From Candidatus Micrarchaeota archaeon (GTDB lineage: Archaea > Micrarchaeota > Micrarchaeia > Anstonellales > JAHKLY01), in the NCBI GenBank assembly GCA_020854825.1, contig JAHKLY010000002.1, positions 1-64,000 on the forward strand: a stretch of 64,000 nucleotides of DNA. Direction: 5' to 3'. Under the pieces are notes generated by a model, which saw only the letters and a list, made by a program, of their open reading frames with translations, had not been told where the DNA came from and searched no databases. The translations under genes were made by a program, and so were the position numbers. Below, piece after piece: positions 1 to 64,000 of this stretch; the first letter of the stretch is position 1, and the number at the start of each line of letters is the position of its first letter.

Positions 1-650
1 ACATACCAATTAATAGTTACATCTACTTCTTCATTATCATCTTCTACTAAAACATAACAACCTAATAAATTATCATCTTCACCAGGTGTTGAAGGTTCAG
101 GTTGAATAATCATTTCAATTATTTCTGGTGCTTCATTTATTGTGGGTTCAGAAGGTTCTAATTCTTGACAAGCACCATTTATACAATATAAATCATAATC
201 TTCACAATTAATTACAGTTGCAGTATTATATATTCCTTCACAATAAACTTCATGTAAAATTTTATCACTTACACAAAAGTCTTCTGCCATTCCTTCAAAC
301 TCTTCATTTATTGCTAATACATAACCATATGTGAAAGGGTCTATATATGTTTCAGAATCTATACATTGATAAATGGGGGGAGGTTCTTCAAAGGTACATC
401 TACCTTCTGTACAATAAAGGCCTAGGGTTTCACAATTAATTTCTATTTGATATGCATCATTTCCCATACATATATATTCATTTAAAATACTGCCATCACA
501 ATAATCATAATACGCTCCAAGTTCACCATTTAAATGGCCTAAAGTTATTCCTTGGAAAAAGATATTCATAAATCCATCGTTTTCAATACAAATAGCATTT
601 ATTGATGTTATCAAGAATACTATTACTAACATAGAAAAAATTTTATTCAT
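1..650 (-). CDS. Secreted Cys-rich repeat surface protein (3' end runs off the window)
   Basis: Not in ORF track. Manual minus-strand translation from ATG at 650 gives MNKIFSMLVIVFLITSINAICIEND..., with a signal peptide and two repeats (D.C....L.E..C...INCE...LYC..G.C). GGAGGT SD lies upstream. Confidence 0.75.
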   Translation of the reverse strand, partial: MNKIFSMLVIVFLITSINAICIENDGFMNIFFQGITLGHLNGELGAYYDYCDGSILNEYICMGNDAYQIEINCETLGLYCTEGRCTFEEPPPIYQCIDSETYIDPFTYGYVLAINEEFEGMAEDFCVSDKILHEVYCEGIYNTATVINCEDYDLYCINGACQELEPSEPTINEAPEIIEMIIQPEPSTPGEDDNLLGCYVLVEDDNEEVDVTINWY

Positions 651-801
651 TTATATTACCTCCCACAGTAAATTTAGTGTTTATTAATATAAATGCACGT
701 ATTTAAAAAGGTTTTGTATTTTAAAAATAAATTCAATAAATAAAAGTATTACCGAAGCATTTATAAAATCATATACATAATATAATTACAAAAATATAAT
801 A

Positions 802-847
802 CGCCCCTGAAATACGGGGCGCAACTCAATTTTTTCCTGAGTTGCGC
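802..847. repeat. Two overlapping GC-rich inverted repeats
   Basis: CGCCCC-N8-GGGGCG (802-821) and GCGCAACTCA-N9-TGAGTTGCGC (819-847) in an AT-rich intergenic region. Confidence 0.7.
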
Positions 848-960
848 ATATGTTATGGAACATAGTAAAAGGAAAACACGAATTGTAGTTGCTTAAAAAA
901 TATTTTAAAGAAGAATTGTCGAGGTTTTTTCATTTAATGAAAATACCTTGTCATATTAAT

Positions 961-1169
961 GCCGAGGTGGCGGAACCTGGTAACGCGCACGACTTGAGTA
1001 ACTTTTCTTTTCTTTTGTAAAAGAAAAGAAAACTTAACTAAAGAAAAGAAAACTTGTAGTAATCGTGTGGTCTTTGACCTTGGGGGTTCAAGAACTTTCT
1101 TCTCTTTTGAAAAAGAGAAAAAATTTTACTAAAAAGAGAAAACAAGATGAACAAATCCCTCCTTCGGCG
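961..1169 (+). tRNA. tRNA-Ser(TGA) with two introns (37/38: 999-1061; 58/59: 1092-1154)
   Basis: Acceptor GCCGAGG/CTTCGGC with G73, anticodon stem CACGA/TCGTG with CT-TGA, long variable arm GGTC-TTT-GACC, T arm GGGGG-TTCAA|AT-CCCTC. GTTC/GAAC forms the central helix at the second intron. Confidence 0.92.
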
Positions 1170-1193
1170 CTTTTAAAAAACAATGGTGATATA

Positions 1194-1808
1194 ATGGCAA
1201 AAAAAGCAGTAGTTAAAAAAGAAGAAAAAGAAAAACCACAAACACAACACAGACACATTGCAGGAAGTTTTGGTAAAGAACTTAAAGGAATTGTCCGTAT
1301 TTGTGGAAAAGATATTAATGGTGCATTAGAATTAGCTAAAGCAATAAAATATGTTCAAGGAGTTGGTATAAATTTATCTGGAGTTTATTCTGAAATTATT
1401 TCAAAAGAATTAAGTATAGATGTTAATACAAAAATTGGAGATTTAACTGAAAATCAAATAGAAAGAGTAGAAGAAATAATTAGAACTCCTCAAAAATATA
1501 AAATACCAAGTTATTTATTTAATAGAAGATTAGATCCACAAACAGGAAATCACGTTCATTTAATTAGTAATGATTTAGTATTAAATTTGAGGGAAGATAT
1601 TCAAAAAGAAATTAATTCAAGATCATGGAGAGGTGCAAGACACCAAACAAGAAAAGGAAAAGTTAGGGGACAAAAAACTAAGAACTCAGGTAGAGGCGGA
1701 GTAGCAGTTGGAGTTATAAGAAGATCAGTAAGAGCAAAGATGGGTGGAACTCAACCAAAGCCAAAAGAATCTAAAAAAGATGCCGGTGGCAAAGGAAAAA
1801 AGAAATAG
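1194..1808 (+). CDS. rps13: 30S ribosomal protein S13
   Basis: GIVRICGKDI..GVG..WRGARH..KVRGQKTK motifs. True start is the ATG at 1194 after GGTGAT; the track's 5' extension overlaps tRNA-Ser. Confidence 0.95.
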   Translation: MAKKAVVKKEEKEKPQTQHRHIAGSFGKELKGIVRICGKDINGALELAKAIKYVQGVGINLSGVYSEIISKELSIDVNTKIGDLTENQIERVEEIIRTPQKYKIPSYLFNRRLDPQTGNHVHLISNDLVLNLREDIQKEINSRSWRGARHQTRKGKVRGQKTKNSGRGGVAVGVIRRSVRAKMGGTQPKPKESKKDAGGKGKKK

Positions 1809-1817
1809 GTGATATAA

Positions 1818-2399
1818 ATGGGCGATCCAAGAAGATTAAAGAAAAGATATAGTTCTCCCGGAATTCTTTGGGATAAACAAAGAATAAAAGAAGAAAAAGG
1901 ATTAGTTAGAGAATTTGGTTTAAAAAATATGAAAGAATTGTGGAGAGCTGAAGAAGGGTTAAGAAAAGTAAGAAGAGAAGCAAGAAGATTCCAATCCTTA
2001 GGTGAAGAAAGTATTGTTGAATCAACTAATTTAATTAATAAACTAAAAGGATTAGGAATTGTAGCTCAAGAAGCAACAATTGATGATTTATTAAATTTAA
2101 AGACAAGAGATTTCTTAGAGAGAAGATTACAAACACAAGTATTCAAAAGTGGATTGGCAAGAACAGTAAAACAAGCAAGACAATTAATAACACATGGATT
2201 TATTTTTGTAGATGGGAAAAAAGTTTCAAAACCAAGTTATATGGTTAATTTGGATGAAGCAAGAACAATTTCCTATTCTAAGACAATTGATATAAATGCA
2301 GGCGTCCAAAGAGAGATAATAGAAGAAGTTAAGGCACATGCAGTTGTTGAACATGAAAAAAATGTAGGGCCCATTCCAGAAGAAGGAGAAGATGAGTAG
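1818..2399 (+). CDS. rps4: 30S ribosomal protein S4
   Basis: MGDPRR, FGLKN..ELW, LERRLQT, QARQLITHG motifs. Confidence 0.97.
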   Translation: MGDPRRLKKRYSSPGILWDKQRIKEEKGLVREFGLKNMKELWRAEEGLRKVRREARRFQSLGEESIVESTNLINKLKGLGIVAQEATIDDLLNLKTRDFLERRLQTQVFKSGLARTVKQARQLITHGFIFVDGKKVSKPSYMVNLDEARTISYSKTIDINAGVQREIIEEVKAHAVVEHEKNVGPIPEEGEDE

Positions 2400-2408
2400 G
2401 TGATATTT

Positions 2409-2882
2409 ATGGAAGATAAAAAAGTAACTGAAAAACAAATAGAAAAACCAGTTGAAAAAAATGAAGAAGAAGATAAAAATAAAATTAGATATCAGAAAAA
2501 AATAAGGTGGGCAGTAGCAAATATTTATTCATCTAAAAATAATACGTTAATTACTGTTACAGATTTAACTGGATCTGAAACTATAGCTAAGAGTTCAGGA
2601 GGAAATGTAATAAAACAAGATAGAAATAAAGGAAAACCTTATGCTGCAATGCAGGCTGCAACTAATGTAGTAGATATTTTAAAGACAAGAGGCATAAATG
2701 GATTACATATAAAGATTCGTGCACCTGGAGGGCATGGTCCAAAATCACCAGGAGCAGGAGCCCAAGCAATTGTTAGAGCAGTAGCTAGAATGGGAATTAA
2801 AGTAGGAAAAATAGAAGATGTTACTCCAGTACCAACAGATACTACCAAGAGACCTGGTGGAAGAAGAGGTAGGAGGGTATAA
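2409..2882 (+). CDS. rps11: 30S ribosomal protein S11
   Basis: [39 protein letters not shown]. Confidence 0.97.
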
Positions 2883-2884
2883 TT

Positions 2885-3457
2885 ATGGTAATTAAAATAA
2901 AAGTAGATATTGAAGATGAAAAAGTATTAAAACTTAAAGTTGAGGATTTGGAAGTTGGAACGCTTAATTCTATTCGAAGATATATAATAGGTCAAGTTCC
3001 AACATTTGCTATAGATTCAATAACTATATATGATAATTCAACATATATGTTTGATGAATTTATTGCACATAGAATAGGACAAATTCCTTTAAAAACTCCA
3101 AAAAAATATAAGGGAGATGAAGAAGTTTTATTTACTTTAGATGAAAAAGGACCAAAAGAAATTAAAGCATCAGATTTAAGAACTTCAGATAAATATGTTC
3201 AACCTGCAAAACCAGATATACATGTATTTACTTTGGGTGAAGGACAAGATTTAAGATTAGAAGGCAAGGCAGTAATTAATAAAGGAAGAAAACATGCTAA
3301 ATTTCAATCTGGAATTGCAGCATATGAAATAAATAAAGATGGAACTTATGAATTTATTGTTGAATCATTTTCACAAATGTCTCCAAGGGATGTTTTATTA
3401 AAAGCAGTGGAATTCCTTAAACAAGATGTTAAGGAATTTGAAAAACAATTGAAATAA
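2885..3457 (+). CDS. rpoD: RNA polymerase subunit Rpo3 (RpoD), short form without Fe-S domain
   Basis: NSIRR..VPTFAID..DEFIAHRIGQIP..GRKHAKF; conserved operon position. Confidence 0.93.
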   Translation: MVIKIKVDIEDEKVLKLKVEDLEVGTLNSIRRYIIGQVPTFAIDSITIYDNSTYMFDEFIAHRIGQIPLKTPKKYKGDEEVLFTLDEKGPKEIKASDLRTSDKYVQPAKPDIHVFTLGEGQDLRLEGKAVINKGRKHAKFQSGIAAYEINKDGTYEFIVESFSQMSPRDVLLKAVEFLKQDVKEFEKQLK

Positions 3458-3497
3458 GTGGAGGGACAGTATTGTCCGTCACCATTAATATGGATTT

Positions 3498-3699
3498 GCG
3501 GGGGTGGCGGAGTCTGGTCAATAACCCTTTTCCACTTTGTGTGTAAGATGTTAACGGAAAATCGTTGACTAATCGCGCACGGTTGAGGGCCGTGTGGTTT
3601 AGTACCTGCGCGCGTTCAAACACTTTTTTCTTTTTTAAGAAAAAAGAAAAACCTGTACTAAAAAGAAAAAAACAGGAAGAATAAATCGCGTCCCCCGCA
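3498..3699 (+). tRNA. tRNA-Leu(GAG) with two introns (21/22: 3522-3572; 58/59: 3620-3684)
   Basis: Acceptor GCGGGGG/CCCCCGC with A73, D stem GCGG/TCGC restored after splicing, CACGG-TT-GAG-GG-CCGTG, T arm GCGCG-TTCAA|AT-CGCGT. BHB-like helices GGTC/GACT and GTTC/GAAT. Confidence 0.92.
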
Positions 3700-3721
3700 T
3701 TATTTTAAAAGGTGATAATAT

Positions 3722-4072
3722 ATGAAAAAAGGACCTGAAAGTAAGGAAATAATAGAAGCAATTATTGCAGTTAGCAAAGCTAGTAAAAACAAAAATATTT
3801 GGAAAGATGTAAAAAAGAAATTATTAATAACAAGAAGAAATAGAGATTCAGTTAATATATCAAGAATTTCAAAATATGTTGCACAAGGAAAAACAGCAGT
3901 AGTAGCAGGAAAAGTTTTAGGAACAGGAGTAATGGATCATAAAGTAGATGTAATTGCTTTAAGTTTTTCAGAAAGTGCAAAACAAAAAATAACAAAATCA
4001 GGTGGAAAGACAATTTTATTGTCTGAAATATCTGAAAAAGAAACTGATAAAGAGTTAGTATTGATAAGGTGA
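3722..4072 (+). CDS. rpl18e: 50S ribosomal protein L18e
   Basis: VNISRI, VVAGKVLGTG, FSESAKQKI..GG. Confidence 0.95.
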   Translation: MKKGPESKEIIEAIIAVSKASKNKNIWKDVKKKLLITRRNRDSVNISRISKYVAQGKTAVVAGKVLGTGVMDHKVDVIALSFSESAKQKITKSGGKTILLSEISEKETDKELVLIR

Positions 4073-4077
4073 TTTAA

Positions 4078-4503
4078 ATGATTGTTATTGATGGTAAAGA
4101 TATGATTTTAGGAAAACTTGCTTCACATGTAGCAAAAGAATTATTAAAAAAAGAAGAGATGATAATATTAAATGCAGAACATATAATAATAACTGGAAAT
4201 AAAAAAGATATTATGGAAAAGTATCTTAAAAGAAGATCTATTAAACCAAAACAAAATCCAAGTCATAGACCAAAATGGCCAAGAGTACCAAATTTATTGG
4301 TTAGGAGAGTAGTTAGAGGAATGGTTCCATATTCTTCTTCAAGAGGCAGAGAAGCATATAAAAGATTAAGAGTTGTTGAAGGAATTCCAGAAAAATATAA
4401 AGAAAAGATTTCAGATAAAAATTATGATAAACTAAAATCAAAAAGTTTAAAGAAATTCATCACAGTTAAACAGTTATGTGAATATCTTGGGTATAATGGG
4501 TGA
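4078..4503 (+). CDS. rpl13: 50S ribosomal protein L13
   Basis: IDG..MILGKLAS.VAK.LL, NAE.I.ITG, RRVVRGMVP. Confidence 0.96.
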   Translation: MIVIDGKDMILGKLASHVAKELLKKEEMIILNAEHIIITGNKKDIMEKYLKRRSIKPKQNPSHRPKWPRVPNLLVRRVVRGMVPYSSSRGREAYKRLRVVEGIPEKYKEKISDKNYDKLKSKSLKKFITVKQLCEYLGYNG

Positions 4504-4508
4504 TTTTA

Positions 4509-4949
4509 ATGGAAAAAACTAAGAAAAAACCAACAAAAAGAAAAGTTAAATCAAAAGTTTCAATTGCAAGAGGTAAAAGAAAAGAAAGTATTGCTAGAGT
4601 TTCTATTAAAAAAGGCAAAGGAATAATAAGAATAAATAATACAAACCTTGAAGTTTATGGTTCAAGACAACAGAGACAAATTATAAAAGAGCCATTATTA
4701 TTCGCGCCAAAAATTAGTACTGAAGTCGATATTATTGTTTCAGTAAATGGAGGAGGTTCAATTGGACAAGCACAAGCAATTAGAAATGCAATTGCAATTG
4801 GTTTAATTGAATATTCTGATGATAAAGGATTAAAAGAGATATTTATGGATAGAGATAGATTTATGGTTGTTGAAGATTCAAGAAGAACAGAACCAAAGAA
4901 ATTTGGTGGTCGTGGTGCTAGAGCAAGAAAACAAAAATCATATAGATGA
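4509..4949 (+). CDS. rps9: 30S ribosomal protein S9
   Basis: GKRKESIAR, GGG.IGQAQAIR, PKKFGGRGARARKQKSYR. Confidence 0.97.
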   Translation: MEKTKKKPTKRKVKSKVSIARGKRKESIARVSIKKGKGIIRINNTNLEVYGSRQQRQIIKEPLLFAPKISTEVDIIVSVNGGGSIGQAQAIRNAIAIGLIEYSDDKGLKEIFMDRDRFMVVEDSRRTEPKKFGGRGARARKQKSYR

Positions 4950-4962
4950 GGTGTAAAAACAT

Positions 4963-5157
4963 ATGGAATTTCCTATACGATGTTTTACATGTGGTGCTCC
5001 AATTGGAGATATATACGAAAAATATGTAAATAAATTAAAAGAGAACAAAACCCCAAAGCAAGCACTAGATGAATTAGGTGTTAAAAGGTATTGTTGCAGA
5101 AGAATGTTTATTAGTTATGTTGATTTTGAAACATCTAAAAAATATAAAAAATTATAG
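4963..5157 (+). CDS. rpoN: RNA polymerase subunit Rpo10 (RpoN)
   Basis: PIRCFTCG...LDELGVKRYCCRRM. Confidence 0.97.
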   Translation: MEFPIRCFTCGAPIGDIYEKYVNKLKENKTPKQALDELGVKRYCCRRMFISYVDFETSKKYKKL

Positions 5158-5183
5158 AATCTAAGATTATTAGATTTATAACT

Positions 5184-5465
5184 GGGGGAGTAGGTTAACC
5201 TGGTATGCTGCCAGCTTGGGGTAACCTTTTTCTTTCTTTTTAAAAAAGAAAGAAAAACGTTAACGAAAAACAAAAGAAAATAAAAAAACATTAAACTCAA
5301 AAGAAAAAGAGGTTCAAAATTAGAAATTTTGAACAGATTTTTACCAAAGATAAAAAACAAAAGAAAATAAAAGAAACACAGAAAAGAAAAACGTTAACAA
5401 ATTTGTGATGTAATTTTTATGGTTCTGAAATGCTGGTGATCCGAGTTCAAATCTCGGCTCCCCCA
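5184..5465 (+). tRNA. tRNA-Pro(GGG) with a 209-nt intron at 37/38 (5222-5430)
   Basis: Acceptor GGGGGAG/CTCCCCC, CCAGC-TT-GGG-G|T-GCTGG, T arm CCGAG-TTCAAAT-CTCGG. Full BHB: TTGG/CTGA central helix, AACC/GGTT outer helix, two 3-nt bulges. tRNA-Pro after rpoN is a usual archaeal arrangement. Confidence 0.93.
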
Positions 5466-5516
5466 TTTTGAATAAGGGGTTTTCTATATGAAAACTAACT
5501 GAAGAGAGGTAATAAC

Positions 5517-6575
5517 ATGAAAGAAAAAGATATAGATGAACAACAGAATGAACCTGGTTTGATTGTAAAACAAGATAAATATTTAGAAGCCGGTGTGCAC
5601 ATCGGAACTAAGATTAAATCGGGTGGGATGAGTAGTTATATATATAGAAAAAGAAAAGATGGATTATTTGTTTTAGATCTTAAAAAAATTGATGAAAGAA
5701 TAAGATTAGCTGCAAAACAACTTGCAAGATTTGAACCTGAAAATATTTTAGTTGTAGCTTCAAGAACTTATTCTGGTATTGCAGCAGCAAATTTTAGTAA
5801 AATAACTGGAATTAAAATTTTAGCAGGTAGATTTATACCTGGTACATTAACAAATCCACAAAGACCTGGATTTTTTGAACCTGAAATATTATTAGTTTCT
5901 GATCCAAGAGGAGAAAAAGAAGCTTTAAGAGAAGCAGGTAAAGCAGGAATTCCAGTTATTGCATTGTGTGATGTGGATAGTCCAATAAAATATGTAGATT
6001 GGGTGGTTCCTTGCAATAATAAAGGTAGAAGGTCATTAGGATTAATTTTTTATTTGTTGGCTAGAGAATTTTTAGTTGCAAAAGGAGTGATTAAATCTTA
6101 TGATGAATTTGAATATTCTCCAAAAGATTTTACAAATGATATTGCTTTGAAAGAATTAGGTACATTAGAAGAACAGAAACGAGAAGAAGAAAAAGAGAAA
6201 GAACAAGAAATAGTTAAAATGGCAAAACAGATTGATGATGAACAAGAAAAACCTAAGAAAATAGAAAAGGTAAAAAAACAAGAAAATGAATTAGTAGAAG
6301 AATTAAAAGAAAAACCACAACCAAAAAGCGAACCAAAAATAATTGGAAAACCACCAAAGAAAAAACGTGAAAAAACTGAAAAAGAAAAAGAAGAAGCAAA
6401 ACCAAAAACAATTGTTTTAGAAAAACCAAAAGAAGAAAAACCAGAAAAGAAAGAAGACACACAAAAAGCAGACAAACCTAAACAAGAAAAAGAAGAAACA
6501 AAAGAAAACAAAATTGAAGAAAATACAAGTAATGAAAAAACTGAAGAACCTAAATCAGAAAATAAAACAGAGTAG
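5517..6575 (+). CDS. rps2: 30S ribosomal protein S2 with long Lys/Glu-rich C-terminal extension
   Basis: YLEAGVHIGT, GRFIPGTLTNP, PCNNKGRRS; about 140 aa low-complexity tail. Confidence 0.96.
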   Translation: MKEKDIDEQQNEPGLIVKQDKYLEAGVHIGTKIKSGGMSSYIYRKRKDGLFVLDLKKIDERIRLAAKQLARFEPENILVVASRTYSGIAAANFSKITGIKILAGRFIPGTLTNPQRPGFFEPEILLVSDPRGEKEALREAGKAGIPVIALCDVDSPIKYVDWVVPCNNKGRRSLGLIFYLLAREFLVAKGVIKSYDEFEYSPKDFTNDIALKELGTLEEQKREEEKEKEQEIVKMAKQIDDEQEKPKKIEKVKKQENELVEELKEKPQPKSEPKIIGKPPKKKREKTEKEKEEAKPKTIVLEKPKEEKPEKKEDTQKADKPKQEKEETKENKIEENTSNEKTEEPKSENKTE

Positions 6576-6626
6576 ATAATTTTCTACTTTCTTTTTTTAA
6601 TTTTTATTTTAAGTTATAATTATTTT

Positions 6627-7712
6627 TTAACCATACATTCCTTTTTCTCTAAATTGTGAGAAATCAATTTTTTTCTCTTTTGCTAAGAGTGCGCCTTCTT
6701 TTTTATCATAAATTTCTTTATTTAATGGGTCTATCACTAATGCTTTGTCATAATATTCAATTGCTTTATCAATATTTCCAGAATATGCATAAATGTCTCC
6801 TTTTCTAGTTAAAAACATAGGGTTATTTGGATCAAATTTTAATGTAATATTTATATCTTCAAGTGCCTTCTTATTTTCTTGTAGTCTAATATATACATAA
6901 CTTCTTTCAAAATACCAGATAGGTTTTGGATCTAATTTTATTGCGGTATCATATTCTTTTAATGATTTTTTATAATTTGTCATTCCTCCCAAACTAAGTA
7001 ATGTTTTTGCAATATTCCTATATATTGAATCTTTTTTTGGATCTAATTTTTTTGCTTTTTCTAAATCCTTTAGTCCTTCTTCAAAATTATTTAAATTATT
7101 TTTACAAATTCCTATTAATTCATAAAATTCTCCAGTTTCTTTTATAGAAATTGCTTTTTGAAGTAATGCAGCAGCAGTATAAAATTCTTTTTTCTTAAAA
7201 TGCTCTCTTGCATTTTCAAAAATATTTTCTGCTATATTATCAGTTTCTGTTTTTAGTTGTATAATATTTATTATTTCTTTTTTCTTTTCATAAAATTTTT
7301 CTTGAGTTGGAGCTAATTTTATTGCTTCTTCAATATCCTCCAGAGATTCCTTCGTATTATTGTTTAACATATTTGCTTTTGCTCTTAATTCATAAAATTC
7401 AGGAATGGTTGGGTTCTTTTTTATTGCATTATTTAATTCTAAAATAGTATTTTTCCAATCCTGCATTCTAAAATAAACAAATGCTTTGTTTGAATATAAG
7501 AATGCAGAATTTTTTTCTCTTTTTATTGCTTCATCATAATCTTTTAATGATTCTTTATATTTTCCTAAATTCATTTTTATAAATCCTAATGCATTATAAA
7601 CAGCAGGATCGTCTTCTATGTTTTTATTAATTAGATCTAATGCTTCTTGAAATTTTCTTTGTTTATTTAATTCCCTAACTTCTTCAAGTATTTGTTTTGT
7701 TTTTTCATCCAT
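6627..7712 (-). CDS. TPR-repeat protein
   Basis: Multiple TPR units (e.g. GDIYAYSGNIDKAIEYYDKALVIDP). Confidence 0.9.
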   Translation of the reverse strand: MDEKTKQILEEVRELNKQRKFQEALDLINKNIEDDPAVYNALGFIKMNLGKYKESLKDYDEAIKREKNSAFLYSNKAFVYFRMQDWKNTILELNNAIKKNPTIPEFYELRAKANMLNNNTKESLEDIEEAIKLAPTQEKFYEKKKEIINIIQLKTETDNIAENIFENAREHFKKKEFYTAAALLQKAISIKETGEFYELIGICKNNLNNFEEGLKDLEKAKKLDPKKDSIYRNIAKTLLSLGGMTNYKKSLKEYDTAIKLDPKPIWYFERSYVYIRLQENKKALEDINITLKFDPNNPMFLTRKGDIYAYSGNIDKAIEYYDKALVIDPLNKEIYDKKEGALLAKEKKIDFSQFREKGMYG

Positions 7713-7723
7713 ATAATTACCTT

Positions 7724-8677
7724 TTAATTAAATTTTAGATAGCAGTTATCCTTTTCCTGATTTGTTGTTATTTCTTCACATATTTCAGAATTATTTTGCA
7801 AAACAGCAATATTTATTATACATCTCCCTTCCCATTCTAAATCAGAAATATTTCTGCATTCTTCTATCTCTTTTGGATTTCCCGAATTAAAAACTCCTTG
7901 ATAACATTGCCATCTATGATAATGATTTGTTATGCCATTGCATAAAGAAGGATTATTATTATCAAATGCTGCTTGTCTATAACAATCATTTTCCCATGAT
8001 TTACTCCAAAGGTCAGTACAACAAGATGTATCTCCGGTTAATCTTGCATATTCTCTTCTGCATTCATCTTTTTCTGAACTTTGTCCTAATGTATCAAAAT
8101 TACATTTTTTACAATCCATTTCAGTAACTGCAATAGCTAAATAGCAGTGTTTTTTCCATTGACTATTTTCTTGTGTGATTTTTCTACATAAAGATTCATC
8201 TTTTGTATGCCAAGCATAATCTGCTAAACATTTATCTTTTGCATTGTTGTTTGGTGCAAGATAACATTGTTCTTTGTTTTTGATAATACTTAAACAATAA
8301 TATTGGTCTGCACTTATTTCTATTTCTCCGCATGCTTCTTCACTTGATTTATTTTTTGCAAATTCTAATAGACATTCATCATTTTCACAAATAGAAAAAT
8401 CATTTTCTTTTATTGATAAACAAATTCTTTTTTTTGTTCCAACCAATCCTTTACATGGATCTTTTGTTATTATATCAACTAATTCTGGTTCTTCTGTATC
8501 TGTAATATTTATTGTGTCATTTACTGGGGGTGCAGGTAAAACTGCTTTTGGTTCAATAACTTCTTTTTCAAAACCAATACATGCAAATAATACTAAACTC
8601 ATCGCAATAATAAAAAATGCAAAATCCATTTCTATTTGTTTTTTTGTTTTTTTTGTTAGTCTTTTCATAATTATCAC
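7724..8677 (-). CDS. Membrane-anchored Cys-rich helical-repeat protein
   Basis: N-terminal hydrophobic segment ending FAC; repeated C..I......D.CY...A units. Confidence 0.75.
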   Translation of the reverse strand: MIIMKRLTKKTKKQIEMDFAFFIIAMSLVLFACIGFEKEVIEPKAVLPAPPVNDTINITDTEEPELVDIITKDPCKGLVGTKKRICLSIKENDFSICENDECLLEFAKNKSSEEACGEIEISADQYYCLSIIKNKEQCYLAPNNNAKDKCLADYAWHTKDESLCRKITQENSQWKKHCYLAIAVTEMDCKKCNFDTLGQSSEKDECRREYARLTGDTSCCTDLWSKSWENDCYRQAAFDNNNPSLCNGITNHYHRWQCYQGVFNSGNPKEIEECRNISDLEWEGRCIINIAVLQNNSEICEEITTNQEKDNCYLKFN

Positions 8678-8884
8678 ACAAACTCTTCTTTAACAAATTA
8701 TTTAAACCTAATCTTTTATTTTTTTGTTAATTTTATATATATTTAATTACGCGCGTTCATAAGTGTGCAATAATCTTACATTCTCTTCGTTGTTTCCAAT
8801 TTTTTTTTTCAGACGTAAATTAAAGGCACCTTTCGAAAAGTATTTAAATCTTGTCTTTTTATCTCTGTGTAGAGGCGATTTAGT

Positions 8885-9952
8885 ATGGAAAGTTTAGTAA
8901 AGAGCGTTATGAATGAGCAAGGGCCAGCTCAAAATGAAGTATCTGATATGGGCTCAGACAAAATTAAAATTGTAACAATAGGTGTAGGTGGTGGTGGAAA
9001 TAACACCATTAACAGATTAATAAAATCTGGAGTAAAAGGAACAGAATTAGTAGCTGTAAATACAGATAAACAACATCTTAGTATGTTGCATGAAAGAGCA
9101 AAAAAAGTTCTTATTGGAAGAAGTATAACAAAAGGTTTAGGTGCTGGTGGTTATCCAGAAACTGGTACAAAAGCAGCAGAAGTAGATAGAGGCTCAATTG
9201 AAAAAGAATTAGAAGGAGCACACTTAGTATTTATATGTGCAGGTATGGGGGGCGGAACTGGTACAGGAGCATCCCCAGTAATTGCAAATGTAGCAAAAGA
9301 ACAAGGTGCAATTACGATTGCAATGGTTACATATCCTTTTAATTTAGAAAGAGCAAGAAGAATAAAAGCAGATGCAGGAATTGGAGAATTGAAAAAGGTA
9401 TGTGATTCAGTTATTTTATTAGATAATAATAGATTAGTTAAATTATTCCCTAATTTGCCAATGAATGAAGCATTTGCAGTTGCAGATGAAATTCTATCAA
9501 GAGCAATTGGAGGATTAGTATGGACAATTACACAACCTTCTTTAATTAATATTGATTTTGCAGATGTAAGATCAATTATGGAAGGTGGCGGTGTAGGATT
9601 TATCGCAGTTGGTGAAGGTAAAGGAAATGATAAAGTTAGAAGTGCAGCAGAAAGTGTACTTAAGAATAAATTATTAGATGTAGATTATGAAGGAGCAAAA
9701 GGAGCATTAATTCATATTTCTGGTGGAGCAGATTTAACTTTAGGTGATGCAATTAAAGCAGGAGAGATTATAACAGAGAGAATGGATCCAGAAGCCAATG
9801 TAAAATGGGGCGCAAGATTAATTCCAAATTATGAAGGCAAATTAGAAATTGTTGCTATTGTAACTGGAGTAAGAGGCGCAAGTATATTTGGCGGAGAAGT
9901 AGAAGAAGATAAAAGAGATCTATTTTACCCAGATATAGAGGTCATTGGTTAG
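8885..9952 (+). CDS. ftsZ: Cell division GTPase FtsZ (copy A)
   Basis: GVGGGGNN, GMGGGTGTG, PSLINIDFADV. Confidence 0.97.
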   Translation: MESLVKSVMNEQGPAQNEVSDMGSDKIKIVTIGVGGGGNNTINRLIKSGVKGTELVAVNTDKQHLSMLHERAKKVLIGRSITKGLGAGGYPETGTKAAEVDRGSIEKELEGAHLVFICAGMGGGTGTGASPVIANVAKEQGAITIAMVTYPFNLERARRIKADAGIGELKKVCDSVILLDNNRLVKLFPNLPMNEAFAVADEILSRAIGGLVWTITQPSLINIDFADVRSIMEGGGVGFIAVGEGKGNDKVRSAAESVLKNKLLDVDYEGAKGALIHISGGADLTLGDAIKAGEIITERMDPEANVKWGARLIPNYEGKLEIVAIVTGVRGASIFGGEVEEDKRDLFYPDIEVIG

Positions 9953-9963
9953 GTGATGAACTA

Positions 9964-11055
9964 ATGTTTGATGAAATTTTAAAACAAGCAAAAAATGAGG
10001 TTTATGAAAATTGCAATTCTGAAACCGATAATTTAATGAGTAATGATAAAGTTAGAATATCTGTCATTGGATTAGGGGGAGGAGGATGCAATACAATAAA
10101 CAGAATGGTTAGCATGGGTTTAAAAAGCGCAAAAACAGTAGCAGTAAATACTGATAGGCTACATTTAGATATCATAAATGCAGACAAAAAAGTGTTGATT
10201 GGAAAATCAGTAACTAGGGGTTTAGGTGCAGGTGGATTTCCAGAAGTTGGGGCCAAATGTGCTGAACTTTCTAAAAGTGAACTTCTTGAAGCTATGGGCG
10301 AAAACGAATTAGTTTTTGTATGTGCAGGTATGGGAGGCGGAACTGGAACTGGTTCTGCCCCAATAGTTGCAAAAATGGCTAAAGAAATGGGAGCAGTAGT
10401 TGTAGGTATAGTAACTTCACCATTTAAATTAGAAAGAGCAAGACTCAAAAAAGCAGAATGGGGAGTTAAAGAGTTATCTAAATATACAGACACTTTGATT
10501 ATTATTGATAATAATCGATTGGTAAGCTATGCACCAAATCTACCAGTAAATAAAGCATTTATGTTAGCAGATGAAATAACAACAAAAGCAGTTAAGGGTA
10601 TTTGTGATACAATAATGTTTCCTTCATTAATGAATATTGATTATGCAGATGTAAGGAGTGTAATGGAAGAAGGAGGAGTTTCTTTAATCTCTATTGGAGA
10701 AGCATCTGGTCCTGATAAGGTTGAAAGAGTAGTTAAAGATACTTTAAATCATCCATTATTAGATGTTTCATATGAAGGAGCAAAAGGAGCACTAGTTCAT
10801 ATAACTGGAAGCAGCGCATTGACTTTAGGTGATAGTATAAAAATAGGAGAAAGACTAACAGAAGTTTTTGATCCAAATGCACAAATAAAAGTAGGCGCAA
10901 GATTAGATGAAAATGCAGGCGCAAATGTAGAAGTCATTATGATTGCTACTGGTTTGAAGATTCAAAACATTTTCAATAATGAAAGTGCAGATGAACAAAG
11001 TGTTGCTGAATCAAAAGAAATGCTCTTAGAACAATTAGGTATGAATTATATCTAA
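9964..11055 (+). CDS. ftsZ: Cell division GTPase FtsZ (copy B)
   Basis: GLGGGGCN, GMGGGTGTG, PSLMNIDYADV. Confidence 0.97.
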   Translation: MFDEILKQAKNEVYENCNSETDNLMSNDKVRISVIGLGGGGCNTINRMVSMGLKSAKTVAVNTDRLHLDIINADKKVLIGKSVTRGLGAGGFPEVGAKCAELSKSELLEAMGENELVFVCAGMGGGTGTGSAPIVAKMAKEMGAVVVGIVTSPFKLERARLKKAEWGVKELSKYTDTLIIIDNNRLVSYAPNLPVNKAFMLADEITTKAVKGICDTIMFPSLMNIDYADVRSVMEEGGVSLISIGEASGPDKVERVVKDTLNHPLLDVSYEGAKGALVHITGSSALTLGDSIKIGERLTEVFDPNAQIKVGARLDENAGANVEVIMIATGLKIQNIFNNESADEQSVAESKEMLLEQLGMNYI

Positions 11056-11113
11056 ATAACGTCGGCTTTCCACAGCCTCTTTTTTTTATTTTTTTTACTT
11101 ATATTTTTATTTT

Positions 11114-11725
11114 TTAATCTATTAAATCCATTTCTGAGAAGATAATTTTTCCTTTTTGGAGATATTTGGGATTTATCTTTTTTAGGTTTTTAGGCCTTAA
11201 TTTTAAAATTTTTTTAAAAATCTGTTTGGGTAACTCTAAAATTAATAGTTTTTCAGCATAATCATAAAATTCCTGTAGATTATATTCATACTTTTCTTCG
11301 TATTCAAGTGCTTGCAAGCACATTTCTAATCTATCAACGTCTTTAACTAAAACAGCTTCTTTTGAAGTTGTTTTTTCAGATTCCATCCATAAGTCGTAGT
11401 ATTTTTGTCCTCCCATTTCAATCATCATTTGTTTTAATATTTTACTTTGGTCTTCTATTATTTTATTTTCATTTTTTCTTTCTTCTGGAGTTAGATCTCC
11501 TTTTTCAATTTCTCCAAACTCATGTAAAATAGCTAATTTAGCGCATTTATCCACATCTAAATTTAATTCTTCAGCTAAAACCATTGATAAAAATGCAACT
11601 CTAAAAGAATGATCTGCATTACTTTCAGGATATTTTATTGGATATTTTAACCAGCCTTTTCTTACAATATTTTTTAATTGTCCTGAAAATCTTCCTAAAT
11701 TGATTATCCTCTCTATTTTATTCAT
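11114..11725 (-). CDS. HD-domain hydrolase (YfbR/HDDC2-like 5'-deoxynucleotidase)
   Basis: RKGW..PESNADHSFR, AILHEFGE..GD.TP, EA.LVKDVDRLEM.LQA.EYE. Confidence 0.88.
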   Translation of the reverse strand: MNKIERIINLGRFSGQLKNIVRKGWLKYPIKYPESNADHSFRVAFLSMVLAEELNLDVDKCAKLAILHEFGEIEKGDLTPEERKNENKIIEDQSKILKQMMIEMGGQKYYDLWMESEKTTSKEAVLVKDVDRLEMCLQALEYEEKYEYNLQEFYDYAEKLLILELPKQIFKKILKLRPKNLKKINPKYLQKGKIIFSEMDLID

Positions 11726-11775
11726 ATTTTGATATTAAAAGCAAATTATATAAACTTGCTTTTTTAAATTAGTTT

Positions 11776-12114
11776 ATGGTTTTAATAAACGTCACTAAAG
11801 ATAATTTTAAATCTGAAGTAGAAGACTCAGAATTACCAGTATTAGTAGATATTTTTTCACCTACTTGTGGCCCATGCAGAGCGCTTTTACCTGTGTTAAA
11901 TGAATTATCAAATGAATTTGATGGAAAAATAAAATTTGTTAAAATTAATTCAGCTGTTTCGCAAGAGTTAGCGCAAATGTTTGAAGTTCGTGCAGTTCCT
12001 ACTTTGATTTTTATAAATAATGGACAGATAATAGATCAAGCAATTGGGTATATTAAAAAAGAACGATTAAGAGAAAATATAAATAAACTTCTAGAGTTTT
12101 TACAAAAGCTTTAA
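11776..12114 (+). CDS. trxA: Thioredoxin
   Basis: PVLVDIFSPTCGPCR and VRAVPTL. Confidence 0.92.
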   Translation: MVLINVTKDNFKSEVEDSELPVLVDIFSPTCGPCRALLPVLNELSNEFDGKIKFVKINSAVSQELAQMFEVRAVPTLIFINNGQIIDQAIGYIKKERLRENINKLLEFLQKL

Positions 12115-12161
12115 GGTTTAATTTATAAATCTAATTTTCTTAATAAAATGGGGTGTTTTTA

Positions 12162-13616
12162 ATGGATTTTGTTAAGACTGCATTAAATTATAAAACAGAA
12201 ATGTTAGTTTTGTTTGTAAGTAAAGATTATACTAAAAATGAATTATTCAAATCAATAGACAAAGAGTATAAGGGAAGATTATCCAAAGAATGCAATGAAG
12301 ATAAATTTCATGGTAAATATTTACAGAAATTTTGTTTTAGATTAGAAAGAAATGCAAAAAGATTATGTTTATTAGGTTATGAAGATAAAAAATTAGATAA
12401 AAAAACATTAAATGCATTAGCAGGAAAAGCAGCACAAACAGCTAAGAAATCCAAATTTAAAGAATGCGCATTTATTTATCCATTAGAAACTTCTTTAGAA
12501 CCTTATGAAGTAGGGTATGAATTGATTTATGCATCTAATTTTTCAGTTTATGATTATTCTTTTAAGTCTAAAGATAGTAATTATGAATTTGAAGGTATAT
12601 CTATTTTAAGTCCTGAAGAATTCAAAAAAGAAATGGAAAAAGGAATGGATGATGCAGATATTGTATCTTATTATAATTCATATGCAAGAGATTTAGTTAA
12701 TTTGGCCCCCTCTGAAAAAAACCCTGAAAAACTTTCAAAAGAGATTTTAAAAGAAGCCAAGAAATTAAAATTAAAAACAACAGTTTTAACTTTAAAAGAT
12801 TTTAGAAAAAAAGGAATGAATGCAATTGAAGCTGTTGGACGAGGGAGTAAATATGAACCAAAAATGATTATTTTAGAATATACGGGAAGTATAGATAAAC
12901 CAATTTGTTTTGTAGGTAAAGGAATAACTTTTGATTCTGGAGGATTGAATATTAAACCTTCTGCAAGTATGGAAGAAATGAAAGCAGATATGTCAGGAGC
13001 TGCAACTGTTGTGGGCACTTTATTTGCAGCAAAAGAATTGAAATTAAAAAAACATATTATAGGGATAATTGGATTAGCCGAAAACATGCTTTCTGGAGAT
13101 TCATATAAACAAGGAGATATCTTGAAAGCATATAATGGAAAAACAATTGAAGTTTTAAATACAGATGCAGAGGGAAGATTAGTATTAGCTGATTGTTTAT
13201 CTTATGCTGAAAAACATTATTCTCCAAAATATATTATTGATTATGCAACTTTAACTGGGGCAGTAGTTGTTGCATTGGGTAGTGAGAATGCAGGTTTATT
13301 TTCAAATGATATTGATTTAACTTCTAGATTAATTTGTGCAAGTGAAGATTCATTAGAAAAAATATGGCAAATGCCTTTAGATGAAGAATATGAAGATTTA
13401 ATTAAAAGTGATATTGCAGATGTAAGAAATGTTGGTAAAAAAAGAGAAGCAGGTTCAATAACAGCTGCCTTATTTTTAAAGAATTTTGTTGAAAAATCAA
13501 AATGGGCGCATATTGATATAGCAGGTACAGCTTTTCATAAAAAAGAAAAACCATACTCATATAAAGGCGCAACAGGTTTTGGCGTGCGCCTAAATATTGA
13601 GTTTCTTAAAAATTAG
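12162..13616 (+). CDS. pepA: Leucyl aminopeptidase (M17)
   Basis: VGKGITFDSGG, MKADMSGA, NTDAEGRL, ATLTGA, WAHIDIAG. Confidence 0.96.
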   Translation: MDFVKTALNYKTEMLVLFVSKDYTKNELFKSIDKEYKGRLSKECNEDKFHGKYLQKFCFRLERNAKRLCLLGYEDKKLDKKTLNALAGKAAQTAKKSKFKECAFIYPLETSLEPYEVGYELIYASNFSVYDYSFKSKDSNYEFEGISILSPEEFKKEMEKGMDDADIVSYYNSYARDLVNLAPSEKNPEKLSKEILKEAKKLKLKTTVLTLKDFRKKGMNAIEAVGRGSKYEPKMIILEYTGSIDKPICFVGKGITFDSGGLNIKPSASMEEMKADMSGAATVVGTLFAAKELKLKKHIIGIIGLAENMLSGDSYKQGDILKAYNGKTIEVLNTDAEGRLVLADCLSYAEKHYSPKYIIDYATLTGAVVVALGSENAGLFSNDIDLTSRLICASEDSLEKIWQMPLDEEYEDLIKSDIADVRNVGKKREAGSITAALFLKNFVEKSKWAHIDIAGTAFHKKEKPYSYKGATGFGVRLNIEFLKN

Positions 13617-14115
13617 TTTTAGAGATTACTAATAAATATGTTTTTGACTCTCCTTTTACAGATACTTTTATCTCAAATTTAGCTTGTGGATTATTTTCCG
13701 CAACTCTGTCTATTATTTCTAACATTTCTTCTTTTGTTATTGTGTACCTATAATCTCTCATTCTTACTGTTCCTTTTACTGTTCCAAGTTCTAAATAAGG
13801 ATAAATTCTTTCTCCTTTTTCAGTATACATAAAACCGCCTAGAGGGAGTTGTGTTCCACTAATGTTTGGAGTGCTATAGATTATATCAATTTCTCTCATA
13901 ATTTGTTCTTCCATAATAGATTTAATCTTTTCAAGTTTTTCAATTTTTTTTGTTTCTTTATGTTCTTTAGAACAGCTAGTTGTACTAGCAGTTAATGCAA
14001 TTCCTCCTAAAAATAAACCTGTCCAAACAGCAATTCTTCTTGCTCTTGAAGCTTTTGGTTTTTTTGATCCTCTATAGTTTGTTGAACTATTTTTGTTTAA
14101 TGTTTCAAAATTCAT
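13606..14115 (-). CDS. Hypothetical exported/lipoprotein-like protein
   Basis: Basic N-terminus, hydrophobic stretch ending TTSCS; GGAGGT SD. Confidence 0.6.
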   Translation of the reverse strand: MNFETLNKNSSTNYRGSKKPKASRARRIAVWTGLFLGGIALTASTTSCSKEHKETKKIEKLEKIKSIMEEQIMREIDIIYSTPNISGTQLPLGGFMYTEKGERIYPYLELGTVKGTVRMRDYRYTITKEEMLEIIDRVAENNPQAKFEIKVSVKGESKTYLLVISKTNF

Positions 14116-14199
14116 ATTAATTACCTCCCAATTATTATTAATTTGTTATTAATTATGTATATTTTTGTCTTTTTAAATTTTTTTATTTTAAATTTTAAT

Positions 14200-14442
14200 T
14201 TATTTTTTTAAACTATCTAGTACCATACCCAACATTTTTCTTTCTTCATCTAAATCTTGTTTTGCTTCTTCTAAAGAATTATAAGTAGATTGTTCTTTTT
14301 CTTCAAAAACATAAGTTTCACTTACTTTTCTTTTTTCTACTTTTGCACTGCATGAAGAAACTAAAGGCATAATTACTGCAAATGTTATGAAAACTGCTGT
14401 TCTTATTTTATTTGAAAGTTTAATTTGTTTTTTGTTTAACAC
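14200..14442 (-). CDS. Hypothetical small lipoprotein-like protein
   Basis: Basic N-terminus, hydrophobic stretch ending VSSCS; GGTGA SD. Confidence 0.5.
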   Translation of the reverse strand: MLNKKQIKLSNKIRTAVFITFAVIMPLVSSCSAKVEKRKVSETYVFEEKEQSTYNSLEEAKQDLDEERKMLGMVLDSLKK

Positions 14443-14633
14443 ATTATCACCAGATATAATATTTGTGTTTTCTTTTGTTTTTAAATGTTTTGTATACTTT
14501 CAAAAACCTTTTAAATAGATTTCAGTTAATTTTAGATAAATTAAACTTTCTTATTTAGTAATCTATCATTTTTGATAAGTTTCTCAATACAAAAGTTTAA
14601 AAGTTTCTTAATTCATTTAATAGATGTGAGATT

Positions 14634-15737
14634 ATGAATTTTAAAGGAAAAAATATAGTAGTAGCTTTAAGTGGAGGTGTAGACAGTTCTGTTGCGGCTT
14701 TATTATTAAAACAAAAAGGGGCTAATGTAAAAGGAGTAATAATGGATTTATCTCCTTATTTAGATTCTAAGAAGGATATTGAAGATGCACAGAAGATAGC
14801 TGACCAATTAAACATTACTTTAACAATTGTTAATTTATCAAAAGATTTTAGAAAAAAAGTTATTCAATACTTTTTAGATGAATCATGGAAAGGAAGAACA
14901 CCAAATCCATGTGTTCCATGTAATATGTTTCTTAAATTTGGTTTATTATATGATTATGCAATTAAAAAAATGAAAGCAGATTATTATGCAACAGGACATT
15001 ATGCAGTAAAAAAATGGGATAGAAAAACAAAGCGCTGGCTTGTATACAGACCTAAAGATATTAAAAAAGATCAATCCTCTATTTTATCTATGTTAACTCA
15101 AAAACAATTAACTAAATCTATCTTTCCATTGGGAAAAATAAAAAAAGAAGAGATATATAAAATAGCTGAAAAATATAATTTACATTCTAAAAATAGGGAA
15201 GAAAGTCAGGATTTATGTTTTTTAAATAGTGCAAAAATGAGTAAAGGAGAATTTATTGAGAAAGTTTCAAAGAAAAAATCAAAAAAAGGCAAAATTTTGA
15301 ATACAAAAGGAGAAAAAATAGGCGAACATAAAGGGTATATCTATTATCCTTTAGGTCAAAGAAAAGGTTTAGGTTTATCAGCACCTAAATCCGTATATGT
15401 TAAAAAAATTGATACAAAAAATAATATTTTAACAGTAGGAACGCGCGATGAATTAAAAACAAATGAGTTTTATGTAAGCGCAGTTAATTGGGTTGCTTTT
15501 AAAGATCTAAAAAAACCAATAAGCGCTGAAGTAATTGTTAGGAATAAACAAACACCACACAAAGCGCGTATTTACCCAATTACTACTCAGCAAAAACGCA
15601 AAATAAACGAGAAAATTGCAAAAAAAGAAAATCGTGTAAAAGTTGTGTCTGATGAACCAATTTTTGCTGTTTCACCAGGGCAATTAGCAGTATTTTTCAA
15701 AAAAGATTTAATCTTAGGCGGAGGTTGGATAAAATGA
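14634..15737 (+). CDS. mnmA: tRNA 2-thiouridylase MnmA (bacterial type)
   Basis: ALSGGVDSSV PP-loop, GRTPNPCVPCN..KFG, ATGHYA, KDQS, ESQDLCF, GQRKGLG, PGQLAVF..LGGG.I. Confidence 0.95.
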   Translation: MNFKGKNIVVALSGGVDSSVAALLLKQKGANVKGVIMDLSPYLDSKKDIEDAQKIADQLNITLTIVNLSKDFRKKVIQYFLDESWKGRTPNPCVPCNMFLKFGLLYDYAIKKMKADYYATGHYAVKKWDRKTKRWLVYRPKDIKKDQSSILSMLTQKQLTKSIFPLGKIKKEEIYKIAEKYNLHSKNREESQDLCFLNSAKMSKGEFIEKVSKKKSKKGKILNTKGEKIGEHKGYIYYPLGQRKGLGLSAPKSVYVKKIDTKNNILTVGTRDELKTNEFYVSAVNWVAFKDLKKPISAEVIVRNKQTPHKARIYPITTQQKRKINEKIAKKENRVKVVSDEPIFAVSPGQLAVFFKKDLILGGGWIK

Positions 15738-16222
15738 AAAAGCAATTTCTAAGAGGAAGTGAGATTAAGAAAATAGCGCAAAATATGCAGGATAAATACT
15801 CTGTTGAATTATTAGGTAAAAAAGACAAAGTAGAAGTAGTTGAAACAGAGGATAGTTGTGTTTTATTAAAAAATGACTCATCTTTGCTTTTTAAACATAA
15901 AATTATAGACGGAGAAACAAAAGAAGAATGGTTTCCAACTTTAAAAACTGTTTTCTCAGCTGAGATTAAACTAAATAAAATAACAGTTGATACAGGTGCG
16001 ATTAAATTTGTTTTAAATGGAGCAGATATAATGCGCCCCGGTATTACAAACATAGAGTCAAATATAGAAAAAGGTGAATTAATATTAATTATTGAAGAAG
16101 TGCAAAAAAAGCCATTAGCCTTAGGCATAGCGCTTTATAATTCAGAAGATATGAAAAACCAAACTCAAGGCAAAGTAATACAAAGTATTCATTATTTAAA
16201 TGATAAAATCTGGAATTTTTAA
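15734..16222 (+). CDS. Pre-PUA/PUA-domain RNA-binding protein (MCT-1/Tma20-like)
   Basis: FPTL, VDTGAIKFVLNGADIMRPGI, GKVI..IHYLNDKIW. Confidence 0.9.
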   Translation: MKKQFLRGSEIKKIAQNMQDKYSVELLGKKDKVEVVETEDSCVLLKNDSSLLFKHKIIDGETKEEWFPTLKTVFSAEIKLNKITVDTGAIKFVLNGADIMRPGITNIESNIEKGELILIIEEVQKKPLALGIALYNSEDMKNQTQGKVIQSIHYLNDKIWNF

Positions 16223-16227
16223 AAATT

Positions 16228-16656
16228 CTATTTTCTTAATTTATAAACGATTAAAATAGAGAATATAATCACAATTACCCCAATATATCCATATCCTTGA
16301 GATAATCTTTCTAATGCTAAGTATGTAGAAAATAAAAAGGTCAAAATAAAAGGTATAAAACCTATAACTGTAAATCTATGTACTCTTAACATGTATTTTT
16401 TAATTTCAAAATATGGAAAAGCAATATGATGATATATAATAGGCAATGAAAATATGCCTAATGAAAGCATACTAAAAAATAAAGCACAAATCAACAATAT
16501 ATGTTCAAGGGCAGTCAAATTTTGAGCGTAGAAGGTTGTTGCAAGTAAGAAACCAAAAAGTACTCCAACTATACTTGTTAAAGTTCTTGTCTCGCTTAAA
16601 ACATCTCCCAATTCATGAGCAATATCACATTTTTCTAGTATGTTCTGTTTTTTCAT
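16228..16656 (-). CDS. Small 4-TM membrane protein
   Basis: Four hydrophobic helices; L.ETR...GVLFGFLL motif. Confidence 0.7.
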   Translation of the reverse strand: MKKQNILEKCDIAHELGDVLSETRTLTSIVGVLFGFLLATTFYAQNLTALEHILLICALFFSMLSLGIFSLPIIYHHIAFPYFEIKKYMLRVHRFTVIGFIPFILTFLFSTYLALERLSQGYGYIGVIVIIFSILIVYKLRK

Positions 16657-16707
16657 ATTCTAATCTATGAGCATAATATATAAATTGTTTTGCTTTATAA
16701 TTTAGAT

Positions 16708-17139
16708 ATGCAAAAACATACAAAAGGTCAAGTTAGTGTTGAATTAATGGTAATCATCGGAGTAGTACTAATTTTAATAATTCCATCTATCTTGTTTGTA
16801 TTTAATTATATAAAAAGTGATGGGGATGAAGATTTTGGAGTTTCACAAGGTTATTTAATGGCCTCAAGAATAGAGCATTCAATTAATATGGTTGGCTCAA
16901 CAGGAACTGGATCTGCATTGAAAACAGAAATACAGATGCCTTATAATTTTAGAGAGTTAATTACAGAGGAAGATGAGCTTGTTGTGAGATTACACATTCT
17001 CCCAGGACAATTAGATGTTGTAAGAGTAACTGATTATAAGATTATATCAACGAATCTAAATATAGTTAAACCAACAGGTAGTTATATTTTGGAAATTAGT
17101 GCAATAAATGAAACTCATGTAAATGTTTCATTATCTTAA
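16708..17139 (+). CDS. Class III signal peptide (pilin-like) protein
   Basis: KGQVSVELMVIIGVVLIL prepilin-type cleavage motif. Confidence 0.85.
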   Translation: MQKHTKGQVSVELMVIIGVVLILIIPSILFVFNYIKSDGDEDFGVSQGYLMASRIEHSINMVGSTGTGSALKTEIQMPYNFRELITEEDELVVRLHILPGQLDVVRVTDYKIISTNLNIVKPTGSYILEISAINETHVNVSLS

Positions 17140-17201
17140 ATACAGCGATTTATTTTAGAAATTTTAAAGTTAATAGACAATATAAATAAAAAAGAATGAG
17201 T

Positions 17202-18320
17202 TTATTTATTAAATATAGACTCTGTTATTTTTACTGCATTATCAAAAAGGGTTTTTGATATTTTAACAGAATACTTTTCAATTTTATTTTTTTCATACTC
17301 TGGTGTATCTTCATTTATTTCTCTAACTACTGCTTTTAAACTTCTTATTAATAGATAAGGAATTAAAGTTATTAAAGACCCGCTTAAACAAAGTATTATC
17401 CCTGCTGTTTTAAATATAACAACAGATGTTTGTTTTATTGCACAGTATGCTTTTTTAAATACGTTTTTGATTATTTCTGTTGTTTTTTCTTCAAAGTGCA
17501 TAACTCTTTGTTCCGCTCTTATCTCTTTTTTAATATCTCTAATTTCCTTTTGTCTTTTTTTATATTCTTTTCTTTCCATCTTCTCTTTTTGTTTTTCAGT
17601 ATTTATTCTTGTTTTTTCAAGTAAGTTTTCTATTTTTGCTATCAGTCTTATAGCTTGTTTTCTTTTTCTTCTTGTTAAATAAGAGGCAGTTTTAAACATT
17701 GGATTAAATTCTCTAGATTTATAAGCTTTCATTTCAGTATTAAATGCTTTTCTTCTTTTAATTTCTTTAAAAGCAATTCTACCCAATATGAATAAACTTG
17801 TACCTAATATTACTCCTGCTGTTTTTATAAGAAAATTTTCGTTAAATTTACTTGGTAGTCCAATAAGGGTTTCTATTTTTGGAACATTGGTCCAAAAATA
17901 ATGAACTACATAAATTGGCGCTCCAATTCTAATTAAATTTAAGGGTAATCTTATTAATATTCCTGGTTTTTCTTCATTATAAAAACTTTTTTTAATATTT
18001 TTTAATGCTTTTTCATTTGTTGTGTAAAGCTGTTTTCTTATTTCAAATTCTTCTGGTTCTGGAGATAATTTAATATTAACAATAGGTTTAAATCTTGATT
18101 CTTGTATCATCTGATTTTTTGTGTTACGTTTATATCCTCCACTTCCAGTTAAATGTGGCCTATTAGCAAAATCAAGCGCATCAGCCAATACTTTTTTTGC
18201 ATCATCAGGATCTACAATCACTTTTTTTGATTTTATTGCATTTTTAAGAATTTTAAGTTCTTTAATTCTTTCATTATCAATTCTTTTTAATTGTCTAGTA
18301 GTTAATCCATTAAATCCCAT
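17202..18320 (-). CDS. Hypothetical basic membrane protein
   Basis: 372-aa ORF with hydrophobic segments and a coiled coil; no family recognised. Confidence 0.6.
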   Translation of the reverse strand: MGFNGLTTRQLKRIDNERIKELKILKNAIKSKKVIVDPDDAKKVLADALDFANRPHLTGSGGYKRNTKNQMIQESRFKPIVNIKLSPEPEEFEIRKQLYTTNEKALKNIKKSFYNEEKPGILIRLPLNLIRIGAPIYVVHYFWTNVPKIETLIGLPSKFNENFLIKTAGVILGTSLFILGRIAFKEIKRRKAFNTEMKAYKSREFNPMFKTASYLTRRKRKQAIRLIAKIENLLEKTRINTEKQKEKMERKEYKKRQKEIRDIKKEIRAEQRVMHFEEKTTEIIKNVFKKAYCAIKQTSVVIFKTAGIILCLSGSLITLIPYLLIRSLKAVVREINEDTPEYEKNKIEKYSVKISKTLFDNAVKITESIFNK

Positions 18321-18426
18321 TAAAACACCTGTGTTTTTTTATGTCTTTTTAAGTTTAAAAAGCTTTCTATATCCTTTTTATTTATTCCCTTAATGAAATT
18401 ATACAATAAAATTAGAAGGTGAGTTA

Positions 18427-19902
18427 ATGAAAAAAATAATTTGTTTAGTTCTTTTATTAATATCTATATCTGTATTTAGTGCTTGTATAGAGATTACTGA
18501 AGACATACAGTTAGATGATGATAATGAATCATGTTTTATAATAACTGAATCAGATATACTCTTTGATTGTAATGGATATTCTATATGTGATGATGCAGGA
18601 GATACATGTATTACTGTTGATGCAGAGGATGCTACTATCACAGATTGCGATATTTTGGGAGATAGTGGGAAAACTGCAGTAAGAATAAATGAAGATGGAG
18701 CAAAAGTTGAGGATACAACAATACAAAATGCAAAAACTGCAATATATATTAATTCAATAGAAGAATGTGTTATTAAAAATTTAGAAATTAGAGAATCTGG
18801 GACTGGAATTTATATTAAAAGTTCAAAAAATATTGAAATTGAAGACATTGAAATGTATGATACAGATACTGGATTAAGTATAAGTTCTTCATCTGATATT
18901 TCTTTAGAGGATATATTTCTTGAAAATGAAGATGGAATGTATTATTATATCAGATTTTTAGTAGAAAATGAAGACGGAGATCCAATTAAAGATGCAGAGA
19001 TTACATTAGAAACATCTAAAGGTATAAAACCATTTAATAGTTATAAAACTGATGAATATGGGTATTCGGAATGGAAGCAGATAATGGTTGTGTCTTATGA
19101 TGGGGGAGACGAAACAGATGTACTATTTAATTTAACAGTAGAATATGAAGATGAAGAATATTTTGAAGAAGATTTTGAGATCAGGGAAACAAAAACATTT
19201 GTTATCGAATTAGATGTGGAGATAGAAGATGATTTAGCAGCATTAGGTGCATCTTGTACTAAAAATAGTGAATGTGCATCAGGATACTGTTGTCTACAAG
19301 GAGATAATAGATTTACATGTAGACCTGGTCCTACTTTTTGTATTGCTTATGAATGTACTAAAGATGCAGAATGTAAAAAAGATGAAGTTTGTGAGAATAA
19401 TAAATGCATAGAATTAACTGGAGAATGTGGTTATGCAGATGATCATGAATGGATTGAATATGAATGCTGTAAAAATTCAGATTGTCAAAATGCTGAAAAA
19501 TGTGAAGATCATAAATGCATAAAAGTTGTATGTGAATGCGGAGATATAAAAAATCATGAATGTGAAGCAGAGTGTTGTAGTTCTAAAGACTGTCCTTCAG
19601 GATATAAATGTGTAGATATGTTTTGTTTACCTGGAAATGTATGTACTTCTGATGATGAATGTCAAAATACTCAAACTTGTAATAATGGATTCTGTGAAGA
19701 GGTAACAGATATTTGTGGGTATGCATTTAACCATAGATGGATTTCATATGAATGTTGTTCTGATACAGATTGTATTGATAATAAAATCTGTCAAGGAAAT
19801 GTTTGTATTATAAATAAAGAAGGAACAGAAGGAAGTGTGTGTGCAAGCGCATTTATTATACTTAGCACATTTATTTTTGGTTTTTATTTAAAAAAAGAGT
19901 AA
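18427..19902 (+). CDS. Surface protein: right-handed beta-helix, Cys-rich repeats, C-terminal membrane anchor
   Basis: Signal peptide, DCNGYSI/GIYI..S.NI.I repeats, repeated C..D..C....C....C units, terminal TM plus KKE. Confidence 0.85.
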   Translation: MKKIICLVLLLISISVFSACIEITEDIQLDDDNESCFIITESDILFDCNGYSICDDAGDTCITVDAEDATITDCDILGDSGKTAVRINEDGAKVEDTTIQNAKTAIYINSIEECVIKNLEIRESGTGIYIKSSKNIEIEDIEMYDTDTGLSISSSSDISLEDIFLENEDGMYYYIRFLVENEDGDPIKDAEITLETSKGIKPFNSYKTDEYGYSEWKQIMVVSYDGGDETDVLFNLTVEYEDEEYFEEDFEIRETKTFVIELDVEIEDDLAALGASCTKNSECASGYCCLQGDNRFTCRPGPTFCIAYECTKDAECKKDEVCENNKCIELTGECGYADDHEWIEYECCKNSDCQNAEKCEDHKCIKVVCECGDIKNHECEAECCSSKDCPSGYKCVDMFCLPGNVCTSDDECQNTQTCNNGFCEEVTDICGYAFNHRWISYECCSDTDCIDNKICQGNVCIINKEGTEGSVCASAFIILSTFIFGFYLKKE

Positions 19903-19905
19903 AAA

Positions 19906-20124
19906 CTAATATTTTATATCCTTTATCCCTTGTTTTTTTCTTTTTAATATTTTTTCAACTTCATCTTCTTTATCAGTATAACATTTTTCACAAAAATTAT
20001 GTGTATATCCAAACATATCTACATCTTTGTATGTTTTTTCATTAACTAATTCTTTTTTACAAATTTCACATTTTTCGCCTTCAAATCCTAAAACCATAAA
20101 AATCTCCTCCAAGTCGCATTTCAA
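19906..20124 (-). CDS. Small putative Zn-finger protein
   Basis: CEIC...H.FCEKC; GGAGA SD precedes an internal Met. Confidence 0.55.
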   Translation of the reverse strand: MKCDLEEIFMVLGFEGEKCEICKKELVNEKTYKDVDMFGYTHNFCEKCYTDKEDEVEKILKRKKQGIKDIKY

Positions 20125-20193
20125 AGAATAATAGAACAGAAAAATATTTAAAATAAGATGTAAAAAATAAAAAAAAGAAAGAGAGATATTAAT

Positions 20194-20409
20194 TTAAGCA
20201 TTTTTCATTTTTGCTTCTCTTACATATCCGTCTCCATCAACATAATACATAAATCCTTTTTTCTTTTCAATTTTTTCATTTCCTATTTTTTTCTTTCTTC
20301 CACTTTTATTATGTTTCATTGGAGCTCTCCAAACATATCCATCTTTACCTACATAGTAAAGATATCCATTTTCTCTTTCAATTTGTTCTTTTCCTACTCT
20401 TTTTCCCAT
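20194..20409 (-). CDS. Small basic two-repeat protein
   Basis: Internal duplication K.VG.E.IE...G(Y/F)(L/M)YYV..DGYV..A.MK; AGGTGA SD. Confidence 0.8.
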   Translation of the reverse strand: MGKRVGKEQIERENGYLYYVGKDGYVWRAPMKHNKSGRKKKIGNEKIEKKKGFMYYVDGDGYVREAKMKNA

Positions 20410-20641
20410 CAAAATCACCTATATAGTTTTTTTAATATTATCACTCCTCTAAATAGAAATATAAAGCTATTGCCATAATATACTTAAATTTGTGCATTTT
20501 TGTATATATCATACCACTTTTATATGTATTTTTTCATAAAACCACATTTAAAATAACTGAAGAAGATAAGAAGAAAAATTAAAATAGTTAAGATATGATT
20601 ATAAATTTTTATATTCAAAAACATTTAATAGGTGAAGTATT

Positions 20642-20974
20642 ATGGGTTGGTTAGACAGGATAAAAGGAGTAAATTCTTCTGAAAAAACAGAGATTTTAGA
20701 AATAGAAGAAAATATTGTACCTGATAGAAATAAATTTATAGTAGATGAAGTTTATACAGTCCAAGGTTTTCCAGTAGTACGAGGAAGAGTATTATCTGGT
20801 ACAATAACAAAAGAGAGTTTTACTAGGATAAATGAGAAAACATGTAATGTTGCTAAAATACAAGCAGATAGAAAGGAATTGCAACAAGTATCAAGAGGAG
20901 AACAATGTTCGATGATATTAACTCAAGTTAATCAACATAGTTTAAGAGAAAATCAAGTGTTAGAGTTTTTTTAA
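20642..20974 (+). CDS. EF-Tu domain II-like stand-alone beta-barrel (Pbp11-like)
   Basis: FIVDEVYTVQG..VV.GRV.SG.I...IQ..RK......GE...MIL pattern. Confidence 0.7.
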   Translation: MGWLDRIKGVNSSEKTEILEIEENIVPDRNKFIVDEVYTVQGFPVVRGRVLSGTITKESFTRINEKTCNVAKIQADRKELQQVSRGEQCSMILTQVNQHSLRENQVLEFF

Positions 20975-20985
20975 GGAGAGTTTTT

Positions 20986-21249
20986 ATGGATAGACCAAGA
21001 TTGTTCTGTGATTCATGCGGTATGCGCATGGAAGAATCAGGAGATCACGGAGGAGGAAAGCAAGATAATCCTTATTGTAAAAATTGTTGTGATGAAACAG
21101 GTGTTTTAAAACCTAAGTCAGTTATAAGAGAAACACTTATTAAATTTTATATTGAAAAATATGATTATCCTAAAACAGCAGCAGAAAATTTTGTTGATGA
21201 TTTTATGGCCACAATGCCTGCTTGGCAAAACAAACAGGAAAAATTATAA
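20986..21249 (+). CDS. Zinc-ribbon domain protein
   Basis: CDSCGM...YCKNC..G...MPAW. Confidence 0.8.
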   Translation: MDRPRLFCDSCGMRMEESGDHGGGKQDNPYCKNCCDETGVLKPKSVIRETLIKFYIEKYDYPKTAAENFVDDFMATMPAWQNKQEKL

Positions 21250-21289
21250 TTAAATACATTTTTAAACACTATTTTATATAATTTCTAAC

Positions 21290-22180
21290 ATGAATAAAAT
21301 TTCATTGATTGTTGCTGGGGCTTTTTTATCTGCATCTTTATGTTTATCTCCAAATTTAAATAAAAAACTGGACTTTCCAGAACCAATAATTGAATCTACT
21401 AATAAATTACAAAAAGAAGATCCTAAAGTATATCCATCAAAAATTAGAATAGAAATAAATCTTCCTGGAACTGTATTAAGATATTTTGAAAATGATTCAT
21501 TAATTATGCAAACAACTACTTGTATTGGTGCGTTTAGTTCTTATGTTAAACATTCCGGAACATATCAATCTTTTAAAACTCCGATTAGGCAAACTGAAAT
21601 TAGTAGAGTTAAAAAAGATCCTTGGTGGACTCCAAATCCAAAAACTTCTTGGTCATGGGGGCAAAAACCAGTACCTCCAGGCCCAAATAATCCATTAGGG
21701 CCGTATATTTTAGTAATAGGTGATTCTCCGTATTATATTCATGGAACTATTAAACCACATCAATTAGGTCAAGATATGTCTCATGGTTGTGTAAGAATAC
21801 ATAGTGATTCTGTTAGTATATTGGCACCAAGAGTTCAAGAATTAATGGAGTTAGGAAAAAAAGTATCTTGTAATTTATATTATGATATTTCTGAGCTTTA
21901 TTGTATTTCTAAACAGGATCAGTATTATGCAGTAAGGATTTATCCAGATGGATATAGAAATAGACCAAATAGAATTGATTCAATAATCCAAGATTTTGAG
22001 AATGTGGGTTTAATTTTAAATGAAAAAAGTAAAGAAGAAATAAGGAAAAATTTAATTTGGGAAGGAATAATGTTTTTTTATTATACTGAAGAAGGACTTG
22101 TTTTTCAAGGTTCAATTTCTGATTGGAAATTATCAAGAAAAATTGAAATTCCAAAAGAAATGTTTGTTTATAAAAAATAA
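21290..22180 (+). CDS. Exported YkuD-family L,D-transpeptidase-like protein
   Basis: IEINL....L, TP, DPWW.P, PPGPNNPLG, YYIHGT......G...SHGCVR catalytic motif; signal peptide. Confidence 0.92.
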   Translation: MNKISLIVAGAFLSASLCLSPNLNKKLDFPEPIIESTNKLQKEDPKVYPSKIRIEINLPGTVLRYFENDSLIMQTTTCIGAFSSYVKHSGTYQSFKTPIRQTEISRVKKDPWWTPNPKTSWSWGQKPVPPGPNNPLGPYILVIGDSPYYIHGTIKPHQLGQDMSHGCVRIHSDSVSILAPRVQELMELGKKVSCNLYYDISELYCISKQDQYYAVRIYPDGYRNRPNRIDSIIQDFENVGLILNEKSKEEIRKNLIWEGIMFFYYTEEGLVFQGSISDWKLSRKIEIPKEMFVYKK

Positions 22181-22184
22181 AAAA

Positions 22185-22320
22185 TGGACCAGGTGGGATT
22201 TTTAGGCAACCTATTCTCTCTTTTTCGTAAACGTTTTTCTCTTTTTTAAAAGAGAAAAGGTTTGAACCCACAGTCCCCTCGTTGCGAACGAGATATCCTA
22301 CCGGGTTAGACCACTGGCCC
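22185..22320 (-). tRNA. tRNA-Ala(CGC) with ~62-nt T-loop intron (~22200-22261)
   Basis: Reverse complement gives GGGCCAG/CTGGTCC with G3:U70, TCTCG-TT-CGC-AA-CGAGG, GTGGG-TTCAA|AT-CCCAC. The BHB is relaxed, so the exact junction is uncertain. Confidence 0.9.
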
Positions 22321-22323
22321 ATA

Positions 22324-22433
22324 AGCCTTTGGGGGGATTTTCAGCTTTGCTGAAAATATTTGTTTCAACAAATCAATTGAACCCCCAACCTACTGCTTAC
22401 GAAGCAGTCGCTCTACCATTGAGCTACAAAGGC
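22324..22433 (-). tRNA. tRNA-Thr(CGT) with 38-nt intron at 59/60 (22338-22375)
   Basis: Reverse complement gives GCCTTTG/CAAAGGC, GCTC/GAGC D stem, ACTGC-TT-CGT-AA-GCAGT, GGGGG-TTCAAT|T-CCCCC; TTCA/TGAA central helix. Confidence 0.92.
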
Positions 22434-22639
22434 ACTTATATATACTTACCACCACATTTTTAAATATTTATAAACATTAAAAATATATATAATTTAATAA
22501 ACCAGAGGTTTTTTAACTTTATGAATATTGTTTTTTGAAATAAAAGAAGATATAGAAGGGGGCAGTATATGGGAGAACAAGAGTTAGATATTAGATTGTG
22601 TAAAGAAGGAGAAAGAGAGAATAATAGAATATTATTTTA

Positions 22640-24115
22640 TTGAATTTTTTAGATCCTGATTCTGAAAATTCATTACCTAACCAGATTTATTTAAGTATAT
22701 TAGATAATTTGGATGAAATCTTAAAACCTGAAAAGTTAAAAGAGGTTTTAGGATATTATAAAAAAGAAGGTATTCTAAGTAAAATCACAATTGATGATTT
22801 AAAATCAGATATAGATATGCAAAGTGTTAGTTTAAGATTAAAATCACAACTAGAACCTAGTGAAAAAAAATCTAGTGAAGATGTTTCTAAAGCATCTAAT
22901 AATATGGAAGTTAACAATAAGAAAGAAGAAATTTATATTCCTGTTTCATCATTATTTAAATTTTGTAAGGAATTAGGAATTGATTTAAGGGAAGATAAGG
23001 CAGGAGGATATATTAGAGGAGAATCATTGGAAGATATTGAAATATTAACTAAAATCCTCACGTTTTTAAAAAGAACCTTGAAAAGAGATCCTTCTAAAAA
23101 CGATCTAAAAATGTATGGGTTACCAGAAAATTTAGAAATAAATCCTAAAGAAGTTGATGCTGTAAAAGAAAATATTGCTCCAAATAAAAAACCAATAAAT
23201 TCAAATAATAATTCACAACACAGAGTAAATAAACCAGATGATATTAAAGAAGGAAGAGTAAAAACTCCCCAGATAAAAGGTAAAGATAAGATTAAAGATA
23301 AGATTAAAGATAAGATTAAAGATAAGATTAAAGATAAGATTAAAGATAAGGTTAAAGATAAGATTAAAGATAAGATTAAAGATAAGATTATACCAGAATA
23401 TAAGATTATACAAGAATTAATTAAATATTATAAAATGGGAATTATATTTAGGTATACAAACCAAATATTAAAAGAGAATATATCTTTATATAGATTAATT
23501 AATCAAAAAATTAAGCCTCCTGAGGATTTTAAGGGCACTAAATTAGAGTATATTTATGGAGAATTACAATTATCAAATGAATATGCAACAGAACTTGAAA
23601 GGATTACAGGTAAACGTAAAGCAAAGGTTAGAAATAAACCTATTAAAAATAATGAAAACACAGAAGAATTTTTAAAACAAAGATTAATTGAGTATTACAA
23701 TCAGGGATTTGTATTTACAAATTTATTACAAATTAAAAAGATAGCAAATGATAAATATTTGTATTATAAATTTAGATCATATGCGAGAGCTTCAAACAAA
23801 AAAAGTATAAAACTATTAGAAGAAATGTATGAAAAATTAGGAATTTTAGAAGGATATAAAAATAAGGATTTAAGTGTAAATACATCATCATCAAAAGAAG
23901 AAAGAATTATTAAATCATTAAATCAACATTTTTCAGCAGGAACGATTTTTACTACTAGTATATCTATGCGTAAAAAAGACCCTTTACATTGGGGTAGAGT
24001 ATATAATAAGTATAAATTACCTAAAGAGTATCCAGGCAATAGATGGGAATATTTTTATGAAAAAGCTGGATTATTAGAAGAATACAAGAAGGTTTTAAAC
24101 GAAAGAACAAATTAA
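22640..24115 (+). CDS. Hypothetical protein with (KDKI)9 repeat; start uncertain
   Basis: 491-aa ORF with three loosely repeated C-terminal units (L..YY..G.IF.......Y....LE..Y..LG). Confidence 0.7.
   Translation: MNFLDPDSENSLPNQIYLSILDNLDEILKPEKLKEVLGYYKKEGILSKITIDDLKSDIDMQSVSLRLKSQLEPSEKKSSEDVSKASNNMEVNNKKEEIYIPVSSLFKFCKELGIDLREDKAGGYIRGESLEDIEILTKILTFLKRTLKRDPSKNDLKMYGLPENLEINPKEVDAVKENIAPNKKPINSNNNSQHRVNKPDDIKEGRVKTPQIKGKDKIKDKIKDKIKDKIKDKIKDKVKDKIKDKIKDKIIPEYKIIQELIKYYKMGIIFRYTNQILKENISLYRLINQKIKPPEDFKGTKLEYIYGELQLSNEYATELERITGKRKAKVRNKPIKNNENTEEFLKQRLIEYYNQGFVFTNLLQIKKIANDKYLYYKFRSYARASNKKSIKLLEEMYEKLGILEGYKNKDLSVNTSSSKEERIIKSLNQHFSAGTIFTTSISMRKKDPLHWGRVYNKYKLPKEYPGNRWEYFYEKAGLLEEYKKVLNERTN
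23282..23389 (+). repeat. 12-bp in-frame tandem repeat AAAGATAAGATT x9
   Basis: Directly visible; one unit has GTT; encodes KDKI/KDKV. Confidence 0.95.
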
Positions 24116-24175
24116 AGAATATACTAGATAGTTAAAAACAAGAAACAATAAAAATATTTAGGAGTATATAAAATC

Positions 24176-25151
24176 ATGAGAAACCAACAATTAGTAGAAA
24201 CCGAGGATAGTTATAAGATTAATCACAAACTTCAAGAATTCCTTGATACAATTCCAACTAAATCTAAATCAATAGATTATGAGTTTGTAGGAGTAAAAAG
24301 AGTATATATTGAATTATCAAGTAAAGATTCAGATGAAGCAGCAGTTTTAATGAGAAAATACATGGAATTAGTTTTAGATATATCAAAAGTTGTTTCCGAC
24401 CAAATTGGATATAAAAGAGGAAAAAAAAAGAGAAGAAGCATTTATAACTGAAGTCTGGGGAATTATGAAATCTAATTTAAATATAAAATACGGAAGTAAT
24501 AAATTTGGATTTTTATATGAATCTTTAAAAACAAATGAATTTAATTGTCAAACTTCTGCTTTTTTAGTATATAATATTGCAAAACAATTAGGCATAGAAA
24601 TACAGATGATTTTAGTTCCAGAGCATGTTCTTGTTAAAACAGAAAATTTTTATTTTGAAACAACTTATGGGTTATACACCGATAAAAAAAATTATCTTGA
24701 ATCTAAATATAGATATTATGATATATTAACAGAAGATCAAATTCAATCAATTACCTATGAGAATAGAGGAATTGCCAAATATAATTTAGAAGATTACAAA
24801 GGTGCAATAGAAGATTACACAAGAGCAATAAAATTAAACCCAAATCGTGCAGGTACATATTATAATAGAGGAATTGCCAAATATAATTTAGAAGATTACA
24901 AAGGTGCAATAGAAGATAATGATAAAGCAATAGAATTAAATCCAAGTAATGCATGGACATATAATAACAGAGGAAATGCTAAATGTGGGTTAGGAGATTA
25001 CAAAGAAGCAATAGAAGATTACACAAGAGCAATAGAATTAGATCCAAATGAGAGACTGTTTTATAGTAACAGAGGAAATGTAAAAAAAAGAATAGGGGAC
25101 ATGTTTGGTGCAAATGAAGATTTTAAAAAAGCAGAGGAACTGCCTGAATAA
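24176..25151 (+). pseudogene. Transglutaminase-like + TPR protein split by an apparent frameshift near an A9 run (24421-24429)
   Basis: ORFs 24176-24451 and 24390-25151 overlap across the A run. The second has FNCQT...PEHV..FETT plus TPRs but no SD or ATG of its own at the start. Confidence 0.6.
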
Positions 25152-25164
25152 AAAATAAAAGAAA

Positions 25165-27789
25165 TTATCTGTTTCTTATTGTAGATTGTGCTGCAGCTAA
25201 ACGCGCGATTGGTATTCTATACGGTGAACAGCTTACATATGTTAAACCAGTTCTATGACAAAAGTCAATTGATTCTGGTTCTCCGCCTTGTTCTCCACAT
25301 ATACCAATTTTTATATTGGGTCTTGTTTTTCTTCCTAGGTCACAAGTCATTTTAATTAATTTACCAACGCCAGTTTGGTCAACAGTTTCAAAAGGATCTT
25401 TTTCTAAAATTCCTTTTTCTTTATAGTCTTTGATAAATCGTCCTGCGTCATCTCTTGAATATCCATAAGTCATTTGTGTTAAATCATTTGTACCAAATGA
25501 AAAGAATTCTGCATCTTTTGCAATTTCATCAGCAGTTAAACAAGCTCTTGGAATTTCAATCATAGTACCAATTTTATAATTCAATTCTTGTCCACTTTCT
25601 AAAATTAAGTTATCAGCAGTTTCTTTTATTATTTTATGTAAATATTCAAATTCTTTAACTTCCCCAATCAATGGAACCATGATTTCTGGTTTTGCGTCAA
25701 GCCCTTCTTTTTTAGCTTTTAATGCAGCACCAATAATTGCTTGTGTTTGCATTACTGCGATTTCAGGATAAGTAATTGCTAGTCTGCATCCTCTATGTCC
25801 TAGCATTGGATTAAATTCATGAAGCTCACTTATTAAATCTTGTAATCTTTTTTTCTCAATATTCATTTCTTTTGATAGTTCTTCAATATCTTTATCTTCT
25901 CTTGGTAAAAATTCATGTAATGGAGGATCTAGTAATCTGATAGTAACAGGTAATCCATTCATTACTTTGAATAAACTATAAAAATCGCTTTCTTGCATAG
26001 GTCTAATTTTTTGAAGTGCTTTTTCTCTGCCTTCTTTTGATTCAGATAAAATCATTTCTCTTACTGCTTTAATTCTTTCTTCATCAAAAAACATATGTTC
26101 TGTTCTGCATAATCCAATACCTTCTGCACCAAATTTTCTTGCCATTTCAGAATCTTGTGGCGTGTCAGCATTTGTTCTAACTCCTAATTTTCTTATTTTA
26201 TCTGCCCATCCCATTAGTTTTTCAAAATCTTCACTTAATTCTGGATCAACTACTCTTATTTTATCTTTGAAAACTTGTCCTGTTGTTCCATCTAAAGTAA
26301 TAAAATCTCCTTCTTTGATTAAAACACCAGTTTTTGTAGTAAATTGTTTTGTTTTTTCATCTACTGAAATGTCACTACATCCTGCAATACAGCATTTACC
26401 CATTCCTCTTGCAACTACTGCTGCATGTGAAGTCATACCTCCAGTTGAAGTTAAGATACCTTGTGCTGCATCCATTCCTTCAATATCTTCTGGTGAAGTT
26501 TCTTTTCTTACTAAAATAACTTTTTCTCCTTGTTGTGTTTTTTCTTTTGCATCTTCTGCCGAAAATACAGCGATGCCTACTGCGCCTCCAGGAGACGCAG
26601 GTAATCCTTTTGCAATTTCATTTGCATTGTTTTTTGCAACTTCATCTAATTGTTTATGTAATAATTGGTCTAATTGTTTTGGATCAATTCTCATTACTGC
26701 TTCTTCTTCATTTATTAATTTTTCATCAACCATATCAACTGCTATTTTAACTGCTGCTTTTGCAGTTCTTTTTCCAGTTCTTGTTTGTAAAAAATATAAC
26801 GTTCCTTCTTGTATAGTAAATTCAACATCCTGCATATCTTTGTAATGATTTTCTAATTTTTCCATAACTGTTTTAAACTGTTTATAAATTTCTGAATTTT
26901 GAATTTCTAATTCTGAAATTGGATTTGGATTTCTTATTCCTGCAACAACATCTTCTCCTTGTGCATTCATTAAATATTCTCCATATAATTTGTTTTCACC
27001 ATTTGCAGGATTTCTTGTAAATGCAACTCCTGTTCCCGAAGTATCTCCCATATTTCCAAACACCATTGCTTGAATATTTACTGCTGTTCCTATTAATCCA
27101 GTGATCTCATTTAATCTTCTATAAGTGATAGCTCTGTCATTATTCCATGAACTAAAAACTGCATCAATTGATTTCCATAATTGTTCTTTTGGATCTTGTG
27201 GGAAATCATTACCCGTTTCTTTTTTAATAATTAATTTGTATTTTTCAACAACTTTTTCTAAATCATCCCCATCCAATTCAGTATCCTGCTGAACTCCTTT
27301 TTGATCTTTAATATTTTGTAATGCATTTTCAAAAGAAGAATGTTTTACTCCTAAAACTACATCCCCGAACATGTTTAAGAATCGTCTATATGCATCCATT
27401 ACAAATCGTTTATTTCCAGTTTTATTTATCAAACCTTGAACAGATTTATCATTTAAACCTAAATTTAATACAGTATCCATCATACCTGGCATAGAAGCAG
27501 CAGCACCTGATCTTACAGAAACTAATAAAGGATTATCTTCTCCCCCAAATGTTTTACCCATTTTTTCTTCAAGTTTTTTTAAGTTTTCATTGACTTGTTT
27601 TTTTACTTCTTCTGGATATATTTTATTGTTTTTATAATAAACATCACAAACTTGTGTTGAAATTGTGAATCCTGGAGGTACAGGTATGCCAATATTTGTC
27701 ATTTCACTTAAATTTGCACCCTTTCCCCCTAATAATGCTTTCATTTCCTTTTTTCCTTCTCCAAAAAAATATACATACTTTTCTTCCAT
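25165..27789 (-). CDS. ppdK: Pyruvate, phosphate dikinase
   Basis: LGGKGANL, SVRSGA..SMPGMMDT, GGMTSHAAVVARG, GIGLCRTEHMFF, FSFGTNDLTQ. Confidence 0.97.
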   Translation of the reverse strand: MEEKYVYFFGEGKKEMKALLGGKGANLSEMTNIGIPVPPGFTISTQVCDVYYKNNKIYPEEVKKQVNENLKKLEEKMGKTFGGEDNPLLVSVRSGAAASMPGMMDTVLNLGLNDKSVQGLINKTGNKRFVMDAYRRFLNMFGDVVLGVKHSSFENALQNIKDQKGVQQDTELDGDDLEKVVEKYKLIIKKETGNDFPQDPKEQLWKSIDAVFSSWNNDRAITYRRLNEITGLIGTAVNIQAMVFGNMGDTSGTGVAFTRNPANGENKLYGEYLMNAQGEDVVAGIRNPNPISELEIQNSEIYKQFKTVMEKLENHYKDMQDVEFTIQEGTLYFLQTRTGKRTAKAAVKIAVDMVDEKLINEEEAVMRIDPKQLDQLLHKQLDEVAKNNANEIAKGLPASPGGAVGIAVFSAEDAKEKTQQGEKVILVRKETSPEDIEGMDAAQGILTSTGGMTSHAAVVARGMGKCCIAGCSDISVDEKTKQFTTKTGVLIKEGDFITLDGTTGQVFKDKIRVVDPELSEDFEKLMGWADKIRKLGVRTNADTPQDSEMARKFGAEGIGLCRTEHMFFDEERIKAVREMILSESKEGREKALQKIRPMQESDFYSLFKVMNGLPVTIRLLDPPLHEFLPREDKDIEELSKEMNIEKKRLQDLISELHEFNPMLGHRGCRLAITYPEIAVMQTQAIIGAALKAKKEGLDAKPEIMVPLIGEVKEFEYLHKIIKETADNLILESGQELNYKIGTMIEIPRACLTADEIAKDAEFFSFGTNDLTQMTYGYSRDDAGRFIKDYKEKGILEKDPFETVDQTGVGKLIKMTCDLGRKTRPNIKIGICGEQGGEPESIDFCHRTGLTYVSCSPYRIPIARLAAAQSTIRNR

Positions 27790-27870
27790 TCAATCACCTT
27801 TAAATAATTCTAAATCAAGAATAATTAAGTATAGTATATTAATTAGTAAATACTTAAAAAGGTTGTTAAA

Positions 27871-27994
27871 CGCCGGTGACAGGAATTGAACCTGTGAGTC
27901 CAAAGGACACTGGTTATCTCGTTTAATACAAGTTTTTACATAAAATGTAAAAAAATGTTTCGAGACCAGCGCATTACCGCTCTGCCACACCGGC
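27871..27994 (-). tRNA. tRNA-Ser(CGA) with 43-nt intron at 37/38 (27916-27958)
   Basis: Reverse complement gives GCCGGTG/CACCGGC with G73, CTGGT-CT-CGA-A|A-ACCAG, long variable arm, ACAGG-TTCAATT-CCTGT; CTCG/CGAG central helix. Confidence 0.93.
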
Positions 27995-28082
27995 ATATTT
28001 GATTAGGATATATAATAAAAACATTTATAAACACAAGTACACATAAAAGATATATGTATTTATTGTTAATAGAGGTGTTAAA

Positions 28083-29735
28083 ATGGGAGAAATAGGTATG
28101 ACAACTGCAGAAAAGAATATTATGATAATCACAGGTATTTTAGCAGCAGCTATTATTTTAATTGTAATAGGCATAGTGCTCGATTTACCTGCGGGATTAG
28201 GGTTTAATCTTTTTGGAAATATTGAAGAACTTAAAAATGAAAGTATTGATTCTTCATTTGAACAGAATATACTAGAACAGCCAGTTAAAGAAGAAATTAA
28301 ATTAGAGGAACCTAAAAAAGAAGAGATAAAAGAAGAGGAATCTGATGAATTAGATGTTCCAATATCCATTTTAATTAATGACGGAGATTCAGATACAGAT
28401 AGCAAAAATGTTAATTTAATTTTAAAAGCAAGTGAAGTAAATAGATGTAAACTTTGGAATGAAAATGAAGATTATTATGATGTTAACTGGTTTGATTTTA
28501 AAACAGAAAAAATGGAAAAAGATTGGGTATTAACCCCTTCTGGTGGAGAAAAAACAGTTTATTTTCAATGTAAAAATGAAAATAATCAATTAACACCTAT
28601 TGTTTTTGATACAATAAATTATAATAAAGATTATCCTTCTGGAAGCGGAGGAGGTTCAAGCAGAACAAAAATTTTAGAACCCGCAGATTTATCATTACAA
28701 ATATTATCTGATGAAAGAGAATATTCAACAACAGGAGTTGTACATATTTTATTTTCAGTTAAAAATGCTAAAATATGTGAATTATATGAAGAAGATGGAT
28801 TTGGTATAACAGTAGATTGTGATTCAAAATCATATAGTGATTTTCCATTATCTGAAGGAGATGGCATAAAAACAATTTATTTTAAAGCAAAAAATGATAA
28901 TAAAGAAGCAGTGGTTTCTAAAGAAGTAATTTTGTTACAATCAGAAGTATCAGCTCCAGTTTTAGCAATGGTAATTGGAGAAGATAATTATTTAACTTTA
29001 TTAATTAATCCAAATAGCAGAAATATATCGGGCATAATTGACCACTATGAGATTTATAGGAGATCTGGAGATGCACCTACTTTACCAAATCAACCAGAAG
29101 AGAATCCATTATTCAAAAAAATTGTAACTACGAATGGAAATTCATATAAAGATATACAAGTTAAAGAAGGAACTACATATACATATTACGCAACAGCGAT
29201 TGATATTGTTGGAAGAGAAACTCCAAGGTCTGAATATGCAACACATACTGTAATAGGAGATATACCTACAGTTGAATTGTTAAGTCCCCAAGAAGGCCAA
29301 ACAACATATGGAATGGTTATGGCAGGATATACAATTAGTGATGACATATCCAGAATTTTAGATGTTGATATATTGTTAAATGGGAATAAATATCCAGTTG
29401 GAGATAAAAGAGTAAGTAATATAATGTATTTAACCCCATTACAATTAACATATGAAGGAGAATATACTTTACAAATAAGAGTAATTGATAATGCAGGTCA
29501 AAGAGGATTTAGTGAAGAAATATCATTTTATTGGTATGAATCAGAAGGATCAGGAAATATACAACACATAAGTGGTTCAAGTTCAACAACTTACCCAGAA
29601 ACAGAAAAAGACACAGGAGGTACGATTCCAGATGTAAGCAAACCAAGTACAGATCCGCAAATACCAGGAGTTCCAGCACCAGACTCACAAGAAACAAGAG
29701 AACAACCAAATAATCCAGCACCAACTCTTTCTTAA
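28083..29735 (+). CDS. Membrane-anchored Ig/FN3-like surface protein
   Basis: N-terminal TM, repeated L..G.G.KT(V/I)YF, YEIYR..YKD..V..G.TY.Y...A.D..G.E FN3 signature, Pro/Thr tail. Confidence 0.75.
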   Translation: MGEIGMTTAEKNIMIITGILAAAIILIVIGIVLDLPAGLGFNLFGNIEELKNESIDSSFEQNILEQPVKEEIKLEEPKKEEIKEEESDELDVPISILINDGDSDTDSKNVNLILKASEVNRCKLWNENEDYYDVNWFDFKTEKMEKDWVLTPSGGEKTVYFQCKNENNQLTPIVFDTINYNKDYPSGSGGGSSRTKILEPADLSLQILSDEREYSTTGVVHILFSVKNAKICELYEEDGFGITVDCDSKSYSDFPLSEGDGIKTIYFKAKNDNKEAVVSKEVILLQSEVSAPVLAMVIGEDNYLTLLINPNSRNISGIIDHYEIYRRSGDAPTLPNQPEENPLFKKIVTTNGNSYKDIQVKEGTTYTYYATAIDIVGRETPRSEYATHTVIGDIPTVELLSPQEGQTTYGMVMAGYTISDDISRILDVDILLNGNKYPVGDKRVSNIMYLTPLQLTYEGEYTLQIRVIDNAGQRGFSEEISFYWYESEGSGNIQHISGSSSTTYPETEKDTGGTIPDVSKPSTDPQIPGVPAPDSQETREQPNNPAPTLS

Positions 29736-29790
29736 TTTTTTTCTTATTCTTTTTTATTTTTATCTATTCTAATTATTAATAGGTGATTTT

Positions 29791-30273
29791 ATGGATTATA
29801 AAACAGAAATAGTTGAAATTAATACAGGTTTAAATATGATTATTGGTCAGTCACATTTTATTAAAACAGTCAAAGATATTTATGAAATAATTATGTCTAC
29901 ATTGCCAGGCGCTAAATTTAGTTTAGCGTTTTGCGAGGCATCAGGTCCTTGTTTAATAAGATATGAATCAACAGATGAAGACTTAAAAGAAAAAGCAATT
30001 GATATTGCAAAAGAATTATCTGCAGGTCATTGTTTTGTAATTTTAATGAAAGATATGTATCCAATAAATATTTTAAATCAAATAAAACAAGTTCCAGAGG
30101 TTTGTAATATTTTTTGTGCTACTCAAAACCCAGTCCAAGTAATAATAGCTGAAACAGAACAAGGCAGAGGAATTTTAGGAGTAATTGATGGAAATAAAAG
30201 TAAAGGTGTTGAATCTAAAGAAGATAAAGAAAATAGGAGAGAATTTTTAAGAAAGATTGGATATACTCTTTAA
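29791..30273 (+). CDS. Adenosine-specific kinase family protein (DUF355)
   Basis: IIGQSHFIKTV, FCEASG..LIR, EVC.IFCAT.NP, GRGILGVIDG, LRKIGY. Confidence 0.9.
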   Translation: MDYKTEIVEINTGLNMIIGQSHFIKTVKDIYEIIMSTLPGAKFSLAFCEASGPCLIRYESTDEDLKEKAIDIAKELSAGHCFVILMKDMYPINILNQIKQVPEVCNIFCATQNPVQVIIAETEQGRGILGVIDGNKSKGVESKEDKENRREFLRKIGYTL

Positions 30274-31136
30274 TCTTGTTTTGAGGAATAGTATTTAATT
30301 AATTCTTCAATTTTTTTATTTCCTTCTCCTAAAACCGCAGTTTCTTGTATTTCTTTAAACCATCTTTGAATTCCTTCATTTTGTCTCTTTTTTTTAGCTA
30401 AATTCATCAAAGAAATAAATATTTTTTTATCTGGACAATAACTGATTATGCTTTCAATATGAGCAATAATAACTGCACCTTTTTGTATATCTCCTCCTTT
30501 TGTTTTTGTGTCTCCATATTTTATAGATACATCAAGTAATTCTAAAAAGATATATTCAAACTCTTCTTGTTTAAATGAATATGCAGAATTTAATATATTG
30601 TCTGTTGTTTTATCTAATGCATCTTTATTCCCACAATATAATCTTTCAAATTTTATCAATTCTCGTTTAATTCCTTCTTTTTTAAAAGTATTAATCACGT
30701 CATGTAATCTGAAAAGGTCTTTTGATTTTTTTCTTTTAAAAAATTGGTATAACAGAAAACCAACAGTTTTTTCTCTTATGAAATTACCACAACTTTTAAT
30801 GTTATTAAAAGATTGTTTTATACTTTCTGCAGTAAGCCCGTCAATGTATTTTTTAAATAAAAGTATTAATGCTTCTTCTTGGATTTCAGCGGGTATTTTT
30901 GATTTTGAAAAAGCAGCAATAGTTTCATTGACATCTGAGTTCCGTTTAAATAATTCTTCAATTTTTATATCCTCTTCAAATATTTTTCCGTGTTTTGAAT
31001 TAACTAGTTGTCTTAATATACATATATCTCTTCTAGGAGGTTTTGGTTTTGTTGAAACTTTTGCAGGTATATTCATAAAACTAGGTAGGGGATAGTTGAG
31101 AGTTGAAGGGGGTGTACGTTTAGAGTAGTAAGTCAT
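30270..31136 (-). CDS. Hypothetical protein (paralogue of next ORF)
   Basis: Shares IP.EIQ.E.L....YI.....I.SCG..IR and KG..I...I.SI...L.NLA.KK with 31138-32085. Confidence 0.65.
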   Translation of the reverse strand: MTYYSKRTPPSTLNYPLPSFMNIPAKVSTKPKPPRRDICILRQLVNSKHGKIFEEDIKIEELFKRNSDVNETIAAFSKSKIPAEIQEEALILLFKKYIDGLTAESIKQSFNNIKSCGNFIREKTVGFLLYQFFKRKKSKDLFRLHDVINTFKKEGIKRELIKFERLYCGNKDALDKTTDNILNSAYSFKQEEFEYIFLELLDVSIKYGDTKTKGGDIQKGAVIIAHIESIISYCPDKKIFISLMNLAKKKRQNEGIQRWFKEIQETAVLGEGNKKIEELIKYYSSKQD

Positions 31137-31137
31137 T

Positions 31138-32085
31138 TTACTTTCCTCTTTGTTTGATAATTAAATCAATTTCATATATTAATTCAATACTGTTCATTTT
31201 TTGTGCTTTTTGGTTCAAGTCTTTAAATATTTTTTCAATGTTTATTCTAGTCTTTTTTCTAACTGCTAAATTAAGCAGTTTTTTTAATAATTCTAAATCT
31301 CCTTTGTGGTTTTCCATAATAGAAAGAATATATTTCATAATACATTTTCCTTTTCTAATATGGTTCGTTTTGATATTTTTTTTATTATATTTTAGTATCA
31401 TATCTAAACATATAGTAAAAATATCTTCAAATGTATTTGGGTTAAATAATTCAGTAATTCTAAAGATTCTGTTAAATATATTAGATAATACAATTTCATT
31501 ATTGTAATATGCATCATTGAATTTTTTTAGTCTGTTGATAATTCTTTCTTTTTTGAAAAAATATATTCTCCTTTTTAAATCTGGGTTATTTCCTCTGATG
31601 ATTGTTTTATTAAAAGTATTACAAAATAAATAAAAAAATATTCTTGATCTAATTACTGGACCACAGGAGTTTATTTTATTACAAATATCTTCTAATTCCT
31701 CAGTTTTAATGCTGTAGATGTAATTAGGGAGAATTTCCAATAAAATTTCTTTTTGAATTTCAAATGGGATGTTTTTATTAGATAAAATTATTATATCCTT
31801 AAAAAAATCAGAATTTTTTGAAAATGCACCTTTTTCAATATCTTTTTTAAAAATTGAATTATATTTTTTATTAATAATTTCTTTTAATACAGTAATTAAG
31901 TTATGATAAAGTGGTTTTTTTTCCTCATATTCTTTTAATATTTTATTTATTAATTTTTGTTTTGGAGTTAATTTTATTTCATGAGGGGTGTGTAATGAAA
32001 CGATAGATAAAAATGGATTTCTATACCCTCTTCTTTTAGATTTTTGTGTAGGCGTACAGTTATAGTTATTACCAATCCTTTTCAT
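31138..32085 (-). CDS. Hypothetical protein (paralogue of previous ORF)
   Basis: Shared motifs with 30270-31136; adjacent and co-oriented. Confidence 0.65.
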   Translation of the reverse strand: MKRIGNNYNCTPTQKSKRRGYRNPFLSIVSLHTPHEIKLTPKQKLINKILKEYEEKKPLYHNLITVLKEIINKKYNSIFKKDIEKGAFSKNSDFFKDIIILSNKNIPFEIQKEILLEILPNYIYSIKTEELEDICNKINSCGPVIRSRIFFYLFCNTFNKTIIRGNNPDLKRRIYFFKKERIINRLKKFNDAYYNNEIVLSNIFNRIFRITELFNPNTFEDIFTICLDMILKYNKKNIKTNHIRKGKCIMKYILSIMENHKGDLELLKKLLNLAVRKKTRINIEKIFKDLNQKAQKMNSIELIYEIDLIIKQRGK

Positions 32086-32238
32086 AAGAATATATTTATT
32101 ACAAATGATTTTTATTTGTATTGAAAGTTCATTAATTTTTGTTTTTCTAATAATATGAAAAGCTTTAAAAAGAGTTCCCTTAAATAAATAAATACTCTTT
32201 ATGATTTAAAGTTAAATGAATATTTAAAAGGTGTCTAT

Positions 32239-32352
32239 TTGGGAAAACGACCAAGAAAATGGAAGAAGAAAGGAAGAATGCGTTGGAAATGGCTACAAAA
32301 AAGAAGACGCAGACTTAAAAAGAGAATGAAGAGAAGAAAAGGAGAGCTTTAA
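32239..32352 (+). CDS. rpl41e: Ribosomal protein eL41 (eS32)
   Basis: Not in ORF track. TTG start after AGGTG; [37 protein letters not shown] resembles the Thermococcales-type eL41. Confidence 0.88.
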
Positions 32353-32413
32353 GTTAAAGCTAATTTTTATAAATTATTCCTTCTTAGTATTAACCATAAA
32401 AGGAGGGATATTT

Positions 32414-32884
32414 ATGGATTATGTTAAAATATTGGCTTCAGCAATTTTTGTAATGTTTGTTAGTTTAATTATATATACTGCAGGTTCATTTGTGGATATG
32501 GAGTATTATACTAATTCAGATAATTTTGGCCTATGGAGCAAAATAATGATGCCAAATATGGGTCCTCCGGGTGTTGAATTTTATTTTGTTTCGTTAGTAT
32601 TTAAATTCATAATCGGATTGATATTTACTCTATTTTATATGGTAATTGCGAAATCTATAAGACAAGAATCAATACTCAAAACAGGAATTTTCTATGGATG
32701 TTTATTATTTGTAATATTAGGGATACCTACTACATTAAACACGTTTTTACTTTTTGCAGTTCCATTGGGATTATTGATAAGTTGGACAATACAGGGGCTA
32801 CTAGTGTTAGTAATTAGCGGAATGGGAGTAGTATATATAATGCGTTATACTTGTAAGTTCAATAATGCAGGAAGTTTAAGATAG
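32414..32884 (+). CDS. 4-TM membrane protein
   Basis: Four hydrophobic helices; 7 nt upstream of the hydrogenase gene. Confidence 0.7.
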   Translation: MDYVKILASAIFVMFVSLIIYTAGSFVDMEYYTNSDNFGLWSKIMMPNMGPPGVEFYFVSLVFKFIIGLIFTLFYMVIAKSIRQESILKTGIFYGCLLFVILGIPTTLNTFLLFAVPLGLLISWTIQGLLVLVISGMGVVYIMRYTCKFNNAGSLR

Positions 32885-32891
32885 GGATTTT

Positions 32892-33995
32892 ATGATATCC
32901 AAGGATTCAAAGCAAGTATTGGGAATGCTTGAAAATAAAAAAACTATTATGGTGGCGCAAATAGCACCAGCAGTAAGAGTTTCTATGGGTGAAGAGTTTG
33001 GGTATAATTTAGGAACAGAAATAACTGAAAAATTAATAAGTGCTTTAAAGCAATTAGGTTTTGATTATGTTTTTGATACCTGTTTTGGTGCAGATGTTGT
33101 TACATTGGAAGAAGCATATGAGTTAGATTTAAGAATAAAAAATAATGGGCCTTTCCCTTTAATGACTTCTTGCTGTATTGGTTGGAGAAATCATGGATTG
33201 CAATTTTATCCTCAAAAATTAAAGAAGTTATCCACTTGTATGGCACCGCAAATAACTTTGGGTGCATTGATAAATAGTTATCTTCTTAAATATTTGAAAG
33301 TTAAAGATGATAAAAAAGTGGGAGTAGTTTCAATAATGCCTTGTATATTAAAAAAACAAGAAGCAAAACAAGAAGCTACAATTGGGTTAGAAGAAGTAAA
33401 TTTTGTTTTAACAACAAAAGAATGTGCTGATTTATTAAAATATAAAAACATTGATTTGAAAAAATGTGGAAAAACTGATTTTGATAAATACTTAGGTCAT
33501 GCAACTCAAGCAGGCAAAAAGTTTGGTGCGACAGGGGGAGTTTTAGAAGCAGTAATAAATACATATGCAGCAATGAAAGGTGATAAAACAAGAATAACAA
33601 TTGATGATGATAAACCATTAAATGAATATTCTGTTAACATAGATGGAAAAAAATTGAATATCGCAAAGGTTTGGGGATTGCAGAATTTAGATAAAATTAT
33701 AGAACAAATTAAATGCGAAAAAAAAGAAATACATTTAATTGAAGTAATGGCTTGTCCATTTGGGTGTGTTGGAGGTCCAGGACAACCAACTCCCGTAAAT
33801 AATGAGAAGAATAAAAAACGTGCAAATGCATTAAGAAAATATGCTAAACAAGAAAATATGGAAACTCCATATGATAATAAAGATATAAGAAAAATATATA
33901 ATTTATATTTAGATAAAATAGGAACTGAAAAAACAAAAGAACTTTTACATATGGGTTTTATTCATTCAAAAATTAAAAATAATTTAAAAAGGTGA
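32892..33995 (+). CDS. hydA: Minimal [FeFe]-hydrogenase (H-cluster domain only)
   Basis: QIAPAVR, P1 MTSCCIGW, P2 SIMPCILKKQE, FGATGGVLEA, P3 EVMACPFGCVGGPGQP; no N-terminal ferredoxin domain. Confidence 0.92.
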   Translation: MISKDSKQVLGMLENKKTIMVAQIAPAVRVSMGEEFGYNLGTEITEKLISALKQLGFDYVFDTCFGADVVTLEEAYELDLRIKNNGPFPLMTSCCIGWRNHGLQFYPQKLKKLSTCMAPQITLGALINSYLLKYLKVKDDKKVGVVSIMPCILKKQEAKQEATIGLEEVNFVLTTKECADLLKYKNIDLKKCGKTDFDKYLGHATQAGKKFGATGGVLEAVINTYAAMKGDKTRITIDDDKPLNEYSVNIDGKKLNIAKVWGLQNLDKIIEQIKCEKKEIHLIEVMACPFGCVGGPGQPTPVNNEKNKKRANALRKYAKQENMETPYDNKDIRKIYNLYLDKIGTEKTKELLHMGFIHSKIKNNLKR

Positions 33996-33999
33996 ATCT

Positions 34000-34584
34000 A
34001 TAGTACAAGAAATAATTTTAGCAACAGGATCAAAACATAGAATTAAAGCTTTTGAAGAACTTAATCTCTCATTTATTTATGAAAAAAGTAATGTTGATGA
34101 GTATATAGATATAAGACCAAAAAATCCAGAAGAGTTAGTTAAATTTTTAGCAAGATTAAAAACTGAAGCAGTAGCTAAGAATTATTCTGAAGGTATAGTT
34201 ATTGGTTTTGATTCTGTAGGTTATTTTGATAATAAAATATTGGAAAAACCAAAATCTAAAGAAGAAGCTTTTTTAAGATTACAAAAAATGTCTGAGCAGT
34301 CTTTTTCATTTTATACTGGAATTCATATAATAGATCTAGTTAAAAATATTTCAAGAACAGAAGTTTCAATTACAAATGCAAAATTACGAAAAATAAGTAA
34401 GGATGAAATTGATAATTATTTAAATCAAGATCAAGATTATACTACATTCGCGTTAGGTTTTGATCCATTAAATATGTATAGCTGTACATTTATTTCATCT
34501 ATAACTGGAAGTTATAATAATATACTTAAAGGAATACCTTTGGAAAGAATAATAGAACTATTGAATGAGGTTAAGAAAAAATGA
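34000..34584 (+). CDS. maf: Maf-family nucleotide pyrophosphatase (probable ATA start)
   Basis: In-frame extension of ORF 34240: IVQEIILATGSKHR..VDE..LARLK..VIGFDSV..ILEKP..G...N..G.PL. Confidence 0.85.
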   Translation: MVQEIILATGSKHRIKAFEELNLSFIYEKSNVDEYIDIRPKNPEELVKFLARLKTEAVAKNYSEGIVIGFDSVGYFDNKILEKPKSKEEAFLRLQKMSEQSFSFYTGIHIIDLVKNISRTEVSITNAKLRKISKDEIDNYLNQDQDYTTFALGFDPLNMYSCTFISSITGSYNNILKGIPLERIIELLNEVKKK

Positions 34585-34850
34585 AAAGAGAATCTGTATT
34601 AATTGCATTTATTCTTGCAGGAATAATATTAATTGGTATTTTTATATTTGATAATAATCCTTTAACTAATGACACATTTTGTTTAACAGATGATGATTGT
34701 CATGTATATAGAATTGATAATTGTTGTACATTTATACCGTTAAATACATTTAATTATCAAACTGTGCATAAGTATGAGATACTTTGTGATGCAGTTTGCC
34801 CAGAATATGAATCAAAATGTGCTTATTTTAGATGTGAATTAATTACCTAA
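34581..34850 (+). CDS. Small secreted Cys-rich protein
   Basis: N-terminal TM; C..DDDC....CC.....C...C....C....C. Confidence 0.7.
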   Translation: MKRESVLIAFILAGIILIGIFIFDNNPLTNDTFCLTDDDCHVYRIDNCCTFIPLNTFNYQTVHKYEILCDAVCPEYESKCAYFRCELIT

Positions 34851-34902
34851 CAATAACTAATTTATTTTTAAATATAGCTTTAATTAATCAATAGGTGATT
34901 GT

Positions 34903-35292
34903 ATGAAAAAATATTTTTATGTATTTGGAATTGGGATATTGTTAATACTTATGGGATGTATAGAAAGACAAGAAATTGATTATACAAATAATTCCACTCT
35001 TGTTAATCCTGCATCAAAATTTTGTGTAGATAATGGCGGAAAATTAGATATACGAACAGAAACAGATGGATCTCAGATAGGCTATTGTATATTTAGAGAA
35101 AAAGAATGTGAAGAATGGGAGTTCTATAGAGGAGAATGTAGTCAAGCACATATTTGTACTAATGAAGAGAAACAGAATGAGATATGTACTATGGAATATA
35201 TTCCAGTATGTGGAGATGATGGAATAATATATGGAAATAAATGCGCAGCTTGTTCAGCTAAAATTATTTCCTGGATAATAGGAGAATGCTAA
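34903..35292 (+). CDS. Lipoprotein with DUF333 + Kazal-type domain
   Basis: LMGC lipobox-like, NPASKFC...GG..GYC..CEEW..YRGEC, CTMEYIPVCG.DG..YGNKC. Confidence 0.85.
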   Translation: MKKYFYVFGIGILLILMGCIERQEIDYTNNSTLVNPASKFCVDNGGKLDIRTETDGSQIGYCIFREKECEEWEFYRGECSQAHICTNEEKQNEICTMEYIPVCGDDGIIYGNKCAACSAKIISWIIGEC

Positions 35293-35430
35293 TCCTATAT
35301 TTTTATTTTTTTTAAATTATCAGAATAAAAAATTGTAATAAATCTAATTTTAAGTTTAACATAATATTTATAAATCTATTTTACAAAGTATTTTCATCAT
35401 ACTAGAAAAGTATAATAAAAAGGGAGATGA

Positions 35431-38400
35431 TTGTGTATGTCTAATATTATAAAAAATATATTTTTAGTAGCATTTGTTTTAATTGTATTTAGTTTTGGCA
35501 TTGTAAATGCTTGGGTTCCTCAATGTAGTGGAAATACATATGACTTTATTTGTGGAGATATAGTAGATGAAAGCTGTATAATGAATGGTAATTTAACTTC
35601 TATAGGAACGTGTTTTACAGTATATGCAGACAATATTGTAATAGATTGTGATGGATATACAATCACAGGAAGTCAAACTGGATATGGAGTTTTAAATGAC
35701 GGGTATGATAATGTTAGTATAAATGGATGTATAATACATGATTTTACAGTTGGAATACAATTTTATGATTCTACAATTGGATTAATTTATAATAATACTG
35801 TTTATGATAATAATAATGGAATTACATTAGATAATAGTTCCTTAATTAATGTTTCTGGTAATGATGTATATGGTCATGATTATGGTATTTCTTTAATAGA
35901 TGGATCAAATAATAACACAGTAGCAGATAATAGTGTGAATGGCAATGACTTTGGTATTTATTTAACTATTAGTCCTGGTAATAATCTAACTAATAATTTT
36001 GTATGTAGAAATTCAGAAGTAGATGTATATGATAATGAATTTCCAAATAATAATTGGGCTAGAACTATATATTCCTCATCAGACCCAAATAATTCAACTT
36101 ATTTTGCACAAGTAGGGGATTGTTCTTTTGAACAAGGAGTATGTGGACAATTTATAAATGAAGATATAGTATTAACTGAAGATATAGAATGTACTGAAGA
36201 AGGAATAGGAGATTCCGGAATTGTAGTTGAAGCTGATAATATTACAATAGATTGTAATGGATATTCAATAATTGGTTTTATGGGTTCAGGGATTGGAGTT
36301 GAAGTTAGTGGTTATGATGGAATTACAATTATAAATTGCAACGTTTCAAATTTCCTGACCGGAATTTATGTTGAAGATTCTATAGGTACTGAAGTTTATG
36401 ACAGTATAATATATTACAATGGTATGTTGGGGCCCGATATGACTGGAATTCATTTCTATAATGTGAATTATTCAGCCATATATAACAACTTAGTTCATGA
36501 AAATGATATTGGAATTGTTCTTGAAGATTCATACGAAAATGAAGTTTATGAAAATGAAGTGTATGATAATCTATTCCAAGGCATACATCTTGTAAATTCT
36601 GAACATAATGTGATTTATGATAATCACATATACTGGAATGCTGACATTGGTTTGTACATTTTAAATTCAACTAACAACTTGTTTGAAAATAATACAGTTT
36701 GCACTAATAGGTTATCTGATATTCTTTTTAGGGGGACAAGCGAAGGAAATGAAGGAGACAATACCTGCAATGTTCTTGATGATACTGAGGAAGATATGAA
36801 CATGGAAGTAACTTGTTCAATTACTTGTCCATATTATGGCAATTGCGGTGATGAAATTGACGGAGATATTGTTTTAGCAAGGGATATTGAAGATTGCGAA
36901 GACGGTTTAATAGTAACCACAGATAACATTGTAATTGACTGTAATGGATATAGAATTTATGGTGATGGAATAAATGGCGGAATAGGAATTTTAGTTGATA
37001 GTTTGGATAATATAACAATAAAGAATTGCACTATCAAATATTTCGGGGTAGGTATTGCTTTGTTTAATTCTAATTCCAGCACACTTATGAGCAATTATAT
37101 GGATTCCAATGGTATGGGTGGAGAAACCGGAATCTATATGTTTAATAGCAATTATACAACAGTTGAAAACAATTTAGTTGAAAATGATGACGGCACGGGC
37201 ATAAACCTGGAATTTGGGTTTTTGAATACTCTTACCAATAACACTTTGTTAAACAATCTTTATGGTATCTATTTAATATCTAGCCACAATAATACTTTGA
37301 CAGATAATACTGCGAATGAAAATGTATTCGGAATTGATTTAGGTAATTCTGCAAACAATACATTATCTGGAAACACTGCAAATAAAAATATAGTAGTAGG
37401 GGTTTATTTAACTGGTACGAGTACTAACAATTACTTAATTGAGAATACTGTAAATCAAAACATAGGTGAAACTTATGGAATATTATTATCAGAGGGAGCA
37501 GATGAAAATACCTTAATAAACAATACAATAATTGGCAATACTGCGGGTATGAACGTAGGTTCTTTAAATAATACATTAATAGACAATTTCGCTTGTGCAA
37601 ATATTGTTGATATTATTGATTATACTGATGGAAATGATTGGACAAGAACAACTTATACTTTCTCTGATCCAGTGAACACAACATATTTTGATCAATTAGC
37701 CACTTGTCCATTTATTCAAGGTTTATGCGGACAGACAGTAACTGAAAGTGTAACTTTAACAGAAGACATTGTTTGCGAAGAAGGGGATATATTTAGTCCC
37801 CGGCCTACTGCATTGGTAATCGGGGCAAATAACCTCACAATTGACTGTGATGGAAACTATTTAATCGGATATGCAGATTATGCAGGAATTTTATCATCTG
37901 GATACAATAATACTGAAATAATAAATTGTGATATTTCAGGATTCTTTTACGGAATCTATTTTGAGGACTCAAACAATTCAATTGTAGAGGATTCAAATCT
38001 TCATGAAAATATGTGTGAGGGAATGTATATCTACTCTTCCAGTGAGGACCCATATCATGCATACGTTTATGATACAGTTTTTGAAGATAATTATCAAGAA
38101 TGTGTACTGACTGGATTGTATTTATCTTCGTCCACATTATTTATGTGGAACAGTGAATTCATAAATAATGGAGAATATGGGTTATACGAGGAGTTTAGGG
38201 GCATTCCAGATACTGTTTATTGGACCATAGATGATTATGCATATTGCAAGGACAACGGAATTTATATCAGCACAGCAGACGGTTACATAACTTTTGATGA
38301 AGGTGTTTTGGAAATAGATAACTGTACAATTGAGATATATAACAGAGAAACAGAAACATGGGCAATATGGTCTATAGAAGGTAACATGACTGATTATATA

Positions 38401-39156
38401 CCAGAAAGAGAAGTTGAAGCAAATGAATCTGAAGAATTTGTGTTTGAAAATTCAGATGCAATAATAACTTTAGAATTAAATGAAACAACAAATATTTCAT
38501 TCTTTGTTGGTTTATTAAATGCAGGTCAATTAGAAGCATTAGGAGATTCTCCAACAGGATTAATTCCATTCAAAGGAATAAATGTAGAAATTAATGAAAA
38601 TGAAATAAATGGTACTATAACAATTTGTATTACCTATACTGATGATGAATTAGATGATGCAGGAATAGAAGAAGATACATTAGTTATGTATTATTTCAAT
38701 GAAACATCTGATGAATGGGAAATAATAACTCTCCAAAGGCAAGGGTCAAATAGAGTATGTGCAGAAATACCACATTTCAGTATATATGCATTATTTGGTG
38801 AAAAAACTGAAGAAGATGGAGGCTCACCTAGAGGAAGCAGTTATACTGGTGGCGGTGCAAGACCAGTAGGACAGAGTCCAATAACAACTGAAGAAGAAGA
38901 GGAAGAATTACAAATAGATGAAGAAGAATTAGAAGAAGAAATAATAGTACCAGAAAAACCAAGTGAAGAAATACCAGATGAAAAACCAATAGATACAACT
39001 AAACCATATGTACCTCCAACAATTGAAGAACAACAAGAAGAAAGTGATTTTACAGGTATATATATTGTTGCAGGAATAATTATAATTGCAGGAATAATAT
39101 ACTGGTGGATGACAGCAGCAAAAGCAGGTAAAAAAGGATTAATGAGATTTAAATAA
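35431..39156 (+). CDS. Large acidic surface protein with four NosD/CASH beta-helix modules and C-terminal anchor
   Basis: Repeated CG......L..DI.C....DNI.IDC.GY.I.G, many N-x-S/T sequons, PHFSIYAL, acidic linker, TM plus basic tail. Confidence 0.88.
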   Translation: MCMSNIIKNIFLVAFVLIVFSFGIVNAWVPQCSGNTYDFICGDIVDESCIMNGNLTSIGTCFTVYADNIVIDCDGYTITGSQTGYGVLNDGYDNVSINGCIIHDFTVGIQFYDSTIGLIYNNTVYDNNNGITLDNSSLINVSGNDVYGHDYGISLIDGSNNNTVADNSVNGNDFGIYLTISPGNNLTNNFVCRNSEVDVYDNEFPNNNWARTIYSSSDPNNSTYFAQVGDCSFEQGVCGQFINEDIVLTEDIECTEEGIGDSGIVVEADNITIDCNGYSIIGFMGSGIGVEVSGYDGITIINCNVSNFLTGIYVEDSIGTEVYDSIIYYNGMLGPDMTGIHFYNVNYSAIYNNLVHENDIGIVLEDSYENEVYENEVYDNLFQGIHLVNSEHNVIYDNHIYWNADIGLYILNSTNNLFENNTVCTNRLSDILFRGTSEGNEGDNTCNVLDDTEEDMNMEVTCSITCPYYGNCGDEIDGDIVLARDIEDCEDGLIVTTDNIVIDCNGYRIYGDGINGGIGILVDSLDNITIKNCTIKYFGVGIALFNSNSSTLMSNYMDSNGMGGETGIYMFNSNYTTVENNLVENDDGTGINLEFGFLNTLTNNTLLNNLYGIYLISSHNNTLTDNTANENVFGIDLGNSANNTLSGNTANKNIVVGVYLTGTSTNNYLIENTVNQNIGETYGILLSEGADENTLINNTIIGNTAGMNVGSLNNTLIDNFACANIVDIIDYTDGNDWTRTTYTFSDPVNTTYFDQLATCPFIQGLCGQTVTESVTLTEDIVCEEGDIFSPRPTALVIGANNLTIDCDGNYLIGYADYAGILSSGYNNTEIINCDISGFFYGIYFEDSNNSIVEDSNLHENMCEGMYIYSSSEDPYHAYVYDTVFEDNYQECVLTGLYLSSSTLFMWNSEFINNGEYGLYEEFRGIPDTVYWTIDDYAYCKDNGIYISTADGYITFDEGVLEIDNCTIEIYNRETETWAIWSIEGNMTDYIPEREVEANESEEFVFENSDAIITLELNETTNISFFVGLLNAGQLEALGDSPTGLIPFKGINVEINENEINGTITICITYTDDELDDAGIEEDTLVMYYFNETSDEWEIITLQRQGSNRVCAEIPHFSIYALFGEKTEEDGGSPRGSSYTGGGARPVGQSPITTEEEEEELQIDEEELEEEIIVPEKPSEEIPDEKPIDTTKPYVPPTIEEQQEESDFTGIYIVAGIIIIAGIIYWWMTAAKAGKKGLMRFK

Positions 39157-39182
39157 TTTAATCCTTTTTCTTTTTTATTTTT

Positions 39183-39767
39183 TTATCTTTTTGCATACCT
39201 TACTCTATTTTCAATAATATCTGCGCGTGTTAGTACGTCTTTATCTCCAAATGATTTATATTCATCTAAGAAAAAAATACCTTTTATTTCTCCCAATGCT
39301 TTTTTCATTGTGACAACATCCATAGCTTTATCTTCTATTTTTTTAGAGAAATAACCTAACCCAAAATCAATAACTACTAGTCCCTTCTTTGTTTGAATTA
39401 AATTAGCAGGTGTGTAATCGCCGTGTATTATATCTAGTTTATGAAGTTTTGCCAGTATTTCAGCTGCATGTTTTATTTGTGATTTAGAAATATTTTTATG
39501 ATCATAAAGCATTTTACCTTCTACTCTTTTTAGAATTATTTTATTTTCATATATATCATATATAATAGGACACAATATTCCAGATTCTTTTGCAGTTGTT
39601 AATAATTTTGCTTCTTGTCTTGTTCTTTCAGTTCTTAATCTAATATCTAATGTTTTTTCTCTATATGATTTCTCAATACGTTCTTTTACTAATACATCTA
39701 GGTCAAAATATGATATTGGATAAACAATTGCTTCAGCACCTTTAAACTCCTGCATATCTTTGACCAC
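39183..39767 (-). CDS. bud32: KEOPS kinase Bud32
   Basis: KGAEA, K.R..K.YR, RT..EA, IHGDYT..N, IDFGLG, EDKAMD. Confidence 0.93.
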   Translation of the reverse strand: MVKDMQEFKGAEAIVYPISYFDLDVLVKERIEKSYREKTLDIRLRTERTRQEAKLLTTAKESGILCPIIYDIYENKIILKRVEGKMLYDHKNISKSQIKHAAEILAKLHKLDIIHGDYTPANLIQTKKGLVVIDFGLGYFSKKIEDKAMDVVTMKKALGEIKGIFFLDEYKSFGDKDVLTRADIIENRVRYAKR

Positions 39768-40563
39768 CTAAAATAGATCTAAATAAGAACCCCATCAACA
39801 TCATCATTACAATAAAGGATACAGCTCCGCCACCTCCAATTAAAAATAAGATGCTTATTGAAATTAGTACAATACCTAACCAAATGCCCATATTATAACT
39901 CATTACTTTTCCACCATCTAATGGATGCATAGGTACCATATTAAATGCTGCTAAAAATGCATTAATATATGCTGAAAATATTAATACATGGAGCCAAAAT
40001 CCAGTTGAAAATAATTGTCCTGCCTGAATTCCAAACCCTTCATTAGCGCCTTCAATAATTCCTATTGACGTTAAACTTGTTAACAAAAAGAATCCAATTA
40101 ACATTATAATTGCTAAGATAATATTAATAACTGCACCTGCAGATGCAATATGGCCTCGTTCTTTTTTGCTTAAATATCCTGATGCAATATAAACTGCACC
40201 TGGCGCTGCAAATATAAACCCTGCAAAAACACCGATTATAAACATAAATGCTAAACCAAATACCCAAGCTCTAAATTCTGCATAACACCCATATTTTATT
40301 GCAGTAAACTTATGTCCCATTTCATGAAGAATAAATGCGGGTGAAACTGCAAACAAAAATAACATAAAATTATATGTAAATTGTTCAGGAGGCTGTAATA
40401 TTCTTTGAGTTATTACTTCAATTAGCCCAGCGTTTGGGTCATTGACTACTCCTGTTGCTATTGTTAAAGCTAATGAAATAGCTAATACAGAAATTATTAT
40501 TTCTAATATTTCTCTCGAGGTAAATGTATATTTATTTTGAATTGGAAAGGGATATGGATCCAT
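39742..40563 (-). CDS. Site-2 protease (M50) membrane metalloprotease
   Basis: HEMGH, AAPGAV, IASAG, FNMVP..PLDGGK. Confidence 0.92.
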   Translation of the reverse strand: MDPYPFPIQNKYTFTSREILEIIISVLAISLALTIATGVVNDPNAGLIEVITQRILQPPEQFTYNFMLFLFAVSPAFILHEMGHKFTAIKYGCYAEFRAWVFGLAFMFIIGVFAGFIFAAPGAVYIASGYLSKKERGHIASAGAVINIILAIIMLIGFFLLTSLTSIGIIEGANEGFGIQAGQLFSTGFWLHVLIFSAYINAFLAAFNMVPMHPLDGGKVMSYNMGIWLGIVLISISILFLIGGGGAVSFIVMMMLMGFLFRSILGGQRYAGV

Positions 40564-40567
40564 TTTA

Positions 40568-42721
40568 TCACCCAAACATATAGGAAGTGGATTCTTTAAA
40601 CTTTTCTAATCTTTCCTTATATTCTTTTTTTGTGCTTGGTTTTATTATTTCTTTGGCTCTTTCAAAATGCTTTTTAGAAACTTGTTTTGTTTTAATATTT
40701 TCTCTTAATGCTTCCATTCCTGCTTCTCTGCATAAATTTTCCAAATCTGCTCCGCTAAATGAATCAGTTTCAGATGCGATTTCTTTTAAATCTACATTTT
40801 TATCCAAAGGCATTTTTGAAGTATGAACTTTCAATATTTCCAATCTTGTATCTTCTTCTGGCATAGGTATATCTAAAACTCTATCAAATCTACCTGGCCT
40901 TAATAAAGCAGGGTCTAGAATATCTGGCCTATTAGATGCAGCTATAACAACGATATCTTTTATTGAGGATAACCCATCCATTTCTGTTAATAAAGTATCT
41001 ACAAGTCTTTCCATAACTCCTGAATCTCCAGAACCTCTTCCTCTTCTTGGTGCAATTGCATCAATTTCATCAATAAATATTACACAAGGTGAAGCTAATT
41101 TTGCTTTTCTAAATATTTCTCTAACCATTTTCTCGCTTTCTCCAACCCATTTAGATAATATTGCAGGGCCTTTTATAGATATAAAATTAGATTCACTTTC
41201 ATTAGCAACAGCTTTAGCTAATAATGTTTTACCAGTTCCAGGTAAACCTACTAAAAGTATTCCTTTAATTGGTCTTATTCCCATTTTTGAAAATATATCT
41301 GGATTTTTTAAAGGTAATTCAATTGCTTCTTTTAACTCTCTTTTTTCTTTTTCTAATCCCCCAATATCTTCCCATTTTACATTTGGATGTTCAACAAAAA
41401 CTTCTCTTAATGCAGAGGGAGTTATTCCTTTAATTGCTTCAAAAAAATCATCTCTTTTAACATTTAAATTTTCTATAATTTCTGGAGGTATTGTTTCACT
41501 TTCTAAATCTATTTGTGGTATTATTCTTCTTAATGCCCTCATTGCAGCTTCTCTTATTAATGAAGATATATCTGCTCCAGTATACCCATGGGTTATAGAT
41601 GCTAATTCATCTAAATCAACATCTTTTTCTAAAGGCATTCCTCTTGTGTGTATCATTAAGATTTCTTTTCTATCTTTTCTATCTGGTACTCCAATTTCTA
41701 ATTCTCTGTCAAATCTACCAGGTCGCCTTAGTGCAGGATCAATTGAATTTACTCTATTTGTAGCTCCGATAACAATTACTTCTCCTCTTGCTTTCAAACC
41801 ATCCATAAGAGATAATAATTGGGAAACCATCCTTTTTTCTACTTCTCCACTAACTTCTTCTCTTTTAGGAGCCAATGAATCTAATTCATCCATAAATATT
41901 ATTGAAGGTGCATTTTCTTCAGCTTCCCTAAATACTTCTCTTAATTTTTCTTCTGATTCTCCAACAAATTTGCTTACTAGTTCTGGTCCTGCAATAGGTA
42001 TAAAATGTGCTTCACTTTCATTAGCAACAGCTTTAGCTAATAATGTTTTACCAGTTCCAGGTGAGCCATGTAATAAAACTCCTTTTGGAGGGTCTATTCC
42101 TAGTTTTTCAAATAATTCTGGATGTCTTAATGGTAATTCTACCATCTCTCTTATTTTTTGAACCTCCTCTTTTAATCCCCCAACATCTTCATATGATATT
42201 TGTGAAATTGGAGAAGTAGATATTGGTTCTGATTTTAATGTAACTTCTGTTGAATTATTGATTATAACAATTCCTGTTGGTTGTGAGTTTGCAACAACTA
42301 ATGGGAATGAAGTTCCAAAAACTCCTATAAATAAATTATCTTCTCTTGTTACTGCTCTGCCAATTAATCTTTTTTTAACATATTCTTCAAATCCTGGTGA
42401 ATATTTTATAGGTTGCAATGGAGCTAATGTTATTTTTTTAGCTTCTTTTGAGTCTGCTTTTTTTAATTTTACTTTATCTCCTATACCTGTTTTTGTATTT
42501 TGTCTAATATATCCATCCATTCTTATTATTTCTAATCCTTCATCTTGAGGTCGTGCTTGCCAAACAATTGCAGCAGTTGATTTTTTTCCTTTAATTTCAA
42601 TGATGTCTCCACTAATTACTCCTAATTGTTCCCTTGTTTTTGAATCTATACGAATTATATTTCTACCCACATCTGCTTGTAGTGCTTCAGCAACTTTTAA
42701 TTGTATTTCGTTTTTTTCCAT
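40568..42721 (-). CDS. cdc48: Cdc48/VAT AAA+ ATPase
   Basis: Two AAA modules ([16 protein letters not shown]), [13 protein letters not shown]-domain. Confidence 0.97.
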
Positions 42722-42790
42722 ACAATGACCTCTAATGAATAAATACCTTTTGTATAGTATAATCTTTAAAAGGTTTTTAAAAGATTTTTA

Positions 42791-43882
42791 TTATCTAGAA
42801 AAGGTTATAATTCGTTTTTTTCCTTCATTTTTTATCATTATAATTTTTAATTTCTCAAATTTATCTAAAATATTGCGCACATTCCTTTTTTCATTTTCAG
42901 TTAATTTTAATTTTTTATATAATACAATATTTTCAATTTCTTTATTTTTTTTTAATATTTTTAAAATTCGTTTCTCATTATCATTAAATATTGAATAATC
43001 TAAAGGTTTTCCTAACTCTTTTTTAATTTCTTCTTCTGTTTTTAAAGAGTTTTTGATATTTTGAACATTTTCAATTTTAACTTTATCTTCTCCTTTTTTC
43101 TCAGCATCTTTTGCTGCTTTCCATAATGCATTTATAGCAATTCTTGCATCTCCTTTATGGTTTAATCCTATTGCTGCACAAAGAGGAATTACTTCTTCGT
43201 CTAATATATTTGGATAAAATGCTAATTTGGCCCTATTAGATAAAATATTTTTTAATGCAATTGAATCATATGATTTAAATTCTAAACTTCTTGGATTTAA
43301 TGAACTTCTGATCCTATTATCTAATTTTGCTAAAATATCTCTATTATTTGAAATTGCAATAATTGATATATTAACTCCTAAATTTTCTTTAGATCTGCTT
43401 AAATCATATAAGACTTCTTTATCTCCAGTTTTTGAAACAAATAATCTATCTATTTCATCTAAAACAACAACAATACCTTTGTATAAACTTTTGTTAAATC
43501 CTTCAACTATTTTTTCAGTTACTTCATCTACTGATATTCCTCTTCTTGGTATTAGCATATCTAATTCACTAGCAATTAATCCTAAAATTACAAATCTTGA
43601 GGAGTGTTCCCAGCAATTGATATATATAGGTAAAATTCTTTGGGTATGCTGTTCTAATTCAGTTAGTATGTATTTAGAACAGCAGGTTTTTCCAGTTCCT
43701 GGGTTACCAATTAAAAATAAATTTTCTCCTTTTCTTCCGTGTATTAAGACGTTTATTGAACTTACAATCTCCTTTATTTCAGTTTCTCTATGTAAAATAT
43801 CCGTAGGTAGGTAATCCGGCATTAGTATAACTTCATTTTTGAAAATGCTGTGTTCAGAGGAGAATTTATCAAATAGATTCAT
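42791..43882 (-). CDS. cdc6: Orc1/Cdc6 family replication initiation protein
   Basis: PDYLP..I.HRE, GNPGTGKT, YINC, VLDEID, LD.RI.S, GDAR.AI. Confidence 0.9.
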   Translation of the reverse strand: MNLFDKFSSEHSIFKNEVILMPDYLPTDILHRETEIKEIVSSINVLIHGRKGENLFLIGNPGTGKTCCSKYILTELEQHTQRILPIYINCWEHSSRFVILGLIASELDMLIPRRGISVDEVTEKIVEGFNKSLYKGIVVVLDEIDRLFVSKTGDKEVLYDLSRSKENLGVNISIIAISNNRDILAKLDNRIRSSLNPRSLEFKSYDSIALKNILSNRAKLAFYPNILDEEVIPLCAAIGLNHKGDARIAINALWKAAKDAEKKGEDKVKIENVQNIKNSLKTEEEIKKELGKPLDYSIFNDNEKRILKILKKNKEIENIVLYKKLKLTENEKRNVRNILDKFEKLKIIMIKNEGKKRIITFSR

Positions 43883-43963
43883 GATTAAATATCTTTAATC
43901 AGATTTAAATTCTTTTGCAATTTTTAACTTACCTTTTTAAATGTTATTTTCGTTGCAATATGT

Positions 43964-45025
43964 ATGGTAAATGATATTTTAGAACTTACAAAAGCATTAG
44001 TAGGTATGAAAACTCCTTGTGGAGACATAAGGAGATTAAACAGATGTATAGATTTTATAATGGATTATTATCATGGTATCGCGCGTGTTAAAAGATTCCA
44101 ATATAACAGATTTCCTTCACTTATGATTTCTAATTATGTAAGGCCAAATTTAATATTAAATGCACATATAGACGTAGTAGGTGCAGATGAATCTATGTTT
44201 ACTCCTAGAATTAAAGGAGATAAATTGTATGGTAGGGGTGCATTTGATTCAAAAGCCCAAGTTGCTGCGTTTATGCAGGTTATGAAAGAAAATCCAAATT
44301 CAAGTATTGGATTAATGATAACTTCAGATGGAGAAGTAGGGGGAAAATGGGGGACTGGAAGATTAGCAAAGGAATATCCATGTAAATTTGCAATTGTAGG
44401 TGAAGCAACAAATTTAGATATTATTTATGAAACAAAAGGTGCAATGTGGATTGATGTAGAATATAGAGGTAAAAGTGCACATGCAGTTGAACCTTGGAAA
44501 GGAGTTAATGCAATAGAAGAAGGTATGAAAAGATTAGAAAAAATATTCAAAAAATACAATAATAAGAAATCAGATTTTTCACCAACTTACAATGTTGCAG
44601 CTGTTTCAACTAGAAATACTTTTTATAATAAATTACCAGATCAAGCAGTGTTTTCATTAGATATTAGATTTATTGGATCTCCAGAACCAATTTTAAAAGA
44701 ACTTAAAAAAGAGAATTTTGTATTTAATGGAAAAAGTTATCCTGCGTTGAATAAAAAAGTTTTTCCAGCGCTTAAAACAAAACAAAATGATAAATATTTA
44801 TTAGATTTTAAAAATATTGCTGAAAAAGCAACAAAAACTAAATTAAAATTAAGAAAAGATGCAGGATTTACAGATGCGCGGTATTTTAAAAATGCAATAG
44901 AATTTGGAGCAAAAGGAGGAGATGCGCATTCAGATACTGAATATGTTGAAATTAAAAGCATAGAAAAATTATATCAAGCAGTTTCAGCATTTTCTAAAAC
45001 TCAAGAAGAAAAAACAAAAAAATAA
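43964..45025 (+). CDS. M20 family metallopeptidase (DapE/ArgE-like)
   Basis: NAHIDVV, LYGRGAFDSK, GKSAHA..PW.G.NAI, FTDARYF, AHS..EY. Confidence 0.9.
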   Translation: MVNDILELTKALVGMKTPCGDIRRLNRCIDFIMDYYHGIARVKRFQYNRFPSLMISNYVRPNLILNAHIDVVGADESMFTPRIKGDKLYGRGAFDSKAQVAAFMQVMKENPNSSIGLMITSDGEVGGKWGTGRLAKEYPCKFAIVGEATNLDIIYETKGAMWIDVEYRGKSAHAVEPWKGVNAIEEGMKRLEKIFKKYNNKKSDFSPTYNVAAVSTRNTFYNKLPDQAVFSLDIRFIGSPEPILKELKKENFVFNGKSYPALNKKVFPALKTKQNDKYLLDFKNIAEKATKTKLKLRKDAGFTDARYFKNAIEFGAKGGDAHSDTEYVEIKSIEKLYQAVSAFSKTQEEKTKK

Positions 45026-45026
45026 T

Positions 45027-45947
45027 TTATTTTATTTCAAAATTATAACCTACAACCTTTTCATATGGATTGATTTCTATATTTCCAGTTGTTTCTATGT
45101 AATTTGAGTATGTATCAGTATTTATATAAACTAAAACGTGATTTATTTCTTTAGGATCTTCTATATTATCTAAATCAACGTAAACTAAATATACTTTCCA
45201 ATCTGAGTTCATTGCTTTAAGTATACTTGCAGTTAAAACAGCTGTATCTTCACAATCTCCTCCTGCACCTAATAATGTTTCTAAAGGAAGTCTTGGAGTT
45301 TCTTCAATTTCTTGTGTGTATTTATATAAACTAGTTGTTACATACCAAACAGCTTCAATTCTTTCTTCATCAGTTAAATATTTATTATAAATATGTTTTC
45401 CAAAAGTATAAAAATATTCTTTTTCAATATAAGGTCTTAAATCAATAGCTAATTGATTGTTTATAGATAGATATTTTGTATTATTAAATTTTTTAGATAA
45501 TTCAGGTAAGTATTTGTCCATTTCAGAAATTTCTTTTTCTCTCATTATTTGGCCTTTATAAAAAGAATTTTCTAAACTTTCTAATGGCCAAGACCAAACT
45601 TGTAGTTTTGTTTCATTTTTAAAATAAAAATTTAATTTTATAGTTCTGTTAGTAATATGGACGTATGGGGGATTTAAAGAATTTTCATCAAGTATTTTAT
45701 ATTCATTTAATAAGTCATTATATTTATCCACAAGAAGATTATAATCATTAATTTGTTCGTTAGCAGAAGAATTGTATGTATTTAATATAGAATTATATTC
45801 AGTAACTAATAAGTTATGTTTATCAATACATGAAGAATATTGGACTTTATATTCATTACTCTCATTGATTAAAGAAAATGAATATATAAAAATAATAAAA
45901 ATAATTAAACAAGCGAGTATTCCATAAATTTTAGCTCCAAATTCCAT
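45027..45947 (-). CDS. Membrane-anchored transglutaminase-like/cysteine protease-fold protein
   Basis: TM plus coiled coil, P.ETL...GGDCED.A.L.AS, NHV, IETT. Confidence 0.8.
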   Translation of the reverse strand: MEFGAKIYGILACLIIFIIFIYSFSLINESNEYKVQYSSCIDKHNLLVTEYNSILNTYNSSANEQINDYNLLVDKYNDLLNEYKILDENSLNPPYVHITNRTIKLNFYFKNETKLQVWSWPLESLENSFYKGQIMREKEISEMDKYLPELSKKFNNTKYLSINNQLAIDLRPYIEKEYFYTFGKHIYNKYLTDEERIEAVWYVTTSLYKYTQEIEETPRLPLETLLGAGGDCEDTAVLTASILKAMNSDWKVYLVYVDLDNIEDPKEINHVLVYINTDTYSNYIETTGNIEINPYEKVVGYNFEIK

Positions 45948-45960
45948 AGTAATTACCTCT

Positions 45961-47814
45961 TTATATTACTGGTCTTAAACTTAAATGTTTATTAGTATTT
46001 AATGGCATAAAACTTCTGTCTTTTGTTTTTTCGTGTATTTCTTTAATTAATTCTTCTTTGTTCATTTCTTTTTTATTACTATTTCTAATATTAACTGCAA
46101 GAATATTTTTTTCCATTTCTTTTTCTCCTATTACAATAACATAGGGTATCCATTCTTTTTCTGCATTTCTTATTCTTTTACCTAATGATTCATTTGTATC
46201 ATCCATATCTATTCTAATATTTTCTTTTTCTAATTCTTTTGATAGATTTACACAATATTCTTTTTGTTCTTCACTTATAGGTATTATTCTTACTTGTGTT
46301 GGGGATAACCAAACAGGAAACATTGGTTTTCCATCCTTTCTCATAAATTCTTGTTCTAATAATGCATAAATTATTCGTTCAATTGCCCCACTTATTGAAG
46401 CATGTAATATATATGGTCTCTTTTTTGATCCATCAGAATCAATGTATGAAATATCATAAGTATCTGCATTTTCAACATCTATTTGAACAGTAGATAATGC
46501 AGCTGCTTTTGAAAACGCATCTACAAAATTAAATTCAAATTTAGTTATGAAATATGCGTATCTAATATCAAATAATTCTAATAAAACAGGTCTACCTAAT
46601 TCTTTAACCATTGAAATATACCAGTCTTTATTTTCTTTATAAAAATCATTTTGTACTCTAAATGCTGCTTCATAATTTTCAATTCCACTAATTTTTAAAA
46701 ATTCTATTGATTTTTTAAATTGAGCATCAAATTCTTGTTTTGAAGAGTCAACTGTTTTACAGAATGTATGCATATCTGGCATTGTAAATGCTCTTAATCT
46801 TTTTAATCCGGATAATTCTCCCCGCTGTTCTCTTCTAAATGAATATCTTGTTATTTCAACCATTCTTAATGGTAGGTTTTTATAAGAAATAACTGTATCA
46901 TGTGCCATTAAAAACATTCCAAAACATGCTGCAAATCTTAAAAAGAATTTTTTATTATCTGATAAAACATTATATTGTCTTGCTGGAAATCTGTTTAAAT
47001 ATTTTTTTAATGTTGGATGTTCAAAATCATACATTATTGGAGTTTCAACTTCCATTGCTCCATAATCAACACAAAATTTTGTTATTTCTCTTTCTAAAAG
47101 TCTTTTCATTAATGTCCCATTAGGATACCATCTCATATTACCGCTATCACTGCCTGGTTCGTAATCTGCTATTCCGTGTTCTTTCATTAATTTAATGTGA
47201 GGAGGTTCTTTTTCATCTGTTCTATTTCCTCCTTCTTCATATTTAGCAAATTTCTTTAAATTTTGATATTTTGAAAAATTAAATGTATTTAAATCAATTT
47301 CTTCACCTTCTGGTGTTAAAATAAAAAATTCAGATTTTTTCTTTGATTCTTGTTTTATTGATTCGTTTTCTTCTTCAATTTTATTTTCTTCTTTTTTAGT
47401 ATCTGCATAAATTTCCCTAGATAATTCAGATACAGGATGTCCTTTGCAGGATATTGTAAATGCTTTATACCACCCAAAAGGTGCATTTTCAACGATATAC
47501 TTTTCTGAACTTAAAGTTTCTGAAATTTCTTTTAATATTCTTTGAGCTTCATTTGGTGAAGAGGGTTTTGAACTTAAATGGACCCATGGATATAAAACAA
47601 TATTTTTTGTTTTAACTTGTTCTGCAATCTGTTTTATTTCTTTAACTGCTTTTTCTGCAATATTTGTTTCTTCATCCTCTTTTTCTACAGAAGTTAAAAC
47701 TACTAAACATTCTTCAAATCTTTTCATTTCTTTAGGAATTTCTTTAGCTGTTTTAAGCGCTTTTGAAACAGGCTTTATTTCAATAAAATCACTGTGTAAT
47801 GCAATAAATCTCAT
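45961..47814 (-). CDS. thrS: Threonine--tRNA ligase (archaeal editing domain)
   Basis: YPWVHLS, APFGWYK.F...CKGHP.SELSR, LRFAACFG, FRREQ.GE, FTMPDMH. Confidence 0.97.
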   Translation of the reverse strand: MRFIALHSDFIEIKPVSKALKTAKEIPKEMKRFEECLVVLTSVEKEDEETNIAEKAVKEIKQIAEQVKTKNIVLYPWVHLSSKPSSPNEAQRILKEISETLSSEKYIVENAPFGWYKAFTISCKGHPVSELSREIYADTKKEENKIEEENESIKQESKKKSEFFILTPEGEEIDLNTFNFSKYQNLKKFAKYEEGGNRTDEKEPPHIKLMKEHGIADYEPGSDSGNMRWYPNGTLMKRLLEREITKFCVDYGAMEVETPIMYDFEHPTLKKYLNRFPARQYNVLSDNKKFFLRFAACFGMFLMAHDTVISYKNLPLRMVEITRYSFRREQRGELSGLKRLRAFTMPDMHTFCKTVDSSKQEFDAQFKKSIEFLKISGIENYEAAFRVQNDFYKENKDWYISMVKELGRPVLLELFDIRYAYFITKFEFNFVDAFSKAAALSTVQIDVENADTYDISYIDSDGSKKRPYILHASISGAIERIIYALLEQEFMRKDGKPMFPVWLSPTQVRIIPISEEQKEYCVNLSKELEKENIRIDMDDTNESLGKRIRNAEKEWIPYVIVIGEKEMEKNILAVNIRNSNKKEMNKEELIKEIHEKTKDRSFMPLNTNKHLSLRPVI

Positions 47815-47866
47815 ATAAAATCACCTTTTAAGTAGTTATTAATATAATAGAATAACTTTTAATAGT

Positions 47867-48706
47867 TTATCTTGATGTAAACGAAAGTTTATTGCCTGAA
47901 ACTTTTTCTTCTTCTTTATGTTTTTTTAGAATTCTTTCTCTTAGTTCTCTTTTAAAAAACAATTCCCTCATAATTTTTTCTAATTCTTTTGATGAACATG
48001 ATTTTATTTCTCTATTCTCTGGAGGACCAGTTTTTATTTTTTCTCTTAAAGCATCCAATTCCATTATCAATCTTCTTGTTTTTTTTGGGTTTCTTTGGTT
48101 GTTGCCTTTTCTATCTGGGTTAAGTTTCCATTCTATTTTTCTTATTCTTTGTTTTATTTGTAAATATTTTTCATTTTTATTTAATCTTGTTTGCATTAAA
48201 CTTAAAATAGTTAATTCAGTTAATCCTTTTTTTTGTTCACATTCAATAATTTTTTCTAATATTGATGTTTTCCAGAAGAAAATTAGATTTTCATTAATTA
48301 TACTTTGTTCAAGAATATCAAAATGTCTGTTTGGTAATTCAAGATTATCGATTACAAAGGTTTCAAATTTTTTATTTCCTGGAGGTTGTCTCATTAATCT
48401 TATTAATTTAATTTTTTCTTCTAAACTAATTTTTTCTGAAACAAATACTACAAGATCTACATCCGAATGATTATGTGTTTTTTTTGGTTCTCTTGCATTA
48501 CTTCCAAAAATTGCAGCCCCTAATATATTAGGATTCCATTCTTTTTTTGCTTTTTCTAATAGAACTTTAGTAAGTTTAATTACTTCAAGAACATCTGGAT
48601 GTATAGGAGTTTCTTTTTTTAGAACTATATCTAAACCTTCTGCATCTGTTGAATTTTCAACCAATGTACTTATTTGTTTAAATTGGAGTATAATATCCAT
48701 ATACAT
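47867..48706 (-). CDS. Nucleotidyltransferase-domain protein
   Basis: AIFGSNAR.......SDVDLVVF (GS..DxD) motif. Confidence 0.75.
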   Translation of the reverse strand: MYMDIILQFKQISTLVENSTDAEGLDIVLKKETPIHPDVLEVIKLTKVLLEKAKKEWNPNILGAAIFGSNAREPKKTHNHSDVDLVVFVSEKISLEEKIKLIRLMRQPPGNKKFETFVIDNLELPNRHFDILEQSIINENLIFFWKTSILEKIIECEQKKGLTELTILSLMQTRLNKNEKYLQIKQRIRKIEWKLNPDRKGNNQRNPKKTRRLIMELDALREKIKTGPPENREIKSCSSKELEKIMRELFFKRELRERILKKHKEEEKVSGNKLSFTSR

Positions 48707-48745
48707 CGCCAGTTATTTTTTTAGTAATATAAAAGTTTATATACC

Positions 48746-49405
48746 TCACTTCGTCTTTACACAAATAGCAGCAAAACTCATACACTCTTGTTCTGATTTT
48801 CTTGTTAACTCTAAAAATTCATTTTTTAAGTTAAAATCTGATTCTTTTAAGAGTATCTCTTTTTTCTCATTTTCTGCTTTTCCATTAAAGATAATTGTCT
48901 TACCAAAATTTAAATTTAATATGGTTTCTATTCTTTTATAATTAGTTTGGATGTGATCTGGATTTGCTAGTTCATAATCATCAAATGCATATATATCAAA
49001 AGAAATAACAAATATCCCTCCTTTTTTAATTATTCTAGTAGTTTTAGGTATAATTTTTTTTAAATTATTTCCACTATGTCCTTCTCCTTCAATATTTTTA
49101 TTTGTAAACATATGTATATCTACTCTATCAAAAATATTATTCCAACTCTCTGGAAATTCTTTAGTAACCAAATCTAGTTTTACAAATTCGAAATTATTTG
49201 GATATAATATGGTATATCCTTTAGAGCTTATTTCAACTCCATTAGAAATGTCAATAGCAATATGTTTTAAATTAGGATTTCTTAAAATTAATAAGTTAAA
49301 TAATCTAAATTCACTTCCACAAGCTAAATTAGCACTTCTAGAAACGGGTTTATCCAATAGTTTCTTTGCTTCTTCAATAGTTAACTTATTTTTGCTAATA
49401 TACAT
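48746..49405 (-). CDS. Putative class I SAM-dependent methyltransferase-fold protein
   Basis: NLACGS, IAIDIS, DL, FD.V, RIIKKGGIF pattern. Confidence 0.6.
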   Translation of the reverse strand: MYISKNKLTIEEAKKLLDKPVSRSANLACGSEFRLFNLLILRNPNLKHIAIDISNGVEISSKGYTILYPNNFEFVKLDLVTKEFPESWNNIFDRVDIHMFTNKNIEGEGHSGNNLKKIIPKTTRIIKKGGIFVISFDIYAFDDYELANPDHIQTNYKRIETILNLNFGKTIIFNGKAENEKKEILLKESDFNLKNEFLELTRKSEQECMSFAAICVKTK

Positions 49406-49568
49406 ATAAGATTAGTGTTCTTTGGTGTTTATAAATGTTTTTATTTAAGATATTTGTATTAAAAAATAAGCACAAGCTTTTTAAATATACTTTTTAATAA
49501 TATGTTCTAGAAAAAGAATATACACAGAAGTTATTAATTAAAATTATATAAATAAATGAGGTGAATGT

Positions 49569-50273
49569 ATGTATCCTGTTTCTCCACAGGCTTATGATAG
49601 GGCCATAACAGTATTTAGTCCAGATGGACGTTTATTTCAAGTTGAATATGCTAAAGAAGCAGTAAAAATGGGAGCTACTGCATTTGGAATGGTATGTAAA
49701 GAAGGAGTGATTTTAGTTTCTTTTAAGAATATTCAATCTACATTATTAGTTCCAGAATCAATGAAGAAAATATTTTCAATAGATGACCATATTGCTGCAA
49801 CAGCAAGCGGGATTGTAGGAGATTCTAGAAGGTTAATTGATTATGCTAGAGTTGAAGCTCAAAAACATAGAGTTTCATATAATGAACCTTCAAAAGTTGA
49901 AACCGTTGCAAGAGAAATTGGGGATGTTATGCAATTATATACTCAATATGGTGGAGGACGGCCGTTTGGTGTCTCGTTATTAATAGGAGGAGTAGATGAC
50001 GAACCTTATTTATTTGAAACAGAACCTAGCGGTTCAGTAATTGGATTAAATGCAGGAGTAATCGGAAGAAGTAAAAAAGAAGGCGAAGAATTTTTAGAAA
50101 AAAATTACAAAAAAGGGATTTCGATAGAAGAAGGGATTAAATTATGTATTAGAGCTTTGAAAAAAACTGGGGAATCCCCAATCACTAAAGAAACTGTTGA
50201 AATTGCAGTTTGTACTACTAAAGAAGGAAAGTTTAAAGAATTGACACAAAAAGAAGTCGCTTCTTATTTATAA
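49569..50273 (+). CDS. psmA: Proteasome alpha subunit
   Basis: YDRAITVFSPDGRLFQVEYA, RPFGVSLL. Confidence 0.97.
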   Translation: MYPVSPQAYDRAITVFSPDGRLFQVEYAKEAVKMGATAFGMVCKEGVILVSFKNIQSTLLVPESMKKIFSIDDHIAATASGIVGDSRRLIDYARVEAQKHRVSYNEPSKVETVAREIGDVMQLYTQYGGGRPFGVSLLIGGVDDEPYLFETEPSGSVIGLNAGVIGRSKKEGEEFLEKNYKKGISIEEGIKLCIRALKKTGESPITKETVEIAVCTTKEGKFKELTQKEVASYL

Positions 50274-50282
50274 GGTGATTTT

Positions 50283-50975
50283 TTGGTATCATTGGATAAC
50301 GCGCTTATAGCGCATTATGATAAAGATAATGTTAGATTTGAAATATTTGTTGATGCAGAAAAAGCATATGAGTTTAAAGAAGGAAAAATAAAAGAAGTAA
50401 GACAAGTTTTAGCAACTGATGAAATATTTAAAGATGCTAAGAATGGGGAAAGGCATAAAGATGAAAGTTTGATTATTGCATTTGGAACAACTGACCCATT
50501 ACAAATAGCTAAACAAATTATAACTATGGGGGAAGTTCCATTAACTACAAACTTAAGAAGAAAATTAATTGAAGACAAAACAAATAAAATTATTGCAATA
50601 ATTTTGAGAGAATCAATTGATCCGCGTACAAAAGCACCACATACTAGAGTAAGATTGGAAAATGCATTAGAACAAGTAAAAGTACATATTGATCCTTTTA
50701 AATCTGCTGAAATACAGGTTGATTCAGTTGTTGATGCATTAAAACCTGTTTTACCAATAAAATTTAAAAGGATACAAATTGCAGTAAAAGTACCTGCAGA
50801 GTATTCTCAAAAGAGCTATGGGCTTTTAAAAGAGTTCGGTATAAAAAAAGAACAGTGGACTAATACTGGTTCTTTAGTTGTAGTAATAGAAATTCCGGCA
50901 GGAATACAAATGGAGTTTTATGATAAAATAAATTCATTTACTCATGGTAATGTTGAAACAAAAGTTTTAGAATAA
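50283..50975 (+). CDS. sdo1: Ribosome maturation protein SBDS/Sdo1
   Basis: RFEIFVD, IFKDAK.G, FGTTD, IDPRT..PH; superoperon position. Confidence 0.94.
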   Translation: MVSLDNALIAHYDKDNVRFEIFVDAEKAYEFKEGKIKEVRQVLATDEIFKDAKNGERHKDESLIIAFGTTDPLQIAKQIITMGEVPLTTNLRRKLIEDKTNKIIAIILRESIDPRTKAPHTRVRLENALEQVKVHIDPFKSAEIQVDSVVDALKPVLPIKFKRIQIAVKVPAEYSQKSYGLLKEFGIKKEQWTNTGSLVVVIEIPAGIQMEFYDKINSFTHGNVETKVLE

Positions 50976-51038
50976 AAGTAAGGAGATAGGAAGTATAAAA
51001 ATTAGATTTTATATTACAAGAATAAAAAGGTGAAGTTT

Positions 51039-51638
51039 ATGGAAGATGAAATTATAATGCCTGGAACACAGATTGCAGATAAACCATTAAGGCTTTCTTA
51101 TGGGCATGTGGAAAATGAAAAAACATATTCTACAGTTTTAGGTTTAAAAAGAGAAGATAAATTAATTCCTTTAAAAGGAATATATGAACCAAGATTTGGA
51201 GATTATATAATAGGTGTTGTATCAGAAGTAAAATTTTCAGGATACGATATAGAAATGAAAACTCCATATCCTGCATTTGTACCTGATAGAATGTTAAGAG
51301 AAAAATTAGATCATGGAGAAGTAATTTTTGCAAAAGTTATGAATGTTAATGAGATAGGGGAATTAGATTTAGGACAAGTTAAAGTATTAAAAAAAGGCAG
51401 AATAATTGAAGTTCCTGCTGTTAAAATACCAAGAGTTATTGGTAGAGACAATTCTATGATTACGTTAATAAGAGAGTCTACTGATTGTAGTATATTTGTA
51501 GGTAAAAATGGATTTGTTTGGATAAGTGAAAAAGGGAATTCTGCATTAGCAATATCTGCAATAAGAAAAATTGTAAGAGAAGCACATACATCGGGGTTAA
51601 CAGATAAAATGCAAGAATATCTCAAGAATTCTAATTAA
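51039..51638 (+). CDS. rrp4: Exosome RNA-binding subunit Rrp4
   Basis: IPLKG.Y.P..GD.IIG.V, KIPRVIG..SMI, VGKNG.VWI, EAHTSGLTD. Confidence 0.94.
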   Translation: MEDEIIMPGTQIADKPLRLSYGHVENEKTYSTVLGLKREDKLIPLKGIYEPRFGDYIIGVVSEVKFSGYDIEMKTPYPAFVPDRMLREKLDHGEVIFAKVMNVNEIGELDLGQVKVLKKGRIIEVPAVKIPRVIGRDNSMITLIRESTDCSIFVGKNGFVWISEKGNSALAISAIRKIVREAHTSGLTDKMQEYLKNSN

Positions 51639-51649
51639 AAGGTGATAAA

Positions 51650-52390
51650 ATGGAAGAAGTAGAATTATTCAAAAATGGAAAAAGATATGATGGGAGAACA
51701 GTTGAAGAATTAAGACATGTTAAAATAAAAGCGCATGTTTTAAATGATGCAGACGGTTCAGCATATTTAGAATGGGGAAATAATAAGATTATTGTTGGAG
51801 TATATGGTCCAAAAGAATGTATACCAAGACATTTAGCAAGTCCATATGGTGCAGTAGTTAAATGTATTTATAATATGTCTCCATTTTCTTCATTAGGAGA
51901 ACATGGGAGAAGCGGACCTTCAAGAAGAAGTAGAGAGCTTTCAATGGTTATTGGGCAAGTATTTGAAAATGTTATTGAAAGGGAAAAATTCCCAAAAGCA
52001 GCAATTGAAATATTTGTAGATGTTCTTCAAGGAGATGGGGGAACAAGATGTGCTGCAGTAACAGCAGCATCAGTTGCATTAGCAGATGCAGGAATACCTA
52101 TGAAAGATATGGTTTCTGCTGTTGCAGTAGGAAAAGTAAAAGATACAGTTGTTATAGATTTAGATTATGTTGAGGATAGTCAAGGTCAGGCAGATTGTGC
52201 AATTGCATTTGCAAATCGTAATAAGGAAGTATTATTATTACAAATGGAAGGAGAAATGTCTAAAGAAGATATGCAAAAAGCATTTGAATTAGCATCAATT
52301 GCCCAAGAAAGATTACATCAATTACAAGTAGAAGCACTAAAAGAAGTGTATATGCATATTAATGAAGGAGATGCATTTGTAGATATATAA
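51650..52390 (+). CDS. rrp41: Exosome subunit Rrp41
   Basis: RYDGR...ELR, ADGSAYLEWG, YGP.E, DGGTR, ALADAGIPM. Confidence 0.96.
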   Translation: MEEVELFKNGKRYDGRTVEELRHVKIKAHVLNDADGSAYLEWGNNKIIVGVYGPKECIPRHLASPYGAVVKCIYNMSPFSSLGEHGRSGPSRRSRELSMVIGQVFENVIEREKFPKAAIEIFVDVLQGDGGTRCAAVTAASVALADAGIPMKDMVSAVAVGKVKDTVVIDLDYVEDSQGQADCAIAFANRNKEVLLLQMEGEMSKEDMQKAFELASIAQERLHQLQVEALKEVYMHINEGDAFVDI

Positions 52391-52403
52391 AAGGTGATTA
52401 TTT

Positions 52404-53186
52404 ATGGAAATTTTAGATCAATTAAAAAGAGATACAATTCAAAGTTTAGTATCTGCAGGTAAAAGAGCAGATGACAGAGATAATTTTTCTTATAGGGATA
52501 TTTCTGTTAAAAAAAATATTTTAGAATATTCAGAAGGATCAGCATTAGTTAGAGTTGGTAAATCTCAAGTTTTATGTGCAATAAAGATTGGAATTGGAGA
52601 GCCATTTCCAGATAGATTAGATGAAGGAATTTTAACCACATCAGCAGAATTAATGCCTTTAGCTTCATATTTATTTGATCCGGGTCCTCCAAGTGATGAG
52701 GCAATTGAATTGGCAAGAATTGTAGATAGAGGAGTTCGCGCAGCAGAAATTATTGATGTTAAAAAATTGTATATAAGTGAAAATAAAGTTTTTGTTGTAT
52801 ATATTGATGTTTATGTTATGGACCATGATGGTAATTTAATTGATGCAGCTGGATTAGCAGCAATGGCAGCATTACAATGTACTAGAATGCCAAAAATAGA
52901 AAATGGTCAAATTGTAAAAGGAGAATATGAAGGAAAATTAGATTTATTAAAAGATGTAACAACTCATACCTTTGCAAAAGTAGGAAATACCTTACTTATA
53001 GACCCTTGTTTAGATGAAGAAAAAGGTATGGATGCGAGAGTTACATTAGGTATAACTGATAAGAATACTATTTGTGCAATACAAAAATGGGGGTCTGGTT
53101 CATTTTCTCAAGATGAACTTTTTCAGGTTATAGACATAGCATTTAAAAAGAGAAAAGAACTAAAAGAATTAATAGATAATGCTTGA
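52404..53186 (+). CDS. rrp42: Exosome subunit Rrp42
   Basis: EGSALV..G, PFPD, ELARIVDRG.R, DGNL.DA, DP..DEE. Confidence 0.95.
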   Translation: MEILDQLKRDTIQSLVSAGKRADDRDNFSYRDISVKKNILEYSEGSALVRVGKSQVLCAIKIGIGEPFPDRLDEGILTTSAELMPLASYLFDPGPPSDEAIELARIVDRGVRAAEIIDVKKLYISENKVFVVYIDVYVMDHDGNLIDAAGLAAMAALQCTRMPKIENGQIVKGEYEGKLDLLKDVTTHTFAKVGNTLLIDPCLDEEKGMDARVTLGITDKNTICAIQKWGSGSFSQDELFQVIDIAFKKRKELKELIDNA

Positions 53187-53196
53187 GGTGTGAAAT

Positions 53197-53430
53197 ATGG
53201 TAAGTAAACAAGTTAGAGGCGGAACAAAAATTAGAAAACGTGCGAAATCAATAGATAAATTGAAAAACAGTGTTTATGAATGTCCAGAATGCAGAAAGGT
53301 GTCTCTAAAAAGAGTGTCAAATGCAATTTGGAAATGTAATTCTTGTGGTGCAGAAATAGCAGGAGGTGCATATACTCCTTCAACAACCCCAGGAAAAGAT
53401 ATTAAAAGGAAATTAGAGGGTAAATCCTAA
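53197..53430 (+). CDS. rpl37ae: 50S ribosomal protein L37Ae
   Basis: YECPEC....KR....IWKC..CG...AGGAY.P. Confidence 0.93.
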   Translation: MVSKQVRGGTKIRKRAKSIDKLKNSVYECPECRKVSLKRVSNAIWKCNSCGAEIAGGAYTPSTTPGKDIKRKLEGKS

Positions 53431-53449
53431 TCAAGGAGGAGATAGCCGT

Positions 53450-53584
53450 ATGTATATTTGTGGAAGATGTGGCAAAGAAGTGAAATCAATTGAAGACGGA
53501 AAATTTGTTAGGTGTCCTTTTTGTGGTTATAGAATGGTATACAAAACACGTGCACCTTTAGCAAGAGAAGTCAGTACTGATTAA
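53450..53584 (+). CDS. rpoP: RNA polymerase subunit Rpo12 (RpoP)
   Basis: Not in ORF track. MYICGRCGKEV...VRCPFCGYRMVYKTR; GGAGG SD; usual position after rpl37ae. Confidence 0.92.
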   Translation: MYICGRCGKEVKSIEDGKFVRCPFCGYRMVYKTRAPLAREVSTD

Positions 53585-53653
53585 TTTTTATTCTTTTTTT
53601 TATTTTTACTATAGGTTTAAAAAGTATAACTTTAATATAATCTAGGGAGTTGT

Positions 53654-53896
53654 ATGGAGTTTATTAATTCACTGAAGATAAATTGTAATGACGAATTAGA
53701 AGCAAAAAATATCTATAAGTTATTAATAGTAGAAATGCAGAATAGTGATAGATTTTTTTCAAAAATTGAAAGAATTAAAAATATAGTGGATATTAATATA
53801 ACAGCAAAAGATGCAACTGCACTAAGGTCTGTACTTAATAGTTATTTACGGATTTTATCTATGACAGAAAAAGTCGAAGAAATGGAGGATGATTAA
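53654..53896 (+). CDS. pcc1: KEOPS subunit Pcc1
   Basis: I.AKDATALRS.LNSYLR. Confidence 0.88.
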   Translation: MEFINSLKINCNDELEAKNIYKLLIVEMQNSDRFFSKIERIKNIVDINITAKDATALRSVLNSYLRILSMTEKVEEMEDD

Positions 53897-54179
53897 TATG
53901 ACAGAAGGGGGAAATTTACAACAACAAATACAAATTTTAAATATGCAAAAACAACAATTATCAGCACAACAAAAAGAATTTGATAATGCATTAGAAGAAT
54001 TAAAAAATGCTAAAGGATTAGTTTATAAATCTGCAGGTAATTTGTTAATTGAGGTTTCAAAAGAAGATGCTAAAAAAGAATTAGAAGAAAAACAAGAGAC
54101 TATAACTAAACGATTAGAAACCCTAGAACTCCAAGAAAAAAGATTAAATTCTAAGTTAAAAAACTTAGAAAAAGAGTAG
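53889..54179 (+). CDS. pfdB: Prefoldin beta subunit
   Basis: Coiled coil-VYKSAGNLLIE-coiled coil. Confidence 0.9.
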   Translation: MINMTEGGNLQQQIQILNMQKQQLSAQQKEFDNALEELKNAKGLVYKSAGNLLIEVSKEDAKKELEEKQETITKRLETLELQEKRLNSKLKNLEKE

Positions 54180-54187
54180 GTGATATA

Positions 54188-54874
54188 GTGGAAAGAGTTC
54201 CATTTGATATAGAAGGGTTGGATAGGATTTTGTTTGGTGGGCTTCCAAAATACCATGATATTTCCATTTGTGGAGGTCCAGGAACAGGTAAAACATTATT
54301 AGGTTTTGAATATATATATAGAGGGGCTCTAAGGGGAGAACCGGGAGTTTTTATTTCATTAGTTGAAAATGAAGAATCAATTCTTGAAAATATGAAAGCA
54401 ACATTTAAAAATTGGAAAGATATTGATAAACTAATAGAAAATGGAAAAATATTTATTGTAAAACCAGAATCATTAGATGTTTTGGCATTAGCAGATATTT
54501 TAGAAAAACACATTATTGATCATAAAATAAATAGAGCAGTAATTGATTCAGCTACTGTATTAAGAACAACTTTTTCAGAGCATTCTAAATATAGACAAAC
54601 TATGCAGGAATTATTATCTTTAATTGGAGGATTAAAATGTACCACTTTATTAACATATGAGTATCCATCCTATGAAAGGAATAATATGACATTTTCAGTT
54701 GAACAGTTTATTGCAGATGGAATAATTAATTTGTATAATCTACAAAGAGCAGAAAAAAGAGTAAGAGCATTAGAAGTAGTTAAGATGAGAGGAACAAGAC
54801 ATGTTGAAGAACTAGTTCCATTTAAAATTAGTGCTTCTGGATTAGAAGTGTATATAGGGGAAAAAGTATTTTGA
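54188..54874 (+). CDS. KaiC/RAD55-family single-domain ATPase
   Basis: GLD..L.GGLP, GGPGTGKT, VIDS, ADGII.L, R.LEVVKMRGT.H. Confidence 0.92.
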   Translation: MERVPFDIEGLDRILFGGLPKYHDISICGGPGTGKTLLGFEYIYRGALRGEPGVFISLVENEESILENMKATFKNWKDIDKLIENGKIFIVKPESLDVLALADILEKHIIDHKINRAVIDSATVLRTTFSEHSKYRQTMQELLSLIGGLKCTTLLTYEYPSYERNNMTFSVEQFIADGIINLYNLQRAEKRVRALEVVKMRGTRHVEELVPFKISASGLEVYIGEKVF

Positions 54875-54883
54875 GGGAGATAA

Positions 54884-56056
54884 TTGACAACAGATAAAAA
54901 AATAGAGTATTGGTTTAAATTAACATATGATGCAGACGCAAAAACTAGATTAAAAGCTGCAAAGGAACTATCAGAATATCCAGAATCTCCAACAGCTGTT
55001 TTTGCTATTTATGAATTGACTTATGATAAAGATGAAAAAGTAAAACAATTAGCTAAAGATATAATTAATTCTTGGAAAGAAGAAGACGAAGAAATAATTC
55101 CATTAGGTGAAATATTAGCTGAAAAAATGAAAAAAGTTGAAGAAGGCACAGTAAAAGATGAAGAAAGAGATGAAAGAATAAAAGAAATTAAGAAAAAATT
55201 AATGCCTTCGTTAGAAAATTATTTCAAATCAGAGGATACTAAAAATAAATTAATGCCTTCGTTAGAAAAGCTTTTTGAAAGGTTAGTAGAATTAGAAACT
55301 AAAGGACATCAAACATTTGAAAAGAAAAGATTAGTTGAAGAAAAATCAGAACAAGAAACACAAAAGAGTTTGTTTGATGAAGATGAAGAATTAGAGATGC
55401 CTCCAGAATATAGGGAATATTTAGATACATTATCACAGATTGATAGAATTGCGTTTTCGTCAGCACCTTCTTCAAAAGGAAAGAAAAAAATAAAAATCAA
55501 AAAGATTAAAGAGCATAGAGATAAAGAGGAAGTAGAAGAAATGCTTGAAGAAGTAGAAGAAGAAACTGAAGAAGAAGAAAAAATACCTACTGCAGATATT
55601 TTTGAAAGGACAATTTATAAAAAAGCATTTAAATTACAAACAACTCCAGGTATTACACAGAGTCTAATAAATCAAGAGATGAAACGAACAATACATGAAT
55701 ATTCATTGAAGATTAAGTCCGCATTTTCATTAGCTAAATTAAGATCCACACGTAATGAAATAGATAAAATATCAGATTTAGAAAAAGGTATGAAAAATAT
55801 ATATACTGCTGCTTTTAAAGTTGAAGAAGTTGAAAATAAAGAAATTAAAAGAGGAACCAGAACTTCAAATTATTTAAGAATAGTATTATCTGATAAATCT
55901 GGAAAATTCCCCGTTTTTATTTGGAAAGGAAGGGGCAGAGGGATATATGAAAATGAATATATTAAATTAGAAAATGCATTTGTAGATGAATATCCAGAAA
56001 TAGGTGAAATTGCACTTTCAATAGATAAAAAAGGAAAAATAATTGTTATAAAATAA
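54884..56056 (+). CDS. HEAT-repeat + acidic linker + OB-fold protein
   Basis: N-terminal L..D....R..AA.L / L..D.DE.V...A; C-terminal I.DL..G.KN......V......L.DKSG...V.IW......E.IKLENA. Confidence 0.7.
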   Translation: MTTDKKIEYWFKLTYDADAKTRLKAAKELSEYPESPTAVFAIYELTYDKDEKVKQLAKDIINSWKEEDEEIIPLGEILAEKMKKVEEGTVKDEERDERIKEIKKKLMPSLENYFKSEDTKNKLMPSLEKLFERLVELETKGHQTFEKKRLVEEKSEQETQKSLFDEDEELEMPPEYREYLDTLSQIDRIAFSSAPSSKGKKKIKIKKIKEHRDKEEVEEMLEEVEEETEEEEKIPTADIFERTIYKKAFKLQTTPGITQSLINQEMKRTIHEYSLKIKSAFSLAKLRSTRNEIDKISDLEKGMKNIYTAAFKVEEVENKEIKRGTRTSNYLRIVLSDKSGKFPVFIWKGRGRGIYENEYIKLENAFVDEYPEIGEIALSIDKKGKIIVIK

Positions 56057-56133
56057 CTCTCATTTTAATGTTTTCAAACGCTTTTTAAATACTACTTATC
56101 AATATATTAATACGTCAATTTTTGGTGTTTTTT

Positions 56134-57603
56134 ATGAATGAGGAGGAATTTATTAAAGGAATTTTAGATAAAGGAATGCGATTAACCCCAGAAGCATCAA
56201 AGTTGATTTTAGAAGTAAAAGATAAAGAAAAAATTCTTGATAATTTAATAAGAGAAGGATTTACAATAATAACTAAAGAAGATTTAGAATCAATTATCGC
56301 AGAATATGAAAAAATTCCAGAGCCAGAAGTTGAAATTAAAAGAAAAAACTCTTTTGAACCAATAGCAAAAGATTATGCTTTTAATATTAGAGTTTATCCA
56401 GATAAAGACATAACAAACAATTCAAGATGCACTGGAAAACCTGAAGATTTTGTTATGTATTTTAGAAGTAGGTTATTAATGACTAAATCTGTTTTATCTG
56501 AGCGTATCGGTGAAACACCAATAATTAGAATTAATGAATTAAAAACAAGAAACAATTCAGATGTTAGATTAATAGGTATGGTTATTGATAAAAGAGATTC
56601 ACAAAAAGGAAATTTAATAGTTGAAATTGAAGATGAACAAGAAGTATGTTTAGTTATTATGATGAAAAGTGATGAAAATGTATATGCTTTAGCAGATCAA
56701 ATTGTATTAGATGATATTTTATTATTTGAAGGAAGAGTTTATAATGGAATTTTAATAGCAAAAGAAATTATTTGGCCAGATATACCTATAATGAGGAATA
56801 AAAAAACAATAGAAGAGGATCTAGCTGTTGCTTATTTATCAGATCTGCATGTTGGGAGTAAATTATTTATGGAAAAAGAATTTAACAAATTCTTAGATTG
56901 GATAAATGGGAATGGAGAAGATAAAGAGTTAGCAGGTAAGATAAAGTATATTAGTATTTCTGGAGATATAGTTGATGGGATAGGAATTTATCCTAGACAA
57001 GAAGATGAATTAGTAGTTAAAGATATTTATAAACAATATGGAATTTTTATGGATTTAATGGAGAAAATACCAGATTATATTAAAGTTATTGTAAGTCCAG
57101 GAAATCACGATGCAGTAAGAAGAGCACAACCTCAACCACAGTTACCTAAGGAATTACTTAATGGAAAAACATTAAATGTTGGTAGTCCTTCTTGGATTGA
57201 TTTAGAAGGATTTAAACATTTAATTTACCATGGGGATTCACTTGATTCAATAATTTCTTCTTTATCAAATTGTGATCATACTCATCCGGAAGTGCCTATG
57301 ATAGAACTTTTAAAAAGAAGGAATTTATCTCCAATTTATGGAAGGAATCCAATTGTTCCTGAAAAAAAAGATTATCTATTCATTGATCAAATACCAGATG
57401 TTTTACATATGGGACATGTACATAAAAATGGATACTCTTTGTATAGAGGAACACATATAATTAATTCAGGAACATTTCAAGAACGTACAAATTTTCAAAT
57501 AAAACAAGGACATATTCCAACTCCGGGCATAGTGCCAATTTTATGTATGAAAACTGGAGAGGTAGTGCATAAAAAATTTGTAGCTGGTGTTAATTATGGT
57601 TGA
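56134..57603 (+). CDS. polB: DNA polymerase D small subunit DP1
   Basis: SDLHVGS, GDIVDGIGIYP.Q, PGNHDA, YHG, HMGHVH, NSGTFQ. Confidence 0.96.
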   Translation: MNEEEFIKGILDKGMRLTPEASKLILEVKDKEKILDNLIREGFTIITKEDLESIIAEYEKIPEPEVEIKRKNSFEPIAKDYAFNIRVYPDKDITNNSRCTGKPEDFVMYFRSRLLMTKSVLSERIGETPIIRINELKTRNNSDVRLIGMVIDKRDSQKGNLIVEIEDEQEVCLVIMMKSDENVYALADQIVLDDILLFEGRVYNGILIAKEIIWPDIPIMRNKKTIEEDLAVAYLSDLHVGSKLFMEKEFNKFLDWINGNGEDKELAGKIKYISISGDIVDGIGIYPRQEDELVVKDIYKQYGIFMDLMEKIPDYIKVIVSPGNHDAVRRAQPQPQLPKELLNGKTLNVGSPSWIDLEGFKHLIYHGDSLDSIISSLSNCDHTHPEVPMIELLKRRNLSPIYGRNPIVPEKKDYLFIDQIPDVLHMGHVHKNGYSLYRGTHIINSGTFQERTNFQIKQGHIPTPGIVPILCMKTGEVVHKKFVAGVNYG

Positions 57604-60600
57604 AATTACAAAAAAAATGGAAAATTATTTTAATATGCTTGAAATGTATTTAAATAAAGAATATACTATTGCACAAAAAGCTAGAAAAAAAGGATTAGAT
57701 CCAAAAACGGAAGTAGAAACTAAATTTGCACAAGATGTTGCAGGAAGAGTTGAAGGATTAGTAGGTCCGGAAGGAATTGCAGAAGAAATTAGAATTTTAG
57801 AAAACCAAGGAATGCAAAGAACAATTATTGCATATGAAATTGTAAAAAAATTAGTGAATTTAAATAAAGAAAAAGGAGTTGAAAAAGCAATTGATCAAGC
57901 TGTAAGAACAGGAGTTGCTATTTTAACCGAAGGAGTATTAGTTGCACCAACAGAAGGAATAGGAGGATTAAAAATAAATCAAAATCCGGATGGTACTGAT
58001 TATTTATCTATATATTTTTCAGGACCTATTAGAAGTGCAGGAGGGACAATTGCAGCATTAAGTGTAGTATTAGCAGATGTTGCAAGAAGAGAAGTTGGAA
58101 TTAAGGATTATAGACCAACAGATACGGAATTAGATAGATATGTTGAAGAAATAACTATTTATGATGCAAGAGATTCACGATTACAATATATGCCAACAGA
58201 ACAAGAAATAAAAACAATTGTAAAAAATTGTCCTGTTTGTATTGAAGGAGATCCAACAAGTAAATTTGAAGTTGCAGTATATAGGAATATGGAAAGAATA
58301 AAAACAAATAGATTAAGGGGAGGTATGGCATTAGTTATAGGAGAGGGAATAGCACAAAAAGCACCAAAAGTTTTTAAATATACAAAACAAATTGGATTAG
58401 ATTGGGATTGGATTGAATCAATTATGAAAGTTAAATCATCAAGCAAAGGAACTGTTGAAATAAAACCAATAAATACATATATAAGTGAAATACTTGCAGG
58501 AAGACCTATTTTTTCATATCCTATGGTAAAAGGAGGATTTAGGTTAAGATATGGAAGAACAAGAATAAGTGGTATAATGGCCAAATGTATTCATCCTGCC
58601 ACTATGGAAATTTTAGATGAATTTCCTGCAATAGGTACTCAATTAAAAATCGAAAGGCCGGGAAAAGGGTGTATTGTTTTGCCTTGTGATTCAATAGATC
58701 CACCTATTGTTAAACTTACTAATGGAGATGTAATTAGAGTTAATTCTATACAAGAAGCAAAACAATTGAAATCCCAAGTAGAAGAAGTATTATTTTTAGG
58801 AGATATGTTAATTACAATTGGGGATTTTATAAAATCAAATCATCCATTAATACCAGGAGCTTTTTGTGAAGAGTGGTGGGATGTAATTTGTGAATCTAAA
58901 AATTGTAAAATAAAAGAGGATTTTGATGTTTATGATGCATTTGAATTTTCAAAAGAAAATGAAGTTCCTTTACATCCGAGATATCTTTATTTTTGGGGGG
59001 ATATAAGTTCTACGCAATTAAAAGAATTATCAGAAGAAATAGTAAACGCAGAAATTGAATTTGAGTCATTAGGTATTTTAGGTAAAATTTCTAATTTCAA
59101 ATTATCAACAGAAAACAAAAAAGTTAAAAGAACATTAGAGGAATTAGGAGTAATACATAGAGTTAGAGAAAATAAAATAATATTAGATCCAGAAACTGCA
59201 TATTCTGTTTTAACTACATTAGGAATAAAAAATGGTAAAGACCTTTCATTAGATAAATTCAATAAAGTTTGGGATGAGGACAAAAAAGTTTTGGAAATGT
59301 TGAATGAATTATCTGGAATAGAACTTAAAAATAAAGCACCCATATATATTGGTTCAAGAATGGGCCGTCCTGAAAAAGCTAAAGAAAGAGAAATGACTCC
59401 AGATGTTAATGTTTTATTTCCATTAGGACATATAAGCAAACACAGAGATATTATTAAAACATATAATGAATTAAAAGAAAAAACAAAAGATAGGGGAATA
59501 AAAATAGAAATCTCGAGAAGAAAGTGTAAAGAATGCGGGAAAATAACTTTTTATAATTTATGTGATTGTGGGAGTGAAACAGAACCTCAAAAAATATGTT
59601 CGAAATGTGGGAGAGAAATAAAGGTAGGGGATGAATGTCCTTGTGGAGGAAAGGTTTGTATTTATGATTCAAGATCCATTAATATTGTAAATATATTGGA
59701 TGAACTAAAAGAAAGAATTGGGAATAAATTACCAGATAAAATAAAAGGAGTAAAAGGATTAATTAATAGCTCAAAAATACCTGAAAGACTTGAAAAAGGA
59801 GTATTTAGATCAAAATATGGATTATCTTGTTTTAAAGATGGGACTTCTAGATTTGATTTTACAGATGCACCTATGACTCATTTTAAACCAAATGAAATTG
59901 GAGTTTCAGTTGAAAAGATAAAAGAATTAGGATATAAACATGATTATTTAGGAAAAGAAATAACAGACGGAGATCAAGTTATTGAAATGTTTCCTCAAGA
60001 TTTTATTGTTTCTGAAGATGGAATAAAATTTTTTATTAAAACAGCCAATTTTGTAGATGAGATATTAGTATATTTATATCATTTACCTCCATATTATAAT
60101 ATTAAGACGCATGAAGATGTAATTGGTCATTTGACAGTTATACAATCCCCCCATACTTCTGCTGGAATTTTATCAAGACTTATTGGGTATACAAAAGGAA
60201 GAGTTGCATATATGCACCCGTATTTAGTTTGTGGTACAAGGAGAAATTGTGATGGAGATGAAAATTGTTTTATGGTTTTAATGGATGTGTTGTTGAATTT
60301 TTCAAGAAGCTACTTACCTGAAACAAGAGGGGGAACTATGGATATTCCAATTGTTTTAACTACAATCTTAAATCCTAAAGAAGTTGATGATGAAGTTCAT
60401 GTAATGGAAGCAATAAATAAACTTCCCTTAGAATTTTATGAAAAAACGGAATTATTTGAAAACCCAAGTAATCTTAACTTAGAATTAATTGAAAATAAGT
60501 TAGAAAAACCAGATAAGTATGAAAATATATATTTTACACATGATGTTTCTAATATAAATCTTGGACCAACAAGAACTACTTATGTTCAATTTAAGAGTAT

Positions 60601-60994
60601 GAAAGATAAAGTTGGTGCACAATTTGAGTTACATAAAAAGATAAGAGCAGTTGATGCAGTTGATGCAGCTGAAAAATTAATTTTGAGTCATTTTATACCA
60701 GATCTTTATGGTAATTTAAGAAAATTTTCACAACAAACTTTTAGGTGTGTAAATTGTAATGAGAAATATAGGCGGGTTCCTTTAATTGGTAAATGCAGAA
60801 AATGTGGTGGAAAAATTGTTTTAACTGTATATCAAGGAGGAGTAACTAAATATCTTAAATTATCTCAAGAAATGGCGCAAAAATATGATTTGCCTATTTA
60901 TCTTAAACAGCGCCTTGAATTATTAGAAAAAGATATTGCAAGTATTTTCGTAGACGAAAAAGCCCCGCAAGTCTCACTTTCTGAATTTATGTAA
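57596..60994 (+). CDS. polC: DNA polymerase D large subunit DP2 (no intein)
   Basis: TEGV..AP.EGI, GPIRSAGGT, GFRLRYGR, FKDGT.RFD, RRNCDGDE, C-terminal Zn finger. Confidence 0.97.
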   Translation: MVEITKKMENYFNMLEMYLNKEYTIAQKARKKGLDPKTEVETKFAQDVAGRVEGLVGPEGIAEEIRILENQGMQRTIIAYEIVKKLVNLNKEKGVEKAIDQAVRTGVAILTEGVLVAPTEGIGGLKINQNPDGTDYLSIYFSGPIRSAGGTIAALSVVLADVARREVGIKDYRPTDTELDRYVEEITIYDARDSRLQYMPTEQEIKTIVKNCPVCIEGDPTSKFEVAVYRNMERIKTNRLRGGMALVIGEGIAQKAPKVFKYTKQIGLDWDWIESIMKVKSSSKGTVEIKPINTYISEILAGRPIFSYPMVKGGFRLRYGRTRISGIMAKCIHPATMEILDEFPAIGTQLKIERPGKGCIVLPCDSIDPPIVKLTNGDVIRVNSIQEAKQLKSQVEEVLFLGDMLITIGDFIKSNHPLIPGAFCEEWWDVICESKNCKIKEDFDVYDAFEFSKENEVPLHPRYLYFWGDISSTQLKELSEEIVNAEIEFESLGILGKISNFKLSTENKKVKRTLEELGVIHRVRENKIILDPETAYSVLTTLGIKNGKDLSLDKFNKVWDEDKKVLEMLNELSGIELKNKAPIYIGSRMGRPEKAKEREMTPDVNVLFPLGHISKHRDIIKTYNELKEKTKDRGIKIEISRRKCKECGKITFYNLCDCGSETEPQKICSKCGREIKVGDECPCGGKVCIYDSRSINIVNILDELKERIGNKLPDKIKGVKGLINSSKIPERLEKGVFRSKYGLSCFKDGTSRFDFTDAPMTHFKPNEIGVSVEKIKELGYKHDYLGKEITDGDQVIEMFPQDFIVSEDGIKFFIKTANFVDEILVYLYHLPPYYNIKTHEDVIGHLTVIQSPHTSAGILSRLIGYTKGRVAYMHPYLVCGTRRNCDGDENCFMVLMDVLLNFSRSYLPETRGGTMDIPIVLTTILNPKEVDDEVHVMEAINKLPLEFYEKTELFENPSNLNLELIENKLEKPDKYENIYFTHDVSNINLGPTRTTYVQFKSMKDKVGAQFELHKKIRAVDAVDAAEKLILSHFIPDLYGNLRKFSQQTFRCVNCNEKYRRVPLIGKCRKCGGKIVLTVYQGGVTKYLKLSQEMAQKYDLPIYLKQRLELLEKDIASIFVDEKAPQVSLSEFM

Positions 60995-61046
60995 AATTTA
61001 CTTTTGTAAATTTGACATATTTACAACAGAGTTGTAAATCATGTGA

Positions 61047-61119
61047 TAACCTTTTTCTTTCTTTTTAAAAAGAAAGAAAAACGTTAACGAAAAAGAAAAG
61101 AAACAAAAAGAAAGAAAAA
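61047..61119 (+). repeat. Free-standing copy of the tRNA-intron hairpin/mirror-repeat element
   Basis: TAACCTTTTTCTTTCTTTTTAAAAAGAAAGAAAAACGTTAACGAAAAA matches 5222-5270 except for one A in the central run; no tRNA exons flank it. Confidence 0.88.
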
Positions 61120-61227
61120 TAAAGGAAAAAAATAAAACTTTAATGAAAAAGAGTATTTTAGTAGAGTTATAAAAAAGAAATTAAAAGCAACAAAAGAACT
61201 TTCTGATTTAGCAAATGAGATATTAAG

Positions 61228-61485
61228 TTAATCATCGTTTTTCATGCTTTCTAATGCGCTTAAAATAGTCCAAATTTGAGTTCTTGCATGTGAAGGAATA
61301 TTTATATCTTCTGCTATCTCTTCAAGAGAATAAACAACTGCGCCAATTTTTAAAGTAGCATCTTCATTTGTTTTTAATCTTTTTTTAGCATCTGTAATTG
61401 TTTTTCTAATATTTTTTGGAATAGAAGTATCTTCTTCAATTTCATCCATAATATCTATAATATCATTAAGATTAATTTCTGTCAT
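61228..61485 (-). CDS. UPF0147 family protein
   Basis: EDTSIPKNIR....A...L....LEEI..D.N.P.HART.IW...S.LE. Confidence 0.9.
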   Translation of the reverse strand: MTEINLNDIIDIMDEIEEDTSIPKNIRKTITDAKKRLKTNEDATLKIGAVVYSLEEIAEDINIPSHARTQIWTILSALESMKNDD

Positions 61486-61510
61486 ATTCACCACCCTCAC
61501 AATTAATAAG

Positions 61511-61719
61511 CGGGCCTGGAGAGATTTATTTGTTTATTTCTTTTCTTTTTAGTTGAGTTTTTTATTTTCTTTTTTAAAGAAAAGAAAAAAGTCATTGAAC
61601 TCTCGACCATCAGCTTAGAAGGCTTACGTGATATAGTTTTCTTTTTTGGAAAACGTAGCTTTTTTCTTTTACAAAAGAAAAAAGATCGTGCCGCTCTGTC
61701 CAAGCTGAGCTACAGGCCC
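61511..61719 (-). tRNA. tRNA-Arg(TCT) with two introns (29/30: 61624-61688; 58/59: 61526-61594)
   Basis: Reverse complement gives GGGCCTG/CAGGCCC with G73, GCTC/GAGC, GCA|GC-CT-TCT-AA-GCTGA, GAGAG-TTCAA|AT-CTCTC. Confidence 0.9.
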
Positions 61720-61779
61720 ATTAATTGTATAATCTTATTTGTATAACCATTTAAAAAGGTTCTTTTGCATTTATATTAT

Positions 61780-62028
61780 ATGGCAGAAGCAGGATTTGCA
61801 CAAAAGAAAAAACAAGATATTATGAAAAATATAATCAAATGCCCTAAATGTAGCGCAGATAATGCAGTAGGTGCATTAAGATGTGGGAGATGTGGATATT
61901 CATTTGTAAAACCTGAAGAAGAATTCACAAAAGAGGAGGATGAGAAAAAGAAATGTCCTGTCTGCAGTGAAGATAATTTAAAAAGCGCAAAAGAATGCAA
62001 ATACTGTGGTTATAAATTTCATGTTTAA
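61780..62028 (+). CDS. Double zinc-ribbon protein
   Basis: Two KCP.C...N...A..C..CGY.F units. Confidence 0.8.
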   Translation: MAEAGFAQKKKQDIMKNIIKCPKCSADNAVGALRCGRCGYSFVKPEEEFTKEEDEKKKCPVCSEDNLKSAKECKYCGYKFHV

Positions 62029-62029
62029 T

Positions 62030-63808
62030 TTACATTTTTTCTAATTCTGTTAAGCCTAATAAATTCATTCCTGTTTTAAGAGTTTCTGCTGTTTTTTCTA
62101 AAATTAATAATCTAAAGTTCTGTGCATCCTTATTTTCTTCTTTAAGAACAGAAACAGCGCTGTAAAAACTTGCAAATTCAGATGAAGTGCGCAATAAGTA
62201 ATCACATATTTGATGTGGTTTTAATTCGTCTGCAGATTTTTCAATAATTTCTGAAAATTCTGATAGTAAAAGTAATAGTTTTTTTTCAGTATCATTTATT
62301 TTAATATTTTGTATATCTATCTTGAATGTTGGTTTTTTCTTTTTGAGAATACTTTTACATCTTACATAGGAGTACATAACATAGGGTGCAGAATCACCTT
62401 CTAAACTTAAAGCTTCCTCCCAATCAAAAGCAATTTTAGTTTCAGGTGCATATTTTAAAATGTAAAAGATCATTGAGTTAGTTGCTATTGTTTTTGCTAT
62501 TTTTTTATCTTCACAGTTTTTTTCTAATGCTTTTTCTATTCCTTGTTCAATAAAATCATCTACTGAATATCCTATCCATGTTCCTTTTCTTCCTGAAAAT
62601 TTAATATTTTTTAAAGTGACTTGTTCATAAGTTAAATGATGATAATTTTCTGATTGTTTTGTATAACCCATTTGATTTAAACTATGTTTAACTACTTTTT
62701 GAGGATAAATTTGTTCATTGCCAATCACATTTACTATTTTATCTGCTTTAATTTTTTTCTTAGAACCTTTTTTATTGGTCATATATGCAATTTTTTTAGA
62801 GGGTTGTGTCATAAATTTAGAAAAATTAAAATCACTTTTTAATAAACCAAATTTCCACATGTGAAAAATAATGTCTTTCCCAGTATAGGTTGCAATTCCA
62901 TTACTTCTTATTAAAATTTTATCTGGATTTTTCATTTTATCAAATTCTTTCCCAGACATTTTTATCACATAACATCCGTTATTCTCTCCAGTTTTTTCTA
63001 AATGAATTATTTTATTTTCTTTTAAGTGTTTGATTCCTTCATTAAAAATAGTATTCATTATATCTGATTCAAATACTAATATTTCGTGTTCAATATTGAA
63101 ATTAAAACCAGTTTCCCATTGTGCTTTAACACATTTTTCACTTATTTCTCTTGCTTTTTTTGATATTTTTTCGTCTCCTTGTTCTAATTTATGTAATAGT
63201 TCTTCTATTTCTTTTTTGATATTGGGATCTTCTGTTTTTAAAGCAACTTTAACATATTCTCTTCCCATCCATTGATCAAATTTAAGATTACTATCTGGTT
63301 TATTATTTAAGTTTAGAATTCCCCATAAACTTTGTGCAACCTGTAATCCTAAATCATCAATATAATCCATTCTAATAACATCATATCCTGAATATGACAT
63401 TAAATTTGATACTGAATTTCCTAATACTGCATTTCTAAAGTGTCCTATATGCCATGGTTTATTTGGATTAACTGAAGGGAATTCAATTATCACTGTTTTT
63501 TTATTTTTTTTATTTTTTTCTTTATTTTTCAAAACTTCTTCAAAAAAATTATTTGAAAAATAGATATTGATGTATGGGCCAATACAGTCTATTTTTTCAA
63601 TATTTTTATCTTTTAATTCATTACTTATTTTTTTTGCTATTAAATTAGGATTTGTTTTATCTTTTTTAGCAATAGAAAAAGCGATAGTACACGCTAGATC
63701 GCCAAATGAACTTTTTGGTTTTTCTAAAGAGGAATAACATATTGGATAGTCTAAATTAGTAATTTTATTTAGTTTTATCGCTATTGTTTCCTTTATTTTA
63801 GTATACAT
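62030..63808 (-). CDS. argS: Arginine--tRNA ligase
   Basis: FGDLA, GPYIN, SVNPNKPWHIGH.RN, FSGRKG, PY.MY.Y.R. Confidence 0.96.
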   Translation of the reverse strand: MYTKIKETIAIKLNKITNLDYPICYSSLEKPKSSFGDLACTIAFSIAKKDKTNPNLIAKKISNELKDKNIEKIDCIGPYINIYFSNNFFEEVLKNKEKNKKNKKTVIIEFPSVNPNKPWHIGHFRNAVLGNSVSNLMSYSGYDVIRMDYIDDLGLQVAQSLWGILNLNNKPDSNLKFDQWMGREYVKVALKTEDPNIKKEIEELLHKLEQGDEKISKKAREISEKCVKAQWETGFNFNIEHEILVFESDIMNTIFNEGIKHLKENKIIHLEKTGENNGCYVIKMSGKEFDKMKNPDKILIRSNGIATYTGKDIIFHMWKFGLLKSDFNFSKFMTQPSKKIAYMTNKKGSKKKIKADKIVNVIGNEQIYPQKVVKHSLNQMGYTKQSENYHHLTYEQVTLKNIKFSGRKGTWIGYSVDDFIEQGIEKALEKNCEDKKIAKTIATNSMIFYILKYAPETKIAFDWEEALSLEGDSAPYVMYSYVRCKSILKKKKPTFKIDIQNIKINDTEKKLLLLLSEFSEIIEKSADELKPHQICDYLLRTSSEFASFYSAVSVLKEENKDAQNFRLLILEKTAETLKTGMNLLGLTELEKM

Positions 63809-63881
63809 GTAGTAATTATAGTAATAAATACATATAAAAACATTAGTTGATATAATATATATACAATGTGGGGGTGGTTTA

Positions 63882-64000
63882 ATGGGAGATGGAGGAATCA
63901 GACCAACACATTTATCAAAAAAAAAGATTACATCTCGAAGAACTGAGCGTCAGTCAAGTTTTGGAAAGCATAGCGGAATAAAAGGAGATTCTAAGTATAT
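63882..64000 (+). CDS. Start of a hypothetical ORF (runs off the window)
   Basis: GGGGGTG SD then ATG; open to the window end (MGDGGIRPTHLSKKK...). Confidence 0.4.
   Translation, partial: MGDGGIRPTHLSKKKITSRRTERQSSFGKHSGIKGDSKY

Follow-up and report, generated by a model that had tools for sequence, protein, structure and literature searches.

Intron transposition among tRNA genes is described for Thermoproteales (cited in PMC3239211) and serves as a positive control in a bioRxiv study (10.64898/2026.10.13.758758). According to the available parts of these sources, families of similar introns occupy different positions and different tRNAs of one genome, introns are present or absent between related species, and a broad-specificity endonuclease is at work, all of which is reminiscent of the locus described here. 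However, Thermoproteales are another archaeal lineage, and in the present case a structural module retains a three-way rule while its sequence changes, and also resides outside introns. ARMAN-2 (Candidatus Micrarchaeum) belongs to the same phylum as our source organism and harbours multiple non-canonical bulge-helix-bulge (BHB) tRNA introns, together with a three-unit epsilon2 splicing endonuclease (PMC3239211, PMC12397907). The endonuclease type is the same, and in ARMAN-2, too, the tRNA genes are heavily broken up by introns at many positions; one T-loop region holds two of them. Yet, hairpins, stem-loops and U-rich or A-rich features of the introns go unmentioned in the available text of these two papers, as do a common module, a third tract and copies located elsewhere than in tRNA genes; the supplementary tRNA tables might show the same inserts. 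In the literature searched we found no description in print of tRNA introns with a hairpin plus mirror tract, in agreement with a preliminary description of this DNA.

In bacteria, the multi-copy, conserved repeats BoxC, PIT and TMECO form intrastrand triplexes (PMC4666352). As in our module, one strand carries all three tracts, in the class II order of pyrimidine, purine and reverse-Hoogsteen purine. Unlike the G/C-rich bacterial repeats (CCCTCTCCC / GGGAGAGGG / GGGTGAGGG type), the module is A/T-rich, archaeal and located in tRNA introns, and the word “tRNA” does not occur in the available text of PMC4666352. Moreover, the second loop is mostly 8 nt here, beyond the 1-6-nt limit of the search for the bacterial repeats (PMC4666352). 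Elements of the ENE/MALAT1 type confer triple-helix stability on RNA 3' ends by three U-rich and A-rich tracts, an arrangement akin to ours, and the MALAT1 triple helix is found just upstream of a tRNA-like structure (PMC7583470). Those elements combine two U-rich tracts with one A-rich tract (U.A-U), in contrast to one U-rich and two A-rich tracts on the module's sense strand (PMC7583470). An ENE-like order occurs only on the complementary strand of the module, or in a single reversed copy by a tRNA(CAT) gene.

REP elements are short hairpin repeats with a conserved 5' flank and are mobilised by Y1 (RAYT) transposases. The module resembles them in its hairpin and 5' flank and in its location just past stop codons and between cistrons, but the present genome lacks a Y1 match and none tracks the element. 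REPs, to our knowledge, lack a third tract and have not been described as tRNA introns.

The window analysed here is a stretch of 64,000 nt from an 828-kb Micrarchaeota (DPANN) genome with 28% G+C, labelled G000. Judged by its sequence, the element found there represents an undescribed family of structured repeats whose geometry is that of an intrastrand triplex and which has colonised tRNA introns. The preliminary description had reported seven introns in five tRNA genes (Ser, Leu, Pro, Ala, Arg), built on one order of pyrimidine tract (Y), loop, complementary purine tract (R), linker and third purine tract (R'). Reading of the flanks confirmed that these genes are interrupted as claimed, and the order was present in seven of seven introns, with a degenerate R' in Pro. 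Six inserts fall in the range of 62-69 nt (63, 63, 65, 62, 65 and 69 nt by our boundaries), and the seventh (Pro) measures approximately 210 nt. The five strings quoted earlier occur exactly once each (1003-1032+, 1100-1123+, 3624-3651+, 22234-22258-, 61659-61684-), and no match to them appeared in 100 dinucleotide shuffles. The observation is real, and the family is far larger than initially stated, both genome-wide and clade-wide. The features of the window are compiled in Table 1.

Table 1. Module copies and interrupted tRNA genes in the 64,000-nt window (R1, covariance model of the module).
Feature	Positions	Strand	Basis and remarks
tRNA-Ser(TGA) gene, two module introns	961..1169	+	sequence read; excision gives tRNA-Ser tga in ARAGORN
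Ser anticodon-loop intron (~37/38), 63 nt	999..1061	+	module 998-1053; R1 E=7e-8; exact string match
Ser T-loop intron (58/59), 63 nt	1092..1154	+	module 1092-1143; R1 E=4e-6; exact string match
tRNA-Leu(GAG) gene	3498..3699	+	D-loop intron of another kind (~3522-3571) and T-loop module intron
Leu T-loop module intron, 65 nt	3620..3684	+	module 3619-3672; R1 E=3.5e-8; exact string match
tRNA-Pro gene, one long intron	5184..5465	+	sequence read
Pro anticodon-loop intron, ~210 nt	5222..5431	+	module 5222-5278 at its start; R1 E=1.8e-9
tRNA-Ala(CGC) gene	22185..22320	-	62-nt excision gives 76-nt tRNA-Ala cgc (ARAGORN)
Ala T-loop module intron, 62 nt	22202..22263	-	module 22213-22264; R1 E=1.1e-8; exact string match
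Non-intron module copy	61047..61102	+	58 nt past the stop of the PolD DP2 gene (57584-60994); ORF map, Pfam
tRNA-Arg(TCT) gene, two module introns	61511..61719	-	excision of both gives 74-nt tRNA-Arg tct
Arg anticodon-stem intron (29/30, hand boundaries), 65 nt	61624..61688	-	R1 match 61637-61688; exact string match
Arg T-loop module intron, 69 nt, 6-nt hairpin loop	61526..61594	-	R1 match 61538-61594

The individual introns differ in how sharply they define their boundaries and their third tract. The tract of the Ser 37/38 intron is symmetric, with R' matching a mirror and a direct repeat equally (13/14 each), and the strict BHB rule yields no clean boundary. At Ser 58/59 the central BHB helix GTTC/GAAC forms four of four pairs. 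The boundaries of the Leu T-loop intron were set by hand from a GTTC/GAAT helix, and its R' is a mirror in 12/12 positions versus 11/12 for a direct repeat. For the Pro intron both readings score 12/14; its boundaries are approximate and set by hand, and the anticodon is TGG or GGG, depending on the exact splice point. The Ala intron combines four of four central BHB pairs with a 5-bp outer helix. Arg 29/30 favours the mirror (11/12 versus 9/12), at a position that is ambiguous, since ARAGORN also accepts a junction after nt 25. The copy past the PolD DP2 gene, the eighth of the window and absent from the preliminary description, is the best R1 match in the genome (E=1.6e-10).

Throughout the genome, the module spans about 50 nt and consists of a short RRCC-like 5' flank (often TAACC, TGACC or TAGCC), a perfect hairpin of 9-17 bp with an all-pyrimidine 5' arm and an all-purine 3' arm, a 6-8-nt turn, frequently self-complementary, and the third purine tract. 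Covariance model R1, built from this genome's own copies, retrieves 47 full-length copies on one strand only, and seven partial matches, hairpin only, on the opposite strand. By our classification, partly by eye, 36 of the 47 lie inside tRNA genes with the Y arm first, 14 of these being assigned from flank reading without a tRNA call, and 11 are not tRNA introns. All 36 tRNA copies and all six copies that follow open reading frames are in sense orientation; one of the 47 is reversed, 4 nt upstream of tRNA(CAT). Such a consistent sense orientation is not obviously expected of a function at the DNA level. Of the 14 hairpin pairs six changed on both sides, a covariation score matched by none of 500 shuffles. 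The genome contains 56 perfect Y/R hairpins of at least 8 bp; stems of at least 9 bp number 49, and 44 of them are accompanied by a third tract matching at 80% or better. The degenerate pattern Y10-N2-6-R10-N5-15-R10 produced 92+104 matches versus 0+3 when read backwards, counts inflated by overlapping matches, and none in six relatives. Among 114 linkers pooled over 27 genomes, 70 are 8 nt and 21 are 6 nt long, and the ends are self-complementary in 37 of the 114, against 8.0 expected and a maximum of 17 in 1000 shuffles. The notion of a single family that is conserved in structure and occurs in various tRNAs and at various splice positions is supported.

The claim that R' mirrors R and covaries with Y and R likewise held. 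R' was a perfect mirror in 25 of 44 own-locus pairs versus 106 of 1790 cross-locus pairings, and its mean match was 0.955, compared to 0.685 in 500 shuffles of the downstream sequence (maximum 0.726). Among the 39 asymmetric loci of the genome, 33 follow the mirror, three the direct repeat and three are ties (18, two and one by distinct type). A first set of relatives (n=33) gave 25 mirror, five ties, two direct and one without a third tract, and a second (n=31) gave 26 mirror, three ties, one symmetric and one direct. The pooled 127 hairpins from 27 genomes include a third tract in 120 cases, and the 113 asymmetric ones split into 96 mirror, 11 ties and six direct. In tracts with one or two G, mirror and direct differ only in end-run lengths. 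The diagnostic subset with at least three G and asymmetric spacing (39 tracts, 17 genomes) comprises 33 mirror, five ties and one direct, or 23, two and one by type (mirror, ties, direct). Copies outside introns obey the same rule. An exception concerns the tract end, where an R ending in G or GG is usually followed by an R' beginning with C or CC.

In this genome, module introns are located in the D-loop, the anticodon stem and loop, the variable/T-stem region and the T-loop. ARAGORN finds only nine tRNAs in the unspliced genome; excision by the BHB rule restores complete tRNAs for 22 module copies in about 17 genes by our count, several of the calls on excised sequences being ambiguous or implausible (clusters 0, 5, 7, 34, 38). 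The genome encodes RtcB, and a single endonuclease ORF matches 4fz2_A, which we take to be the ARMAN-2 splicing endonuclease (cf. the title of PMC3488258), over its full length (E=2e-136). We infer that the introns are spliced in the cell.

Comparison with the congener G001 reveals turnover: exons are near-identical, and the same sites often carry different tract types. The exons of tRNA-Ser(TGA) are identical to those of its orthologue, and the inserts differ. At Ser 58/59 and, read by eye, at the Arg T-loop site G001 carries a different type, and at the Leu T-loop site a G-A-G type in all three tracts. The Leu(GAG) exons are nearly identical as well, and the D-loop insert is absent from G001 in the alignment. 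Both Pro exons are conserved, with differences in the length and content of the insert. In Ala(CGC) the T-loop of the G001 orthologue is uninterrupted at the intron point, a case of presence and absence at orthologous tRNA sites. The Arg(CCT) D-loop copy has a degenerate R' in G000 and a perfect one in G001. Copying between sites is suggested by a G001 subfamily with a common hairpin mismatch, which occupies three T-loops where G000 has three types (by eye). In the relative G083 one copy lies right next to a direct duplication of 23 nt, which marks the limits of the inserted unit; no flanking duplications were found at 118 of 119 copies examined. Neither a Y1 transposase nor a reverse transcriptase gave a match in G000, and the genome G003 has four Y1 matches and no module; no mobilising enzyme among these two tracks the element. 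With R1, the element was detected in 24 of the 151 genomes searched in the order (14 of 45 genera), and in 13 of 151 genomes sampled across the phylum, some of them from other orders of the class. These counts are lower bounds, since a model built from this genome's copies under-counts divergent relatives. The element is patchy across the class Micrarchaeia (DPANN archaea).

Outside introns, the module appears at gene ends, on the gene's sense strand. Five of the six post-ORF copies start 2-6 nt past the stops of complete housekeeping genes, among them those for thermosome, DnaK, S10 and Lhr (chance ~5e-7), and a separate T-rich run lies behind the S10 copy. In G083, two spacers of a ribosomal-protein cluster, S5-L30 and L30-L15, are taken up by copies. 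Further copies occupy tRNA trailers, directly 3' of tRNA ends in several other genera (by eye), and most observed copies of families f6 and f17 are situated in canonical anticodon-loop introns or trailers (by eye). The notion of a mobile mini-element stands as far as turnover and copying between sites are concerned, but not as a spread solely “as BHB introns”. Two points alter the reading: copies also sit outside introns, and, according to the literature consulted, RNA does not form purine-motif triplexes.

What the mirror tract is selected for admits several answers. The tRNA-sense RNA might fold into an intramolecular purine-motif triple helix, R' lying antiparallel on the R arm, and this RNA structure might be the selected function, e.g., shielding excised or circular introns and 3' untranslated regions from exonucleases, or presenting the BHB. 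The tRNA core itself contains A.A-U and G.G-C major-groove triples. The consistent sense orientation in transcribed DNA, the tight turn of fixed length, an R' fully unpaired in the minimum-energy fold of 22 of 43 copies and RNA 3'-end positions recalling triple-helix stability elements (PMC7583470) all favour such a fold, which we nevertheless rate as unlikely. A triplex in the transcript is chemically doubtful: according to the available text of PMC4666352, RNA is unable to adopt class II, which G-G-C triplets drive, and the present tracts are rich in A. Furthermore, ordinary folding of 16 of 43 copies closes R' into a second hairpin loop by a 5-bp stem, and the outer BHB helix of T-loop introns starts within 0-2 nt after R'; both return the 3' end of R' to the hairpin base, which fits poorly with a third strand of full length. 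R' has also decayed in copies presumably still spliced, such as Pro and the Arg(CCT) D-loop copy of G000. If R and R' instead competed for Y, Y-R' pairing would extend the outer BHB helix and toggle splice-competent and incompetent folds. With symmetric or near-symmetric tracts, Y is indeed paired to R' in the minimum-energy fold, and the stem runs on into the flanking helix, for instance in the T-loop introns of Ala(CGC), Ser(GCT), Leu(CAA), Ile(GAT) and Lys(CTT). Yet, Watson-Crick pairing of Y with R' calls for a direct repeat, and the prevalence of the mirror (96/113; 33/39 diagnostic) largely refutes this switch. The adherence of non-intron copies to the rule also speaks against it, and we regard it as very improbable.

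Alternatively, the element might primarily be a host-beneficial gene-end structure like bacterial REP or BoxC, i.e., a 3'-end or intercistronic stabiliser or a terminator-associated structure, which entered tRNA introns secondarily when a common structured sequence was captured as an intron's distal hairpin. The close spacing to housekeeping-gene stops, the copies behind tRNA 3' ends, the two filled spacers in G083 and the distribution of f6 and f17 fit this account, which we judge quite unlikely all the same: only about six of roughly 900 protein genes carry a copy, the mirror tract is left unexplained, and a T-rich arm in first place would make a strange terminator within tRNA genes, which need read-through. 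As the S10 copy precedes a separate T-rich run and other genes come shortly after the G083 copies, the element is no simple terminator. Finally, A/T-rich DNA might yield purine and pyrimidine runs by chance, and the rule would be a reading artefact. The low G+C content and the tracts with one or two G invite this suspicion, which is refuted by the 0/100 shuffles, the cross-locus controls, the 196 versus 3 backwards matches, the 33/5/1 diagnostic split and the strand-specific R1 matches, and which we consider negligible.

The explanation we prefer, and hold on balance to be probable, is a repeat family that needs a three-stranded fold for its propagation or persistence and survives in tRNA genes by virtue of being spliceable. 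About three quarters of the 47 copies would form the core of BHB introns, in which a site-specific tail past R' is predicted to pair with the upstream exon, so that the broad-specificity three-unit endonuclease and RtcB could remove the insert. The element would be copied between sites, by a route we can only infer from the observed replacements, and rapidly exchanged at a given site. As every subfamily keeps the three-way rule despite this turnover, the rule would be a requirement of the element itself. Physically, we know of nothing but a fold-back three-stranded structure, putatively class II on the sense strand and class IV on its complement, that would account for a mirror purine tract next to a Y-R helix. 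The T-A-T-rich class IV order of the complementary strand, or DNA, would be a better match for the geometry than sense RNA, and single-stranded or supercoiled DNA would be a likelier carrier of the fold than tRNA-sense RNA. Triplex formation and splicing are both predicted for the family, and its survival inside tRNA genes would depend only on spliceability. The tight placement past stop codons and in intercistronic spacers, on the other hand, points to a role at the level of the host more than to a purely selfish element.

Scanning the whole source genome (G000) for perfect hairpins whose 5' arm (Y) consists of pyrimidines only yielded 56 Y-first loci, 49 of which have stems of at least 9 bp. 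At 44 of these 49 loci a third purine tract (R'), matching the purine arm (R) to at least 80%, lies 5-19 nt downstream, on one strand only. The preliminary description had recognized R' as a mirror and not a direct repeat of R, and this proves true genome-wide: the 39 asymmetric loci comprise 33 mirror cases, 3 direct cases and 3 ties (18, 2 and 1, respectively, by distinct tract type). R' is a perfect mirror at 25 of 44 own loci, compared with 106 of 1790 pairings with an R' of different type. The match of R' far exceeds chance, with an observed identity of 0.955 versus a mean of 0.685 and a maximum of 0.726 in 500 shuffles of the downstream sequence. Since tracts with one or two G are internally symmetric, a stricter mirror test was run on tracts with at least three G and asymmetric spacing; the 39 copies from 17 genomes gave 33 mirrors, 5 ties and 1 direct repeat, or 23, 2 and 1 by type. 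Pooling 27 genomes produced 127 hairpins, 120 of them with a third tract, and 113 asymmetric cases (96 mirror, 11 ties, 6 direct). Within the hairpin itself both partners vary in 6 of 14 pairs, and none of 500 shuffles reaches the observed covariation score. On the mirror counts, the shuffles and the pooled genomes, the postulated three-way Y/R/R' rule is thus kept through many sequence variants.

The tracts are A/T-rich and contain 1-4 G. The first loop measures 2-7 nt, mostly 2-4, and the linker between R and R' spans 8 nt in 70 of 114 copies and 6 nt in 21; 22 copies have 5-6 nt and another 22 more than 8 nt. Linker ends are self-complementary in 37 of 114 copies (8.0 expected), and the linker therefore looks like a tight turn. 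One exception to the mirror is systematic: an R that terminates in G or GG is usually paired with an R' that begins with C or CC, which, judged from the sequence, would lengthen the turn.

What structure does a mirror serve? Watson-Crick pairing with Y would call for a direct repeat, and so, as far as we can reason, would a symmetric protein dimer, for which a mirror tract would be meaningless. A mirrored purine tract is the defining requirement of a third strand that runs antiparallel on the purine strand of a duplex. On the sense strand the tracts follow in the corresponding order, first Y, then R, then the third strand, and their residues are compatible with triplets (A-A-T, G-G-C). A pairing of R' with Y was considered as an alternative; such pairing is predicted in some symmetric copies, and the mirror preference led us to reject it for asymmetric tracts. 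According to PMC4666352, class II intrastrand triplexes are ordered Y, R, reverse-Hoogsteen purine, and class IV triplexes Hoogsteen pyrimidine, Y, R; by this scheme the sense strand of the module would present the class II order and the complementary strand the class IV order. The same paper states that purine-motif triplexes depend on G-G-C triplets and cannot form in RNA, that pyrimidine-motif triplexes, driven by T-A-T, do form in RNA, and that the search definition admits loops of 1-6 nt between stems; the second loop of the module, mostly 8 nt, is longer. Because the tracts are A/T-rich, known chemistry favours the complementary strand or DNA over the tRNA-sense RNA; by these statements the composition would suit a pyrimidine motif on the complementary strand and be unfavourable to a purine motif on the sense strand. 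Y is also the exact parallel complement of R', and a U-rich RNA arm could conceivably bind the R' duplex by Hoogsteen pairing.

In predicted ordinary folds of 43 copies R' is fully unpaired in 22, and in 16 it is enclosed by a 5-bp stem as a hairpin loop. The outer helix of the bulge-helix-bulge (BHB) motif starts almost directly after R' in T-loop introns. The 5-bp R' hairpin and the outer BHB helix return the 3' end of R' to the hairpin base and so make it less likely that the pre-tRNA holds a third strand of full length. The three-tract triplex geometry is exact in sequence, and the triplex itself is putative.

The window corresponds to bases 1-64000 of contig 2. The genome of the source organism comprises 828 kb in 7 contigs with 28% G+C and is rated 97.6% complete. 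The 80 relatives listed for an FtsZ-like open reading frame (ORF) of the window come almost all from Micrarchaeota/Micrarchaeia assemblies, and the organism is therefore a DPANN archaeon. With default settings ARAGORN reports no tRNA in the window, and Rfam reports two; default ARAGORN and Rfam (at gathering and permissive thresholds) served as a baseline only, both being blind to interrupted genes. Owing to such genes, standard tools find just 9 tRNA genes in this 98%-complete genome, namely those obtained by ARAGORN with anticodon-loop introns allowed. The five strings quoted in the preliminary description match exactly and occur once each in the window, and the sequence read around them confirms that tRNA exons are interrupted there as claimed (see table). 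Insert boundaries in the window were set by hand with the BHB rule, and several are ambiguous by a few bases because identical letters flank both splice sites.

Positions of interrupted tRNA genes, of module copies at gene ends and of an accompanying hairpin unit (window coordinates unless a contig or locus is named)
Feature	Position	Strand	Detail
tRNA-Ser(TGA)	961-1169	+	inserts 999-1061 and 1092-1154
tRNA-Leu(GAG)	3498-3699	+	module insert 3620-3684
tRNA-Pro	5184-5465	+	one insert, roughly 210 nt
tRNA-Ala(CGC)	22320-22185	-	insert 22263-22202
tRNA-Arg(TCT)	61719-61511	-	inserts 61688-61624 and 61594-61526
Sixth copy behind an ORF	61047-61102		58 nt after PolD DP2
Copies behind stop codons	2-6 nt after stop	same strand	thermosome, DnaK/Hsp70, ribosomal protein S10, Lhr-type helicase, 104-aa ORF
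GCATTTGAT...ATCAAATAGC unit	G000:C1:36957-37400	-	post-tRNA spacer type
GCATTTGAT...ATCAAATAGC unit	locus L135, 650-800		post-tRNA spacer type

Inserts of other kinds occur beside the module. tRNA-Leu(GAG) carries a D-loop insert of another kind, lacking the Y/R/R' module (about 3522-3571, + strand), which the orthologue in the congener (G001) does not have; it represents a further presence/absence case between the two genomes. A tRNA-Thr(CGT) gene adjoining tRNA-Ala (window 22433-22325, - strand) has a T-loop insert of a different family, a mixed-sequence hairpin, and the T-loop of the congener's tRNA-Thr at the syntenic locus L123 is uninterrupted. About 40 nt of conserved sequence with a hairpin, GGTTCAAAATTAGAAATTTTGAAC and then AGATTTTTACC, lie within the long tRNA-Pro intron (window 5311-5350, + strand) and recur just downstream of G000:C5 38482 (- strand), after the module behind the 104-aa ORF. 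An intron family beginning with ACGCGAAGCGTTGAGATTTTGAACGC occupies the T-loops of tRNA-Ala(GGC) and tRNA-Leu(TAA) (G000:C3:226800-227000 and G000:C4:81250-81400), and G000 thus contains several intron families in addition to the module. In four public DNA runs, which also contain related sequences from other organisms, contigs end at module copies (window 3643 and 5203-5380), indicating that modules break short-read assemblies; no intron-free joint was seen in these contigs, which are uninformative on expression or polymorphism.

A covariance model (R1), built from 28 copies of the source genome, finds 54 matches there: 47 full-length copies, all on one strand, and 7 hairpin-only partials on the opposite strand. 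By our own classification, made partly by eye, 36 of the 47 copies sit within tRNA genes, oriented so that Y precedes R in the tRNA sense, and interrupt the D-loop, the anticodon stem and loop, the variable/T-stem region or the T-loop. The other 11 comprise six copies behind same-strand ORFs, three in tRNA trailers or inter-tRNA spacers, one in an unexplained region and one reversed copy (C4:107261-107309) that ends 4 nt before the 5' end of a tRNA(CAT). One subfamily of the T3-C-T4-C-T2 type with the linker CCCTAGGG is shared by the D-loop of Leu(TAA), the anticodon loop of Ala(TGC) and the D-loop of another tRNA.

For splicing in silico we required a 4-bp central helix with 3-nt bulges, cut after the second bulge base, and passed the products to ARAGORN. 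Excision restored complete tRNAs for 22 module copies in about 17 genes by our count, among them Ala-CGC, Arg-TCG, Arg-TCT, Lys-CTT, Cys-GCA, Trp-CCA, Phe-GAA and Leu-CAA as well as Leu-TAG, Thr-TGT, Ser-GCT, Ser-GGA, Gly-TCC, Glu-CTC and Ile-GAT. The other 14 tRNA copies were assigned by eye from flanking exon-like sequence, because their genes also hold introns of other families. The strict rule failed for 28 of 42 clusters; a relaxed boundary search added six genes together with implausible or conflicting calls, and a 160-nt tRNA-Pyl as well as clusters 0, 5, 7, 34 and 38, each with several identities, were left uncounted. Under our rule many copies show all four central BHB pairs plus an outer or inner helix, and some, such as the first Ser(TGA) intron and the Ile(GAT) copy, which forms 2 of 4 pairs, were recovered with poor scores under relaxed boundaries only. 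The spliced Ala(CGC) junction equals the sequence of the uninterrupted gene in the congener. The genome encodes a splicing endonuclease as one 414-aa three-unit ORF with two endonuclease domains (full-length match to PDB 4fz2_A, E = 2e-136) and has a match to the RtcB ligase (E = 9e-153). The RtcB profile is split in G000:C1:3685-6369 (+ strand) into positions 1-50 and 46-426; roughly 1.36 kb separates the two parts inside a single 937-aa open frame, and the insertion is intein-sized. A large family of tRNA introns thus appears to be built around the module as its core, their splicing being predicted in silico.

The preliminary description had the element spread as BHB introns. This needs correcting, since copies are also found at gene ends, in tRNA trailers and between cistrons. 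Five copies start directly behind the stop codon of a complete gene on the same strand, and the stop codon falls within the conserved flank of the module itself (TAAC, TAACC, TAGGCC). The chance of five out of six post-ORF copies lying so near a stop is conservatively estimated at about 5e-7. A relative from another family (G083) has a copy 3 nt after the stop of L30, filling the spacer up to L15, and a second one between S5 and L30; in several genera copies are located directly behind tRNA 3' ends, as read by eye. The thermosome copy was considered as a protein-gene intron and rejected, the thermosome profile being complete and the downstream frame a separate ThiI gene.

R' of this thermosome module is directly followed by about eight tandem 13-nt A-rich units (locus L129 on G000:C3, 1805-1890), and the tRNA-Pro intron of the congener likewise has tandem units of linker plus R-like sequence. 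On contig 7 (locus L134, G000:C7:5600-7000; about 6337-6475, - strand) two modules flank some 40 nt with a C-box-like TGATGA and a D-box-like CTGA; this stretch matched no tRNA and no Rfam family. Post-tRNA spacers also harbour a repeated hairpin unit of the GCATTTGAT...ATCAAATAGC type, in some cases with a module behind it.

The three-tract pattern is abundant in the source genome, in the congener and in five further relatives (G004, G007, G011, G017, G018), and a search for it found none in G002, G003, G008, G013, G016 and G020. Most module-rich genomes have 8-16 Rfam tRNA matches, compared with 27-63 in the six genomes without the pattern; G018 (43) and G012 (28) are exceptions to the low count. 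Within the order, R1 has matches at E<=1e-4 in 24 of 151 genomes, which represent 14 of 45 genera, and in a phylum sample at E<=1e-5 it matches 13 of 151 genomes, five of which belong to other orders of the class. The copies from other orders keep the same three-tract rule and even the same CGTTAACG linker. Two exact tract patterns searched in viral contigs gave no match.

Coding DNA of the congener and the source genome is about 77-83% identical, and synteny with the window ends at the PolD copy and tRNA-Arg. Between the two species tRNA exons are nearly identical and inserts differ. At the Leu T-loop site the source genome has a one-G tract and the congener a G-A-G tract, with Y, R and R' changed alike, and the tract types also differ at the Ser T-loop site. 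For 49 queried hairpins, about 19 orthologous sites were found by eye in the congener DNA examined, where about four anchors matched paralogues or repeats; 17 sites have a module in both species, about ten of them with clearly different G-spacing. Three orthologous sites without a perfect hairpin in the congener hold a module with one hairpin mismatch. Presence/absence variation at orthologous sites, for which the preliminary description suggested a search, was encountered as well: two inserts are missing from the congener, including the Ala(CGC) T-loop module intron, where its sequence reads straight through. A congener subfamily with a shared hairpin mismatch occupies the T-loops of Arg-TCT, Lys-CTT and Trp-CCA, sites at which the source genome has three types. 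Tract types, presence/absence and subfamilies shared by different tRNAs bear out the suggested copying of the family between sites, and evolutionary copying of the module is well supported by these comparisons.

Candidate routes of copying were considered as well. A perfect 23-nt direct duplication, in which the L30 start codon is included, lies on either side of one G083 copy and marks out the inserted unit, which runs from the flank through Y, the loop, R and the linker to R'. This copy is the only one of 119 with a flanking direct repeat above the shuffle range, and target-site duplication was rejected as a general feature; the combination of terminal inverted repeats and target-site duplications typical of MITEs is not found. 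Y1 transposases (PF01797) gave no match in the module-bearing genomes G000, G004, G005 and G007 and four in the module-free G003, and reverse transcriptase is absent from G000 and does not track the element across genomes; mobilisation by either enzyme was rejected for lack of co-occurrence. Unlike the REP/RAYT system, no cognate Y1 (HUH) transposase is encoded with the module. We think it rather improbable that the mirror rule is read out in RNA, as a long natural purine-motif A.A-U / G.G-C triple helix of a kind thought not to exist, or through a nascent U-rich arm that Hoogsteen-binds the downstream R' duplex; either would give a 50-nt non-coding element the means to place copies of itself in tRNA genes and at gene ends while lacking its own transposase or reverse transcriptase.

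Taken by its sequence, the module is a clade-specific structured repeat element that forms the core of tRNA introns and also resides at gene ends. No description of this architecture was found in the literature searched; the supplementary tRNA tables of PMC3239211 may list similar inserts. The module comes closest to three known cases: the interrupted tRNA genes of ARMAN-2, the transposition of introns in Thermoproteales, and bacterial intrastrand triplex repeats, which are G-rich. As with transposed introns of the Thermoproteales type, near-identical module introns occur at different positions and in different tRNAs, with presence/absence between relatives. In the U.A-U helix of the ENE/MALAT1 type one A-rich tract of the transcript is held between two U-rich strands, whereas 46 of 47 copies of the module have one pyrimidine and two purine tracts on the sense strand; the order Y', Y, R on the tRNA strand is confined to the reversed copy.

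On the way in which archaeal tRNA introns reach new sites, an Asgard preprint (bioRxiv 10.64898/2026.10.13.758758) that tested copying, mobile elements and reverse transcription reports no general route. The unit described here is small (about 50 nt), recognisable and delimited, with a 23-bp duplication around one fresh insertion; it occurs inside and outside introns and turns over while the exons stay unchanged, which makes intron gain directly testable in one clade. In 27 genomes the mirror rule persists across dozens of independent tract variants. This would be strong comparative evidence for the use in living archaea of some nucleic-acid structure of a three-stranded or like-with-like kind, and it touches on the question of whether intrastrand triplexes have a biological role or are a curiosity.

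What the first reader, a model, noticed from the sequence alone, without database searches (positions are those of the whole stretch)
61047..61119. Free intergenic copy of the tRNA-Pro intron module, 56 kb from the tRNA
Seen: about 48 nt starting exactly at the intron's first base (TAACC...) match 5222-5270 with a single-A indel, continuing AAAAGAAA after one mismatch, plus an extra AAAAAGAAAGAAAAA at 61105-61119. It sits between the convergent DP2 and UPF0147 genes with no tRNA exons. A partial BHB-like closure is possible: TGT-GA|T-AAC with GTT-ATA at 61166-61171. Inference: the match beginning at the splice junction fits recent movement of the element, either reinsertion of an excised intron or a DNA repeat that seeds introns.
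Basis: partly seen in the sequence, partly recalled or inferred. Interest (0 to 1): 0.88.

Follow-up and report, generated by a model that had tools for sequence, protein, structure and literature searches.

The report
Triplex-type hairpin repeat shared with tRNA introns
The stretch is a real copy, outside any tRNA, of a short structured DNA repeat that in this tiny archaeon and its relatives forms the start of many tRNA introns and also sits just after genes, which makes it a candidate for the element that creates such introns.

Summary
Confirmed. Window 61047-61103 matches the first 58 nt of the tRNA-Pro(GGG) intron (5222-5279) with one mismatch and one indel. It lies between convergent DP2 and UPF0147 genes, has no tRNA exons, and an independent metagenome contig bridges it.

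It is not unique. A covariance model finds 40 loci in this 0.83-Mb genome: 29 at the 5' edge of tRNA introns and 11 outside tRNAs (6 after ORFs, 5 of them abutting the stop codon; 4 after tRNA 3' ends).

The module is a closing segment, a pyrimidine arm, its purine complement, a self-complementary linker, and a second purine tract that mirrors the first. That is an intrastrand-triplex layout.

Copies turn over between two congeneric genomes: free copies and a T-loop intron are present or absent, and one intron carries a different subfamily. Identical arms occur in 29 other archaeal assemblies, beside or inside tRNA and rRNA genes.

No reverse transcriptase or HUH transposase was found; the splicing endonuclease is the broad-specificity epsilon2 type.

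Best reading: a non-autonomous DNA repeat that survives in gene flanks and, where it can be spliced out, as introns. This copy is a sibling of the intron module, not a reinserted excised intron. How it spreads and what it does remain unknown.

The parts
57587..60994 (+). DNA polymerase II large subunit (DP2) gene. Its stop lies 52 nt upstream of the module.
   Evidence: ORF list; Pfam PolC_DP2_N, central and catalytic domains, E 1e-104 to 9e-128; distance.
61015..61044 (+). Small hairpin just upstream of the module. It is not conserved in the congener.
   Evidence: RNA fold. The G001 sequence at the same place has two arm mismatches (by eye).
61047..61051 (+). 5' closing segment TAACC. TAAC pairs with GTTA at 61083-61086.
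   Evidence: DNA and RNA folds. The equivalent closing pairs covary in 47 distinct copies from other assemblies: 97.9% paired, 53 double changes.
61052..61066 (+). Y arm: 15-nt polypyrimidine tract.
   Evidence: Hairpin covariation across 28 genome copies: 95.1% paired, 10 of 14 pairs changed on both sides, 0 of 500 shuffles as high.
61067..61081 (+). R1 arm: purine tract, the Watson-Crick complement of Y. The hairpin 61047-61086 has DNA dG -11.5 kcal/mol, z -3.5.
61082..61089 (+). Linker CGTTAACG, an 8-nt perfect palindrome.
   Evidence: Linker self-complementarity is conserved in other assemblies: 85.8% paired, 33 double changes, 0 of 500 shuffles as high.
61090..61103 (+). R2: second purine tract, an imperfect repeat of R1 with one extra A between the two Gs.
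61105..61119 (+). R3: third purine tract, a perfect copy of R1. R1 is its own mirror image here, so mirror and direct repeat cannot be told apart at this copy.
   Evidence: (15 of 15 in both orientations).
61228..61500 (-). UPF0147 gene, convergent with DP2.
61511..61719 (-). tRNA gene with two introns, each carrying a module-like hairpin (T-loop copy at 61533-61594). Probably Arg(TCT), read by eye.
   Evidence: Sequence; weak Rfam tRNA match; covariance-model hit.
5184..5467 (+). tRNA-Pro(GGG) gene with a 209-nt intron (5222-5430). The module occupies 5222-5283.
   Evidence: ARAGORN with introns allowed; sequence; covariance-model hit. BHB by inspection only: AACC/GGTT, TTGG/CTGA, bulges GG|T and AA|T.
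5299..5367 (+). Interior of the tRNA-Pro intron, homologous to the sequence that follows another free module at G000 C5:38423-38491.
   Evidence: blastn-short: 89.9% over 69 nt, E 2.8e-17.
999..1148 (+). Two further module copies in one tRNA (probably Ser(TGA)): anticodon-loop intron 999-1058 and T-loop intron 1092-1148.
3620..3677 (+). Module in the T-loop intron of a long-arm tRNA. The orthologous intron in the congener carries a different module subfamily.
22208..22263 (-). Module in a T-loop intron.

Best explanation
61047-61119 is one member of a dispersed family of ~60-nt non-coding structured repeats. Each copy has five parts. First come a few closing bases plus CC. Then comes a 12-16-nt polypyrimidine arm (Y), then its purine complement (R1) so that the two form a near-perfect hairpin, then an 8-nt self-complementary linker. 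Last is a second purine tract (R2) that is the mirror image of R1. This is the layout of a purine-motif intrastrand triplex. The family is duplicated and lost at the DNA level on the time scale of species divergence. Copies persist where they do little harm. One such place is immediately 3' of ORFs, where the module's own T-R-R start often serves as or abuts the stop codon. Another is beside tRNA genes. The third is inside tRNA and rRNA genes, where the hairpin sits 0-3 nt after the 5' splice site and the broad-specificity epsilon2 splicing endonuclease can remove it as an intron. The DP2/UPF0147 copy is therefore a sibling of the tRNA-Pro intron module, not a spliced-out intron put back. At this site it may, as a secondary role, help stop the two convergent transcripts, since T-runs are met first from either direction. 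What is shown: family membership, structure, distribution and turnover. What is inferred: DNA-level spread, intron seeding, triplex formation and any terminator role.
For: Family. The covariance model built from 28 copies finds 43 hits, which are 40 loci, in the 828-kb genome. By flank inspection 29 lie in tRNA genes (17 T-loop or T-arm, 6 anticodon-loop, 6 D-loop) and 11 are free. The nearest relatives of the 61047 copy are the tRNA-Pro intron copy (94%) and a free copy after Hsp70 (90%).

Structure. The Y:R1 hairpin is 95.1% paired, with 10 of 14 pairs changed on both sides and 0 of 500 shuffles as high. R2 is a mirror of R1, not a direct repeat. Among 81 instances with a purine core of at least 10 nt, the mirror reading scores better in 59, the direct reading in 5, and 17 tie. 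Among unique asymmetric pairs the count is 43 vs 5 (binomial p=1.4e-8). Mirror copies are perfect in 44 of 81, direct copies in 8 of 81.

Position. 5 of 6 ORF-adjacent free copies start within 3 nt of the stop codon. So do 3 of 3 ORF-adjacent copies in relatives.

Turnover against congener G001 (about 80% nt identity in flanking genes):
- The module is absent after Hsp70, where the ORF runs 16 codons further.
- It is absent after the thermosome gene.
- A T-loop module intron is present in G001 tRNA-Pro(TGG) but absent in G000.
- The orthologous T-loop intron at window 3620 carries another subfamily in G001.
- The tRNA-Pro(GGG) module is kept in place, with compensatory arm changes.

Breadth. 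The model hits 13 of 61 genomes of the order. An exact pattern of 40 specified bases gives 48 matches in 29 other archaeal assemblies whose loci have 30-57% GC. In G034, 3 of 3 fetched copies follow intact intron-less tRNAs.

Enzymes. EndA is a 414-aa protein matching the ARMAN-2 epsilon2 enzyme 4fz2 at E=2e-136 over its full length. RtcB is present.
Against: No mobilising enzyme was identified. Y1_Tnp and RVT_1 are not found, and other transposase families were not searched. None of the 11 G000 free copies has a target-site duplication above chance. The Hsp70 and thermosome sites in G001 are too diverged to show clean empty sites, so loss in G001 is not excluded. The exact conservation of the arms across assemblies of very different GC content, together with the stop-codon adjacency, could reflect a selected function rather than mobility. 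Triplex formation is inferred from sequence symmetry only. The well-supported closing pairs and the linker mini-hairpin needed for the triplex turn share a column and cannot both form at once. All context classes were assigned by eye from flanks. No RNA data exist.
Confidence: 0.6

Rival explanations
1. The module is primarily a functional 3'-end element: a bidirectional oligo-T terminator or a transcript/DNA-structure insulator. It would be kept by selection after ORFs and tRNAs, and the copies in introns would be secondary or co-opted. On this view similarity reflects constraint more than movement.
For: The module lies between convergent genes. The pyrimidine arm comes first from either direction: 60 Y-first vs 17 R-first hairpins genome-wide. 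8 of 9 ORF-adjacent copies abut the stop codon. Many copies directly follow the tRNA discriminator base, in G000 and in other lineages. The arms are identical in assemblies with 30-57% GC. The congener's DP2 contig ends at the module's start, so the copy may be conserved there.
Against: Only 6 of about 783 long ORFs carry it. Copies after Hsp70 and the thermosome gene are missing in the congener. No module is found after DP2 in the 10 other-family loci searched. 29 of 40 copies lie inside tRNA genes, where termination would be harmful. T runs of 5 or more occur 3.3 times per kb on the sense strand of ORFs, so T5 alone cannot terminate efficiently. No hairpin-plus-U-tail terminator is detected. 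Termination needs neither the mirror-image R2 nor the covarying closing pairs.
Confidence: 0.2
2. An excised tRNA-Pro intron, linear or circular, was reinserted through an RNA intermediate: ligation into another transcript, reverse transcription, then recombination.
For: The similarity starts at the intron's first base. 10 of 11 free copies in G000 are in the sense orientation of the upstream gene. EndA and RtcB are present.
Against: Only 58 of 209 intron nt are shared, and the 3' splice-site part is missing. No RVT_1 match was found in a 97.6% complete genome. Free copies follow intron-less tRNAs in G034. In other assemblies, copies abut tRNA 5' ends in antisense orientation. Several copies elsewhere are flanked by 15-48-nt duplications of the target, a DNA-level signature.
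Confidence: 0.08
3. The copy belongs to an unrecognised tRNA or other stable-RNA gene, for example a split or permuted tRNA half.
For: Most tRNA genes of this genome escape standard detection: only 7 Rfam matches pass the cut-off. Module copies do occur in rRNA in other assemblies.
Against: There is no tRNA match at E<=10 on either strand within 60700-61500. The flanks are a protein stop codon region and A-rich spacer. No GGT-type partner for a BHB occurs downstream.
Confidence: 0.03
4. Chance low-complexity similarity, or an assembly artefact.
For: The genome has 28% GC, and A- and T-rich tracts are common.
Against: 57 of 58 positions are identical, including the non-repetitive closing segment and the palindromic linker. 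The pattern has 0 matches in 100 shuffles. A contig from another sample bridges the site colinearly.
Confidence: 0.01

Closest known systems
Transposed tRNA intron families of Thermoproteales (Sugahara 2008; Fujishima 2010). I saw these only as cited in PMC4090602, PMC3239211 and section 2.5 of bioRxiv 10.64898/2026.10.13.758758.
   Same: Near-identical intron sequences occur in different tRNA types and at different positions within one genome. Introns are gained between close relatives. The host has a broad-specificity splicing endonuclease. The mechanism is unknown and presumed to act on DNA.
   Different: Here the lineage is a small DPANN-type archaeon with an epsilon2 EndA. The shared unit is a defined ~60-nt structured module at the intron's 5' edge. 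The same unit also occurs outside tRNA genes (after ORFs, beside tRNAs, in rRNA) and in many assemblies under different taxon labels. The passages I read do not mention non-tRNA copies.
Intrastrand triplex motifs of bacteria: PIT / TMECO, purine-motif classes I and II (Holder et al. 2015, PMC4666352). I read the abstract, sections 15 and 16, and found passages.
   Same: The layout on a single strand is the same: pyrimidine tract, loop, purine tract, loop, second purine tract. Both are multi-copy and intergenic, and both are associated with rearranged or variable loci between close strains. No function has been assigned.
   Different: TMECO is G/C-rich with 9-nt stems and a 3-nt second loop, and it is found in proteobacteria. 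This family is A/T-rich with 12-16-nt stems and an 8-nt self-complementary linker, and it has extra covarying closing pairs. It is archaeal, and most copies are embedded in tRNA introns. Triplex formation was shown in vitro for TMECO but has not been tested here.
REP/BIME elements and MITEs of bacteria and archaea (recalled knowledge, no call).
   Same: Short, non-coding, palindromic, multi-copy elements, often just downstream of genes, where they can act as terminators or mRNA stabilisers.
   Different: No RAYT/Y1 transposase was found. There are no terminal inverted repeats with target-site duplications at the G000 copies. REPs are not known to be spliced out of stable RNAs.
Archaeal BHB introns in rRNA and protein-coding genes (as described in PMC5829648 and PMC4090602, passages read).
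   Same: The same splicing machinery can remove insertions from RNAs other than tRNA. Module copies occur in 16S and 23S rRNA genes and within a GatE-like coding region in other assemblies.
   Different: Splicing of those copies is not shown, and the free copy at 61047 lacks a BHB.

Membership tests
Archaeal BHB tRNA intron | Lies between two exons of a tRNA (or other stable RNA) gene | tested here: not met
   No tRNA match at E<=10 near 61047. The flanks are the DP2 3' region and A-rich spacer.
Archaeal BHB tRNA intron | Bulge-helix-bulge, or a relaxed form, at both boundaries | tested here: not met
The minimum-energy fold shows only the local hairpin. No GGT/GGTT partner occurs downstream.
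Archaeal BHB tRNA intron | Excised from the transcript | not testable with these tools
   No RNA run is listed for this organism.
Transposed intron family (Thermoproteales type) | At least 80% identical sequences in introns of different tRNA types and positions in one genome | tested here: met
   Identical or near-identical modules occur in T-loop, D-loop and anticodon-loop introns of different tRNAs.
Transposed intron family (Thermoproteales type) | Intron presence/absence between close relatives | tested here: met
   The T-loop intron of tRNA-Pro(TGG) is present in G001 and absent in G000.
Intrastrand triplex motif, purine-motif class (Holder 2015) | Pyrimidine tract, its Watson-Crick purine complement, and a second purine tract able to lie antiparallel to the first (mirror repeat), all on one strand | tested here: met
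   Hairpin covariation. Mirror vs direct: 59 vs 5 of 81 instances; 43 vs 5 unique pairs, p=1.4e-8. At 61047 the arm is symmetric, so this copy is compatible but not informative.
Intrastrand triplex motif, purine-motif class (Holder 2015) | Short loops (1-6 nt in the ITxF definition) | tested here: inconclusive
   The first loop is 0-8 nt. The second spacer has a median of 7 nt and is self-complementary. At 61047 the perfect third tract lies 23 nt after R1.
Intrastrand triplex motif, purine-motif class (Holder 2015) | Triplex forms physically | not testable with these tools
   The folding tools model Watson-Crick pairs only.
REP / MITE | Short, non-coding, multi-copy, palindromic | tested here: met
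   40 loci; hairpin.
REP / MITE | Cognate HUH (RAYT / Y1) transposase, or terminal inverted repeats with target-site duplication | tested here: not met
   PF01797 is not found. No flanking direct repeats above chance at any of the 11 free copies. Other transposase families were not searched.
Intrinsic transcription terminator | G+C-rich hairpin followed by a U tract (bacterial type) | tested here: not met
   0 sites in 60800-61400. The hairpin is followed by A-rich sequence.
Intrinsic transcription terminator | Oligo-T tract on the non-template strand just after the gene (archaeal type; definition recalled) | tested here: inconclusive
   T5-C-T3-C-T5 lies 57 nt after the DP2 stop, and T-runs face UPF0147 as well. 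But T runs of 5 or more occur 3.3 times per kb inside ORFs, and the same tract sits in 29 tRNA introns.

The most novel reading that the evidence does not exclude
The module is a sequence-conserved, triplex-forming DNA element of DPANN-type archaea, and it is the actual vehicle of BHB intron birth. It inserts beside or inside tRNA, rRNA and occasionally protein genes. Wherever its hairpin base can complete a relaxed bulge-helix-bulge with the flanks, the epsilon2 endonuclease splices it out, turning a selfish DNA repeat into an intron. The free copies, including 61047, would be the same element caught outside a spliceable context.
Probability: 0.35. Interest if true: 0.9.

Novelty: new variant of a known kind. 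Interest (0 to 1): 0.8.

Why it matters
How archaeal tRNA introns arrive is an open question. A 2026 census of Asgard introns ends with 'how they arrive remains open' (bioRxiv 10.64898/2026.10.13.758758, abstract and section 2.5). For Thermoproteales the transposition mechanism is called unknown (PMC4090602, passage read).

This case offers a defined, easily recognised unit found both as the 5' part of introns and as free DNA copies. There are intron and free-copy presence/absence differences between two congeneric genomes. The same arms occur in 29 further assemblies. That makes the question testable by population metagenomics, by gain/loss mapping, and by phylogenetic profiling for a mobilising protein.

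The mirror-repeat architecture also predicts a physical structure, an intrastrand triplex, that can be checked with oligonucleotides. Such motifs were so far studied mainly in bacteria.

There is a practical side too. The module breaks assemblies and hides most tRNA genes of these genomes from standard annotators.

Tried and rejected
1. Antiparallel Watson-Crick pairing of Y with R2, as an alternative helix that would close a BHB. On alignment A2 it was no better than shuffled or slid controls: 85.1% paired, 67 of 500 shuffles as high, and a slide of -2 gave the same value. It was rejected in favour of the mirror relation.

2. It is not in the MFE or centroid fold.

3. Target-site duplications at the 11 free copies. 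The longest flanking direct repeats are 5-8 nt, and all are matched by 15 to 200 of 200 shuffles.

4. Bacterial-type terminator scan: 0 sites.

5. RNA evidence. No RNA holder is listed among the 6 runs that hold the stretch, so expression, 3' ends, splicing and circles could not be examined.

6. Empty site at the DP2 locus. The congener's contig ends at the module start. UPF0147 was not found in G001 with this protein query or by DNA, so the far side could not be joined.

7. Module after DP2 in other families. nhmmer at E<=0.01 found none in the 11 loci L002-L012. These loci reach about 1.5 kb beyond the match, so the region was probably covered, but I did not check this locus by locus.

8. 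Viral carriers. The exact pattern has 0 matches in IMG/VR contigs. Only the exact main-subfamily pattern was tried.

9. Prior description in print. I found no paper with the sequence words (21 papers, none on archaea or this element, judging by listing and abstract starts) or under DPANN / repeat / tRNA introns / palindromic / Altiarchaeota (listing only). The library lacks most subscription journals. Fujishima 2010 and Sugahara 2008 were not readable here. Supplementary tables were closed, including the ARMAN tRNA lists of PMC3239211 and the ITxF tables of PMC4666352; they might list related introns or A/T-rich archaeal triplex motifs.

10. A complete multi-intron tRNA annotation of the genome was not attempted. 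Context classes rest on reading the flanks.

Full report
OBSERVATION. The stretch is as described. Window 61047-61103 aligns to 5222-5279 with one mismatch and one single-A indel: 96.6% over 58 columns, E=1.3e-20, and 57 invariant columns of 61. The match starts at the T that is the first intron base of tRNA-Pro(GGG). ARAGORN, with introns allowed, calls that tRNA at 5183-5466 with a 209-nt intron. The junction is ambiguous by one base because a T flanks both ends. By inspection the intron ends can form a canonical motif (helices AACC/GGTT and TTGG/CTGA, bulges GG|T and AA|T), but the minimum-energy fold prefers the local hairpin. The core pattern occurs twice in the window and never in 100 shuffles.

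The copy lies 52 nt after the stop of DP2 (57587-60994, +) and 124 nt before the end of the convergent UPF0147 gene (61228-61500, -). A permissive Rfam scan of 60700-61900 gives no tRNA match near it. A contig from another sample (run X6, record 15) covers both sides with exactly the expected 79 letters between. Contigs of three other runs stop at the repeat.

ANATOMY. The copy has the following parts:
- TAACC, of which TAAC pairs with GTTA in the linker.
- A 15-nt pyrimidine arm Y (61052-61066).
- Its perfect purine complement R1 (61067-61081), with no loop between them.
- The palindromic linker CGTTAACG (61082-61089).
- A second purine tract R2 (61090-61103).
- A third tract R3 (61105-61119), identical to R1.

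As DNA, the hairpin folds at -11.5 kcal/mol, z = -3.5.

CENSUS IN THE GENOME. The genome is 828 kb in 7 contigs, 28% GC, and rated 97.6% complete. nhmmer found 35 loci at E<=0.01. A covariance model built from 28 copies found 43 hits, which are 40 loci after removing 3 antisense self-hits.

Reading the flanks gives these contexts:
- 29 loci lie inside tRNA genes at the 5' edge of introns: 17 T-loop or T-arm, 6 anticodon-loop, 6 D-loop.
- 6 loci follow ORFs: DP2, Hsp70, thermosome, an Lhr-like helicase, ribosomal protein S10, and a 105-aa ORF.
- 4 loci follow tRNA 3' ends.
- 1 locus (C4:107256-107309) lies 5 nt upstream of a tRNA-Met, antisense to it.

Five of the six ORF-adjacent copies start within 3 nt of the stop codon. 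In two of them the module's own TAA is the stop. Ten of the eleven free copies have the orientation of the upstream gene.

Only 7 Rfam tRNA matches pass the cut-off in the whole genome. Nearly all tRNA genes here are interrupted, as was reported for ARMAN-2, where 56% are disrupted and T-loop introns occur (PMC3239211, passages read).

STRUCTURE IS SELECTED. Across the 28 aligned copies the Y:R1 hairpin is 95.1% paired. 10 of 14 pairs change on both sides, no shuffle of 500 reaches this, and slid controls reach at most 75.6%.

The second purine tract follows the arms from subfamily to subfamily. I first took it for an alternative Watson-Crick partner of Y, but that is not supported. It is instead the mirror image of R1. 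Among 81 instances from G000 and relatives with a purine core of at least 10 nt:
- The reversed R1 matches better than R1 itself in 59, worse in 5, and equally in 17.
- Among unique asymmetric pairs the count is 43 against 5 (binomial p=1.4e-8).
- Perfect mirror copies number 44 of 81; perfect direct copies number 8 of 81.
- The 24 cores with an internally asymmetric G pattern give 22 against 2.

No simple copying error produces a mirror repeat. A hairpin plus a mirror-image purine tract on one strand is the definition of a purine-motif intrastrand triplex, and the complementary strand then has the pyrimidine-motif layout (Holder et al. 2015, PMC4666352, introduction passages and section 15). 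Whether the triplex forms is an inference.

At 61047 the arm is symmetric, so this copy fits but does not discriminate.

TURNOVER BETWEEN CONGENERS. G001 is in the same genus, with about 80% nucleotide identity in flanking genes.
- At DP2, its contig ends exactly at '...AACC', the module's start. This looks like an assembly break at the repeat, so the copy is probably shared.
- After Hsp70 the module is absent and the ORF runs 16 codons further.
- After the thermosome gene it is absent and another gene is present.
- The tRNA-Pro(GGG) intron keeps a module at the same place with compensatory changes in both arms, and its purine-plus-linker unit is tandemly amplified.
- The orthologous T-loop intron at window 3620 carries a different subfamily in G001.
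- tRNA-Pro(TGG) has a ~69-nt T-loop intron consisting of the module in G001 and none in G000, while their shared D-loop module intron is almost identical.
- Another free copy (C5:38423-38538) shares 69 further nucleotides with the interior of the tRNA-Pro(GGG) intron (89.9%). Introns and flank elements therefore exchange more than the hairpin.

WIDER DISTRIBUTION. The model hits 13 of 61 sampled genomes of the order at E<=0.001, or 6 of 40 high-quality ones. Counts per genome are G001 31, G004 10, G040 9, G034 7, G007 6, G037 4, G005 2, and 1 in each of 5 other genomes.

In the loci I fetched, contexts read by eye were:
- G001: 26 intronic and 5 free of 31. One free copy has a stop codon of an ORF of at least 103 codons inside the module.
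- G004: 8 intronic, and 2 after tRNA 3' ends, of 10.
- G034: 3 of 3 after intact intron-less tRNAs (3 of its 7 hits were fetched).
- G040: 3 after tRNAs, 2 at ORF stops, 2 intronic, and 3 other, of 10.
- G007: 3 intronic and 1 inside a 23S rRNA gene, of 4.

All five of these genomes encode a full-length epsilon2-type EndA.

An exact pattern with 40 specified bases found 48 matches on 47 contigs of 29 further assemblies. Their record titles name Altiarchaeota (9 assemblies), Micrarchaeota or Norongarragalinales (3), Diapherotrites or Iainarchaeum (2), Pacearchaeota (1), 'Methanobacteriota archaeon' (2), or just 'archaeon' (12). Locus GC ranges from 0.30 to 0.57. These titles are the submitters' labels.

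By eye, the contexts of the 48 matches were as follows:
- At least 14 sit at the 5' edge of tRNA introns.
- 11 sit directly after tRNAs.
- 6 abut tRNA 5' ends in antisense.
- 1 is in a 16S rRNA gene.
- 2 are in the 5' coding part of a GatE-like gene.
- The rest are unresolved.
- Several are flanked by 15-48-nt duplications of the neighbouring sequence.

In these 47 distinct sequences, the three bases before CC pair with linker positions 3-5 in 97.9% of cells, with 53 double changes; slid controls reach at most 42.6%. The linker is also self-complementary: 85.8% paired, 33 double changes. These columns were not fixed by the search pattern. The two pairings share a column, so they are alternatives. 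One extends the hairpin. The other makes the tight turn that would place R2 against R1.

MECHANISM: WHAT IS SHOWN AND WHAT IS INFERRED. Shown:
- It is a structured repeat family.
- It has a mirror-repeat layout.
- It sits at intron 5' edges and in gene flanks.
- It differs between congeners.
- It is widely distributed.

Inferred: it spreads as DNA and gives rise to introns. Several points favour this:
- The free copy carries only the 5' 58 nt of a 209-nt intron.
- There is no RVT_1 match.
- Free copies stand beside intron-less tRNAs.
- Flank duplications occur in other lineages.

Several points leave it open:
- There is no Y1/HUH transposase.
- There are no target duplications at the G000 copies.
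- Other transposase families were not searched.
- There are no clean empty sites.

The splicing side is plausible. EndA is a 414-aa protein matching the ARMAN-2 epsilon2 enzyme over its full length (4fz2, E=2e-136). That enzyme type cleaves relaxed motifs (PMC5829648, PMC3239211, passages read). RtcB is present. In T-loop introns the exon GTTC can pair with a GAAC or GAAT near the intron's 3' end, with three-base bulges on either side and the module hairpin directly after the 5' bulge. I saw this by inspection and did not test it statistically.

WHAT THE COPY AT 61047 DOES. A terminator or insulator role between the convergent genes is possible. Pyrimidine-first hairpins outnumber purine-first ones 60 to 17, and each polymerase would meet a T-run first. 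Against a primary terminator role:
- Only 6 of about 783 long ORFs have the module.
- T runs of 5 or more occur 3.3 times per kb within ORFs.
- Most copies sit inside tRNA genes.
- There is no hairpin-plus-U-tail.
- Termination needs neither the mirror tract nor the covarying closing pairs.

The stop-codon adjacency (8 of 9 ORF-adjacent copies) remains unexplained. It could come from selection for a minimal 3' region in a 91%-coding genome, from the module's T-R-R start acting as the stop after insertion into a dispensable C-terminal tail (as the Hsp70 comparison suggests), or from a function of a structure placed right after the stop.

One lead comes from memory only. In antisense copies just upstream of tRNAs, the RNA would read U-rich, U-rich, A-rich, then tRNA. 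This resembles the triple-helix 3' ends made by RNase P cleavage in some eukaryotic long non-coding RNAs. I did not test this.

COMPARISON AND NOVELTY. Intron families shared between tRNAs are known from Thermoproteales. Intrastrand triplex repeats are known from bacteria. REP-like hairpins after genes are common. What I did not find described is one element that is all three at once: an A/T-rich triplex-type repeat that forms the 5' part of tRNA and rRNA introns and also stands free beside genes, conserved in sequence across many DPANN-labelled assemblies. I rate it a new variant of known kinds.

LIMITS. Context classes were read by eye. There are no RNA data. Only one congener was available. 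Taxon labels are submitters' titles.

Noticed in passing
G000 C1:36950-37400 (-), locus L028; G000 C4:107520-107700 (+), locus L029; G001 locus L052: Downstream of several tRNA genes there are 2-3 tandem units. Each unit has a T-run, a small T/A hairpin, and a longer hairpin whose outer stem and tail repeat the tRNA's own 3' acceptor end, followed by another T-run. They look like acceptor-stem minihelix mimics, or like repeated duplications of the tRNA 3' end. Module copies follow them.
   Followed up: no
whole genome G000: Only 7 Rfam tRNA matches pass the cut-off, and ARAGORN with introns finds 11 genes, in a genome rated 97.6% complete. Nearly every tRNA gene seems to carry 1-3 introns, most often in the T-loop.
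   Followed up: partly
G000 C1:3685-6369 (+): RtcB matches in two pieces (profile positions 1-50 and 46-426) about 1.35 kb apart within a single 937-aa open frame. This suggests an intein in the RNA ligase.
   Followed up: no
L086 (G007:C46), L135 (CAZEGI010000005.1), L095 and L128: In other assemblies, module copies lie inside a 23S rRNA gene, inside a 16S rRNA gene, and about 18 codons into a GatE-like coding sequence. In L128 a decayed duplicate of the gene's first ~48 nt lies upstream of the module.
   Followed up: no
L081 (G040:C2), L100, L107, L122, L089: Module copies flanked by direct duplications of 15 to about 35 nt of the adjacent tRNA or other sequence. These resemble long target duplications or fork-restart products. 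None were seen at the G000 free copies.
   Followed up: partly
G000 C3:138906-139010, locus L022: Right after the thermosome-associated module there are six tandem copies of a 16-nt A-rich unit, followed by another purine-tract-plus-linker fragment. In G001, the purine-plus-linker unit of the tRNA-Pro intron is tandemly amplified at least four times.
   Followed up: no
window 23269-23402: A perfect 12-nt tandem repeat of about 10 units (family D1). Its context was not examined.
   Followed up: no
window 5184-5221: The tRNA-Pro(GGG) 5' half has almost no D-stem pairing that I could find by eye. This recalls the single-pair D-arm reported for ARMAN-2 tRNA-Pro (PMC3239211, figure legend read).
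   Followed up: no
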